Shown here one piece after another: positions 1 to 64,000 of a stretch of DNA of 64,000 bases. Made by a program: the position numbers and the translations under genes. The notes below the pieces were generated by a model. The model did not search any database and was not told the DNA's origin. It saw only the letters and a program-made list of their open reading frames with translations. Source of the DNA: Macrostomum lignano (lineage: Eukaryota); the NCBI GenBank assembly GCA_002269645.1, contig NIVC01001228.1:62001-126000 (forward strand), in the 5' to 3' direction. The first letter of the stretch is position 1. Each line of letters starts with the position of its first letter.

Positions 1-429
1 TTGAGAAAAATAATAACAAATTTATTTATATTCCAGTAATAATTGCCAACATTCGACTAAATGTTGACACCAATGAGAAGTTCGGGGACTATATTCTAGA
101 CTATAAAGTAATATTTAATGCCGACACATCCCATCTCATAAGTGTGTGAATGCATTAGAACTGCGTGTGAGCCGAATTAAGTAAGGGCCCAACAACTTGT
201 GCAGATGCTTGCGGTGGCACAGATATGACAGCATTGATGCGGCTGATGCGATCTGCCAAAGTCTCAATTTGAAGCCGGCTTCGGGGCCTTGACGAGTTGT
301 CTGAATTGCTTATAAGCCTGGCTTTTCTCCTCTCCCATTGGATTGCGGATGGGGCTGGCTCAGAGTCTGCTTCCTAGCCTGCTTCTGTCGCTCCGATTCG
401 CCCTCTCACTCTCCAGCAGCTTCTATCGA

Positions 430-1145
430 CCCTTCTGTCCCTCTCCACCTCTCCCTCTGCGTCTCCGTCCACCTCTCCCTCTCCGTCTTCCTCTTCCTCT
501 CCCTCTGCGTCTCTATCTCCGTCTCCATCTCCCTCTCCCTCTGCGTCTCCGTCTTCCTCTCCCTCTGCGTCTCCGTCTTCCTCTCCCTCTGCGTCTCCGT
601 CTTCCTCTCCCTCTGCGTCTCCGTCTTCCTCTCCCTCTGCGTCTCCGTCTTCCTCTCCCTCTGCGTCTCCGTCTTCCTCTCCCTCTGCGTCTCCGTCTTC
701 CTCTCCCTCTGCGTCTCCGTCTTCCTCTCCCTCTGCGTCTCCGTCTTCCTCTCCCTCTGCGTCTCCGTCTTCCTCTCCCTCTGCGTCTCCGTCTTCCTCT
801 CCCTCTGCGTCTCCGTCTTCCTCTCCCTCTGCGTCTCCGTCTTCCTCTCCCTCTGCGTCTCCGTCTTCCTCTCCCTCTGCGTCTCCGTCTTCCTCTCCCT
901 CTGCGTCTCCGTCTTCCTCTCCCTCTGCGTCTCCGTCTTCCTCTCCCTCTGCGTCTCCGTCTTCCTCTCCCTCTGCGTCTCCGTCTTCCTCTCCCTCTGC
1001 GTCTCCCTCTCCCTCTGCGTCTCCCTCTCTCCGCGTCTCCCTCTCCCTCTGCGTCTCCGTCTTCCTCTGCGTCTTCGTCTCCCTCTCCCTCTCCCTCTCC
1101 CTCTGGGTCTACGTCTCCGTCTCCCTCTCTATTTCCGTCTCCACC
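430..1145. repeat. 24-bp pyrimidine-rich tandem array (CTCTCCCTCTGCGTCTCCGTCTTC)n with degenerate ends
   Basis: Unit repeats near-perfectly from ~541 to ~1010. It explains the repetitive ORFs 338..1222 and 343..1152. Confidence 0.95.
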
Positions 1146-1704
1146 GGCCTAGGAGACCCACCCAAGAGACGGGCGCCCAACCAAGAGGACCCCCTTTAAG
1201 ACTGTGGCCTTGTCTAATTTAAATTCGCAGAATTGTCTAAAATTTCCCAAAAATTATCTGGATTTAGGGCGATTACGGTAAGACTTGCTACTCCAGCTCC
1301 TGGTTCTAGCTAGGAGTCGTTGGTCCATACCTTGGCCGCCCACAGCTGGTTCCAACTTGTGACAAGGAAGGCTCTATGCCACACCGTCTCCCTGCCGCTG
1401 GCTTGCTTGGCCTCTCTTTCAGTTGCCTTGTTGTTCTTTCGCCAATACTGACCCTCAGATTCTGACTGTGCAAATTCTTCGAAAGTGGGAAGAGTTTATG
1501 GGAAGATTAATAACATCTTGCGGAACCGTTTTCACTGCGGAACCTTTTGCACGAGGCGAATTGACTTTAAACTGTTTATAAAGTATTACTTATACTATTC
1601 GCGGGAAATGCGTTTCAAATAAAATAAACGCACTAATTCTTTAAGAAAATACTAGAATTTTTGCTGTACTAGATTTTTTCAACAAACTTTTTTTCAAATC
1701 TAGC

Positions 1705-3000
1705 TTAGATGATCTCACACCAAGCTAGATGGTCCCACACCAAGCTAGATGGTCCCACACCAAGCTAGATGGTCCCATACCCATGTTGATGATCCCACAC
1801 CAAGCTAGATGATCCCAAACCAAGCTAGATGATCCGGAACCAAGCTAGATGATCCGGAACCAAGCTAGATGATCCCACACCAAGCTAGATGATCCCAAAC
1901 CAAGCTAGATGATCCCACACCAAGCTAGATGATCCCAAACCAAGCTAGATGATCCCACACCAAGCTAAATGATCCGGAACCAAGCTAGATGATCCCACAC
2001 CAAGCTAAATGATCCGGAACCAAGCTAGATGATCCCACACCAAACTAAATGATCCGGAACCAAGCTAGATGATCCCACACCAAGCTAGCTCGTAGATGAT
2101 CCCACACCAAGCTAGATGATCCGGAACCAAGCTAAATGATCCGGAACCAAGATAGATGATCCTAAACCAAGCTAGATGATCCCAAACCAAGCTAGATGAT
2201 CCCACACCCATGTAGATGATCCCACACCAAGCTAGATGATCCCAAACCAAGCTAAATGATCCGGAACCAAGCTAGATGATCCCACACCAAGCTAAATGAT
2301 CCGGAACCAAGCTAGATGATCCCACACCAAGCTAGCTCGTAGATGATCCCACACCAAGCTAGATGATCCCAAACCAAGCTAGATGATCCCAAACCAAGCT
2401 AGATGATCCCACACCCATGTAGATGATCCCACACCAAGCTAGATGATCCCAAACCAAGCTAGATGATCCCGCACCAAGCTAGATGATCCCAAACCAAGCT
2501 AGATGATCCCAAACCAAGCTAGATGATATCAGACACCAAGCTAGATGATCCCGCATCAAGCTAGATGATCCCACACCAAGCTTGATGATCCCAAACCAAG
2601 CTAGATGATCCCACACCAAGCTAGATGATCCCACACCAATGTAGATGATCCCACACCCATGTAGATGGTCCCGCACCAAGCTAGATGATCCCACACCCAT
2701 GTAGATGATCCCACACCAAACTAGATCATCCCACACCAAGCTAGATGATCCCACACCCATGTAGATGATCCCACACCAAACTAGATCATCCCACACCAAG
2801 CTAGATGATCCCACACCCATGTAGATGATCCCACACCAAGCTAGCTCGTAAATGATCCCACAACAAGCTAGATGGTCCCACACCAAGCTAGACGATCCCA
2901 CACCCATGCAGATGATCCACACCAAGCTAGATGATCCCACACCCATTTAGATGATCCCAAACCCATCCAGATGATCCCACACCCAGCTAGATAATCGCAC
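1705..3000. repeat. 20-bp minisatellite CAAGCTAGATGATCCCACAC (variants ...CCGGAAC, ...CCCAAAC, CCATGTAGAT)
   Basis: Direct reading. It explains minus ORFs 2065..2250 and 2479..2946. Confidence 0.95.
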
Positions 3001-3967
3001 AGTTGAGAAAACTACCGCGAAAAATTCCAGATCAGTTCTTACTGATCTTATTCTCATAATCTGACTGATTCAAAGCATCCCCATTAAATCTTACAGAGTA
3101 TTCCCATGTAAAATCTATTTTTTTATTTTTTACACTATACAGCAAGAGAACTCCATAAAAGTAGCTGACATAAAAATCGATAACCATACAGATTAGCAAG
3201 GTAACTGCTGTTGTCTGTACATGCCAGGCACAACAATTAATGACAGACTGACTGCTATTGTGCGCATAGATCTCGTAGCTTCTTGTTGAGTGCTTTTAGA
3301 AGAGACAGAGAATGTTGGGGATTTTTTAAAAAGCGAGAGAAAAGAGAGGGAACTAGGAGAGCGGGAAACAAAAGAGGCGCTGGACGTCATCTGGCATGTC
3401 GCCACGCCCTGACACGGGGCTATGCTGTACACACGGCTTCTCTGGTTATTACGTAACAGCACCAGTAGTAACTCTCATGTTTACTTGGCCTACATGTAGC
3501 CTATCCCTGTATCTATCTCTACCCCAATGCCTATTTTGCGCCTTCAATGTTTAGTTTGTAGTATAGGCATTAAGGTATAGATTTATTGCATGTGTGACGG
3601 CATGAAGTATTCAGGATTTTAATAACTAGGGATTATGGATAATGTTAGCCTAGTCTATCACCCCTGAAGGCTTTTTGTCGTCGTTGTTTTTTATTATTAT
3701 GCATTTTAGAAATCCGCCCGCAGATTAGGGTAGTAGGACTTAGCCTCAGTAGATTACTAACGCAGATCTCTGTACGTTCGTATGCATGAGAAACAGGATA
3801 CTCCCCGAGTGTCTTCTCGGGCTGGTGAGTGCGGCATCGACTGGTGGCTTTGAGGGATTAGACTGATCGCCTTGATGTGCAGGGCTGAGGGACAGCTCCC
3901 AGTGTTCTCTCCGCACCCGGAGGCTAACAAATGCAGATTATCCGAGAGAGTGTGAATATGATGACAA

Positions 3968-3983
3968 TGGATAGAAAGATAGT

Positions 3984-4076
<93 letters not shown>

Positions 4077-4095
4077 CAGATATATAGATAGATCA
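3968..4095. repeat. (GATA)n microsatellite
   Basis: Direct reading. Confidence 0.97.
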
Positions 4096-4434
4096 AGCGA
4101 TAGAAAAATCTACCGCTAGCTTGCAGGCCCGAGCGTGCTAAACCAACAAATCCTCTTAGCGCTAAGGTATCTTCATAAGTTAATATCCGCAGCAAAAATC
4201 TACATGTATTTCCTTTAAATAGGAAATTGTGTTTTCCAAGAAATAGCATAATCTTCTCAGTCTTGTGCACCGTTGCAAAAAGCAAAGCGTAATCTTTAGA
4301 TTTCGTGTTCCGCAGTAAGGCGGTGATTATTTTAAGCTGATTGTTACATTGGAGATTCAGTCTGCGAAATGTGTCAGACATTCGAGCACAATTTAGCCTC
4401 TCTCTAACTCTACCTACTTCTCCTTACCTACCGC

Positions 4435-4790
4435 TCTCTCTCTCTCTCTCTCTACTTCTCTCTGTCTCTTTCTACCTCTCTCCACCTCTCTCTACCTCTC
4501 TCTACCTCTCTCCACCTCTCTCCACCTCTCTCTACCTCTCTCTACCTCTCTCCACCTCTCTCTACCTCTCTCCACCTCTCTCTACCTCTCTCTGTCTCTC
4601 TCTACTTCTCTCTGTCTCTCTCTACCTCTCTCTACTTCTCTCTATCTCTCTCTACCTCTCTCCACCTTTATCTACCTCTCTCTACCTCTCTCCACCTCTC
4701 TCTATCTCTCTCTACCACTCTCTATCTCTCTCTCTCTCTCACTTTCTCTCGGTCTTTCCTATCCTACCACTCTCTACCTCCCCTTATCTC
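4435..4790. repeat. CT-rich low-complexity array (CTCTCTCTAC / CTCTCTCCAC units)
   Basis: Direct reading. Confidence 0.9.
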
Positions 4791-5370
4791 TTCCTACCTG
4801 TCCCTATTTCCTTAAATTCCCCACCTTATCTTCCAGCAATGCGCACACTATCTCCAATTGCCTCATCCCTCTCGTCGCAGCTCCACTTGAAATCATCAGC
4901 CTATAAGCTTTAGCCTGAGCCCCTGTCGGCAACAGATCCAACTAACTTAATTAGTGTAAACCTAAATGTGTTGCCAAAAAATGTTTGCCTACTCCCTACC
5001 GAACCATGCAGTAGCGCTGGGAATGCAGCGATCGCCGCTTAGAAAACCCGAATGGCTATTTATGTAATTGTCAATCATCGCTTCGGTTTGCCAGTCACCG
5101 GCTGCTTTTACTTAGCAGCGCAAATGAATCTGAAATGGATTTCTTAGTCTAATGCGGTTTCTCTCTCGAGACCAATATATCAGTTTTTACTTTTGGGCTA
5201 TCAATTCGCCATTTTCCTTGTCACCATTTCTTTGGTCAAGATTCTGGCATGTTAAGCCCACTGTATCGATTTTGCTTTTGACTTTACACAATAGGCGATA
5301 GATATAGTAAGTAGTTAGTCTGCGTTGAAATGTACGATCGATAGGGAAGTGCAAAATGAAATTTATACAT

Positions 5371-6860
5371 AGTCACGTGACGCTCAGGTTTCTCGGGCAT
5401 CGTCGCCACCAAGTCACGTGATGCTCCAACTTCTCGGGCATCATAGCCACCCAGTCACGTGATGCTCCGTTTCTATCGGGCATCGTCACCACCAAGTCAC
5501 GTGATGCTCCGTTTCTATCGGGCATCGTCACTACTAAAGTCACGTGATGCTCCGTTTGTATCGGGCATCGGCACTACTAAAGTCACGTGATGCTCCGTTT
5601 CTATCGGGCATCGGCACTACTAAAGTCACGTGATGCTCCGTTTCTATCGGGCATCGGCACTACTAAAGTCATGTGATGCTCCGTTTCTATCGGGCATCGG
5701 CACTACTAAAGTCACGTGATGCTCCATTTCTATCGGGCATCGTCACTACTAAAGTCACGTGATGCTCCGTTTCTATCGGGCATCGTCACTACTAAAGTCA
5801 CGTGATGCTCCAACTTTTCGGGTATCGTCAACACCAAGTCACGTAATGCTCCGATTTCTCAAGAATCGTCGACAGCAAGTCACGTGACGCTCCGTTTATA
5901 TCGGGCATCGCCGCCACCAAGTCACGTGATGCTCCGGTTTCTCGGGAATCGTCGCCACAAAGTCACGTGCCTATAATAAATCATATTTTACAATGTACAT
6001 TGCCTCACTAACTGTTTTTTGGCCAATAAAAGCTCAGTAAACTTTTTGTCGTTTAACTTTTTCAACGTAGAAACAAACAGACTGATTCAAGTTCTACCAA
6101 TTCAGGTGCAACCCATAATTAGCTCGTACAAAAAAATGACCCAAGCAAACCTCAATTTTATTTCTGCAGCAGAGACATTTGCGTCTTTAAAAAATCAGAG
6201 AGCAATGCTGTATAGTAGATGAAAAAAGCCGAAGATTGCAGCCCAATCAATTTTATTTCAGATTCGCTAGGATTTTAGCTACATTTCTATTTTTTTATGA
6301 TTCACCAGTAAAGTTTTACGCTTTTTACGCAAATTAGAAACTTTGGATGAATTTTGTGCTTTTGAATTTGATTTGTGCAGCAAACCAGTTGGCACAATAT
6401 TCCCTTTATGTTTGGTGCAAATTTAAAAGTAGAAAATCAGATCATTTATTCATTTATGAGTAATGGTTAAATAGTGGACAAATAAGATCGGTAGTACGAC
6501 TACTAGCGACAATTTGGAAATCTAGAAAAAAGAGAAAAGAACAAAGAAAAAAAACTGGCATCTCAATGGCGCTAAAATGATAATTACGTGATGTTCATGG
6601 CAAAGTCAGAGAGATAGTAACGTCACGTGACCTGCTGGCGATGATGCCCGATAAAAAACTGAGCGTCACGTGACTTGGTGGCGACGATGCCCGATTAAAT
6701 CTGAGCGTCACGTGACTTTGTGGAGGCGATTCCCGATAAAAACGAAGTGTCACGTGGTGGCGATACCCGATAAAAACTGAGCGTCACGTGACTTGGTGGT
6801 GCGATACCCGATAAAAACGAAGTTGTCACGTGACATGGTGGCAAAACGAGCGTCACGTGG
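5371..6860. mobile_element. Fold-back-like element: two oppositely oriented arrays of a ~41-43 bp GTCACGTGA-containing unit flanking a ~650 bp AT-rich core
   Basis: Left array 5371-5970, ~15 copies of AGTCACGTGATGCTCCGTTTCTATCGGGCATCG. Right array 6621-6860, ~7 copies reading as the reverse complement (CGATGCCCGATAAAAAACTGAGCGTCACGTGAC). No transposase or clear TSD was seen, so the TE call is inferred from architecture. Confidence 0.55.
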
Positions 6861-7417
6861 CTTATCTATTTATCCTATTCATAGATAAATTTGTTTAACT
6901 TAGGAATAAAAATTAAAGACAAAAATGATTCGGTGATAAAAATGTGCATCTGATGACACTAAACTATCATAGAGTTTTTTTGGCTCATTTCCGGTCAAAT
7001 AGGGTCAAATCATTATCGATAAAATTCCTTGCCAAACTTTTAGAGCGCATTTTCAGTTTGTGCTGATGTGCAGGCCTCAGCTTTGACTGACAGCAGCGGC
7101 AAGGCGGATGTGCCGTCCCATCAGCCAATGGCCCACCAACCTCACTCTCCCCACTCTGTCAATATCCCCATATCAATAACCCGCGGAGTACTAGAACATT
7201 ATACTTAGTTGCCATGCAAAAGAATCAACAACGAATATAGCTATCACTAATTGAACTACAATTTGGCAGTAACAGCCCTATATCTGTACCAATGAGGCAA
7301 TTTTGTTGGCTCAAGGAAACAATATGATGTGAAAAAAAGATTTGCTTTAAAATTAAAACTGATTTCATCTTGTATATATAGGCAACCCGAAACTTTTTTG
7401 TTCGTCCACCTGACTAC

Positions 7418-7418
7418 C

Positions 7419-7489
<71 letters not shown>

Positions 7490-7490
7490 G
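7418..7490. repeat. (TCTG)n microsatellite
   Basis: Direct reading. Confidence 0.95.
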
Positions 7491-8096
7491 TCTACGTCAG
7501 TACCAGCTTAACTTTCACTTTTTAACTTCCTGGCAGCCCTCAGCAGTAATTTCCGGACTCTCCCCTGACTGTTTTTAACAGCTGAATCTACAAGACCCGG
7601 CAGGCAGACGCGCATTGCAATGACTTATAATGCCCCACTTTGAAGCAGAAGAAATACTTTTTTGTCGTTTTTTGTGCGTCTCCCTTGCAGACAGCAACTG
7701 CAGCGGTCTTCACCGCGGCCCTCATGTGAAATTTTCGGCCATTTTGGCTCGGCGGCTTCATCGCCTTTAGTCGTGATCGGCTGTGACGGGATAGCGACAG
7801 TCTGGGAACCGATCCCCTTTCCTGAGAGAGAGAGAGAGTGAGGGCAGAGAGGGGGCCAAAGCAATTGCGGCGCGTTTCTCCCAATGGGAATCGATGTTTT
7901 TCATCTTATCAGTTTTTTAGCTTCCAAAACAATTCTTTTCTAACCCGCAAACACGCGTGGAGCCCCCTAGGCATGTGCCTCGGTCCTCTTTGCCCGTTTT
8001 AATTGCAAATGTAAACGGGGGAGAGGCGGGTTGGCTGGCACTGCGCTGAAAGAGGCGGCCAGCGGAGGCAGCAGAGACGGACAGGGACAGGGCGAG

Positions 8097-8364
8097 TCAA
8101 GGTGTGAAGTCGAATGATTTCTTGAAAGCAGCAAGAGACAAGTCTGCTGTTTCGTTAGTCAGAGCCTTTTTGGGGTCGTTTCTATCCGAAGTTTTTGACT
8201 GGGAAGCGTTTGGTGTGTTGTTAATTCTTGTTTTTCCTAGCGGTGGTCCTCTGTGCCTCCCATGCAGTGACCTCTCCGCCCTGACGAATGTCTGCCGTCT
8301 GTGCAGTGGCTGATTGAAAGATCCAACAGGCGCAGGACATGCATGATCTTGCGTCACTGTCAAT
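8097..8364 (-). CDS. Candidate third/terminal exon of the CUB-domain gene
   Basis: A GTTAG acceptor at 8365 is phase-compatible with exon 2 and opens track ORF 8097..8363. Other phase-compatible acceptors lie nearby and the peptide is not recognisable. Confidence 0.3.
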
Positions 8365-8494
8365 CTAACGGCGTCTCAGTGACTCGCTTTTATTTATAGT
8401 TCAAAATGTTTTGCTTGTGTTGAAAAAGAAAATTAATGTTAGCTTTGAATCCGAACAAATGAATTTCATTGCAAAATGGATTTAGATTGCTCAC

Positions 8495-9333
8495 CGAAAC
8501 GTGAATGTAAAGTAGTGCTGAGAAGAGACTAGCGGCTGTCTAGGATAAGTCTTCTTACATAGTCCCGTTTGACCTCCGGCTTCAGCCATGCCTTCGCTAT
8601 ATGGCGTGTTGGTATTAAAGCAGTGCAGCACGTTTTCGCACAGCGGGTCCACATCCGGTATGTTTAGCTGGTTAAACCATATTAAGATGCGCTGAGAACT
8701 CTCAGCTAGAAGGTGTACCTCGCAGGAGAAATTTGCTGGATAAGGTTCTAGGCCGAATCGATGCGAATGAATCTCAGCCGCTCGAACGGGCACCTGCATC
8801 ACTCCTTTGCGTCCAATTATATCATCGCGATAAATGCAGTCGCGAGTCAGATAGACTGAAATTCATGATATTATTTCGACTCAATCTCAAAATGTATTAT
8901 ATCTTCACACTACACTTCTTAAACTAAACAGGATGCAGGACAATTAACTGCTAACTACTGAATTACTCAGTCTTGATTCGTAATACTACGCGTAGAGTCA
9001 TACACATTAAATGAAACTATTTTCAACACCATACACACTACAAGGATACTGACAAAAGTAGCGTTTACAGGGCTACATGTACATGTATACTATGTACACG
9101 CATATGTAATATAGAATGTAATTTCGAATGTTTAGGAAACGGACAAATACTTGGTTAACTTTAATTAAATCCTTATTAAACTAGTATTTTTATGTGTATT
9201 TCAAAAAATATGAGTTATTAAGCTGATACAAACTTTACTCACAGCGTTTTTTGTCTTCATCCGTAATTGTTGTCACTGACGGATTAATGACCCGCCACAG
9301 AAATATTAACATTAGAAAGAACCAGCTCTTCAT
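8495..9333 (-). CDS. Secreted/membrane CUB-domain protein, 5' exons (signal peptide + CUB domain)
   Basis: Exon 1 9333-9243: MKSWFFLMLIFLWRVINPSVTTITDEDKKR, hydrophobic signal-like, ending at a GTGAGT donor (phase 1). Exon 2 8855-8495 follows a TTTCAG acceptor in matching phase and reads FYLTRDCIYRDDIIGRKG...YPANFSCEVHLLAESSQRILIWFNQLNI...CENVL...GLCKKTYPRQPLVSSQHYFTFTFR, ending at a GTGAGC donor. The YPxNxxC...RIxxxF...C...LC..P...SS pattern fits CUB (recognised by eye). Confidence 0.7.
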
Positions 9334-10861
9334 TTAGTCGGATTTGTGATAGTTTTCGCAGTTACATGGTGAATAATTACTATTATTGACGGATATGACC
9401 ATACAGAACAACAGAAGTAAGATAAAGTATTAATTCTAATAAGTCAAATGCTGAACATACCAGGTTAAGTTAAAGCGGTGCGAAATGTGAAACTGCGCTA
9501 ACAGCAAATCATATTGCATTGAAAGAGGCCGAAAAAATGACTTTTTCTTGTTGTTTCAAAGTATATTTGGAAAATGAAGCAAATTTTTAAAACCTCATTT
9601 AAGAAAAGTGTTTTAAAGTTTTGTTAAAAGCTGTAATATTTTTGAAACCTCGCTGTACTGAACAAATTTTACGTGCAACTTGCGTGGCACGCATTCACAT
9701 AACATAATAAGATGTTAAAGATTTGTGAATGATTTTGTCATTGTGAGCATGGCTTTGCACTTAAAATTAGGAGCATTGGCAAATGGAAAATAATGACTTG
9801 CAACATCAATCTCTTTTTTATTTGGATATAGGGGCCTATATTGACAATACAATAAATATAGGCCTATTATATTAATAAAAAAATATGTCACTGACTTTTT
9901 TAGATTAATCCTGGATATCATTATCAACACTACAGTTCACAAAAAAGTAAATTTAGTTGAATATATACAAAGTTTACCCATGTAGGCCTAGTATTTTTAT
10001 CAATTTCAACAATGATTGCTTAGTATAGGGGGCCTACTTGTTTGATACCATCAAAAGTACTAGGGCCTAGTAATACTTGACTTTATATTCATACCTAAAA
10101 ATGGGTGCTAGTTTTTTCGTCTGCTGACAGTTCGCCTGCTAAATAAGCAGACAAAAAGTTTTCTATTTTTAAAACTGTTCATCTGCTGGGAAATGAGAAT
10201 AGGCCCTAAGAGTAGGATGGGACATACATGCCCAACACCTATTTAACCTGTCTGAACTGGACAAGTCAGGTGAAATGGCCACCAGCCAAGGTAGGGGCCT
10301 AAGTTGCAAAATCAAAAATGCAAAAAATGAAAAATTGAGGTAAAAAAAGAAGAAAAAAGGGACAAGAAAGGAGGGAAAAAGAGAGGGAAGAGGAGAGAGA
10401 AAGAGAAAAAGAAAAAAAGCAAGAAAAGTCATATACAAAGTGAATATTAAGTTGCAATCAAAGGAACAAAGTCACCATCAAGGGGACTAAGTTGCAAATC
10501 TGGAGTTTAGACAAAACTAAATTGTATTGGATGGCTAAAATTTTGAAGTTTGGCATGTATGGGATAAGAATGCAAAGTAAGATTAGGACTGCACAACAAG
10601 CTCGTTGATATTGATAAAATGTTGCAGGGGTTGGTCTTTTCAAATATGACAAGCTATATTAGTTTATAGATATTAGGCCTAGGGCCTAGGCTAGGCCTAT
10701 GGAGAAGGGTTTAGAAAGGGAGACATGGTATGCAACAATTCTAGATTTTAAGTGAGGCAAAGGTTTTGCATTCAAGAATTGTTAAATAAGAAATAAAATT
10801 TGTTAATATTTATTTTTTTTTAAATTTTCAATAGCTTTGGTTCTATTTAGTTCTAGTTAGT

Positions 10862-11190
10862 TCTTGAGCATAAAGCTTTGAGTTTGGTTTGAGTTATGAT
10901 AATTGCTTAGTGTCTGGGTGAAGTCTTGCATGTCAATTTTCAGCAACAGAGAGCAAGCAGAAGTACTCGAAATCGAATATCAATCTAATACATTGTCAAG
11001 ATAGGAACATCAGTTTTTCTTGAATAGTTTTCGAGCATAAAGCTTTGAGTTCGGTTTGAGTTATAAAAATCACTTAGTATCTGGGTGACGTCCTGCATGT
11101 CAATTTTTAGCAATAGAGAGCAAGCAAAAGTACTCAAAATTGAATATCAATCTAATACATTGTGGAGATAAGGAAGCACCAGTTTTTTGC
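10862..11190. repeat. Diverged two-copy ~170-bp tandem duplication
   Basis: GAGCATAAAGCTTTGAGTT...GAATATCAATCTAATACATTGT occurs at ~10866 and ~11033 with scattered substitutions. Confidence 0.85.
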
Positions 11191-12900
11191 AAATTGTAAA
11201 AAATCCTTTCAATCTGTAGCCGTAATTTTTTTCAAGTCAGTTTATCTTGTGGGTGATGTTTTTTCTGTAAAAAATCATGGCGTTTGGTGCTTTAAAAGCA
11301 GAGATTTTTGTTATTTCCAAATATCGCTCGGGGAATCCCTGCATCTCAATGAAGCTTATTATTCTTTTTGTAGATGTTACATGTATAAAATAGTCTAGGC
11401 CTATTAAAATGATGGAGTGTATTATATTTAACACTATTTATAAACATTGTAATTAAGTGGCTCCTTATTCTATTCTCACCCAACCCCATTGCCACTCCTA
11501 TCTTTATCAATAGCTAGGTGTTGACCAATTTGACCAAAAAAATAGACAAATTCAATAAAAGCAAATTTAGCAACAATCTAGGCAAATTTGGTGATAATTA
11601 ATAAAGGAAAGACAATTGTATATGGTCATATATGCGCAACCTCCAAAATTCAGTCAGCTGTGCAACTTAGTTTTAACAAAAAATGCAATGTAGTTTTTGG
11701 ATGGGCATTTTTGCAACTTACCTTGGTTGCCTACCAAATTTGTCAGTTAGATCAGCCAACTTGGCCAACTATTGTGCATGTCTATAAACAATAGCCATAT
11801 ATATATTATTATAAAAAAAATCTATATAAATAGATTTTGGCTAAATTGCAATAAAAATTGGTTAAGAATTGCAGTCTCTAGAGCATTATTGACATTCATA
11901 CTAACCTTGGAGATTTAGTGTATTTAAATACTCAGCTTTCTATTTTAATTGAGTTTGTTTTATATATCATTTATCTTTCTGCCTTTTTATTGCACTTTCC
12001 AAGACATTTTGTTTATTAATTTAGGGTCAAGGCAGCCTCAAAAACAAAAACCTTTGGTACTTAAGAAAAAAAAGAAAAAAGATTTTTGGTATGTTTATTA
12101 AGGTCTTTCCGGTGGCTATAATGTCTGCAAAAAGCTGGAATAAGCAATAATGTCATAAAAAGAAAGATTAAAAAAATTTCTGTTATTATCGCTCAACTAC
12201 TACATTCTTGAAAACGTAGGATGTTCAATTTAACAAAACACATTTTCAGTCATTATTTTCTACTTTAAAACTTTTACAAGCATTATAAAAAAGCCTTATT
12301 AAGTTATTACATATATAACTCACTTTAACTTATTTTTAGCTATAAAAACTTGTCACCAGATTTGCCTAGATTGCCACCAAATTTGCCTAAATTGTTGCCA
12401 TATTTGCTTTTGCCAAATTTGTCCATGTGAAATTTCTGTTGCCAAATTTGTTTTTTTATGAATTTGCATGGATCTTTCTTAGTCTATTCCTTAGCAAACA
12501 AATAGTTTTAGAAAAAACTTTTTATTTACTTAACAGACAAACCATTAATAGATAAATGAACAAAATGCTAAATGCTTTTGTATAAATAGCATAGTTAAAA
12601 TTTATTATAGGGCAAATTCTAAAGAGTAAATACCCAAATAAGGGATAGGAATAGGATTGATGTCTATATTTTGGCAAAATATGCTTGGTCTTTTTTTCAT
12701 TCTTTAGGTCTCTAGTATTTAGTAAAAAGGGAAACTCATGGACTGCTTCCCTTTTGGCTTTGGTATACCTTTTGTATTAAAAAACTTTCTTTTTGATATT
12801 TATATTGAATAGGTATTATATATCAAGTCTTATAATATATGCCTATAATTAGTATTAGATAGGCTAATGCCCATGCTTGGGCACAACCTAGGGATTCACC

Positions 12901-13026
12901 CAGCTGTTTCTATTGGCAACACACACACACACACATATATAAGTTGCTATTAGATAAAATAGTAGTCATGTGACTGCTCTCAGCCAATAGCAACTTACAT
13001 GTGTGTGTTGCCAATAGAAATGGCTG
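12901..13026. repeat. Short inverted-repeat (MITE-like) hairpin
   Basis: Arms TTTCTATTGGCAACACACAC...TAAGTTGCTATT and AATAGCAACTTA...GTGTGTGTTGCCAATAGAAA, with a central AGTCATGTGACT. Confidence 0.7.
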
Positions 13027-15200
13027 AGTGGTTCCCAAGGTTATGCATATATGCTAATGCCTAGTTCAAAACTTGGTCTAAGCAGTGTATCCTTATAGGT
13101 ATATTAGGTATTAGGCCTACTAAGTTTTTTTTCAAAGTTTTATAGACTAGGCCTAGATATTTTATAAGTATTTCAACAAGGTTTAGAACTATTATGGCTA
13201 TGATTTAGTAACTTATTTAATTAGTTAATTTAATAATAAGCCTATATTTTTGGTATTTATAGGCTATATATTCTTCAAAATTTCACTTATTCTATAATAA
13301 ATAAATAATAGTTTTTTATTAGTAGAAATAAAATATGATATGAAAGTATATACTTAGAATCTTTATGGTTGCTTTGCTTTTTATGTATGATAGAGGCCTA
13401 GTTATTATAGTATCCATACTTTTTAATTCCTATAACAGTTTCCTGCTATCTTTTTCTCACAAGCCACAAAGAATTTCTACCACACTGGCCTCCAAGGGCC
13501 CTGTTATAAGTGTGAGGCTCACATTTCTAAATCTCTCTATGCCGCAAATTATTCAAAGCAGTGTATTTTATAATCAAGCAAGCAACCTGGTTTAGTTGAC
13601 AAAATGAACCAGCAATGTATAGTTAGAGCGGGGCAAGGTTATTGGTCAAGCAGTTTTTTGTCCTGTTGTTAGGCAACCATATTACCCCCTTGAAGCATTG
13701 CTATAAGTCTACTATGTCACATATTTGCAGGCTGCTGGCTTAGCCTTCAAACCTTAGCTTTGTTATCTGCTCTTTAGTGTAGAGCTGGTCTGGCTGGATA
13801 GCACCAGTCAAGACAAGAGGAGGCCATTGTCTTTTTGCTTTGATGTAAGCATAATTCCAGTGATTACAATGCCTATGCTTTTTTGGTATTTAGCATTTTA
13901 GTATCCCAGTTTGCTTTTTGATGTCTAAATTATATAAATTAAAACTAGACACAAAATTAAAAACTAGAAAGTGAACTCAAAGTTTATTTAAATGTTTGTT
14001 TTGCATTACTTCTTTAATTTAAATAACTAAGTTATTGCTTACTTTGTTAGGCTGACCTGCTATTTTAATTTTGAAGTCTTATTTAATTAAAATTTTTGTC
14101 TCAATTCTTCAAAAAATCAAACATGAACGTGTGAATCAAAAATCAATACTGAAATAGAATTTTCATATTTCATAATTTTGATCAAAACTATATATATCAT
14201 TGTTGATAGATTTCATCTTTACCTAACTAAGGCCTCTTAATATGCATGTTAAGTGCAACCTTGTATATATGATTAGGAAGAAAGAGTAAATTAAATTAGA
14301 GATTTTTCAAAATTAAAGAAATTGTTAATTTTATAAATTTGATTCTGCTTTCGTTAGGAAAATTGGTTTTGTAAAACATTTAGTATGTTTTTATTTAAAT
14401 AAAATAAAATAAAAACTAATACTTTAATAATATTTTGCAATTATTAGACTAAATATGGGGTATAAAAACTGCATTGGAATTAAAACTCAATAGGCATCTA
14501 ACAGATGACCCATATTGGTGTTGGCATATGTGGCAACAATGGTTTGGGCATTTCTATCTTAGACTATAGTCCCAAGTCAGCAAATGATGTGCACCCAGAT
14601 CCCTTGCTCCCTAGAAAAGGCATGGATATAGGCTGCAAGAGTGGAAACAAGCTCTAGGATATGGTGACCAAAGGTGCCTAGATATTGTTATTAGATTGCA
14701 TTTTATTATTTAGGTATCATAAACTAAGATTTTAAATAGACAAATTTAGCAAAAAGCAAATTTGGTAACAAGTCTTTTATATAGGGCATAGCATTTAATT
14801 GTTAGCTGTTATTTAAGTTTAACTTCTAGAATTTTATTTTGTTTTCAATGCATAGTATTTATTTTTTGTTGCCAAATAAGTGCAGTGATAAATGATTTTA
14901 TATCAAAGCTGATGACCTTCGATAAAAAAGTATTTGATCAAGATAGGCCTTTAATAGATATTATGCATCTTAAAACATTAATAAACATTTCTTGAATAGC
15001 ATATTTAGAATGCAAAGATAAATAATGGATAAAAGAAACTCAATTAAAAGAGAAATTAATGTTTGCATTGATTAGAATCATTATATTAAAAGAATTAATA
15101 AGATTATATACAATTGTTTTTCCTTCATGGTCACCAAATTCTAGACTGTTGCTAAATATGTTTTTGCCAAGTTTGTCTACGTTAAGTCTAATTAATAAAG

Positions 15201-15506
15201 GTTATTAATTTGCAAAAACTACTTTAAATTTAAAATTACCTTTAATTTTGCTTTAATAATTATTATTAACTTTGCTTTAATTTTGCTTTAATGCTTTAAT
15301 TTACCTTAAATATTAATTTTATTAATTATTAATAATTTAATAATTGAATTTACATTTTAGTTTTAAAACTAAACTAAATTTTAATTTATATATTTTTAAT
15401 TAATAAGTATTAAAGACTAGTAAAGTTCCTACGTCTTGCCAAGGCAATATACATAGGCCTTATAAAAGTAATTTTAAATTTAAAGTAGTTTTTGCAAATT
15501 AATAAC
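15201..15506. repeat. 39-bp perfect inverted repeat pair with AT-rich spacer (MITE-like)
   Basis: 15201-15239 GTTATTAATTTGCAAAAACTACTTTAAATTTAAAATTAC is the exact reverse complement of 15468-15506. Confidence 0.8.
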
Positions 15507-16884
15507 TTTTTAATATAATTACAAGATAAAAAGCTAATATAAGCTAAAAAAACAAAAAATGAGAAAAGCTGTTTTTTAATAGATATCTACCCTTCCTTCA
15601 TCAGGATAAGTAGAAATTAAATTATCTTTTTTTTCATAAACATGGCTTTTTAAAGAAACTATGGCACTTACAAAGAATATGTGCATTTTGTATTTTTAAA
15701 ACTAAACAAAAGTAATAAGTTCTAGCATAAACAAGACTATCATTACAATATGCTAAGCCTTATTTTTATTATGTTGCAATTAATGTTTTTTAAGAACAAA
15801 AATAACATTTTTGCTTTTAAAAGGTTTTCATTGTAGTCTTGAAACAAAAAAATTAAAATTGAAATGTTTGCTATCCATTTTTAATTTTAACTTTAAGACA
15901 GGCAGCATTAGGGATAAGAACTTTTTGGTTTTGATAACAATACAGTTATTAAAGTATTAGAAAGACCATGTTTCTTTATTGGCCATGTTCAAAGCACTGG
16001 AAAAGTCAATATAGCAATTGCAAAAAATATTTATTAATAAAGTTCACAAAGAATCTGTCTGCATTTAGATTCTTATGTATGATTAGCTTGTAGAGTTACC
16101 TTAACCATGCAGCCAAGTTTTACAATTACTTAAAATTAAAGCCAAAGAATATTAAAAATTCTAAATTTTGTGGCTTATCATTGGCTTCCATCTTCTACAA
16201 CTTATGTCAGTTAGATTGGCAAAGTTGTCTAGCAGGTGTGAAATATGTTTAGATCAATTAAATCATATGAATTGGTCATGAAAATGACTAAAGAGTAAAA
16301 AACGAATTTGTAATAATGATTTTGATAATGACTAAGCCCTATTATATTTTAACTATATAATTTATGTTATAGCAAGTCTCCCAATGAAGACAAAAATGTA
16401 GAAATTATTAATTTAAACTATAGCTATAGTTTCAACATTATATTCAGGTTTAGTTATATAAAGATTAGAAGTTTTAATAGCTATTGCTAAATATAAAAGT
16501 GGGACAGATTTAAGGGGGCCTTGTGTTGTGGCTGGCAATGATAGCGACCCTTTTGATGATGGTGCCCCTGCCAACTCTTACATAGAGTCAGCAGACTTCT
16601 GTATGTCTGAGAGGCTTAGGAAAATAAAGGGTAGGGAAGGGGCAAATGTTGGCATTTTATTTGGTTTTGAATTTTTTAAATGCCATCTGGCATCCTGGTT
16701 TTCAATTTTTCATCGTGAGTTTTCACCTAGACTATATGATGTTACATCAGATTTTTGTATTCTTTTGCTTTCATTGCTACTGATTTCTAACCAAATCAGT
16801 AGTATAATGTGAGAGCTACTGTATTTTATTTATCAAATGTGGGTGGGTTTGCTCGGTGACGCCCACACGGAGACACGCAGGGAC

Positions 16885-16922
16885 TATATATAAATCTAGC
16901 TCACTGGCCAACTGGCTCACTG
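16885..16922 (+). promoter_or_regulatory. Candidate TATA box + initiator for the + strand gene cluster
   Basis: TATATATAAA at 16885-16894 and Inr-like TCACTG at 16917-16922, ~30 nt apart and ~75 nt upstream of the PCYT1 ATG. Motif match only. Confidence 0.35.
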
Positions 16923-16994
16923 GCTATTCTCCCGCGAAAAATTCATTTCATATCTTGTCAAATTTCTCTGCTACTAAAAAAAAGCCAAGAAAAT

Positions 16995-19624
16995 ATGCCA
17001 AAACGAAAGCACGCGTCGCCACTAGTAGAACAGCGTCAACTAAGCGGCAACGACAAAAACAGCAACGCTAATAATAGAGACAGCGAAGGATCTGTGCGAT
17101 CTGTTGAATCGGCAAAATTGCCAACCAATGTGACGCCTGCCGGCACGGAGTCATCGAATCGACTTCAGCCTGCAACCCTGGCTTGCAATCATGTTCGTCC
17201 GGCTCCGTTCAGCGACGATCCAGACGCTCAGGCAATCCTGCAAGCCACTGACTACAGCGTGAAAGTGTCCCTAGAAGACGCTAAAGCTGGCCGCTCTGTC
17301 CGGCCAGTGCGAGTTTACGCTGACGGAATCTACGACATGTTTCATTCTGGTCACGCCCGGCAACTCATGCAAGCTAAGATGGCCTTCCCCAATGCCTATC
17401 TTATTGTTGGTGTGTGCAACGATGTGGATACCCATAGGTGAGGACTTAAGAGATGTCTAAATAGACAGTGACTAATGTCTCAAGCATAACTGGATAGATT
17501 TTTCAACTTTAATTGGTACAAAACAAGCTGAAAATTTGCAGTTTAGCAGTTTTGCTTTTATGCTACTAGTAGTAGTTTTAGTTCAAGAAAATATCAGTAG
17601 ACAGAAAGTAGAATAAAGGCAGGAGGCTGTGTGCAACCTGTCGCACTTTAAGCGACATAGGCACACAACAGGCGAGAGGCATTACTGCCCATTCCGGCAA
17701 CTCCCCTGAGCAGGCACACAAGCGCGCGGATACGTACGCAGTCATACGCACAGGCACACACTCACACAGGAGTGTACAGCGGCCCTAACCCTAAGTTGGC
17801 CCTCAATGACGTTAATTGCACAAGTAGAGCCAAGCCGAGATTCCAATTTAGCCCCCCAAATTAATGTGACTGCACAGGGAATCGAGCCTGGACCGCTTGG
17901 CACATCAGAGCGCCACGGTCGACCACTGGGCTACGCCCCCCCCCCTCCTGTAGATACACAGTAGAATAAATTACAATATGGCTAGGATTGCACAAGAGGT
18001 GTCACACCCATAGTTAAGGCGAAGTTTTTATGTGGTATAAATAATTTTTGTACAAATTTAATGTTTATCCCCTCCTATTGACGCAGAATGAAAGGCAACA
18101 CTGTTATGCGCGAATCTGAACGCTACGAAGCTGTCCGACATTGTCGCTACGTCGACGAAGTCCTACGCGACGCGCCCTGGTCATACGATTATGATTTCTT
18201 GTCGAAGCATAAAATCGATTTTGTCGCCCATGACGACCTACCGTACGGAGCTGGCAACACCGAGGATGTGTACAAATGGATTAAAGATCGGGGCATGTTT
18301 CTTGCCACAGAGCGAACCGAAGGCATCTCTACTACTGACGTCATTGCTCGGATCATTCTGGACTATGACGTCTATTTGCGTAGGAATTTGAAGCGCGGCT
18401 TGTCTAGGAAAGAGCTGGGCATATCCTACATGAAGGAGAAGGAGCTGCAGGTTAAGGTGAGTAACTTGGGGTTGTTCTGAATTGTTGCTGTTTTATTTTT
18501 AATGAGTATTGGATTCATGATAATTAGCGATAGTCTATTAGATAATCAGCGATAGTCTAATTAGATAATTAGCGATAGTCTATTAGATAATCAGCGATAG
18601 TCTAATTAGATAATTAGCGATAGTCTATTAGATAATCAGCGATAGTCTAATTAGATAATTAGCGATAGTCTATTAGATAATCAGCGATAGTCTAATTAGA
18701 TAATTAGCGATAGTCTAATTAGATAATTAGCGATAGTCTATTAGATAATCAGCGATTAGTCTATTAGATAATCAGTGATTAGTCTATTAGATAATTAGCG
18801 ATAGTCTAATTGGATAATTAGCGATAGTGTATTATGAATTAGGTATAGCTTGGCTCATTAGATAATTAAATATCGTTATGCAATTTAGCGATACTTATTA
18901 TCAATGCTCGGTTGTTAAAAGCCAGGCCGCTAAGCCTCTTTGACTGATATGGCAAATCTATTTTGAGGTGTTGTTTTCTCTTAGTTCGCTAAGCCTTGGC
19001 TAATATATGGTAGCAAATCGATATTTTTCAAGATTTTTTTCTACAAGACGATATTTTCTACTTCTAGTTTATTAATTTTTATTTAATCCTTTAATACAGA
19101 TAATGACTATGCCGGTTTTCTGGTAAGAAGATTTCTCTCTACTTCCTCCGCTCTCTCTCTCCTAGGAGACATTCAGCACAATGCGCGACAGGATCGGGCA
19201 GACCAGACGCGAACTAATTGGCAAATGGGAGCAGCAATCGAACAGATTTGTGTCCGGATTTGTTTCCGTATTTGGTCACGACGGCCGGATTAGTCATTGG
19301 GTTCGGGATAAACGGCTGGCCTTTGCCAGGGCTATCAGTCCGGAGTTCGTACAGCTTCAGCAGGGTCCGCAGCAGCAGCAGCCTTCGCTATCTTCATCCT
19401 CAGCTTCGTCTCCGGTTGCTAAGCGAGGCAGACCGTTGCTACCCAGCGGAGCGTCGGTCGGTGCAGCTTTCTCAGACGAGGACGACGAAGAGGAGACGGA
19501 GGATTGGGACACTTTGTTCCCGAAGCTGCGGGCGGCTGCCGCGGTGCAGCACCGGCACCAGCAGACTGGCGGGGGAGGCAGCGGCAGCAGCAGCTCCGGT
19601 AGCAGCGGATCCAATAATGCTTAA
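16995..19624 (+). CDS. PCYT1: Choline-phosphate cytidylyltransferase (CCT)
   Basis: Exons 16995-17437, 18087-18456, 19166-19624 with in-frame GT-AG joins. Motifs [23 protein letters not shown] (HxGH), [39 protein letters not shown]. Confidence 0.96.
17607..17970 (-). mobile_element. tRNA-derived SINE in PCYT1 intron 1 with 11-bp target-site duplication
   Basis: Minus-strand head GGGGCGTAGCCCAGTGG (A box)...CAGGCTCGATTCCC (B box) at ~17875-17938. Direct repeat AGTAGAATAAA at 17607-17617 and 17960-17970. Confidence 0.75.
18518..18830. repeat. 22/23-bp minisatellite ATTAGATAATTAGCGATAGTCT(A) in PCYT1 intron 2
   Basis: Direct reading. Confidence 0.95.
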
Positions 19625-19875
19625 AGATTCTCTGCGTGCATAATTTACCTTTGATGGGGACGTTTGTGTGTGTGTGTGTGGTTTTCATTTCTATCCATCT
19701 TGACATCACCGCGTGTGACTCTTTGTTCGCTCAGACTTAAACTTTAATCTTTAGGGATCGGGGAGTTCTTATCGTAAATTTAACATTAACAATACCTTGG
19801 TACTTTAGAATTAAATATCTAACGTTTATCATTTTTAATTTCCTAAATTTTAAGCTTCCCGTAGAATTTTAGTTT

Positions 19876-20420
19876 TGGGATTCGGTATCTTAGTTGTTGG
19901 GATTCGGTATCTTAGTTGTTGGGATTCGAGATCTTAGTTGTTGGGATTCGGGATCTTAGTTGTTGGGATTCGGGATCTAAGTTTTTGGGATTCGAGATCT
20001 TAGTTGTTGGGATTCGAGATCTAAGTTGTTGGGATTCGAGATCTTAGTTGTTGGGATTCGGGATCTAAGTTTTTGGGATTCGGAATCTTAGTTGTTGGGA
20101 TTCGGGATCTTAGTTGTTGGGATTCGAGATCTTAGTTGTTGGGATTCGGTATCTTAGTTGTTGGGATTCGAGATCTTAGTTGTTGGGATTCGGGATCTTA
20201 GTTGTTGGGATTCGGGATCTTAGTTGTTGGGATTCGGGATCTTAGTTGTTGGGATTCGGGATCTTAGTTGTTGGGATTCGGGATCTTAGTTGTTGGGATT
20301 CGGGATCTAAGTTTTTGGGATTCGGAATCTTAGTTGTTGGGATTCGGGATCTTAGTTGTTGGGATTCGGGATCTTAGTTGTTGGGATTCGGGATCTTAGT
20401 TGTTGGGATTCGGGATCTTA
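19876..20420. repeat. 22-bp minisatellite GGGATTCGGGATCTTAGTTGTT downstream of PCYT1
   Basis: Direct reading. Confidence 0.95.
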
Positions 20421-21239
20421 ATTTTCAGATTTCAAAAATGTTAGTTAAAAACATGCTTCCTTAGTTGAAGGTTTATAGAGGATATATTTTATAATGTAAT
20501 AATATCCTCACCTGTTGCACCCGCGGTACAAACGTGTCGCACAATCGAGTCTGTATGATTTATGGTAATAGAATTGGTGAAGGGCACAGTGTGGTATTAA
20601 AATTCTACAACACTTTAGACTAGAGGTTCTGCTTATACATCATATTGTTTGGAATTGTTTCTAAACACTTAAGTTTGTCTGTCATAGGTAATATCTGACT
20701 TAGTTAGCTGCTGTCATCAATTGTAATTCTTTTTGAGCATAGACAGGTCTCTTCATTAGTCATTTTATTAAGTTTATGCTACTATAAGTAGATGATAGGT
20801 CAGTCAATAAGTCGCAGTATTTAATACGTGTGCGCAAATGTCGGTACATGTTGGTGACATTTGGCAGGAAAAATGTGATTTAATTATTTGAAATAAGTAA
20901 AAAAGCTTATTTGTCATTTTTATCAACTCTGTATCGTTTGGACTTCCGTCAATTTTAAATTTCCCTCGCAAAGTTTTTGTTTCATTTTTTTAGTAGCAAT
21001 CCGACTTGTCGATAATTGCAGTGTGCCGCAATATGTTGAAAATTCAGTGATCTAGTGAAAATAGTTACTGAAATTATTTACCTATACAGTAATAGCAACT
21101 CCTGTTGTATTAAGTAAGCGATCGTTTTTGCACTATCATTTCATTAGTCATTTTTCTGTACTTTTGCTTTTTTGTTGGAAAATTATTGTTTACATTAAAG
21201 TTGATTTTTGATTATATAGACTTCCTGGAACTTCTTCAT

Positions 21240-21592
<353 letters not shown>

Positions 21593-22093
21593 AGTCATTG
21601 TCTATCTTAGTGTCAGTCTTTCTGTCTTGTGTTGTTTTGCGTTCGTTCCAAAATTTAGCGGCTTCTTGCTTTTGCTGAAACTTTGCCATATTATTTATTA
21701 AAAAAAGTTTAATAAATGTGAGATTTGAAGGTCAAATTTAGGTGACAGCTATTTCACTCGGATGCAAAGTGTCCGTAGAATTCATTGTAGTGTCTCTGGC
21801 ATATTGACACCATTCAATTTTGAATTTATGCATGTGCTTGCGCGCTTTTCGTTTTATTAAGATGACTGACTGTCTGGTAATTTTGTTGTCACGAGGGCGA
21901 TGATATAATTTGAGTTTTAAAATAAATTTAAAGTCTTTGCTTTTTGTCAATGCTTTTAATTTTGTTTCTTTTTGGCTTGTTTGGTGAGAAATTATCAGTT
22001 ATATGCATCAATCTGGAATCTGAAGTGGGACATTTTCTAGGGGAGACTTGTTATTATTTAACATAGGAGTGTAGAGGGAGATTATTGAAATTG

Positions 22094-23240
22094 TCAGCAG
22101 GGTAAGAGTGTCAGGTAGGTTGGGAGTGTCAGGTAGATTGAGAGTGTCAGGTAGGTTGGGAGTGTCAGGTAGGTTAAGAGTGTCAGGTAGGTTGGGAGTG
22201 TCAGGTAGATTGAGAGTGTCAGGTAGGTTGGGAGTGTCAGGTAGGTTAAGAGTGTCAGGTAGGTTGGGAGTGTCAGGTAGGTTGGGAGTGTCAGGTAGGT
22301 TAAGAGTGTCAGGTAGGTTGGGAGTGTCAGGTAGGTTGAGAGTGTCAGGTAGGTTGGGAGTGTCAGGTAGGTTGAGAGTGTCAGGTAGGTTGAGAGTGTC
22401 AGGTAGGTTGGGAGTGTCAGGTAGGTTGAGAGTGTCAGGTAGGTTGAGAGTGTCAAGTAGGTTGAGAGTGTCAGGTAGGTTGGGAGTGTCAGGTAGGTTA
22501 AGAGTGTCAGGTAGGTTGGGAGTGTCAGGTAGGTTGAGAGTGTCAGGTAGGTTGGGAGTGTCAGGTAGGTTAAGAGTGTCAGGTAGGTTGGGAGTGTCAG
22601 GTAGGTTGAGAGTGTCAGGTAGGTTGGGAGTGTCAGGTAGGTTAAGAGTGTCAGGTAGGTTAAGAGTGTCAGGTAGGTTGGGAGTGTCAGGTAGGTTAAG
22701 AGTGTCAGGTAGGTTGGGAGTGTCAGGTAGGTTAAGAGTGTCAGGTAGGTTGACAGTGTCAGGTTAAGAGTGTCAGGTAGGTTGGGAGTGTCAGGTAGGT
22801 TAAGAGTGTCAGGTAGGTTAAGAGTGTCAGGTAGGTTAAGAGTGTCAGGTAGGTTGGGAGTGTCAGGTAGGTTGAGTGTCAGGTAGGTTAAGAGTGTCAG
22901 GTAGGTTAAGAGTGTCAGGTAGGTTAAGAGTGTCAGGTAGGTTAAGAGTGTCAGGTAGGTTGACAGTGTCAGGTAGATTGACAGTGTCAGGTAGGTTGAC
23001 AGTGTCAGATAGGTTGACAGTGTCAGGTAGGTTGACAGTGTCAGGTAGGTTGAGTGTCAGGTAGGTTGAGTGTCAGGTAGGTTGAGTGTCAGGTAGGTTG
23101 AGTGTCAGGTAGGTTGAGTGTCAGGTAGGTTGAGTGTCAGGTAGGTTAAGAGTGTCAGGTAGGTTGAGTGTCAGGTAGGTTAAGAGTGTCAGGTAGGTTG
23201 ACAGTGTCAGGTTGAGAGTGTCAGGTAGGTTGAAGGTTGA
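22094..23240. repeat. 18-bp minisatellite GTCAGGTAGGTT(GGG/AAG/GAG)AGT upstream of PITHD1
   Basis: Direct reading, about 60 copies, with 16-bp variants at the 3' end. Confidence 0.97.
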
Positions 23241-23353
23241 CAGTATCGGGTAGGGTGTGTTAAGACGATCTGTTCTAATCGCAGTTTTATAATCTTTCAG
23301 AGAAAGCAGAAGGTAATTATTGTTTTCTAAACGGTGAATTGCAAGAATCAATC

Positions 23354-25264
23354 ATGTCCTGCGGCGGAGACGGCGGCGGCGGCTGTTGCGATGGTCACTC
23401 TCATGTTGACGCCAGCACCGATCAATCGTCAAGATATTGTCTGCATCAGATGATTGACACAGAAAATTTACAATGCCTGAACGAATCAACGCCCGGATCT
23501 TGTAAACTGGTGTTCAGACCTTGGTCAGAGCGGTTGAGTTCGGATAGTTTTGTTGAATCCGACTGCGACGAAGAATTATTGTTTAATGTGCCCTTCACGG
23601 GGGTTGTACGCGCCAAAGGTATTGTGCTGATTGGCGGCGAAGCCGAATCGAGGCCTACTAAAATTCGTCTGTTTCGTAATCGCGAATTTATGACATTCGA
23701 CCAGGCTGGAGCCGAGGCTGACCAAGAGATTGAACTGTGTCCCGATCCTAATGGACTTATCGAGTATAGCTTGAAGCCCACTAAGTTTGGTTCGGTTAGT
23801 ACTGCGTTTATTTTTAGAGGCATGGCTAGATTTTGGTAGCCTGAGTATGTTAGGGTAGATTTTAGTGGTAGTCTGATTAGGTTAGGGTAGGTTTCGGTAT
23901 AGTCTGATTAGGCAGGGTTGATTTTAGTGGTAGTCTGAGTAGGTTAGGGTAGATTTTAGTGGTAGTCTGATTAGGTTAGGGTAGGTTCGGTATAGTCTGA
24001 TTAGGCAGGGTTGATTTTAGTGGTAGTCTGAGTAGGTTAGGGTAGATTTTGGTGGTACCTTAAGTAGGTTAGGGTAGATTTTGATGGTAGCCTGAGTAGG
24101 TTAGGGTAGATTTTGGTGGTACCTTAAGTAGGTTAGGGTAGATTTTTATGGTAGCCTGAGTAGGTTAGGGTAGATTTTGGTGGTACCTTAAGTAGGTTAG
24201 GGTAGATTTTGATGGTAGCCTGAGTAGGTTAGGGTAGATTTTGGTGGTACCTTAAGTAGGTTAGGGTAGATTTTGATGGTAGCCTGAGTAGGTTAGGGTA
24301 GATTTTGGTGGTACCTTAAGTAGGATAGGGTAGATTTTGGTGGTAGCCTGAGTAGGTTAGGGTAGATTTTGGTGGTACCTTAAGTAGGTTAGGGTAGATT
24401 TTGGTGGTACCTTAAGTAGGTTAGGATAGATTTTGATGGTAGCCTGAGTAGGTTAGGGTAGATTTTGGTGGTACCTTAAGTAGGTTAGGATAGATTTTGA
24501 TGGTAGCCTGAGTAGGTTAGGGTAGATTTTGGTGGTACCTTAGTTAAGTAGGATAGGGTAGATTTTGGTGGTAGCCTGAGTAGGTTAGGGTAGATTTTGG
24601 TGGTACCTTTAGTAGGATAGGGTAGATTTTGGTGGTAGCCTGAGTAGGATAGGGTATATTTTGGTGGTAGTCTGAGTAGGTTAGGGTAGATTTTGGTGGT
24701 ACCTTAAGTAGGTTAGGGTAGATTTTGATGGTAGCCTGAGTAGGTTAGGGTAGATTTTGGTGGTAGCCTGAGTAGGATAGGGTAGATTTGGGTGGTAGCC
24801 TGAGTAGGTTAGGGTAGATTTTGGTGGTAGCCTGAGTAGGATAGGGTAGATTTGGGTGGTAGCCTGAGTAGGATAGGGTAGATTTGGGTGGTAGCCTGAG
24901 TAGGTTAGGGTAGATTTTGGTGGTAGCCTGAGTAGGATAGGGTAGATTTTGGAAGTAATTTATGTAGATGGAGCATTTTCACGGACCTACGTAAAATGTT
25001 ATTATTACAGACATTATAATACAGTGTTTATCTTCTAATCCCACCTGTATATTGCAGGTCAGCCATCTGTCAATTCACATATCAAGCAACGCAGGCGGCG
25101 AGACAAGTCGCGTACACTATATTGGTTTACGAGGCGACTTTATTGAGCCGTTCAGGTCTAAGGTGGTGTTAGCTAATTACGAGATCCGGCCTCAGGCATC
25201 TGATCATCAGGCTGGTTCTGATTCTATCGAGTCTGGCTTCAATCAGACTGCCGCTTCTAAATAA
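23354..25264 (+). CDS. PITHD1: PITH domain-containing protein 1
   Basis: Exons 23354-23794 and 25058-25264. Motifs IDTENLQCLNES, VESDCDEELLFNVPFTG, HLSIHISSN...VHYIGLRGDF...NYEIRP. ATG 9 nt after TTGCAAG. Confidence 0.93.
23835..24952. repeat. 32-bp minisatellite GTAGGTTAGGGTAGATTTTGGTGGTAGCCTGA in PITHD1 intron
   Basis: Direct reading, with two alternating variants (...TAGCCTGA / ...TACCTTAA). Confidence 0.95.
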
Positions 25265-25878
25265 TTTGCTCAATAAATCAGTTGTACTAAGCCAGGCATA
25301 AAAAAAGCGCTGAGTCATGTGGGTTAGTTGTACTGAATGCGTTCGGTTCAAACCGAGCAATGCCATGTGTTTTTTGTTCACCTATAACCCTATTCTATGA
25401 CCATTGAACCCTTGGTGACTTTTTTGGTATTCATATGCACTGTGTTCAGTTTCTCTCCTGTCTATTTGTTTGTTCAAGCCCGGTAGGTTGATTCTCAACC
25501 TCTTGTGATTTCTTAATATAAAATTTCTTAATTTCTTATCTTTCTACTCGGGCTGGGGGTGAAGTTCGAGGCAAGAGGGCTCAAAGGTCAGTGAAGAATT
25601 TAGACTGTGTTAAGAGTTCCGTACGAGTTCACTATAACTCAAAGTTTTGTAGCTGCACTGTACGCAAGCAAATAAATTATCTACTCAAGTTGAATAAATT
25701 AGCTTTCAAGCAGTAAATTCTCGCATTTTACTAATGATTTTGCCACACGTGCTCTCTTATTTTTCATTTTTATGCGTAAAATGTTTGTATTTCTACTTGC
25801 AGTAGGCTGATTAGTACTACAATTTTGACTGCGTGCTAATAAATTTGTACAATAATGTTTCCCTTTTTCTGAACAACT

Positions 25879-26691
25879 ATGGCGACTTCATGGCATCCGC
25901 AATCTTGTACTCGTTTTAACAATTTCTGGTCAAACTATTGTACCGTTTGGCGTAACAGCCGGCCCGCTACGCTGCTGAGAGACACCTCAAATGCAAGCGC
26001 TACTAATAGTAGGCTGAATGCTACAGATTCTCATATTAGTCAACAACAAGCGGATTTAAGACGCAGTTTAATAGACGCTGAAAAACGCTATAACGAGCAT
26101 CAAATATCAATTAATCGTCTAACAGAACGAATTGCCGCTCTATACGAGGCCCGTTTAAGATTGTTAACAGTTTGCTCTGAAAGGAAAGCTGGTTTAGACT
26201 CTCCGGTGTTAGTTGAGTATGCTCGTTTACTTGCCGAGCGGCGTAGTGCTGATCAGATTGGTTCTGGCAATGTAGATGGCCTTGATGTTTATGATCAAAT
26301 TGATGTCGAAGAAAAAGAAGAGCCAGCTGTTGAAGAAGAAGAAGAAAATTTGTTGCACTTAGACAAAGGCTACGCAGAGTTTCTCAGACAGTCAGAAGCT
26401 CACAGACATCGACGAGATGCTGCAATTGGCGGAGCTCGCCAACCGAATGGCAACGATGACGGACCGACGGAGACTGTTGAATCGAACCCCGGGTTGCTAG
26501 CCAATAGTTTGCCGCCAACAGTGCAGCCAGGCTTAGAGCGGACTATTGATATGCGCCGGCTGTACGGCCGTCACGCTGCCATTATTCAAGGCATGGAGAC
26601 TGCTATGCAGATGCGATTCGATCAAGCCTGCGATTCCGGAGCTAATAGGCCAGTTTATTGGCCTAGCATGCCTTTGAGACCGCAGTTTTAG
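25879..26691 (+). CDS. GEMIN8: Gem-associated protein 8 (SMN complex), single exon
   Basis: C-terminus MRRLYGRHAAIIQGMETAMQMRFDQACD...PVYWPSMPLR matches the Gemin8 signature (RLYG..A..IQ.ME.A.Q..FD..CD...P.YWP..PL). An acidic stretch is followed by EFLRQSEAHR. Confidence 0.85.
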   Translation: MATSWHPQSCTRFNNFWSNYCTVWRNSRPATLLRDTSNASATNSRLNATDSHISQQQADLRRSLIDAEKRYNEHQISINRLTERIAALYEARLRLLTVCSERKAGLDSPVLVEYARLLAERRSADQIGSGNVDGLDVYDQIDVEEKEEPAVEEEEENLLHLDKGYAEFLRQSEAHRHRRDAAIGGARQPNGNDDGPTETVESNPGLLANSLPPTVQPGLERTIDMRRLYGRHAAIIQGMETAMQMRFDQACDSGANRPVYWPSMPLRPQF

Positions 26692-26811
26692 CTGACGGCT
26701 TTTTAAAGTCATCCGAGTCACAGTACCGACACATTGAAGTTTAAAGGGCTTAAAAACGTATAAGAAATTTGCATCTAAAATTTTAAAATAATCCAGAATC
26801 CATTAGCTAAG

Positions 26812-28645
26812 AATCCCAATTCCCAATGTAGATGCTATAGAATCCCAATCTAGATGCTAGATAGAATCCCAATCTAGATGCTATAGAATCCCAATCTAGA
26901 TGCTATAGAATCCCAATCTAGATGCTAGATAGAATCCCAATCTAGATGCTATAGAATCCCAATCTAGATGCTATAGAATCCCATTCTAGATGCTATAGAA
27001 TCCCATTCTAGATGCTATAGAATCCCATTCTAGATGCTATAGAATCCCATTCTAGATGCTATAGAATCCAATTCTAGATGCTATAGAATCCCAATCTAGA
27101 TGCTAGATAGAATCCCAATCTAGATGCTATAGAATCCCAATCTAGATGCTATAGAATCCCAATCTAGATGCTATAGAATCCCAATCTAGATGCTAGATAG
27201 AATCCCAATCTAGATGCTATAGAATCCCAATCTAGATGCTATAGAATCCCATTCTAGATGCTATAGAATCCCATTCTAGATGCTATAGAATCCCATTCTA
27301 GATGCTATAGAATCCCATTCTCGATGCTATAGTCTATAAAATCCCAATCTACATGCTATGGAATCCCAATCTAGAAGCTAAGAATCCCAATCTACATGCT
27401 ATAGAATCCCAATCTAGATGCTATAGAATCCCAATCTAGATGCTAGATAGAATCCCAATCTAGATGCTATAGAATCCCAATCTAGATGCTATAGAATCCC
27501 AATCTAGATGCTAGATAGAATCCCAATCTAGATGCTATAGAATCCCAATCTAGATGCTATAGAATCCCATTCTAGATGCTATAGAATCCCATTCTAGATG
27601 CTATAGAATCCCATTCTAGATGCTATAGAATCCCATTCTAGATGCTATAGAATCCCATTCTAGATGCTATAGAATCCCAATCTAGATGCTAGATAGAATC
27701 CCAATCTAGATGCTATAGAATCCCAATCTAGATGCTATAGAATCCCAATCTAGATGCTATAGAATCCCAATCTAGATGCTAGATAGAATCCCAATCTAGA
27801 TGCTATAGAATCCCAATCTAGATGCTATAGAATCCCATTCTAGATGCTATAGAATCCCATTCTAGATGCTATAGAATCCCATTCTAGATGCTATAGAATC
27901 CCATTCTCGATGCTATAGTCTATAAAATCCCAATCTACATGCTATGGAATCCCAATCTAGAAGCTAAGAATCCCAATCTACATGCTATAGAATCCCAATC
28001 TAGATGCTATAGAATCCCAATCTAGATGCTAGATAGAATCCCAATCTAGATGCTATAGAATCCCAATCTAGATGCTATAGAATCCCATTCTAGATGCTAT
28101 AGAATCCCATTCTAGATGCTATAGAATCCCATTCTAGATGCTATAGAATCCCATTCTAGATGCTATAGAATCCCATTCTAGATGCTATAGAATCCCAATC
28201 TAGATGCTAGATAGAATCCCAATCTAGATGCTATAGAATCCCAATCTAGATGCTATAGAATCCCAATCTAGATGCTATAGAATCCCAATCTAGATGCTAG
28301 ATAGAATCCCAATCTAGATGCTATAGAATCCCAATCTAGATGCTATAGAATCCCATTCTAGATGCTATAGAATCCCATTCTAGATGCTATAGAATCCCAT
28401 TCTAGATGCTATAGAATCCCATTCTCGATGCTATAGTCTATAAAATCCCAATCTACATGCTATGGAATCCCAATCTAGAAGCTAAGAATCCCAATCTACA
28501 TGCTATAGAATCCCATTCTAGATGCTATAGAATCCTATTCTAGATGCTATAGAATCCTATTCTAGATGCTATAGTCTATAGAATCCCAATCTACATGCTA
28601 TAGAATCCGAATCTAGAAGCTAAGAATCCCAATCTAGATGCTAAG
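26812..28645. repeat. 22-bp minisatellite AGAATCCCAATCTAGATGCTAT with higher-order structure
   Basis: Direct reading. The variant block TCGATGCTATAGTCTATAAAATCCC recurs at 27321, 27907 and 28425. Confidence 0.96.
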
Positions 28646-29189
28646 ATTTTCAATTTTTATGGGATATGTTTCTCTTGAAATTTCAGCATAGATTTTGTGT
28701 AATAAACAGTGCTTTCATGTAGTTACGTTCTACAGTTTGCATAGCAGGGAATATATAAATATGGTAGGAAAGCATTGTCTTTGGAAGGCTTGATCAGCTG
28801 TGCAAACGTGCATTTTTCTTTAGCAGTGCTAAAGCTTCAGAGTATTAAGATATTAAAATTCCTGTTCATTGTTCGTGTTTCTATGCGACATTATATTGAA
28901 CATGTCGCGCGTGAAACAATGCGAACTCTGATATATTGTAGCTAGAGATTGTGCTAGCTTATAAAAGTTCTCTGTAACCTTCTATAGTATTGATTTTTTC
29001 ATTCTTGCAGAGTTTGTTTCCTCCCATGCGCAAATTTCCATGAATGACATTGCTTAAGCGTAGCGAGAACCGAAAAACTTATTAGCATTCAATAATAAAT
29101 TGCATCTGCTGCGTCTGTACTCTGTACTTTGTACTTATTATTCTATTTGTGTTTTTGTCTCTTATGTCAGCTTATGTAGTATGGAGCCA

Positions 29190-29712
29190 ACTTAGTAGAT
29201 TGTGTGGCGTCAATTTATTAGATAGTGTGGCGCCATCTAGTCGATAGTGTGGCGCCAATTTAGTAGATAGTGTGGCGCCATCTAGTAGATAGTGTGGCGC
29301 TTTCAAGTAGGTAGTGTGGTGATCTAGTAAATCATGTGGCGCCATCTAGTAAATAGCGTGTCGCCATCTAGTAGATAGCGTGTCGCCATTTAGTAGATAG
29401 CGTGTCGCCATTTAGTAGATAGTGTGGCGCCATCCAGTAGGTAGTGTGGCGCCATCTATTAGATAAGGAGGCGCTATCTATTAGATAGTGTTGCGCCATC
29501 TAGTAGATAGTGTGGCGCCATTTAGTAGATAGCGTGTCGCCATCTAGTAGATAGCGTGTCGCCATTTAGTAGATAGTGTGGCGCCATCTATTAGATAAGG
29601 AGGCGCTATCTATTAGATAGTGTGGCGCCATCTAGTAGATAGTGTGGCGCCATTTAGTAGATAGTGTGGCGCCATCTAGTAGATAGTGTGGCGCCATCCA
29701 GTAGATAATGTG
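29190..29712. repeat. 22-bp minisatellite TAGTAGATAGTGTGGCGCCATC upstream of DCPS
   Basis: Direct reading. Confidence 0.93.
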
Positions 29713-29850
29713 GCTCCCTGTTTAGTATTTTTATGTTTGTGGAAGTAACAGTGACAAAGTTAAATTATTATCTTTGTAAATATCTCAAGACCATGTTTAT
29801 TTTTTTATGTTGATTGAAGTCAATTCCAAGGAAAAACGAGAATAAATCCT

Positions 29851-31514
29851 ATGGCATCTACTCAAGAGGCAGCTGGCAACAAGAGCTCCGAAGTTAGTGA
29901 CGAGCCTACGCCAGCTAAACAGCCTCGCCTTGATCAGCCGACAGCGTCTCAAGAGTCGACTGCTATGCAACAACACGATTTTACCAAATTCCGTTTAGTA
30001 GAAATTCTTGACAATTCGCAGCGAGCAAAATACGTCGCTCTGTTAGGGAAATTCGATACTACTGCTCGAATTAGTAGTAGTAGTAGTAGTAGTAGTAGTC
30101 AGGATGGCAAAAATGGCGAAGATTCCAAATCCAATTCAACGTCGGCTATATTACTATTGGAGAAGGAAGCGTTTCCAATTGAACAGTTACAGCAGAGCCA
30201 GCTTGGCTTGTCGTTGTTCGACCACCGCCAAACTGTTGAAACAGTGATGCACAACGATATCTGGCACAAGTACAGACTGCCCTTAGAATCTAGTTTTTGC
30301 CTAGCCAAAGCCACTCTTGTACACCCGGCTACCGATAGATTAGCGGCCAAATATCGCCGGCGTCCTTGTCATCTGGTTGTTGAATCGCCCGAAGATTATC
30401 GCAAACGTACGGAACCGGCGCTTAAATCTGCCGGAGCTAAGCATAGCCTAGCCTGGGTTGGCAACCTGTTAGACGGCAGCGCCGAGGCAGATCGCCTTGT
30501 GTTTGACGATCCCGATCCAGCTGTTGGATTTGTTTTACACGCCGATTTAAAATGGGACGGTCGACAAATTGATGACTTGTATTGTTTAGCTGTGTGTCGA
30601 GTGGATGGTCTGCATAGCTTGAGGCAATTGGGTGCGCAGCATCTGCCGCTGTTGGAGAACTTGATGGATAAGGGACGGAAGGCCCTTAGAGATAGGTTTG
30701 TTTAAATTCCTCTTTTGATTAGGCTGCTGCAATCATTTGTTAAAAAAAAACTAGCTAGTTATTTACGAGCTATTTTAATTCGGTGTTTAAATGGTTGGTT
30801 ACGTAGTCGGTCATATAGCTAGTTAGTTGGGTGGTTTGTCTGTTAGTCAGTTAGTAAATTAGCTTGTTAGCTTGTTTGTTTGTTTGTTTGTCAGTTAATT
30901 AGTTTGCTAGCTAGCTGTTCAGTTAGTTAGCTACTTAGTCAGTCAGTCAGTCAGTCAGTCAGTCAGTCAGTCAGTCAGTCAGTCAGTCAGTCAGTCAGTC
31001 AGTCAGTCAGTCAGTCAGTCAGTCAGTCAGTCAGTCAGTCAGTCAGTCAGTCAGTCAGTCAGTCAGTCAGTCAGTCAGTCAGTCAGTCAGTCAGTCAGTC
31101 AGTCAGTCAGTCAGGCAGTCAGTCAGTCAGTCAGTCAGGCAGTCAGGCAGGCAGTCAGTCAGTCAGGCAGTCAGTCAGGCAGTCAGTCAGTCAGTCAGTC
31201 AGGCAGTCAGTCAGGCAGTCAGGCAGTCAGTCAGTCAGTCAGTCCCCTACTAAATCCGCAGGTATGGAGTGCCGCTAAGTCAGCAGCGAGTGTTTCTGCA
31301 CTACCAGCCGAGTTTCTACCATTTGCACGCTCATTTCACTCACGTCTCGGCCGACTGGCCGGGTCAGCAGGCCGAGCGAGCCCACCTAGTAACCGAAATT
31401 ATCAACAATATCCGACTAATGCCGGATTATTATCAGAAAGCGACGCTAACTTTCCCAGTTAAGGAAGGCGAACCACTGTACGATGCTTACAAAGATCAAC
31501 TGGATTTGCTGTAG
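29851..31514 (+). CDS. DCPS: m7GpppX scavenger decapping enzyme
   Basis: Exons 29851-30695 and 31262-31514. Motifs NDIWHKY, KATLVHPAT, ADLKWDG...LYCLAV, LHYQPSFYHLHAHF (HIT-like), RAHL...IINNI. Confidence 0.95.
30945..31245. repeat. (AGTC)n microsatellite in DCPS intron
   Basis: Direct reading. Confidence 0.97.
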
Positions 31515-31849
31515 TCATTGTAGTGCATTGTCTGACTTCTGTCTTGCTCTTGTTGCCAAAAAGAGTTGAATTAATTTATCGTCTTGCTGACTGACTTTAT
31601 TAGAGAATTGTACTTTACTTTTTTAATTAAAGATCTTTTTGTATAGAAATAATTGGTGCCGTAAAAATGCTACTATCACTACAGCAGATGGCACTATATC
31701 CTCAGTGCGATAGCATTTATATCAATATCGATCTTAACAACAACACCATATATGTGACATTGTGTCACACGTCTTCAAAAATGATACCGTACCGTCCAAA
31801 TGGGTCATTTGGTGTGAAAAAATATTCAGAAAATAACACTATCTACAAA

Positions 31850-31942
31850 AATGGCATCACATTCACCAATAAGTGGCACTGTATCTTCAAAAATGGCATC
31901 ACATTCTCCAATAAGTGGCACTGTATCTTCAAAAATGGCATC
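31850..31942. repeat. 45-bp unit duplicated about twice
   Basis: CAAAAATGGCATCACATTC(A/T)CCAATAAGTGGCACTGTATCTT occurs twice, followed by a partial third copy. Confidence 0.85.
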
Positions 31943-32451
31943 GTAATCCCTAGAGATGTCTTGATATGTAAAAAATGAAATAATATGTGCAAGTAGATGA
32001 GGCTTCTCGTTATTAGATAATGGCGTAAACTTTTTAAGGAGATAGCTACCATTTTTAGCCAGTTCAAAACAATTTAACCAATAAATAGCTCATGCTTGTA
32101 TAAATGCCTATATATAGTCGATTATTGTTGTTATTTAAATGTCTACCAAATGATTACGATGAGTAGTTGATACTTAAGTTTGCATTTCTTATCGTGCATA
32201 TGTCAAATTACCTAGGCGCTTTACAGCTTGCTAACTTGTTAGTTAATGCACTGTTTCGTGTTTACGAAATAAACTAAACGTTTTTTGGCGTCGATCATTC
32301 TGTAGATTTGTGTTTGAATTTTTTTACAGCATAGGAATAATAGAATGTATACGATTTATAATATACATACTATTCGATGCTTTAATGATATGCTCGAATA
32401 CCATATTTGAATGCATGTTCGATTTCTAACCCCGAGTAATAAGCTTAAGAG

Positions 32452-32730
32452 ATGGCCAAACGCACCAAAAAGGTTGGCATTGTTGGCAAATACGCCACCC
32501 GTTACGGCGCTTCGCTGCGTAAAACGGTGAAAAAGATTGAAATCCAGCAGCATTCAAAGTACACCTGTTCATTCTGCGGCAAAGACGCTCTCCGTCGCCA
32601 GGCTGTGGGCATCTGGCACTGTCGCGGCTGTCGGAAAACTCTGGCCGGTGGCGCCTATGTGTGCTCTACGACCGCTGCGGTGACCACCAGGGCCGCCATT
32701 AGGCGTCTGCGCGAGCTTACCGAGGGTTAA
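32452..32730 (+). CDS. RPL37A: 60S ribosomal protein L37a (eL43), intronless
   Basis: [24 protein letters not shown]...YTCSFCGK...GIWHCRGC zinc ribbon. AATAAA at ~32818. Confidence 0.98.
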
Positions 32731-32984
32731 TTGTAATGATTTGTAGAGAGCTGCTATTGGACTGGAGCTGGTTTCTAATATTGATAGCTAAATTCACTGT
32801 GACAGATTGACAAGAAGTAATAAATTTGAGTTGCCGGCCTCAGCTGAGCTGGCAATTTGCCTTCTTGGTTGTGTGTCGTTTGTCGTGAATGGAGTACTTG
32901 GTTCTGCGGGTTGTATTTGCTTTATTTTTATATTTTTAGCACAGAATACACAGCCAGGCTGACAGACTGACAAGACAATTGAAG

Positions 32985-33442
32985 TAAGACTGAGACTGAC
33001 ACTTAGACACTAAGACAGCCACTTGAAGACATTTTAGACTGACACTAAGTCAAACACTTAGACTGACACTAAGTCAAACACTTTAGACTGACACTTAAAC
33101 TGACACTTTAGCCTGACACTAAGTCAAACACTTAGACTGACACTAAGTCAAACACTTTAGACTGACACTTAAATTGACACTTTAGCCTGACACTAAGTCA
33201 AACACTTAGACTGACACTAAGTCAAACACTTTAGACTGACACTTAAACTGACACTTTAGCTTGACACTAAGTCAAACACTTAGACTGACACTAAGTCAAA
33301 CACTTTAGACTGACACTTAAATTGACACTTTAGCCTGACACTAAGTCAAAAACTTAGACTGACACTAAGTCAAACACTTTAGACTGACACTTAAACTGAC
33401 ACTTTAGCTTGACACTAAGTCAAACACTTAGACTGACACTTA
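32985..33442. repeat. Compound minisatellite of TTAGACTGACAC / TAAGTCAAACAC subunits between RPL37A and RPL36A
   Basis: Direct reading. Confidence 0.92.
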
Positions 33443-33526
33443 GAAATATATAATATCATATCTAGCCTAGGTATCTATCAATAAAAAACTCACTAAAAAC
33501 ATGCATGCCCTTAATAGAGACCAGCC

Positions 33527-33844
33527 ATGGTCAACGTGCCGAAAACTCGTCGGACATTTTGCAAGTTCACCTGCAAGAAGCACACGCTGCACAAGGTGAC
33601 CCAGTACAAGTCTGGCAAAGCCTCCCTATACGCTCAGGGCAAGCGCCGCTACGATCGAAAACAGAGCGGCTACGGCGGTCAAACTAAGCCAATCTTTCGT
33701 AAGAAAGCCAAGACCACAAAGAAGATTGTGCTGAGAATGGAATGCTCCGAGTGCAAGCACAGGAAACAATTGGCTATTAAACGGTGCAAGCACTTCGAAT
33801 TGGGCGGCGATAAGAAGAAGAAGGGACAGATGATCCAGTTCTAA
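33527..33844 (+). CDS. RPL36A: 60S ribosomal protein L36a/L44 (eL42), intronless
   Basis: [12 protein letters not shown]...[39 protein letters not shown]...[24 protein letters not shown] 2 nt after CCAG. Confidence 0.98.
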
Positions 33845-34074
33845 AGTCGATTGTCGGATAGTTTCACTTATATAATATCTGATGACGTTTGGCCGTAATG
33901 ACTTGCAGTAGTTGGATGAAAAAGTGAAAATATAATTGGAATACGTGCTTGTTGCTTTAACGGTTTGGAGTAAAAAAACTTTCACGTTTTCTTGTTTTAT
34001 GTTTCTTTTAGACTTTTTAGCTAGAATATATTGTCCGTAAACCAAGGCATTTTAAGTGTTTAGGTTAATAGTGT

Positions 34075-35030
34075 TAGCTGTTAGTATTTGGTGTTTAGGG
34101 GCTGTAAGTGTCCGTTAATCGTGATGTTTTTGGTCAGGTATTTAGGGTCTGCCTACGGCGCTTCGCTGCGTAAAACGGTGAAAAAGATTGAAATCCAGCA
34201 GCATTCAAAGTACACCTGTTCATTCTGCGGCAAAGACGCTCTCCGTCGCCAGGCTTTGGCAAATTTGCAGCGTAAGGCGTGGTGTTTTAGGTTAGGTATT
34301 TAGGGTCTGCAGTTACCGTGAGTCGTGATGTTTTAGATTAGATATTTAGGGTCTGCAGTGTCCGTGAGTCGTGATGTTTTAGATTAGGTATTTAGGGTCT
34401 GCAGTGTCCGTAAGGCGTGGTGTTATAGGTTAGGTATTTAGGGTCCGCAGTGTCCGTGAGTCGTGTTTTAGATTAGGTATTTAGGGTCCGCAGTGTCCGT
34501 GAGTCGTGTTTTAGATTAGGTATTTAGGGTCTGCAGTGTCCGTGAGTCGTGTTTTAGATTAGGTATTTAGGGTCCGCAGTGTCCGTGAGTCGTGTTTTAG
34601 ATTTGGTATTTAGGGTCCGCAGTGTCCGTGAGTCGTGTTTTAGATTAGGTATTTAGGGTCTGCAGTGTCCGTGAGTCGTGTTTTAGATTAGGTATTTAGG
34701 GTCTGCAGTGTCCGTGAGTCGTGTTTTAGATTAGGTATTTAGGGTCCGCAGTGTCCGTGAGTCGTGTTTTAGATTAGGTATTTAGGGTCTGCAGTGTCCG
34801 TGAGTCGTGTTTTAGATTAGGTATTTAGGGTCCGCAGTGTCCGTGAGTCGTGTTTTAGATTAGGTATTTAGGGTCTGCAGTGTCCGTGAGTCGTGTTTTA
34901 GATTAGGTATTTAGGGTCTGCAGTGTCCGTGAGTTGTGTTTTAGATTAGGTATTTAGGGTCTGCAGTGTCCGTGAGTCGTGGTGATTTAGGTTATTTAGG
35001 TATTTGGGGTATTTAGGTGATTTAGGTATC
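34075..35030. repeat. 43-bp minisatellite TTAGGTATTTAGGGTC(C/T)GCAGTGTCCGTGAGTCGTGTTTTAGA
   Basis: Direct reading, degenerate at both ends. Confidence 0.93.
34154..34255 (+). pseudogene. RPL37A: 102-bp fragment of RPL37A CDS inserted in the 43-bp array
   Basis: Identical by eye to 32503-32604 (TACGGCGCTTCG...CGCCAGGCT). It has no start or stop of its own. Confidence 0.9.
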
Positions 35031-35115
35031 TGTAAGTCTTTGAATCTTGGTGATTGCTACTACAAATATGGTTGCCATGGCAACTAATGCTAACAAACAC
35101 AATCAATTTGCAGAC

Positions 35116-36163
35116 ATGACCAATTCAACCAATCACGGCAATAGTAATCAGGACACGCCGGAGAGTCTAGCGGCTAACAATGAGCAACTGGCCAAACGGT
35201 GCAATGTTGTCCAGGTTACTAATATATCGCCGCAGGCTACTAAGGATCAGATTAAATCGCTGATGGGCTACCTCGGCCACATAGACGAGCTAGTGGTCTA
35301 TCCGAATAATATTAATACTGACCCGCCGCCGTCCAGCCTGGTAGCTTATATTCGTTATAACGAACGCGAGAATGCTCTGCTGAGCTTGCATTTGAACAAT
35401 ACTGTTCTGTTAGACAGAGCACTGATTGTATTGCCTGTGCTATCCAATAAAATACCGGACGAAGCCTACGCTATGAAGGTGATGTGCCCAGAGCACACGT
35501 CCGCAGGCGTGTTTCCTAAAACTGCCGACTGGCCATTGGACGTAATCAGTATGGTTGTTGGCAAGATGGGGGAGCAGCAGATTATCACTGTTGATCCCAA
35601 ACTGTCGTCTGAGCACGCCTACCCGCCTTTGCCGCCTACTACCGATCCTAATAGGATTGAGGAGATCCGGCGGACTGTGCTGGTTACCGGGCTGGAGTCT
35701 AACACCAACCCGCAACAGGTGAGCGCTTGGTGTCTGCATGTCTGTCTGCATGTCTGTCTGCTGTCTGTCTGCTGTCTGTCTGCATGTCTGTCTGCATGTC
35801 TGTCTGCCTGTCTGTCTGCTGTCTGTCTGCATGTCTGTCTGCATGTCTGTCTGTCTGTCTGTCTGTCTGCTGTCTGTCTGCATGTCTGTCTGCCTGTCTG
35901 TCTGCATGTCTGCCTGTCTGCCTGTCTGTCTGTCTGCATGTCTGTCTGCATCTGCATGTCTGTCTGCATGTCTGTCTGCATGTCTGTCTGCATCTGCATG
36001 TCTGTCTGTCTGTCTGCATGTCTGTCTGTCTGTCTGCATGTCTGTCTGTCTGTCTGTCTGTCTGCATGTCTGTCTGCATGTCTGTCTGCTGTCTGTCTGC
36101 ATGTCTGTCTGCATGTCTGTCTGCATGTCTGTCTGTCTGTCTGTCTGTCTGCCTGTCTGTCTA

Positions 36164-36208
<45 letters not shown>

Positions 36209-36301
36209 GTGTCTGTCTGCCTGTCTGTCTGCATGTCTGTCTGCATGTCTGTCTGTCTGTCTGCATGTCTGCCTGTCTGTCTGCATGTCTGTCTGTCTGC
36301 C

Positions 36302-36338
<37 letters not shown>

Positions 36339-38106
36339 GCTATCTGTCTGTCTGTCATTCACACCCTGAGTCCCCGCCCCCCACCCAGGTGATCTCCTAC
36401 TTCGAGCCCGATCTGGAAGTGAAATTCGCTCGCATGGCAACCGGCGACGGCGGTCGAATCGGCTGCTTTGTTGAATTCTCGTGCCAGACTAGCATAGCTA
36501 AGGCGCTGGCCATGTCCGGCGGGGTGATCAACGACGGTCCGGCTGTAGTGCAGCACGCCACCTGCGCTATCATCAAGCCGGCCACAATGTACGGAGTAGA
36601 TCCGAAGACCAGCTTTTTCACCGAGAGTGCGCCTGGCAGCCGGCAAGCTGGCAGATCTTCGTCTAGGCGCAGTCGATCTAGGTTGGTTTGTGTTTGTGTT
36701 TGTGCGCGTATTATCGGAATGTCAGAGACTTTAACCTGGGTGTCAAGGTGTCAAGGACTCATATTTTGTTGTCAAGGTCTCAGATTTGGTTGTCAAGTGC
36801 TCACATTTGGGTCTCAAGACCTCAGAGTTAGTTGTTAAGGTCTTAAAAGTGGGTCGTCAGGGTTTGTAATGTCTGTCAAGGGCTAAAATTTGGTTGTCAA
36901 GGCTTCAAATTGGATGTCAAGGACTCAACTTGGATGTCAAGGACTCAAAGTTGGTTGTCAAGGCCTCAAATTGGATGTCAAGGACTCGAATATGGTTGTC
37001 AAGGGCTCAAATTTGGTTGTCAAAGCCTGAAATATTGTTCTCAAAGACTCAAATTTAGTTGCCACGAACTGAAAAATGGTTTTTCCGGGTCTCAAATTTG
37101 GTTGTCAAGTCCTAAAATATGGTTGTTATGGTTTAAAATTTGGTTGTCAAGGTTTTTAAATTTGGCAAATCAAAAATCAAAATCAAACTTCTATAATCGA
37201 AATTTTATCCCAAGAATTAAAAAAAGCCTGCTGCGAATCCTTAAACCCAGGTCCTCCAGACGCTCGCGCCACTCAGAGCGTCGTCGTTCGCGCTCGCGCC
37301 ATAGTCACAGGCGCCGCTCGTCGCGCTCTCGTTCGCGTTCCCGTCGATCATCGCGCGACCGGGACCGGGATCGGGACCGGGACCGCAAGCGCAGCAGTCG
37401 CAGACGCAGCCGCGATAGGGATCGAGACCGGGACCGCGACAGGGACCGGGACCGGGACCGCGACAGGGACTCGCGCAAGCGGAAGCGCAGCCGCAGCCGA
37501 GACAAGCATCGGGATAAGGACAAGGATCGGGACCGAGACCGGGACCGGGATCGGGATCGCGGCGACGGCGAGGGCGAGGCTGGTCGCACGACGAAATCGC
37601 GCAGTCGCAGTCGGAGCCGCGGTGGCAAGCGTCGGCATCGTCATCGTAGCCGGGACCGCGATAAGAATCGGGACCGGGATCGGGATCGCAAGCGGGACCG
37701 TGGCAAAGACGGCGATCAAGTTGAAGAATCGTCGTCTAACGCCGGCGGAGTCGCGGCAGGCGGCGCAACAGCTGACGAAGACACGAGAGGCAGCGCCGGT
37801 GACGGAGGCGGCGGCAGTCGTAACAGCAGCCGCAGCAGGAGCCGCAGCAACAGTTGCAGTCGCGGACCAACAGGCGAAGTCAAAACCGAGGACAGCGCTA
37901 AAGAAGAGGCCGGCAATGATAATAAAACTGAAGCTAGTAGCGCTGAACAGCAGAAAGAGACAGTTGCGGAAGTAGCTGAAGAGGCTAAGAACGAAGCTAG
38001 CGAGGAGAAAACCGAGGCCCAGCAGCAGCAAGAGCCGCAGGCGGAAGCGGAAGCGAAGGTAGAAGCTACGGAGTCTGCTAACGATTCCTCCATGGACACT
38101 TCGTAG
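35116..38106 (+). CDS. SREK1: SR-related splicing regulator SREK1/SRSF11 family (2 RRMs + RS/RD domain + acidic tail)
   Basis: Exons 35116-35718, 36389-36681, 37251-38106. Motifs VVQVTNISP, HLNNTVLLDRALIVLP...KIPDE, IEEIRRTVLV, EVKFARMA, AIIKP. ATG 2 nt after TTTGCAG. SREK1 versus SRSF11 is not resolved. Confidence 0.88.
35732..36357. repeat. (TCTG)n/(CATG) microsatellite in SREK1 intron 1
   Basis: Direct reading. Confidence 0.96.
36735..37155. repeat. Degenerate 21-bp array GGTTGTCAAGGNCTCAAATTT in SREK1 intron 2
   Basis: TGTCAAG recurs with a ~21-bp period. Confidence 0.8.
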
Positions 38107-38339
38107 ATCATGAAACATAAATAATTGATTGCCGGTGACAAATCAATGGTTGGACTGGCTAACAGTTGAGGGGGCCTATTACATATTCAGTTTGTATAGA
38201 GACATTCTCTGTGTGTTGTGTGTGAATGAATGTGCTGTTTTTTATATGAACTTAGTGAATAAAATAATATTGGTAAGAAACTAAATTTTGTTATTCCGTA
38301 AGTCCTTACTCTAAAAATTCTGAAATCTTTTCCGAATTT

Positions 38340-40725
38340 TCAAAATGCCATTTCCCGAAGTTGAGAGATGCCATTTCCCGAAGTTGAGAGATGCCATTTC
38401 CCGAAGTTGAGAGATGCCATTTCCTAAATTTGAGAGATGCCATTTCCGAAGTTGAGAGATGCCATTTCCCGAAGTTGAGAGATGCCATTTCCTAAATTTG
38501 AGAGATGCCATTTCCTAAATTTGAGAGATGCCATTTCCGAAGTTGAGATATGCCATTTCCCAAAGTTGAGAGATGCCATTTCCCAAAGTTGAGAGATGCC
38601 ATTTCCCAAAGTTGAGAGATGCCATTTCCTGAAGTTGAGATATGCCATTTCCCGAAGTTGAGAGATGCCATTTCCCGAAGTTGAGAGATGCCATTTCCCG
38701 AAGTTGAGAGATGCCATTTCCTAAATTTGAGAGATGCCATTTCCCGAAGTTGAGAGATGCCATTTCGTGAAATTGAGAGATGCCATTTCCCGAAGTTGAG
38801 AGATGCCATTTCCCGAAGTTGAGAGATGCCATTTCCTAAATTTGAGAGATGCCATTTCCGAAGTTGAGAGATGCCATTTCCCGAAGTTGAGAGATGCCAT
38901 TTCCTAAATTTGAGAGATGCCATTTCCTAAATTTGAGAGATGCCATTTCCTGAAGTTGAGATATGCCATTTCCCAAAGTTGAGATATGCCATTTCCCGAA
39001 GTTGAGAGATGCCATTTCCCGAAGTTGAGAGATGCCATTTCCCGAAGTTGAGAGATGCCATTTCCTAAATTTGAGAGATGCCATTTCCCGAAGTTGAGAG
39101 ATGCCATTTCGTGAAATTGAGAGATGTCAGTTCCTGAAGTTGAGAGATGCCATTTCCTAAATTTGAGAGATACCATTTCCTAAATTTGAGAGATGCCATT
39201 TCCTAAATTTGAGAGATGCCATTTCCTGAAGTTGAGATATGCCTTTTCCCAAAGTTGAGAGATGCCATTTCCCAAAGTTGAGAGATGCTATTTCCTGAAG
39301 TTGAGATATGCCACTTCCCGAAGTTGAGAGATGCCATTTCCCAAAGTTGAGAGATGCCATTTCCCAAAGTTGAGAGATGCCATTTCCCAAAGTTGAGAGA
39401 TGCTATTTCCTGAAGTTGAGATATGCCACTTCCCGAAGTTGAGAGATGCCATTTCGTGAAATTGAGAGATGTCAGTTCCTGAAGTTGAGAGATGCCATTT
39501 CCTAAATTTGAGAGATGCCATTTCCTAAATTTGAGAGATGCCATTTCCTAAATTTGAGAGATGCCATTTCCTAAATTTGAGATATGCCTTTTCCCAAAGT
39601 TGAGAGATGCCATTTCCCAAAGTTGAGAGATGCTATTTCCTGAAGTTGAGATATGCCACTTCCCGAAGTTGAGAGATTCCATTTCCTGAAGTTGAGAGAT
39701 GCCATTTCCCGAAGTTGAGAGATGCCATTTCGTGAAATTGAGAGATGCCATTTCCCGAAGTTGAGAGATGCCATTTCCCGAAGTTGAGAGATGCCATTTC
39801 CTAAATTTGAGAGATGCCATTTCCGAAGTTGAGAGATGCCATTTCCCGAAGTTGAGAGATGCCATTTCCTAAATTTGAGAGATGCCATTTCCTAAATTTG
39901 AGAGATGCCATTTCCTGAAGTTGAGATATGCCATTTCCCAAAGTTGAGATATGCCATTTCCCGAAGTTGAGAGATGCCATTTCCCGAAGTTGAGAGATGC
40001 CATTTCCCGAAGTTGAGAGATGCCATTTCCTAAATTTGAGAGATGCCATTTCCCGAAGTTGAGAGATGCCATTTCGTGAAATTGAGAGATGTCAGTTCCT
40101 GAAGTTGAGAGATGCCATTTCCTAAATTTGAGAGATACCATTTCCTAAATTTGAGAGATGCCATTTCCTAAATTTGAGAGATGCCATTTCCTGAAGTTGA
40201 GATATGCCTTTTCCCAAAGTTGAGAGATGCCATTTCCCAAAGTTGAGAGATGCTATTTCCTGAAGTTGAGATATGCCACTTCCCGAAGTTGAGAGATGCC
40301 ATTTCCCAAAGTTGAGAGATGCCATTTCCCAAAGTTGAGAGATGCCATTTCCCAAAGTTGAGAGATGCTATTTCCTGAAGTTGAGATATGCCACTTCCCG
40401 AAGTTGAGAGATGCCATTTCGTGAAATTGAGAGATGTCAGTTCCTGAAGTTGAGAGATGCCATTTCCTAAATTTGAGAGATGCCATTTCCTAAATTTGAG
40501 AGATGCCATTTCCTAAATTTGAGAGATGCCATTTCCTAAATTTGAGATATGCCTTTTCCCAAAGTTGAGAGATGCCATTTCCCAAAGTTGAGAGATGCTA
40601 TTTCCTGAAGTTGAGATATGCCACTTCCCGAAGTTGAGAGATTCCATTTCCTGAAGTTGAGAGATGCCATTTCCCGAAGTTGAGAGATTCCATTTCCTGA
40701 AGTTGAGAGATGCCATTTTCAAAGT
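38340..40725. repeat. 23-bp minisatellite GAGATGCCATTTCCCGAAGTTGA with 965-bp internal duplication
   Basis: Direct reading. The ORF track shows identical or near-identical translations offset by exactly 965 bp (38836/39801, 39157/40122, 39203/40168, 39288/40253). Confidence 0.97.
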
Positions 40726-41407
40726 TAAGAAATGCTTTTGAAATAAATTACAGCTTCAAATTTATGTTAAAAATTGCTATCATTAATCAGCAATTTCAAT
40801 TATTCATCATAGCTGCTAATCTAGTTTAGTTTAAGTCAAAGTGCATTGTATGATAAAAATGCTTTTAAAAATATTCTTGTATTGTACAAGTGGACTGTTC
40901 TTAGAAGTAATGTTTTTGTAATATGCAGTGTAACCGCATTAATAATGATTATTTTATTTAAAACATTTATATTAACAAATAATTGTTGTGCACATTATCA
41001 TTCTTTTTTAATTAATACGCTATTGTTAGTTGTACCGCAGCGCATTGTTCTACTCATCATAATCTTGTGCTCTAATTATAATTGAATATAATTAGCTCGT
41101 AGTAAGCTAAGTAGAATAATTTAATTCAACAAAACAAATGCATGCCAAAATGCATAGTGAATAATCAGAAAGTACAGTAATGTCTGTCTTAATTTCGAAG
41201 TGTTAAAGTGCTGTTTCTATTATGTTAAGTAAGTAATAGGACGACTCCAAATATATTATATAAGCCTTCAACTAACGTCGATCAAATATGAGGGGTAATA
41301 AATGTTTATCTTAAAAACTATATTTTTAATTTGTCAATCTTTCTTGTACAAGTTTTAATATAGATTAGTTAATCCAATATCATGTTATTTTATCCCAAAT
41401 CGTACCT

Positions 41408-41750
41408 CCCAATTGCTATGGAAACCATCTAGCCCAAATCCCCATGGAAACCATATCTACCCCACATCCCCATGGAAACCATATCTACGCCACATCCCCA
41501 TGGAAACCATATCTACCCCACATCCCTTGGAAACCATATCTACCCGGGTCCCCATGGAAACCATCTACCTCGCATATCTACTTATCTACCTATCTGTCTA
41601 ACATCTACCTATCCATCTATCATCTATCTATCTACAACTTTGTATCTATCTATCTATCCATCTGTCTATCTATCTATATCTATCTATCTATCCAATCTAT
41701 CTATCTAATCTATCTATCTAATCTATCTATCTAATCTATCTATCCATCTG

Positions 41751-41820
<70 letters not shown>

Positions 41821-41850
41821 CATCTATCTATCTATCTATCTATCTATCTA

Positions 41851-41928
<78 letters not shown>

Positions 41929-41945
41929 ATCTATCTATCTACACA
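41408..41945. repeat. 28-bp CCCCATGGAAACCATATCTACCCCACAT array followed by (ATCT)n
   Basis: Direct reading. Confidence 0.92.
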
Positions 41946-42044
41946 TCTACCCCAAATACTCCACACATAGTCCATATCTACCCTTCATCCCCATGGAGAC
42001 AATGTGCATATCGGTAAGGAAACATACAAATAAAAAATGCATTC

Positions 42045-43139
42045 ATGGCTGATGACGCAATCGCCAACCAGCCTGACGTTGCCGCCGCCTCCACGGCAGT
42101 CCGGCCCAGCGTGTTTGATTTATTAGCAGCCGATCAGCTGTCGAGCTTATTACAGCCGGCATTCGATCATCTGTTAACATCAGTAGCCAGTCGGCTTACT
42201 ACCGCTAATAATGACAATGAGGACCAGCCTACTGACGCTAGTAGTAGACCTAGAATATTAATTCTTCACCGTCTGGCCGATTGGTTAGTTCGCCATCGAC
42301 GCGTCGCATTCGCTTTGTTGTCGATTTGCGTCGAAATCTACTGTCTAAGACGCAGAGGCGCCACATTTGCTGAGAATTTCTATTCACTTCGTAGGCGTCG
42401 AGTTGCTGATGGTGGAGTCGCATTAACTGCTAGGCTAGTTGTTATGTCGCTGTTTACATCCACAGTCGTTCCCATGGTAACTAGATGGCTGTCCGAGCTG
42501 TACGAAGAATGGGCCGAACGGTCTATCGTTGAAGAATCGGACTCTGATACTTTGGGTTCGACTATAAGAAAACAATTTTTAACTTGTCTCGTCAAAGTTT
42601 ATCCTCGAGCTAGAGCTGTATTGTTGCTTAGCAACGCGGCTTTACTATTCGGCTACCTAACTGAACGAGTCGATCGGCATAGATTAGAACACGTTCTAGC
42701 CGGTGTTAGGCTCAGCTGTCAAATTGATCATCCAATTGATGAAGAAGCTAATGGAAGAGTCGGCTTGCGTTACTGGGCTAGTCAGGCGTTGAGTCACGGA
42801 GTAACATTGGGCATGTTCTTCTTGCAGTTCTACCAGTCCAGAGTTGATAGCGATGGCCATTCGTCCAGTGCTTCGGCGGCGGCTGCTGCACCGTCACCTT
42901 ATCTTGGCGCCGTGTCGATTCCTCCGCCGCCGAGGCGGCATCCGGCATCCGACCATGTCGATCCTCGATTGTGCCCCATGTGCAAACGACCGAGGCGTAA
43001 TCCTTGCGCTTTAACCACTTCCGGTCACGTGTTCTGTTTCGCGTGTATTCACAGTCATCTGGCTGGGAATGGAAGCGCTGGAAAGTGTCCAGTAACTGGT
43101 GTACCATCGAGTATTCGGCATATTGTTCGACTGTTGTGA
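42045..43139 (+). CDS. PEX12: Peroxisome assembly protein 12, single exon
   Basis: N-terminal PSVFDLLAADQLSSLLQPA, ATFAENFYSLRR, FFLQF, PPPP, then the C-terminal degenerate RING CPMC...SGHVFCFAC...CPVTG. Confidence 0.93.
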   Translation: MADDAIANQPDVAAASTAVRPSVFDLLAADQLSSLLQPAFDHLLTSVASRLTTANNDNEDQPTDASSRPRILILHRLADWLVRHRRVAFALLSICVEIYCLRRRGATFAENFYSLRRRRVADGGVALTARLVVMSLFTSTVVPMVTRWLSELYEEWAERSIVEESDSDTLGSTIRKQFLTCLVKVYPRARAVLLLSNAALLFGYLTERVDRHRLEHVLAGVRLSCQIDHPIDEEANGRVGLRYWASQALSHGVTLGMFFLQFYQSRVDSDGHSSSASAAAAAPSPYLGAVSIPPPPRRHPASDHVDPRLCPMCKRPRRNPCALTTSGHVFCFACIHSHLAGNGSAGKCPVTGVPSSIRHIVRLL

Positions 43140-43249
43140 TGCTGTTTATGACGGGCTATAGATTTTAACATGTAGCTTAGCTTAGCTATAAGATATTATT
43201 GTGCTTAACTGCTCTATTAGTTATTGCCTGACAAGTTAGTCTATAGACA

Positions 43250-43345
43250 GTCCACTATCCTATGACCGATTAGTCTATAGACAGTCTGCACCCTATGACC
43301 GATTAGCCTATAGATCAATCTGTACCCTATGACCGATTAGTGTAT
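43250..43345. repeat. Three degenerate copies of CCCTATGACCGATTAG, the same core as the array upstream of NUB1
   Basis: CCTATGACCGATTAG at ~43259, ~43292 and ~43326. Confidence 0.85.
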
Positions 43346-43837
43346 TAGACCTGTTTGATTATCAGTCACTTTAGAGACCTAATTGATCATCTTTATTATC
43401 GTCAAGATCGTAAATCGAGACAATTATTTCTACTTATAGACTAACTGTTTAAATTTTCCCTGGGTGTTGTACCTGACACTTTGTGTACTTTTAGTGCACG
43501 CGTGTATCTGTATGTAGTGTTATTTGCAATTGTATGTATTTACATTTTAAATAATTTAACAATTTGATTTTCTTGTTCAATTAATTGTTTGTGACATTTC
43601 CCATATCTATGCTGTACATACAAAATTAACATTTTAAATTGAGTTATAGAATTTGTATATCTGCAGTCGTTTTATTCAATTGATTCATTCGCAACATAAT
43701 CATGCGTCCAAAGTGGCCAATATGGATCAATATTTTAAGCGCTTTCAACTTGGAAGCGTAATTAATTGGCAGACTACGTGTTTCGTTCCTTTTAAAATTA
43801 TTTTCTTCATTTTTGTGAGACAAACTGTGTGGTTTTG

Positions 43838-44840
43838 AGAATCGCCCTTAAACCCCTTCCAAGAATCGCCCTTAAACCCCCTCTAAGAATCGCCCTTAGA
43901 AACCCATTCTAAGAATCTCCCTTAAGCCCCTTCTAAGAATCGCCCTGTAAACCCCTCTAAAAATGGCCCTTAAACCCCTTCTAAGAATCACCCTTAAACC
44001 CCCTCCAAGAATCACCCTTAAACCCCCTCCAAGAATCATCCTTAAACCCCCTCCAAGAATCACCCTTAAACCCCCTCCAAGAATCACCCTTAAACCCCTT
44101 CGAAAAATCACCCTTAAACCCCCTCCAAGAATCACCCTTAAACCCCTTCGAAGAATCACCCTTAAACCCCCTCCAAGAATCACCCTTAAACCCCTTCGAA
44201 GAATCACCCTTAAACCCCCTCCAAGAATCACCCTTAAACCCCTTCGAAGAATCACCCTTAAACCCCCTCCACGAATCACCCTTAAACCCCTTCGAAGAAT
44301 CATCCTTAAACCCCCTCCAAGAATCGCCCTTAAACCCCTTCGAAGAATCACCCTTAAACCCCCTCCAAGAATCACCCTTAAACCCCTTCGAAGAATCACC
44401 CTTAAACCCCCTCCAAGAATCACCCTTAAACCCCTTCGAAGAATCACCCTTAAACCCCCTCCAAGAATCACCCTTAAACCCCTTCGAAGAATCATCCTTA
44501 AACCCCCTCCAAGAATCGCCCTTAAACCCCCTCTAAGAATCCCCCTTAAGCCCCTTCTAAAAATCCCCCTTAAGCCCCTTCTAAAAATCCCCCTTAAGCC
44601 CCTTCTAAGAATCCCCCTTAAGCCCCTTCTAAGAATCCCCCTTAAGCCCCTTCTAAGAATCGCCCTGTAAACCCCTCTAAAAATGGCCCTTAAACCCCTT
44701 CCAAGAATCACCCTTAAACCGCCTCCAAGAATCACCCTTAAACCCCCTCCAAGAATCACCCTTAAACCCCCTCTAAGAATCCCCCTTAAACCCCTTCTAA
44801 GAATCCCCCTTAAACCCCTGCTAAGAATGGCCCTTAAACA
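43838..44840. repeat. 24-bp minisatellite AAGAATCACCCTTAAACCCCCTCC upstream of MED10
   Basis: Direct reading. Confidence 0.96.
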
Positions 44841-44882
44841 TTCACTATATGCATGCGTGAATCGCCAAGCCCTGCAGTTGCC

Positions 44883-45347
44883 ATGGCTACCCCATCGTCA
44901 AGCGATCAGCAACAGCAGCAACAACAGCAGCAAGACAGATTCCAACAGTTACAAGACGAACTGTGCGCCCTAATAGAAAACTGCTGGGAAGCCGGCATAA
45001 TGGTGTGCAACTATCAGCCTCACGTCAATCTTCAGCACAAGATGGACTTCCTAGTGAATCGTTTGAACTCTTTAGACCGGGCCAAAGCTCAAGTTGCCGA
45101 CGTTCAAGTCCCACTAGCCGTGTTAAAGTACATTGACGAAGGTCGCAATCCTCATCTGTACACTAGGCATTGTTTAGAAACTGCTCTACAAAGAAACGAA
45201 GAGGTTAAAGGCAAAATTGAGAATGTTAGTCGGTTTCGTACTCTGCTATTGGCCGAACTGTCTCAGGCTTTTGAGCAGGATATGAGCAGGTATAGAAGTC
45301 TCAGGGCCGATCCAACTCCGCCGCTTCCACCTAGGACTGACGAGTAG
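44883..45347 (+). CDS. MED10: Mediator subunit 10, single exon
   Basis: VQVPLAVLKYIDEGRNPHLYTRHCLETALQRNEEVKGKI is the MED10 signature. ATG at 44883 lies 5 nt after CCTGCAG (the track start 44853 is a GTG). Confidence 0.93.
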   Translation: MATPSSSDQQQQQQQQQDRFQQLQDELCALIENCWEAGIMVCNYQPHVNLQHKMDFLVNRLNSLDRAKAQVADVQVPLAVLKYIDEGRNPHLYTRHCLETALQRNEEVKGKIENVSRFRTLLLAELSQAFEQDMSRYRSLRADPTPPLPPRTDE

Positions 45348-45586
45348 TGATGCTTGCCTTTTCTTCTAACAATAATTTAATCATTGACAATTTATTATTT
45401 GCAACTGTTGTTACCTGTATATTAGTAATTGTACTCTTTATTATCAGCTTATAAGCTTAAGTGTTTCATTATGTTGCTTTGTACTTTCTTTGAGAATACG
45501 TTTAAAATTACGTTAAATTAATTCGATTTTTTTATTTTAATATACTATTGATTAACAGTAGGAATTAGGCCGATTTGTCTGCAGTC

Positions 45587-46536
45587 AGCTATACCCTATG
45601 ACCGATTATTCTATGGGCTGTACCCTATGACCTATTAGTCTGTAGGCTGTACCCTATGACCGATTATTCTGTGCGCTATACCCTATGACCGATTATTCTG
45701 TAGGCTGTACCCTATGACCGATTAGTCTGTAGGCTATACCCTCTGACCGATTATTCTGTAGGCTGTACCCTATGACCGATTATTCTATGGGCTGTACCCT
45801 ATGACCTATTAGTCTGTAGGCTGTACCCTATGACCGATTATTCTATGGGCTGTACCCTATGACCTATTAGTCTGTAGGCTGTACCCTATGACCGATTATT
45901 CTGTGCGCTATACCCTATGACCGATTATTCTGTAGGCTGTACCCTATGACCGATTAGTCTGTAGGCTATACCCTCTGACCGATTATTCTGTAGGCTGTAC
46001 CCTATGACCGATTAGTCTGTAGGCTATACCCTCTGACCGATTATTCTGTAGGCTGTACCCTATGACCGATTAGTCTGTAGGCTGTACCCTATGACCGATT
46101 ATTCTGTAGGCTATACCCTATGACCGATTATTCTGTAGGCTATACCCTATGACCGATTATTCTGTAGGCTATACCTTATGACCGATTAGTCTGTAGGCTA
46201 TACCCTATGACCGATTATTCTGTAGGCTATACCTTATGACCGATTATTCTGTAGGCTATACCTTATGACCGATTATTCTGTAGGCTATACCCTATGACCG
46301 ATTATTCTGTAGGCTATACCCTATGACCGATTATTCTGTAGGCTATACCCTATGACCGATTATTCTGTAGGCTATACCTTATGACCGATTATTCTGTAGG
46401 CTATACCTTATGACCGATTATTCTGTAGGCTATACCCTATGACCGATTATTCTGTAGGCTATACCCTATGACCGATTATTCTGTAGGCTATACCCTATGA
46501 CCGATTATTCTGTAGGCTATACCCTATGACCGATTA
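45587..46536. repeat. 29-bp minisatellite CCCTATGACCGATTATTCTGTAGGCTATA, 33 ATG-containing units, the last overlapping the NUB1 start
   Basis: First ATG at 45598, last at 46526. The distance is 928 = 32 x 29. Confidence 0.96.
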
Positions 46537-49500
46537 CTCTTCACTTCTGGAGGAGCAGGAACTGTTGCATAAACTGCGCCAAGCATTGCGCAGCCGCGCT
46601 ATAAAACTATGGGAGCCGCCGTACACCTCGCCAGACTCAGGTTCTGCGCCTGACGCAGCCAGCATGCAATCTCTCGCGGAGTCTTTGTCGCAGAATCTGC
46701 GTCTTTGTCCGTCGGCTTGCGCAGCGGCGCTAGAGAATCTGCGTCAACAGACGCTAGATAATGCGGAATCGTTGGCGCATTTCAGGGCTACTCAAGAGGC
46801 TACGCTGAAGGTTCGCCTGCCGCGCGGACAGAATCCCCAGTTGCTGAGGATTCGATGCAGTCTGCAATCGACCGGCTATCAGTTTAAATCCTTAATTGTT
46901 GCCAGGGCACCTCAGCTGTCTATGGCCGGGGTTAGCCTCATCTGCAATGGTCGAGTGCTTGACGACGCTCTGTCCCTTGGTAGGTTGGGGGATTTCTGGG
47001 GGGATGGGGGAATTGTGTGATTTATGAATTGGGGATTTATGCAATTCATGATTTGGGAAATTATGCGATTTATGATTTGGGGATTTATGCGATTTATGAT
47101 TTGGGGATTTATGCGATTTATGATGGCGATAATTATGCGATTGATTATTGGGGTATAATGCGATTTATGATTGGGGAATTATGCGATTTATGACCGGGAA
47201 ATTATGCAATTTATGGCCGGGAAATTATGAAATTTATGATAAGGGTTATTACACAGTTTTTTATAGAAATTTGTGTAATTTTTGGTTAGAGAATTGTGCA
47301 GTTTATGGATGCGGTAATAAATATTTTTATTGGTTAAAAACACGTGATCAGCAAATCAACAATATAAATTATAATTGAGTAACAATTCCCATACAGGCAA
47401 CCAAGGTGTGCAGCACAACAACAGCCTGATGCTGCTGGTGCGGGCTACCACAGACGATGTGCAGAATTTGCGCGCATCAGCCGACGATGCCGACGCATTG
47501 CGCGAGGCCGAGACCGAGGCTGGCCTGCTGGCTGGGGAGGAGGACGACGGATTGGGCTCTGCAAGCGGCGGCTCTGCCGCTCTACACGTTACTAATCAGC
47601 GAGGAGAGAAGATCAACTTGCCTAGAGAGCATCGGAAAGCTCTTTACTATGCCATGATTCTGGGAGAGAAGGTTCGTACTTATTTATCTACCTTTTCAGT
47701 TTACCATCAAGTTTTCCTTCTAATAATCTTCCCAATATTCTCCTTAACAATCTCCACAATATTCCCCTTAGTAATCTCCCTAATATTCCTCTTACTTATC
47801 TCCCCAATACTCCTAGCAATAATCTCCCTAATATTCCCCTTAGTAATCTCCCCAATATTCCCCTTAGTAATCTCCCCAATATTCCCCTTAGTAATCTCCC
47901 CAATATTCCCCTTAGTAATCTCCCCAATATTCCCCTTAGTAATCTCCCCAATATTCCCCTTAGTAATCTCCCCAATATTCCCCTTAGTAATCTCCCCAAT
48001 ATTTTCCTTAGTAATCTCCCCAATATTCCCCTTAGTAATCTCCCCAATATTCCCCTTAGTAATCTCGCCAATATTCCCCTTAGTAATCTCCCCAGTATTC
48101 CCCTTAGTAATCTCCCCAATATTCCCCTTAGTAATCTCCCCAATATTTCCATTAATAATCTCCCCAATATTCCCCTTAGTAATCTCCCTAATATTCCCCT
48201 TAGAAATCCCCCAATATTTGCATTAATAATCTTTCCAATATTCCCACTAATAATCTCCCTCATATTCCCCTTAGTAATCTCCCCAGTATATCAATTAGTC
48301 TTGCCGCATCCTCCCACGCACACGCAGGGCAAGGCGGCTCTCCGATCGAACCAGCACGGTCGAGCACTTCTTCTGCTTTTAGCAGCCGATGAAGCCTTCA
48401 ATCGGGTAGACCGGAGCCTGCTGGACAGAGTGGACAATCACGCACTGCTGCAGCTGGACACGGTCTGGTGCTACCTGTGCCTGGGTCGGCTGGACGAACT
48501 GGGCGACGCCTGGGACAGACTGGGCCTGGCTGAGAGGGCGCTGGTGAAAGCCTACGGAGAGCAATTGGAACGCGTGGAGGCTGTGAAAGGTTTGGTGGTT
48601 TGCTTTTTATTACTTGTTTATAAGACCTGATTAAGTACTACTTATTAGGTAGATGGCTATCTTTATTAGCTAGAATACTCTCAGATCCCAATTTCAAATC
48701 CCATCTCAGAACCAGGTGGCTTAGGACACTCAAATCCCAATTTCAAATCCCATCTCAGAACCAGGTGGCTTAGGACACTCTCAAATACCAATTTCAAGTC
48801 CCATCTCAAAACCTGGGACTTCGGATACTCTCAAATCCCAATTTCAAATTCCATCTTAGAACCAGGTGGCTTAGGATACTCTCAGATCCCAATTTCAAAT
48901 CCATCTCAGAACCAGGTGGCTTAGGATACTCTCAAATCCCAAATTTCACATCCCATCTCAGAACCAGGTGGCTTAGGACACTCTCAGATCCCAAATTTGA
49001 AATCCCATCTCAGAACCAGGTGGCTTAGGATACTCTCAAATCCCAAATTTCACATCCCATCTCAGAACCAGGTGGCTTAGGATACTCTCAAATCCCAAAT
49101 TTCACATCCCATCTCAGAACCAGGTGGCTTAGGACACTCAAATCCCAATTTCAAATCCCATCTCAGAATCGAATCTTAATCTTCGAAGCCAATCAATCCC
49201 AAAGCTTAATCCTCTGAATTTTCAGGCACATCAGCGGGCGGCGAGCGAATCCATCTGCTTAGACTGCACCTGCTCAAAGCAATGTGCTGCTTCTACAGCA
49301 ATCGGCTGGAAGAGGCGGCTGCAGAAGCCCGGCTCGCCTCGGCCGAGCTGGACAAGCTGGCGGTCGATGACGCCGGGCTGAGCAGCCTCATGGGAATGGG
49401 ATTCAGCTTGCTCGAATCCCGGCTAGCTCTGCGCCATTGCGCCAACGATACTCAAGCGGCCATCGATTGGATTGTTGCTAGGCGCGAACGGCAGCGAACT

Positions 49501-50760
49501 CAAGCTGCCGAGCGTAAATTGCAGCGTCGTTTAGGTTACCTTGACGACGGCGAGACTCGAGTATCGGCTGCTAGTTGTCTGCGACTCACTGAGATGGGCT
49601 ATTTGGAGTCCCACGCGCACGAGGCTCTGGTGCTTACTAGGAATAGCATTGACGCAGCTCTGACTCTGCTGCAGGATGACCAGGATAGGCTGCAGGTGAT
49701 TTTGGGGATTCTATCGGCTTGGGGATTTTAGGGGTTTTATTATCGTTTTGGGATCTGGGGGGGTGTTTCATCATTTTGGATTTAGGATTTTATCATTTCG
49801 GTATTTAGGGATTTTTTACTTGGGGATTTCATCATTCCCGAAATTTAGGGATTTTGAAGATTCTTACATCTTGAGATTTCGGGGATTTTGTCATTTCGGG
49901 ATTTTCGGGGACTTTGGAGGATTTGATAATTTCGGGATTTTTTGGGGGGATTTTACCATTTCAGGATTCTTGAGAACTTTATCTTTTCGGGCTTTTAGGG
50001 AATTTTATCATTTCAGGATTTTGGGGGATTTTTTCATTTTGGGGATTTGGGGATTTTATCATTTCGTGAGTTCGGGGATTTTCAATTCTATGCTTATTTT
50101 GGATTCTAGAATTTAGGAAATTTACAATTCTCTACTTAACATCATTATTAATCTTCCTTTCCCCATGTTAATCCCGCGCAGACCCTGGCAGATCAGCGCT
50201 ACAACTCGCGCCTGCAGCTGGTACTGGACACTGCCGCCTCATCCGGAATCGCCTCAGCCGATGCTCAGCGCCTATCTAGCAAGTTGTACCGTTTGATTGG
50301 GGCCAAGCTTGAAGCCTTGAACCGCCGGCAGCAGCGCGACCCGACTGGCAATCATAGTCTGAAAGCGCAACAGCTGCTAATTGGCTGCATCGATGAACTG
50401 CTAGAAGACGAACAGCAGCAAAAGCAGACTAGCGAAGCTTCGGATGCTTCTCCGTCATCTGCTGCCGCCAGTTCCTCCGTCCCTTCATCGCTGGCGTCTT
50501 GGACAACAACGGATTCAGACGAAGGCGAGGCCGCTACAGCTATGGCTGCGAAAATTCGTCGCGTTGAACAAGAAAAAGAAGCGGCTGAAGCCGCCTCGTC
50601 TGACGCTGCGGCATTGCGCGAAGCGTCTCAACGTCAGCGCAGAGCGTTGGACAAACTGCGCGACGAGGTTGGCGATCAAGACGAAGAGGCCTATTTGGAT
50701 TCCGACCTGCAAGAGGAGAGACGGCAGCTAGACCGTCTATTGGCAATGCTTGGCAATTGA
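46526..50760 (+). CDS. NUB1: NEDD8 ultimate buster 1 (UBL + UBA domains)
   Basis: Exons 46526-46979, 47397-47671, 48328-48589, 49226-49695, 50182-50760, all phase-consistent. Motifs IKLWEPPY, LLDRVDNHALLQLDTVWCY, LLRLHLL, LMGMGFS...SRLALRHC, EEAYLDSDLQEE. The exact start is uncertain. Confidence 0.92.
47020..47250. repeat. Degenerate ~23-bp array GCGATTTATGATTTGGGGATTTAT in NUB1 intron 1
   Basis: GATTTATG recurs periodically. Confidence 0.75.
47735..48290. repeat. 24-bp minisatellite TAGTAATCTCCCCAATATTCCCCT in NUB1 intron 2
   Basis: Direct reading. Confidence 0.96.
48675..49170. repeat. ~50-52-bp minisatellite (...AATCCCATCTCAGAACCAGGTGGCTTAGGATACTCTC...) in NUB1 intron 3
   Basis: Direct reading, about 9-10 copies. 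Confidence 0.93.
49700..50110. repeat. Degenerate GGGATTTT(ATCATTTC)-rich array in NUB1 intron 4
   Basis: GGGATT recurs throughout and the period is irregular. Confidence 0.7.
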
Positions 50761-50851
50761 TTTTGGGATAATGCTCTGTAACTAATTTGAATATATCTGG
50801 GCAAACGTCGTCATGAAAATTTAAGCAGCTGGGGCCGTAAGGGTTTCGTCT

Positions 50852-51600
50852 TTAGAATCGCCTCTGAACCGCCTTCAAAATCGCCTCTGAACCTCTTTTA
50901 GAATCGCCTCTAAACCACCTTCAGAATCGTCTCTGAACCACCTTCAGAATCGCCTCTGAACCGCCTTCAAAATCGCCTCTGAACCTCTTTTAGAATCGCC
51001 TCTAAACCACCTTCAGAATCGTCTCTGAACCACCTTCAGAATCGCCTCTGAACCGCCTTCAAAATCGCCTCTGAACCTCTTTTAGAATCGCCTCTAAACC
51101 ACCTTCAAAATCGTCTCTGAACCACCTTCAGAATCGCCTCTGAACTACCTTCAGAATCGCCTCTGAACCGCCTTCAGAATCGCCTCTGAACCACCTTCAG
51201 AATCGCCTCTGAACTACCTTCAGAATCGCCTCTGAACCACCTTCAGAATCGCCTCTGAACTACCTTCAAAATCGTCTCTGAACCACCTTCAGAATCGCCT
51301 CTGAACTACCTTCAGAATCGCCTCTGAACCGCCTTCAGAATCGCCTCTGAACCTTCAGAATCGCCTCTGAACCTTCAGAATCGCCTCTGAACCTTCAGAA
51401 TCGCCTCTGAACCTTCAGAATCGCCTCTGAACCTCCTTTAAAATCGCCTCTGAACCGCCTTCAGAATCGCCTCTGAACCTCCTTCAAAATCGCCTCTGAA
51501 CCGCCTTCAGAATCGCCTCTGAACCACCTTCAGAATCGCCACTAAACCACCTTCAGAATCGCCACTAAACCACCTTCAGAATCGCCTCTGAACCACCTCT
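50852..51600. repeat. 23-bp minisatellite TTCAGAATCGCCTCTGAACCACC between NUB1 and UPF2
   Basis: Direct reading. Confidence 0.96.
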
Positions 51601-52085
51601 GCCTTCATAAAATGCTTTTCTGTCTTATAAACAGTTTATCCAGCTGTGTCTTGCGGTGCGAACCCCCTAAAAAACTGAAATTCGGTCAATAAGCCGACCT
51701 ATTGTATTTATTTTTGTCTTTCTTCTACTTTTGCGTATCGTGGTATATACGGTTTTTGTTAAACTAAAATTTTATGTATTCCGCGAATCGTAAAATGCGC
51801 AAACTTCTTTGGTGATGCATTATTAATAAAATCTCTATAATTTATTCAGCGATACTACAACTACTGCTTAGTAGTATTGACATTTTTTGGGGTAGCATTA
51901 TTTATTTAAGCTAAGTTTTGTATTACACCAAACCAAAGGGGGGGGGGCTAAGAGTGCTAGTCCACTATACTAAAACTGCGATGTTTGTATCTGTTTCTAT
52001 GTACTTTTCAGCAGGAAAGCGCCGCACTAACATTATATATAATAAAACAATAGTGCAACGAGCTTCTCCAATGAGCTAAATTTCC

Positions 52086-55000
52086 ATGGCTGCAGAAGTT
52101 GATAATGCTGACCAAATGCAGAGCGGTAGTAAGCTATTGATGAATATTGGTTAAAATTAATTAATTGTACATTAATTACGTTAATTAATAAATTCAATTT
52201 CTAGATGAAGCAACGGATAAGGAGAAGCCGGCAACAGATCTGGCGGGAAGTAATCCTTTATCCGAGGAAGAAATGGTTTGTAAAAATTAGCCTTTCTTAC
52301 TACTTACTTATTTCGCGATTTAGTAGTATTGTAAGAAAAAACAAGTTTTTAACGTAATTATTTAAGGCCGAATTGGAAGCATATCGCGTTGAATTGTCCA
52401 CTCGTTACGGCCAGTTAGACGCTCTGTTGCTAGGCAACGAGAATCCTAGCGAGTGCGCAGATTTTCCACCATTCGCCAAGAATGACTCTAGTCTGAAACG
52501 AAATACCGCCTTTGTGAAGAAGCTGGTGAGTTTCGTGTTCAGGAGGCATAAACTATGCGTGATATCATGTTTTATAGCCTAAGATATCAGCACCCCATTT
52601 GAGTCTTGGCAGCTCAGCAACTCCCCCCCCATTTGAGTCTTGGCAGCTCAGCAACTCACCCCCCCCATTTGAGTCTTGGCAGCTCAGCAACTCCCCCCCC
52701 CATTTGAGTCTTGGCAGCTCAGCAACTCCCCCCCCATTTGAGTCTTGGCAGCTCAGCAACTCCCCCCCCCATTTGAGTCTTGGCAGCTCAGCAACTCCCC
52801 CCCATTTGAGTCTTCGCAACTCAGCAACTCCCCCATTTGAGTCTTGGCAACTCAGCAACTCCCCCCCCATTTGAGTCTTGGCAGCTCAGCAACTCCCCCC
52901 CCCATTTGAGTCTTCGCAGCTCAGCAACTCCCCCCATTTGAGTCTTGGCAGCTCAGCAACCCCCCCCAGTTGAGTCTTGGCAACTCAGCAACTCCCCCCC
53001 ATTTGAGTCTTCGCAACTCAGCAACTCCCCCATTTGAGTCTTGGCAGCTCAGCAACTCCCCCCCCCCATTTGAGTCTTGGCAGCTCAGCAACTCCCCCCC
53101 CCCCATTTGAGTCTTGGCAGCTCAGCAACTCCCCCCATTTGAGTCTTCGCAACTCAGCAACTCCCCCATTTGAGTCTTCGCAACTCAGCAACTCCCCCCC
53201 CCATTTGAGTCTTGGCAGCTCAGCAACTCCCCCCCCCATTTGAGTCTTCGCAGCTCAGCAACTCCCCCCATTTGAGTCTTGGCAGCTCAGCAACCCCCCC
53301 CCAGTTGAGTCTTGGCAACTCAGCAACTCCCCCCCATTTGAGTCTTCGCAACTCAGCAACTCCCCCATTTGAGTCTTGCCAGCTCAGCAACTCCCCCCCC
53401 ATTTGAGTCTTCGCAACTCAGCAACTCCCCCATTTGAGTCTTGGCAACTCAGCAACTCCCCCACCCCAGTTGAGTCTTGGCAACTCAGCAACTCCCCCAT
53501 TTGAGTCTTGCCAGCTCAGCAACTCCCCCCCCATTTGAGTCTTGGCAACTCAGCAACTCCCCCCACCCCAGTTGAGTCTTGGCAACTCAGCAACTCCCCC
53601 CATTTTAGTCTCGGCAACTCAGCAACTTGTCTCTGTCGCCTCTGATTTGTGGAGATGCCCAACAGACCCCTAAAAGACTAACAAGCAACCCCATGTTAAT
53701 TAGCGGCACTAGCAAACTCCATCAATTGCTCAAATCCCGCAGAAAAACTACACAGAATCTCAGCGAGACGCCATCATGCGAGAACTGCCAGCCCTGAACC
53801 TGACTAAATACCTTGAAGAAGTTGCCAATGCACTGTTAGAAGCCAAGTTGAAATCTAGCGATCTATCAAGCATCTTGCTAATTAATTGTTTACTAGCTAG
53901 AAACTATGCTGAATACGCTGAATTAGCGCTGGATGCTTGGCGAAAGGTTCTGCTGCCAAAGCAGCAACAACAGCAGCAGCAGCAACCGAAAGAGTCCCAG
54001 CAGAACCAGTGGAATCTGGCTAAACTACGTGTCGATCTCCGTCTATACTCGGATTTAATATTCGCAAAAGTTCTACCAACAATGCCAGCTTTGAAGCTGC
54101 TTGGCCAATGCTTGCAAGCTCTGACATTGAATGACGCGGATTTCTCTCACTGCGGTTTAGTCTGTCACCTGTTGAGCCACTCTGGCGACTCGCTTATTGG
54201 CCAGTTGCCAACTAGAAAACTCGCGCTGGCCAACCGGTGCAGCCCAGCAGTTGAGTTGCCTCGCGGTACTCACTATTTAGAGGCCGAGACCAGGCGTCCG
54301 TTCTATCGATTGTTAACCGAATATGGCAAACGGTTGACCAGCTCACTGACCGACCGGGCTGGCGAGTTGAGTCGGATGGATCGGCAGAATCGGCGAATTT
54401 TGAATAGTAAAGGCGAGCTCAGCCAGGACAGGCGCGACGCTTTTGAGACGTGCAAAAAAGAAGTTGATAGATTGCTTGGTGGGTGACAATTGCAATAAAT
54501 TTTGCTTTTCTTGATTCACTCAACAAAAGTCGGTAGAAATCCCCATAAATCGGTAGAAATCCTCAAATCGGTAGAAATCCCCATACAAATCGGTAGAAAT
54601 CCCCATATAAAACGGTAGAAATCCCCATATAAAACGGTAGAAATCCCCATATAAAACGGTAGAAATCCCCATATAAGTCGGTAGAAATCCCCATATAAAA
54701 CGGTAGAAATCCCCATATAAAACGGTAGAAATCCCCATATAAAACGGTAGAAATCCCCATATAAAGTCTGTAGAAATCCCCATATAAAACGGTAGAAATC
54801 CCCATTTAAACGGTAGAAATCCCCATATAAAACGGTAGAAATCCCCATATAAAACGGTAGAAATCCCCATATAAAACGGTAGAAATCCCCATATAAAACG
54901 GTAGAAATCCCCATATAAAGTCTGTAGAAATCCCCATATAAAACGGTAGAAATCCCCATATAAAACGGTAGAAATCCCCATATAAAACGGTAGAAATCCC

Positions 55001-56978
55001 CATATAAGTCGGTAGAAATCCCCATATAAAACGGTAGAAATCCCCATATAAATCGGTAGAAATCCCCATATAAGTCGGTAGAAATCCCCATATAAAACGG
55101 TAGAAATCCCCATACAAATCGGGGAAATCCCCATGTAAGTGGTAGAAATCCCCATATAAAGCGGTAGAAATCCCCATATAAAACGGTAGAAATCCCCATA
55201 TAAAGCGGTAGAAATCCCCATATAAAGCGGTAGAAATCTCTATTAAAATTGCCAGGCCTGGCCAACCAGCTGTGCAACTTACTCGGCGAGCCAGCTCCCG
55301 AACTGCCGCCAATCGAATCGGACGATCTGGACGAAGAGGAGCGGGCCGTGGCCGACTCTCTGTCTGCCCCGGCCGGAGCGGGTCGCCTCCCAGGCCTGGA
55401 CGAAGCTTCGGGCGTTTTAGGCCGCTTTGAAGACGAGGACGCGAGAGCTTTCTACGAAACTCTGCCAGATTTGAGGCCAATGCTGCCGGAAGTGCTGGTT
55501 AGAGAGGCCAAAGAGCGAATGGAGACTGCTGCTGCGGCTGCTGCTGCTACTAAGCAGGTATAGGCCAGTAGCAGTATAGCAAAGCTACTAATAGTAGCAA
55601 TATAGCAATGCTACTAATAGTAGCAATATATCAATGCTACTTATAGTAGCGATATAGCAATGCTACTAATAGTAGCAAAATAGCAATGCTACTAATAGTA
55701 GCAATATAGCAATGCTACTAATAGTAGCAATATAGCAATGCTACTACTAGTAGCAATATAGCAATGCTACTAATAGTAGCAATATAGCAAAGCTACTAAT
55801 AGTAGCAATATAGCAATGCTACTAATAGTAGCGATATAGCAATGCTACTAATAGTAGCAATATGGCAATGCTACTAATAGTAGCAATATAGCAAAGCTAA
55901 TAATAGTAGCAATATAGAAATGCTACTACTAGTAGCAATATAGCAATGCTACTAATAGTAGCAATATAGCAATGCTACTAATAGTAGCGATATAGCAATG
56001 CTACTAATAGTAGCAATATTGCAATGCTACTAATAGTAGCAATATAGCAATGCTACTAATAGTAGCAATATAGCAATGCTACTAGCAATATAGCAATGCT
56101 ACTAATAGTAGCAACATATAACAGAACTACTTTATTGACTTTTTTCATTAAATAACCTGTAGAAAACAGAAGATTCAATCGCGCTAAAAGAAGAAGAAAC
56201 CGAGCGTCAAGAAGATCAAAGCAAAGCCGAACAGAAATCAGAATCTGCAGAAGCAGACACGGAAGCAGCGGAAGACGATGAAGCCGCTTTAGAACGAGAA
56301 CTGCTCGAAGAGGAAGAGCAGCAAGCGGCTGCGGCGGCAGCGCCTGCGGAGCCCGACAGTGTCGAAACTACCGACGCTACTTCGACCTCGGCCACTGCTC
56401 AGCAAGATGACGATGAAGAATCTGCTGTATTAACTAGCCAACCTGCTGCTCCTGCTCAGACTCAGACTCAGCGCCAGGCTCAGCTAGAGCAGTTCCTGAC
56501 CGCGCTGCCAACTCTTGTCAATCGCGACATGATCGATAAAGCGGCTGTGGAATTTGCCACCGGATTGAATTCCAAATCCGCCAGGAAGCGCCTGAGTCAC
56601 GCCATGCTCACTGTGCACCGCAGCAGGTCCGACCTGCTGCCGTTCTACGCCCGTCTGGCCGCCGTGCTGCAGCCCGTGGCGCCCGAGGTGGCCCAGGAGC
56701 TGCGGCAGCGGCTGCAGGCCGACTTTCGGCACGCTTTTCATAAGAAAGACCACACTAACCTGGAGTCCAAGCTGAAGGTTGGTGCCGCTTGGGCTGTCTG
56801 CCTGTCTGTCTGTCTGTCCGTCTGTGTGTCTGTCTGTCTGTCTGCCTGTCTGTCTGTCTGTCCGTCTGTCTGTCTGTCTGTCTGCCTGCCTGTCTGTCTG
56901 TCCGTCTGGCTGTCTGTCTGTCTGCCTGTCTGTCTGTCTGTGTTTGTGTCTGTGTCTGTCTGTCTGTGTTTGTGTCTG

Positions 56979-57016
<38 letters not shown>

Positions 57017-57231
57017 GCTGTCTGTCTTGCTGCCTGTCTGTCTGCCTGCCTGTCTGCCTGCCTGTCTGTCTGTCTGTCTGTCTGTCTCTCTTTGTGCCTG
57101 TCTGTCTGCCTGTCTGTCTGTCTGCCTGTCTGTCTGTTTGTCGGTCTGTCTGTCTGTTTGCTTGTCTGTCTTTGTGTCTGTCTGTCTGATCTATCTGTCT
57201 GTCTGTGTGTCTGTCTGTCTGTCTGTCTGTA

Positions 57232-57266
<35 letters not shown>

Positions 57267-57309
57267 GTCTGTCTGTCTGTCTGTCTGTAATTCTGTCTGT
57301 CTGTCTGTG

Positions 57310-57347
<38 letters not shown>

Positions 57348-57393
57348 GCTGTCTGTCTTGCTGCCTGCCTGTCTGTCTTCCTGTCTGCCTGCC

Positions 57394-57432
<39 letters not shown>

Positions 57433-57519
57433 GTCTGTCTGTCTGTCTGTCTGCCTGCCTGTCTGTCTTTGTGCCTGTCTGTCTGTCTGTCTGTCTGTCT
57501 GTCTGCCTGCCTGCCTGCC

Positions 57520-57565
<46 letters not shown>

Positions 57566-57598
57566 CTTGTCTGTCTTTGTGTCTGTCTGTCTGATCTA

Positions 57599-57651
<53 letters not shown>

Positions 57652-57992
57652 GTGTCTGTCTGTCTGTCTCTCTGTAATTCTGGCTGTCTGTCTGTGTGTC
57701 TGTCTGTCTGTCTGTCTGTCTGTGTGTCTGTCTGTCTGTCTCTCTGTAATTCTGGCTGTCTGTCTGTGTGTCTGTCTGTCTGTCTGTCTGTCTGTGTGTC
57801 TGTCTGTCTGTCTGTCTGTAATTCTGTCTGTCTGTTTCTCTGTTATTCTGTCTGTCTGTCTGTGTGTCTGTCTGTCTGTCTGTAATTCTGTCTGTCTGTC
57901 TGTGTGTCTGTCTGTCTGTCTGTCTGTAATTCTGTATGTCTGTCTGTGTGTCTGTCTGTCTGTCTGTCTGTAATTCTGTCTGTCTGTCTGTG

Positions 57993-58033
<41 letters not shown>

Positions 58034-61000
58034 TAGACTTTGTAATTCCTATCATTTTATTGCCTAATAAACAATATTGATAACAAAATTCACTCGCTCC
58101 CCGCAGACTGTCAGATTCATCGGAGAGCTGGTCAAATTCGGCCTGTTTCCTTTGGCTGATGCGGCCGCTGATTTGAAATTGCTAATTATTAATTTCAGTC
58201 ATCACAGCATTGAATTGGCTTGCACCCTATTGGAAAGCTGTGGCAGGTATCTGTATGCTACACCTGAGACTCACCTGCGTATTAAGGTGCGTAATTGCTT
58301 TGTTTTATTACGGAATGGCCTGTGATGCTCTCTGATTGGTCAGTGACTGACTGAGCAGCCTGTTGTGCTCTCTGATTGGTCAGTGACTGACTGAGCAGCC
58401 TGTTGTGCTCTCTGATTGGTCAGTGACTGACTGAATACCCTGCGGTGCTCTCTGATTAGTCAGTGACTGACTGAATACCCTGCGGTGCTCTCTGATTGGT
58501 CAGTGACTGACTGAGCGGCATGTGGTGCTCTCTGATTGGTCAGTGACTGACTGAATACCCTGCGGTGCTCTCTGATTAGTCAGTGACTGACTGAATACCC
58601 TGCGGTGCTCTCTGATTAGTCAGTGACTGACTGAATACCCTGCGGTGCTCTCTGATTAGTCAGTGACTGACTGAATACCCTGCGGTGCTCTCTGATTGGT
58701 CAGTGACTGACATTCTCTCTCTTATTAACCCTAATGTTCTTCCCTGCTTCATGGCAACAATTCAGGTGTACCTGCGCAATCTGTGGAACAAGAAGACCAA
58801 GATGGTAACAGACGAACGCCTATCAGCAATGATTGAAAATGCCTATTATTCTGTGGCGCCGCCCGACGCCAACTCTCGTAGATTAGCCAAAGTAGTCCTG
58901 TTGCCGCCAATGATGCAGTTCCTGCAACGGCTGCTGTTCAAGGACCTGTGCAATTCTACCGTTGAAAAGGTGACACACCAGTTGTGTGCTGGCGGGACCT
59001 CTCGGCTAGTGGGAATGCTGCAGTTTTACAAGGATGTGGGGAATTCTTTGATGAGGACCATTGTTTATAGAGTGTGTAATTTTGTAAGGGGAATTATTCA
59101 GCATGAAAATCATTAATCAACAAGGAATTATTTAGCATGAAAAATTATTCATCAACAGGGAGTTATTTAGCATGGGGAATTATTCATCAACAGGGAATTA
59201 TTCAGCATGGGGAATTATTCATCAACAGGGAATTATTTAGCATGAAAAATTATTCATCAACAGGGAGTTATTTAGCATGGGGAATTATTATTCAACAGGG
59301 AATTATTCAGCATGGAGAATTATTCATCAACAGGGAATTATTCAGCATGGGGAATTATTCATCAACAGGGAATTATTCAGCATGGAGAATTATTCATCAA
59401 CAGGGAATTATTTAGCATGGAGAATTATTCATCAACAGGATATTGTTCAGCATGGAGAATTATTTATTAACAGGGAATTATTCTGCATGGAGAATTATTA
59501 ATCAATAGGGAATTATTTAGCATGGGGAATTATTAATCAACATGGAATTATTCAGCATGGAGAATCTTTTTTCAGGAGAAATTATTCATCGAAGAAGAAT
59601 TATTCCAAACAGACAGGATAAACAAATGCTAACACCTCAAACCCCCCAGGTGCTGAACCTGTGCCTCCGGCTGCCCTGGACTGATCCAAAAATCTCCCAA
59701 TTTGCTGTCCGCTGTTTCACCAGCGTCTGGTGCATCCCCTACAGCTCTGTGCACTGCCTGGCCTCAGTCCTGGCCGGTCTGGCACCCTACCAACCGTCAG
59801 TTGCCATAGCCGTAGTTGACAACGTGCTGGAAGACATTCGCCTCGGCATGGAGATTAACGAGACTCGATTGAATCAACGCAGAATAGCTTGCTCCAGATA
59901 CCTGGGCGAGCTGTACAACTACTGCCTAGTTGAGAGCGGGCTGATATTTAATACTTTGCATTCTTTTATATCCTTTGGTGTAGACCTGTCCGATCCTACC
60001 GCTCCTGAGCAGTCTTCTCAACCTCCGGCAGCCGATTACATTTCGCTTGATCCTCCCGAGCATCTACTCAGGATTCGTCTGTCGTGTGTTCTGTTGCAGA
60101 CTTGCGGGCAGTACTTCGACACAGGCTCTAATAAGAAGCGCCTAGACGCCTACCTGCTCTACTTGCAGCAGTATTATTGGTCTAAACGGCGGCAATTAGT
60201 TTGGTCTAGCGAGGATCGACCGTTTCCTTTAGATATCGAATATCTCTACACAGAGACTGTGGACTCTTTGAGGCCGAAATTTAAGCACGCAAATAATTTT
60301 CAAGAGGCCAGATTGTTAGTTGACAAGCAGGAGAAAGCTTTTCTTGCTAAGCTTGGTAAGTTTTTTATCTTGGAGGAGTTGCCGGTGCATTAAAATAAAA
60401 TCTCCAAATCCCTAATCCCATATTCCAGATCCCTAATCCCACATTCCAGATCCCTAATCCCATATTCCAAATCCCTAATCCCATATTCCAGATCCCTAAT
60501 CCCATATTCCAAATCCCTAATCCCATATTCCAGATCCCTAATCCCATATTCCAGATCCCTAATCCCATATTCCAAATCCCTAATCCCATATTCCAGCACC
60601 CTAAATCCCATATTCCAGATCCCTAAATCCCATATTCCAGATCCCTAATCCCATATTCCAGCACCCTAAATCCCATATTCCAGATCCCTAAATCCCATAT
60701 TCCAGATCCCTAATCCCATATTCCAGCACCCTAAATCCCATATTCCAGATCCCTAAATCCCATATTCCAGATCCCTAAATCCCATATTCCAGATCCCTAA
60801 TCCCATATTCCAGATCCCAATCCCATATAGATCCATAATCCCGGATCCCAGATCCCATATTCCAGGTCCCTAATCCCATATTCCAGGTCCCTAATCCCAT
60901 ATTCCAGGTCCCTAATCCCATATTCTAGATCCCAATCCCAGATCTCGTGACTCTTTTGCTCTAAGTCTGCAGCTCTTGCCCTCTTGATTAAGCCCAAGGG

Positions 61001-62374
61001 CAAACCCTAACCCAAATCATTCGCAGAACGCGTGGCCGCCAAGCTTCAACAGCAAAGCGACACAGCAGCTCGCGGTCAGCTGACCACGATAGTTGAAGCC
61101 TCCGGCGCCGCAGGTGCCACCTCGACAGCTTCGGGCACGTCAGCGACTGAAGACGAAGACGATGAGGACGATGATGATGAAGAAGAGGACGGAGATGACG
61201 AAAGAGGCGGCGGGAAGCGACGTTCCGGTGGACGGAATCATCGTCGGGATGACGCTGGCACCGACGGTGATAATCCGGAAGGCGAAGACGACGCCGACAG
61301 AGCATCATCGAACTCGGCGACTCCCCAGCGGCGACAGTCGCCCAGGCCGGAGCTGATGGCCTGCCCGGAGGACGAGGAATTCGTTCGAGCTTTCGAACGA
61401 ACTCTGGCTGTGGAAGGTGGCGTGGGCGGCGGCGGCGTCGGCGGCGGCGTCGGTGGCCCGCCCGGGTTTCTGTCCGCTTCCGGCGATCCGAATTCCGTCG
61501 CCTGTGCCTCCAATTCTCCAGCCGCTGACGCTCCGGCTGCTGGCACCGTGGCCTTCACCGTCATGGCCCGCCGTGGCGGCAGCTCGCGCAACCAGCCTGT
61601 GGTGCGGCTGCCGGCCGACAGCCACCTGGCCAGGCGTTACCTGGCCGCCGTTGAAGCCGACGCCAGAGAGCGAGAGGCTGTCAAACGAGCCACGCTGAGC
61701 ATCACGGAGGCGCAGATGCGGCGAGACGAAGCTGCGGATGAGGCGGCAGCGGCAGCTGCGATTGCCGATGCGGAGGTGCCGCATCTCATCGGCCACAGGC
61801 AGCGCGGCGGCGGCGGCGGGCGCTGGCAGCACCGACAGGGCGGAGCTGGCAGGTAATTGGCGTGCGGGTCTGTGTCCCAGATCCCCAGTTTCTGGGCCAG
61901 CCTCCCAGATCCTCAGTTGCTGGGCCAGCCTCCCAGATCCCCAGTTGCTGAGCCAGCCTCCCAGATCCCCAGTTGCTGGGCCAGCCTCCCAGATCCTCAG
62001 TTGCTGAGCCAGCCTCCCAGATCCCCAGTTGCTGGGCCAGCCTCCCAGATCCTCAGTTGCTGGGCGAGCCTCCCAGATCCTCAGTTGCTGGGCGAGCCTC
62101 CCAGGTCCTCAGTTGCTGGGCGAGCCTCCCAGATCCCCAGTTGCTGGGCGAGCCTCCCAGATCCTCAGTTGCTGGGCGAGCCTCCCAGATCCTCAGTTGC
62201 TGGGCGAGCCTCCCAGATCCCCAGTTGCTGGGCGAGCCTCCCAGATCCCCAGTTACTGGGCCAGCCTCCCAGATCCCCAGTTACTGGGCCAGCCTCCCAA
62301 ATCCTCAGTTGCTGGGCCAGGAAAAACCGCTTCTACAAGCTAAGCAGCAATTAAATTTCATTTCCAGATATTGA
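52086..62374 (+). CDS. UPF2: Regulator of nonsense transcripts 2 (three MIF4G domains, acidic/low-complexity tail)
   Basis: Proposed exons 52086-52128, 52205-52275, 52367-52525, 53743-54478, 55256-55557, 56163-56777, 58107-58286, 58766-58969, 59650-60355, 61027-61852, 62368-62374, all phase-consistent. Motifs [94 protein letters not shown]. The first two exons and the last 7-nt exon are tentative (alternative stop at 61856). Confidence 0.95.
52590..53628. repeat. ~31-34-bp minisatellite ATTTGAGTCTTGGCAGCTCAGCAACT(C)n in UPF2 intron 3
   Basis: Direct reading, with a variable C-run. Confidence 0.96.
54530..55240. repeat. 22-bp minisatellite GGTAGAAATCCCCATATAAAAC in UPF2 intron 4
   Basis: Direct reading. 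Confidence 0.96.
55575..56115. repeat. 26-bp minisatellite GCAATATAGCAATGCTACTAATAGTA in UPF2 intron 5
   Basis: Direct reading. Confidence 0.96.
56795..58035. repeat. (TCTG)n microsatellite in UPF2 intron 6
   Basis: Direct reading. Confidence 0.97.
58323..58710. repeat. 40-bp minisatellite ...GCTCTCTGATTGGTCAGTGACTGACTGA... in UPF2 intron 7
   Basis: Direct reading, about 9-10 copies. Confidence 0.95.
59085..59590. repeat. 35-bp minisatellite CAGCATGGAGAATTATTCATCAACAGGGAATTATT in UPF2 intron 8
   Basis: Direct reading. Confidence 0.94.
60405..60940. repeat. 21/22-bp minisatellite CCCATATTCCAGATCCCTAAT in UPF2 intron 9
   Basis: Direct reading. Confidence 0.95.
61870..62320. repeat. 28-bp minisatellite CTGGGCGAGCCTCCCAGATCCTCAGTTG in the putative last UPF2 intron
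   Basis: Direct reading. Confidence 0.95.
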
Positions 62375-63029
62375 ACCCGAGTTTCTGCTGCTATCAACTC
62401 TGCTTTTTTAACTTAAAAAACTTTAAGTCTGTCTTCAAGTAAAAAATTAACAATTCTTGTAGTTAGTACTTGTCTGCCTTTTATTTAGCAAATTTATAAG
62501 GTAACAAAACGTGCATCTGCTTGGTATGTTCCCAGCTAATCTGTACAGCTTATAGCTCATGCCTGTGTAATTTTGTGTTGCCAAATATATATAAAATATG
62601 CATAAAGTCAAGTTGGTTTATTACCTGTTCACAATATTCAGACATTAAAGAAACTTCAAACATAAATTATTGTGCAATTTTATTATTATTAATTCACCAT
62701 AATTATTTTATTAACAGCAAGCAATCAGCAATAAGTATTAATTGAAGAGAGAGATTAATCGGTGCTATTAAAACTTACAGCAAGAAGTAATACGCATTTA
62801 TGAGTAGAAAGACGAATAACAGGTCTGCATTGACATAAATCAAGAGGAAAAGCATGATAGCTCGTGTTATTAACAATGCGGCGATGGGAATGAGATTGGG
62901 ATATCATTGAAGTTTTAATTATACATAATTGATTGGTTGTGAGTATGAATTACAGTTACCAAGCATTCTTGATATATGTTAATCTGCTTAAACCTTTGCT
63001 GTGGCAAATTAGACAACTACAGATACAGG

Positions 63030-63670
63030 ATTCCTAGTTGCTAGGGATTTTCCACTGTTGCTAGGGATTTCCTATAGATACTAGGAATTTCCCATGGTTG
63101 CTAGGGATTTCCTATGGTTGCTAGGGATTTCCTATGGTTGCTAGGGATTTCCTATAGATGCTAGGGATTTCCATTGTTGCTAGGGATTTCCTATAGATGC
63201 TAGGGATTTTCCACTGTTGCTAGGGATTTCCTATAGATACTAGGAATTTCCCATGGTTGCTAGGGATTTCCTATGGTTGCTAGGGATTTCCTATGGTTGC
63301 TAGGGATTTCCTATAGATGCTAGGGATTTCCATTGTTGCTAGGGATTTCCTATAGATACTAGGGATTTCCCATGGTTGCTAGGGATTTCCTATGGTTGCT
63401 AGGGATTTCCTATGGTTGCTAGGGATTTCCTATGGTTGCTAGGGATTTCCTATAGATGCTAGGGATTTCCATTGTTGCTAGGGATTTCCTATAGATACTA
63501 GGGATTTCCCATGGTTGCTAGGGATTTCCTATAGACGCTAGGGATTTTCCACGGTTGCTAGGAATTTCCTATAGATACTAGAAAATTTCATTGTTGCTAG
63601 GGATTTCCTATGGTTGCTAGGGATTTCCTATAGTCGCTAGGGCTTTCCCATGGTTGCTAGGGATTTTCCA
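63030..63670. repeat. 20/21-bp minisatellite TGCTAGGGATTTCCTATGGT downstream of UPF2
   Basis: Direct reading. Confidence 0.95.
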
Positions 63671-63882
63671 TAAAAAATTGAGTTTTAATAGTTGCATAGA
63701 TAACCTATTTACTCATATATTTATATACCTAAGATTTTGCATAGTTACTGGGGCTTCCCCTTATAATTATCTATTTTTGCCATGCCCAACCATGATAAAA
63801 TGCCATTTTGATGCGCTGTTACATAATGAAGAAGCGAGCTGGTCGTACAATATATGAATAATGTTACACGTAAGTCAATCCG

Positions 63883-63999
63883 TCAGACGAAGCTGACTGT
63901 GAAATACGAGGACTTCCCTTCACCTGACGATGACGGTTGCGAGGGACGCCGTTTTGAGTCGATCATCATTTTCTGCCCGCTGTTGCCGCCACCGTCGCC
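63883..63999 (-). CDS. Possible C-terminal end of a convergent gene running in from beyond the window
   Basis: GC-rich open frame GDGGGNSGQKMMIDSKRRPSQPSSSGEGKSSYFTVSFV* with TGA at 63885-63883. Short and unrecognised, and a + frame is also open here. Confidence 0.3.
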   Translation of the reverse strand, partial: GDGGGNSGQKMMIDSKRRPSQPSSSGEGKSSYFTVSFV

Positions 64000-64000
64000 A

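Follow-up and report, generated by a model that had tools for sequence, protein, structure and literature searches.

Gene content and spacers

The stretch of DNA analyzed here (the window; 64,000 nt, positions 62001 to 126000 of Macrostomum lignano Mlig_3_7 contig NIVC01001228.1) carries eleven co-oriented genes on the plus strand: PCYT1, PITHD1, GEMIN8, DCPS, RPL37A, RPL36A, SREK1, PEX12, MED10, NUB1, and UPF2 (Table 1; all coordinates are window positions). The gene identities and common orientation given in a preliminary description were borne out by Pfam matches (CTP_transf, PITH, GEMIN8, DcpS, L37ae, L44, RRM, Pex2_Pex12, Med10, UBA, and MIF4G), by flatworm "arginine/serine-rich splicing factor 12" matches (SFRS12 homologues) in the case of SREK1, and by the deposited annotation. 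The window copy was compared with two paralogous genomic copies, B and C, in which the gene order is the same. From PCYT1 to UPF2 the annotation has only plus-strand CDSs in the window and in copies B and C (exactly nine in the run of copy C); thus, on annotated CDSs, all three copies display the same-strand adjacency with no opposite-orientation transcript by which operons have been recognized (PMC8629364). No further CDS lies between the eleven genes in the deposited annotation, from which noncoding and repeat-overlapping transcripts had been removed, and the protein accessions from PAA70547 (PCYT1) to PAA70556 (NUB1) are exactly ten numbers for ten genes. Cis-spliced introns are present in 6 of the 11 genes.

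Table 1. Features of the PCYT1-UPF2 region (window positions)
Feature	Extent	Strand	Parts	Basis
Candidate core promoter of PCYT1	16880-16904	+	TATA box GGGACTATATATAAATCTAGCTCAC	~100 nt upstream of annotated PCYT1 5′ end
PCYT1 (choline-phosphate cytidylyltransferase)	16985-19624	+	Exons 16995-17437, 18087-18456, 19166-19624	Pfam, splice model
PCYT1-PITHD1 spacer arrays	19869-23233		22-bp array 19869-20420; (TCTC/TCTG)n 21241-21592; 18-bp array 22105-23233	TRF
PITHD1	23294-25264	+	CDS 23354-23794, 25058-25264	Pfam PITH
GEMIN8	25864-26691	+	CDS 25879-26691	Alignment, deposited CDS, Pfam GEMIN8
GEMIN8-DCPS spacer arrays	26821-29714		518-bp-period array 26821-28646; unique 28647-29176; 22-bp array 29177-29714	TRF
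DCPS	29803-31514	+	CDS 29851-30695, 31262-31514 (365 aa)	Model identical to deposited PAA70550.1, Mlig029688g1
RPL37A	32412-32730	+	CDS 32452-32730	Pfam L37ae
RPL36A (L44e)	33502-33844	+	CDS 33527-33844	Pfam L44
Displaced 106-bp RPL37A coding fragment	34156-34261	+	In RPL36A-SREK1 spacer, adjoining 43-bp array 34282-35027
SREK1 (SFRS12-like)	35107-38106	+	CDS 35116-35718, 36389-36681, 37251-38106	Flatworm SFRS12 homologues
SREK1-PEX12 spacer arrays	38345-41941		23-bp array 38345-40718; 28-bp array 41418-41564; (TATC)n 41575-41941	TRF
PEX12	42042-43139	+	Exon from 42048	Pfam Pex2_Pex12, RING
PEX12-MED10 spacer 24-bp array	43838-44839			TRF
MED10	44850-45347	+	Exon from 44856, stop 45347	Pfam Med10
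29-bp satellite (GCTATACCCTATGACCGATTATTCTGTAG) reaching NUB1	45588-46540			TRF, sequence
NUB1	46544-50760	+	Exons 46550-46979, 47397-47671, 48328-48589, 49226-49695, 50182-50760	Pfam UBA
NUB1-UPF2 spacer 23-bp array	50850-51598			TRF
UPF2	52005-62374	+	CDS from ATG 52086	Deposited 1282-aa CDS, Pfam MIF4G

UPF2 has three small 5′ exons before 52530, which include a conserved region, followed by an exon from 53743; it ends at 62374 if the last intron (61851-62367) is spliced and at 61856 otherwise. A start at 53776 was rejected, as the deposited CDS and the conserved 5′ exons place the ATG at 52086, and the NUB1-UPF2 spacer therefore measures 1325 bp instead of about 3 kb.

As had been described, the stop-to-ATG spacers measure 614 to 3938 bp, the larger ones being substantially filled with repeats, and 47% of the segment 16995-62374 is called as tandem repeat by TRF. 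Stop-to-acceptor distances, 3′ UTRs included, are 607 to 3941 nt, or 249 to 1643 nt after subtraction of the TRF repeats (in gene order, 1643, 607, 754, 800, 364, 523, 1053, 599, 249, and 502 nt for the ten junctions). The criterion applied to M. lignano operons is a repeat-adjusted intergenic distance below 1 kb (PMC8629364). Eight of the ten junctions lie below this value and nine are within 249 to 1053 nt, with SREK1-PEX12 (1053 nt) dropping below 1 kb once ~170 nt of 3′ UTR are removed. PCYT1-PITHD1 (1643 nt) exceeds the cutoff with TRF repeats alone subtracted and would drop below it only if the spacer also held RepeatMasker elements.

Unique spacer segments are 95 to 98% conserved between copies versus 93% for unique intron sequence; those between the PCYT1-PITHD1 arrays are 97 to 98% identical to copy C. 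The SREK1-PEX12 spacer contains a unique AT-rich segment (40719-41417), and its array is ~2 kb shorter in copy B. Repeats also occur within introns, namely, a 32-bp tandem array in PITHD1 and (TGTC)n plus a 21-bp array in SREK1. The displaced RPL37A fragment is 99% identical to 32503-32608 and is also present in copy B, while the copy C alignment ends just short of it. A unit related to the 29-bp satellite was additionally observed at 43236-43350.

Candidate spliced-leader acceptors and start codons

The premise that this organism resolves polycistronic pre-mRNA by spliced-leader (SL) trans-splicing holds for M. lignano, in which SL trans-splicing is established and operons with as many as nine genes and with spacers expanded by repeats have been reported (PMC8629364). 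The species has a single 35-nt SL ending in AUG and an acceptor motif, [T/C]TNCAG (PMC8629364). RNA-seq data went into the Pilon polishing of the assembly, and the annotation pipeline split transcription units at mapped SL sites (PMC5730564).

Paralogue alignment revealed SL footprints at about seven or eight genes, where the copies differ at one site, reading TTCCAG, TTTTCAG, TTTGCAG, or CTTCAG in one copy versus the 3′ end of the SL (TGCATG, ATG, or CTG) in another. In the window, TGCATG occupies the site in RPL37A (32412-32417), RPL36A (33502-33507), and MED10 (44850-44855), whereas TTCCAG is found in copy B and, for RPL36A, also in copy C. The DCPS acceptor is overwritten to TTTTATG in the window (end at 29809) versus TTTTCAG in copy B. 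Conversely, SREK1 retains TTTGCAG in the window (end at 35113) and carries the footprint TTGCATG in copy C. At PEX12, the exon sequence GCT is preceded by TTCATG in the window, TGCATG in copy B, and TTCCAG in copy C; the latter identifies the apparent ATG at 42045-42047 as an overwritten CAG acceptor. The footprints in GEMIN8 (TTTTTCTG in the window, end at 25871, versus TTTTTCAG in copies B and C) and NUB1 (CTTCTG, end at 46549, versus CTTCAG in copies B and C) are single A-to-T changes, of a kind that also arises elsewhere by chance.

Annotation boundaries provided a second line of evidence, with 5′-partial CDSs starting at, or 1 to 2 nt from, the acceptors of PCYT1, PITHD1, GEMIN8, and, in copy B, PEX12, MED10, and NUB1. 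The annotated PCYT1 transcript begins directly after AAAAAAAG (16983-16984), and its deposited 5′-partial CDS (426 aa; PAA70547.1, Mlig001873g1) runs from 16986. For PITHD1, where the boundary marks CTTTCAG ending at 23300, a 232-aa 5′-partial CDS starts 2 nt past the acceptor, at 23303, in the window and in copy C, and a PITHD1-GEMIN8 chimera in copy B begins at the same site. The GEMIN8 partial CDS (272 aa) starts at 25873. In copy B, the partial CDSs begin exactly at GCT for PEX12 (363 aa), directly past TTCCAG for MED10 (163 aa, RESPSP...), and exactly past CTTCAG for NUB1 (671 aa; 667 aa in the window, PAA70556.1).

Taken together, the polishing footprints and annotation boundaries, indirect but specific, appear to mark SL acceptors for 10 of the 11 genes. 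SL trans-splicing of each downstream gene, a published criterion for M. lignano operons (PMC8629364), is thereby indicated for nine of ten by footprints or 5′ ends; the tenth, UPF2, has a predicted acceptor, CTTTTCAG (end at 52011), that is conserved in the three copies. The start codons of PEX12 and NUB1 are predicted from these alignments to be supplied by the SL. The NUB1 exon from 46550 has the SL AUG in frame (M-EEQELLHKL...), as does MED10, which also has an internal ATG at 44883. The apparent ATG at 46526 sits in the last unit of the 29-bp satellite.

The acceptors proposed in the preliminary description fared unevenly: TTTGCAG of SREK1 coincides with a supported acceptor, but the sites proposed for PITHD1, RPL37A, RPL36A, and MED10 do not. 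An AG located 0 to 10 nt before the ATG, the signal used there, is not above chance, as, of the 1025 ATGs that the window contains, 47% (nonrepeat) to 59% (all) are preceded by one.

Probable extent of co-transcription

The 503-aa protein PAA84282.1 deposited for copy B is a PITHD1-GEMIN8 chimera cis-spliced onto the GEMIN8 SL acceptor. Enumeration yielded one canonical-splice solution, which joins a donor at the PITHD1 stop codon (AA/GTAATT) to that acceptor. Such an mRNA can arise only if the two genes lie on a common pre-mRNA, so that their co-transcription in copy B is shown, if by indirect evidence. The window copy has AAATAA in place of the donor; we infer that the window copy behaves like paralogues B and C.

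Locus_tag prefixes, each naming a group of assembled transcription units clustered at 95% identity (PMC5730564), are shared by PCYT1 and PITHD1 (Mlig001873, whose g2 and g3 are neighbors in copy C) and by DCPS and PEX12 (Mlig029688). They differ across the GEMIN8-DCPS, PEX12-MED10, and MED10-NUB1 junctions. A shared prefix would denote one transcription unit spanning both genes, although assembled units may also merge neighbors via read-through or repeat-derived reads. At least two blocks, PCYT1-PITHD1(-GEMIN8) and DCPS through PEX12, hence look co-transcribed. Of the ~45-kb, 11-cistron unit initially proposed, these two blocks find transcript-level support, which does not extend to all eleven genes as one unit, the prefixes changing at three junctions.

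The TATA box before PCYT1 is identical in the three genomic copies, and in copies B and C the preceding 10 kb contain no annotated gene; the element at 16880-16904 is presumed, in both position and function, to be the PCYT1 promoter. The earlier statement that a TATA candidate occurs only before PCYT1 was incorrect: TATAWAWR matches are found at six further plus-strand positions in the window (28752, 28960, 32099, 32109, 41257, and 52034), a number close to that estimated for AT-rich spacer. As TATA-like motifs conserved between copies precede DCPS, RPL37A, and PEX12 (those at 28752 and 28960, in the GEMIN8-DCPS spacer, being kept in both B and C), internal promoters are possible.

Overall, we consider it probable that the cluster comprises SL-trans-spliced housekeeping genes transcribed polycistronically in blocks. 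RNA polymerase II would initiate ~100 nt before PCYT1, at the TATA-containing promoter, perhaps also at additional promoters inside the cluster, and read through the kilobase-scale satellite-filled spacers. Single-gene mRNAs would then be released from the pre-mRNA as the upstream cistron acquires its 3′ end and the 35-nt SL is joined to a [T/C]TNCAG-type acceptor 0 to 54 nt upstream of each coding region. The terminal AUG of the SL would be the start codon for PEX12 and NUB1 and lie in frame for MED10.

A special case of block transcription is one operon, in which a single promoter before PCYT1 would give one ~45-kb pre-mRNA with eleven cistrons. The PCYT1 TATA box, the only promoter-placed TATA that is identical in the three copies and preceded by 10 kb or more devoid of genes, is consistent with this, as are the SL acceptors that the ten downstream genes all have or plausibly have, two of these genes (PEX12 and NUB1) having no AUG of their own. 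Nine of ten junctions are under or near the 1-kb repeat-adjusted criterion. Even the prefix differences setting apart MED10, NUB1, and the GEMIN8 and DCPS sides lose some of their force, as assembled units are prone to interruption where operon spacers are rich in repeats (PMC8629364) and the three junctions concerned each hold about 1 to 2.4 kb of arrays. Nevertheless, we regard the single operon as rather doubtful, because besides these prefixes there are the conserved TATA-like motifs and unique spacer sequence before DCPS, RPL37A, and PEX12, and the genome-wide maximum in the same assembly is nine genes per operon (PMC8629364). Two ribosomal protein genes amid normally low-expressed genes would also be awkward, though conceivable, for one promoter. 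If a single unit did exist, it would be the largest flatworm operon reported (published maximum, nine), with ~18 kb of intercistronic satellite arrays (~21 kb with intron arrays) transcribed and discarded and with PEX12 and NUB1 owing their start codons wholly to the SL.

At the other extreme, the eleven genes might be transcribed independently, most of them trans-spliced as monocistronic units, their shared orientation being fortuitous or left over from their history. Some 60% of the M. lignano genes that undergo SL trans-splicing do lie outside operons (PMC8629364), and the spacers are long, with conserved unique segments and TATA-like motifs. The 1/1024 chance previously calculated for the co-orientation is arithmetically right, but dozens of such eleven-gene runs are expected by chance among ~70,000 gene models. 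A check of synteny in relatives, suggested at the outset, found none around SREK1: in Hymenolepis diminuta and Fasciolopsis buski it is flanked by unrelated genes, indicating a cluster without deep conservation. Against independent transcription stand the PITHD1-GEMIN8 chimeric mRNA, which needs both genes on one pre-mRNA, the prefixes joining PCYT1 with PITHD1 and DCPS with PEX12, and the lack of any annotated opposite-strand gene within the run in all three copies. These make it distinctly improbable and favor polycistronic transcription in blocks.

Comparison with known polycistronic systems

With the polycistronic units of kinetoplastids the locus shares a long co-oriented run, trans-splicing of every mRNA, and functionally unrelated neighbors. 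Kinetoplastid units contain tens to hundreds of essentially intronless genes and have no conventional promoters. Here, in contrast, there are eleven genes, six with cis-spliced introns, and a conserved TATA box as a promoter candidate before the first, which places the locus outside the kinetoplastid type.

Caenorhabditis elegans SL2-type operons are similar in having one promoter, several cistrons, 3′ end formation coupled to SL trans-splicing, and an enrichment in housekeeping genes. They comprise two to eight genes with spacers of ~100 nt (cited in PMC8629364) and use a dedicated SL2 for downstream genes. The present locus differs in its single SL and kilobase satellite-filled spacers (607 to 3941 nt, or 249 to 1643 nt without tandem repeats) and does not belong to the SL2 type.

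In parasitic flatworms (PMC12582326), likewise, the SL has a terminal AUG that can serve as a start codon, cis-splicing makes use of SL acceptors too, polycistronic pre-mRNAs give rise to chimeric gene models, and intergenic distances reach several kilobases. Operon candidates in that group are mostly of two genes (maximum, nine) with spacers of ≤300 bp, and the cluster has no synteny there around SREK1.

The closest match is found in the same species and assembly, in the M. lignano SL operons (Ustyantsev and Berezikov 2021, PMC8629364; "transcriptional units" in Wudarski et al. 2017, PMC5730564). Common to both are co-oriented conserved housekeeping genes, the 35-nt SL ending in AUG, [T/C]TNCAG acceptors, spacers inflated by simple repeats, and precursor transcripts with several SL sites. 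The differences are as follows: the repeat-adjusted spacers are about 250 to 1640 nt including 3′ UTRs, versus a mode of ~100 nt; PCYT1-PITHD1 lies above 1 kb with tandem repeats alone subtracted; and the run would comprise ten or eleven genes. The length first described as unusual must be weighed against the published upper limit of nine genes per operon in this assembly (PMC8629364). With nine CDSs in copy C, the locus may in fact correspond to one of the two nine-gene M. lignano operons that have been published. It does not represent a novel type of system but a long instance of an operon class known from M. lignano before.

Overwritten spliced leader acceptor sites

The RPL37A and RPL36A proteins of the window have exact matches in assembly GCA_002269645.1, and window 23527-43844 is 100% identical to a stretch of contig NIVC01001228.1; the window therefore corresponds to NIVC01001228.1:62001-126000 of the Macrostomum lignano assembly Mlig_3_7, and the deposited protein names agree with this species. 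The same assembly contains the entire region twice more, as copy B (NIVC01000382.1) and copy C (NIVC01000013.1), paralogues that are 87 to 98% identical to the window and preserve its gene order. When the 160-nt stretches preceding the start codons were aligned among the three, footprints of the 35-nt spliced leader (SL) emerged: where one copy has an intact acceptor, another carries the SL's last bases at the identical position (see the table). The overwriting comprises the last 1 to 6 bases of the SL (TGCATG, ATG, or CTG), and the affected sites vary among the paralogous copies. Overwritten acceptors also occur at loci beyond the window (see the table); in a diverged RPL36A paralogue on a fourth contig, TGCATG precedes the ATG by 17 nt. 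As bare patterns, TGCATG, TTGCATG, and ATTGCATG are about as frequent as expected by chance, hence the need for the paralogue comparison; single A-to-T differences between copies are common background on both strands.

SL acceptor sites, assembled gene names, and satellite motifs of the gene run. Positions refer to the window unless another locus is named and denote the overwritten bases, the satellite arrays, or, for PCYT1 and PITHD1, the acceptor at the start of a deposited 5'-partial CDS; a slash marks the splice boundary.
Feature	Position	Intact acceptor or motif	Overwritten form	Mlig name
PCYT1	16984	AAAAAAAG/		Mlig001873g1 (window), Mlig001873g2 (copy C)
PITHD1	23300	CTTTCAG/		Mlig001873g3 (copy C)
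PITHD1-GEMIN8 chimera				Mlig001873g5 (copy B)
GEMIN8	25870	TTTTTCAG (copies B, C)	TTTTTCTG (window)	
DCPS	29807-29809	TTTTCAG (copy B)	TTTTATG (window), TTCATG (copy C)	Mlig029688g1 (window), Mlig029688g6 (copy C)
RPL37A	32412-32417	TTCCAG (copy B)	TGCATG (window)	
RPL36A	33502-33507	TTCCAG (copies B, C)	TGCATG (window)	
SREK1		TTTGCAG (window, copy B)	TTGCATG (copy C)	
PEX12	42042-42047	TTCCAG (copy C)	TTCATG (window), TGCATG (copy B)	Mlig029688g8 (copy B)
MED10	44850-44855	TTCCAG (copy B)	TGCATG (window, copy C)	Mlig020247
NUB1	46548	CTTCAG (copies B, C)	CTTCTG (window)	Mlig018107, Mlig034491, Mlig025284
Other loci	L001 (16555-16563), L004, L007, L008, L011			
Satellite upstream of PITHD1	22105-23233	CAGGTAGGT		
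Satellite upstream of SREK1	34282-35027	CTGCAG + GTGAGT		
Satellite upstream of NUB1	45588-46540	TTCTGTAG		
Satellite family shared by two spacers	43236-43350, 45588-46540	CCCTATGACCGATTA (core)		

Judged from these alignments, changes of several bases, every one of them in the direction of the SL sequence, are incompatible with ordinary divergence. The assembly was polished by Pilon with Illumina DNA reads plus RNA-seq (PMC5730564), and the most likely cause of the overwriting is that SL-bearing RNA-seq reads were aligned end-to-end during this step. Artifact or not, the overwritten sites would mark a pile-up of SL-carrying reads. The outcome was unexpected, in that RNA-seq polishing hides acceptor sites yet also discloses them: set against a paralogous copy, the artifact amounts to an SL-site map made without RNA data. 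Users of Mlig_3_7 should be aware that the same process removes AG acceptors and introduces spurious ATGs, the PEX12 "start codon" among them, and that it may lower the reported fraction of acceptor sites with the M. lignano motif [T/C]TNCAG (PMC8629364).

The deposited 5'-partial CDSs of PCYT1 and PITHD1 start 0 to 2 nt from acceptors, as do those of GEMIN8 and, in copy B, of PEX12, MED10, and NUB1. Because footprints and 5'-partial CDS starts agree, SL addition is evidenced for 10 of the 11 genes; for UPF2, the sole acceptor-type indication is a conserved CTTTTCAG/ that precedes the ATG by 75 nt. SL trans-splicing of the cluster genes is supported. Among the acceptors that the preliminary description had placed next to start codons, the SREK1 site stands, while for PITHD1, RPL37A, RPL36A, and MED10 the supported sites lie elsewhere, an understandable error because seven genes have lost their true AG to overwriting in the window. 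An AG close to the ATG, which had been read as a sign of an acceptor, is uninformative, since about half of all window ATGs have one within 10 nt upstream.

Gene models and SL-supplied start codons

The assigned gene identities were confirmed by Pfam matches (SREK1 via matches to flatworm "arginine/serine-rich splicing factor 12"); the shared orientation also holds, every called gene from PCYT1 to UPF2 lying on the + strand in the deposited annotation. No further CDS fits in the run, because accessions PAA70547 to PAA70556 are consecutive. Our rebuilt models reproduce exactly the deposited proteins of DCPS (365 aa) and, as partial models, PCYT1 (426 aa), PITHD1 (232 aa), GEMIN8 (272 aa), PEX12 (351 aa), and NUB1 (667 aa). 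ATG-to-stop models of PEX12, MED10, PCYT1, and NUB1 had no exact record among the deposited proteins; the deposited CDSs are 5' partial, beginning at transcript ends. Splice-site enumeration gave no solution for the deposited 1,282-aa UPF2 protein and twelve ambiguous ones for the 572-aa SREK1 protein, neither of the two looked up being on record. The Mlig gene identifiers were not mentioned in the papers or supplements searched.

The UPF2 start previously proposed had to be revised to the ATG at 52086, the gene having three short 5' exons. Its end may lie at 61856 (...GGAGR-stop) or, through splicing of CAG/GTAATT at 61850/61851 to TTTCCAG/ at 62367, at 62374 (...GRY-stop); the candidate last intron (61851-62367) would be made up of a 28-bp tandem array.

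By comparison with the intact copy, the PEX12 "ATG" at 42045 (42045-42047) reads as an overwritten CAG, i.e., a false start; as the exon begins at GCT, the initiator must be the SL AUG. In NUB1, the exon starts at 46550 with the SL AUG in frame, and the conserved KLWEPPYT motif comes before the first internal methionine of that frame; an apparent start at 46526 lies upstream of the acceptor, in the final repeat of a 29-bp satellite. PEX12 and NUB1 thus seem to lack a start codon in the genome and to need the SL AUG for conserved N-terminal residues, making them clear candidates for translation dependent on an SL-donated AUG. MED10, too, has the SL AUG in frame, upstream of ATG 44883.

Evidence for co-transcription

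Copy B has a deposited 503-aa PITH+GEMIN8 protein, PAA84282.1, for which enumeration of canonical splice sites gave one solution: a donor at the PITHD1 stop codon (TCTAA/GTAATT) joined to TTTTTCAG/AACAACTATG, the SL acceptor of GEMIN8. The predicted junction (...AASK/TTMATSW...) is present in the deposited protein, which means that in copy B a single pre-mRNA contains both genes. The GT donor is available only with AAGTAA at the PITHD1 stop region (25258-25264), as in copies B and C, the window having AAATAA.

The gene names extend this picture. Of the "transcriptional units" assembled for M. lignano, about 7% are precursors that contain multiple SL sites. Genes were obtained by dividing units wherever SL and poly(A) sites had been mapped, and units clustering at 95% identity were given a common name prefix (PMC5730564). 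Since PCYT1-only and PITHD1-GEMIN8 units share a prefix cluster, we infer from the naming rule that a longer assembled unit reaches from PCYT1 to PITHD1 and contains both, and that another covers the five genes from DCPS to PEX12. The differing prefixes of MED10 and NUB1 imply that the assembled units break at GEMIN8/DCPS, PEX12/MED10, and MED10/NUB1. These three spacers have arrays of about 1 to 2.4 kb each, and assembled units are prone to split in repeat-rich operon spacers (PMC8629364). Overall, the data support polycistronic transcription of two blocks, one of at least two or three genes and the other of five.

That all eleven cistrons form a single unit, as originally put forward, is possible but rather doubtful. 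The spacers are as described, 614 to 3,938 bp long and strongly tandem repetitive; from stop to acceptor and minus tandem repeats they measure 1,643, 607, 754, 800, 364, 523, 1,053, 599, 249, and 502 nt in gene order, 3' UTRs included. TATA-like octamers are not confined to PCYT1, where alone a candidate had been noticed: in the window scan, TATAWAWR occurred at about the rate we estimated for AT-rich spacer and so neither favors nor rules against internal promoters. The TATA region upstream of PCYT1 is identical across the three copies, and the 10 kb upstream of PCYT1 in copies B and C is gene-free by annotation. TATA-like motifs are also conserved between copies upstream of DCPS, RPL37A, and PEX12, not at RPL36A or UPF2. 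Between copies, unique spacer sequence is more conserved than unique intron sequence, which could be explained by UTRs and processing signals as well as by promoters.

Three of the satellites carry splice-site-like motifs in every unit (see the table), so an outron transcript would hold dozens of decoy sites. Searched for dispersed repeats against a tiny reference set, unique spacer segments matched only orthologous positions in the paralogues, and Rfam and tRNA scans of the window found no RNA gene or tRNA. The approximately 4.5 kb upstream of PCYT1 (12520-16994) is very AT rich, with a GC content of 24% at 14-16 kb; its identity to copies B and C, about 97%, is well above that of the repeat-rich spacers. 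Pfam found nothing significant in ORFs of the upstream flank (1-16,900) or in the minus-strand ORF 33629-34051. Several minus-strand ORFs of 90 to 120 aa lie at 7590-8862, one of which (8494-8862) has a weak CUB match (E = 0.029); a minus-strand gene here may form the left boundary of the cluster.

Related loci and published operons

In Hymenolepis diminuta and Fasciolopsis buski, unrelated genes flank the SREK1 orthologue, and the cluster around SREK1 is, to judge from these neighborhoods, not conserved in the two parasitic flatworms; other Macrostomum species were absent from the matches in MED10 and UPF2 searches. A fourth, more diverged locus, L001 (NIVC01001884.1, 10001-16888), retains RPL37A and RPL36A in a common orientation, separated by an inserted WW/CUE-domain gene, indicating that their pairing is older than the recent duplications. 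In the RPL36A-SREK1 spacer, a 106-bp fragment (34156-34261) adjoining a 43-bp satellite is 99% identical to RPL37A coding sequence (32503-32608); it is present in copy B, and the copy C alignment ends just short of it.

The preliminary observation was largely real and fits its species context. In their analysis of this assembly, Ustyantsev and Berezikov placed 15% of genes in operons, with repeat-inflated spacers (repeat-subtracted mode of about 100 bp, cutoff of 1 kb) and a maximum of nine genes, reached by two operons (PMC8629364). Copy C has exactly nine annotated CDSs within the run, and the locus may therefore be one of these two. If the blocks form one unit, it would be the longest flatworm operon known and a test case for SL operons tolerating kilobases of satellite DNA between cistrons. 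The cluster is a long example of an already known type of system: compared with the published M. lignano operons, most of its repeat-adjusted spacers meet the 1-kb rule although all are well above the 100-nt mode, and under the operational definition used there the run could comprise ten or eleven genes, the published maximum being nine (PMC8629364).
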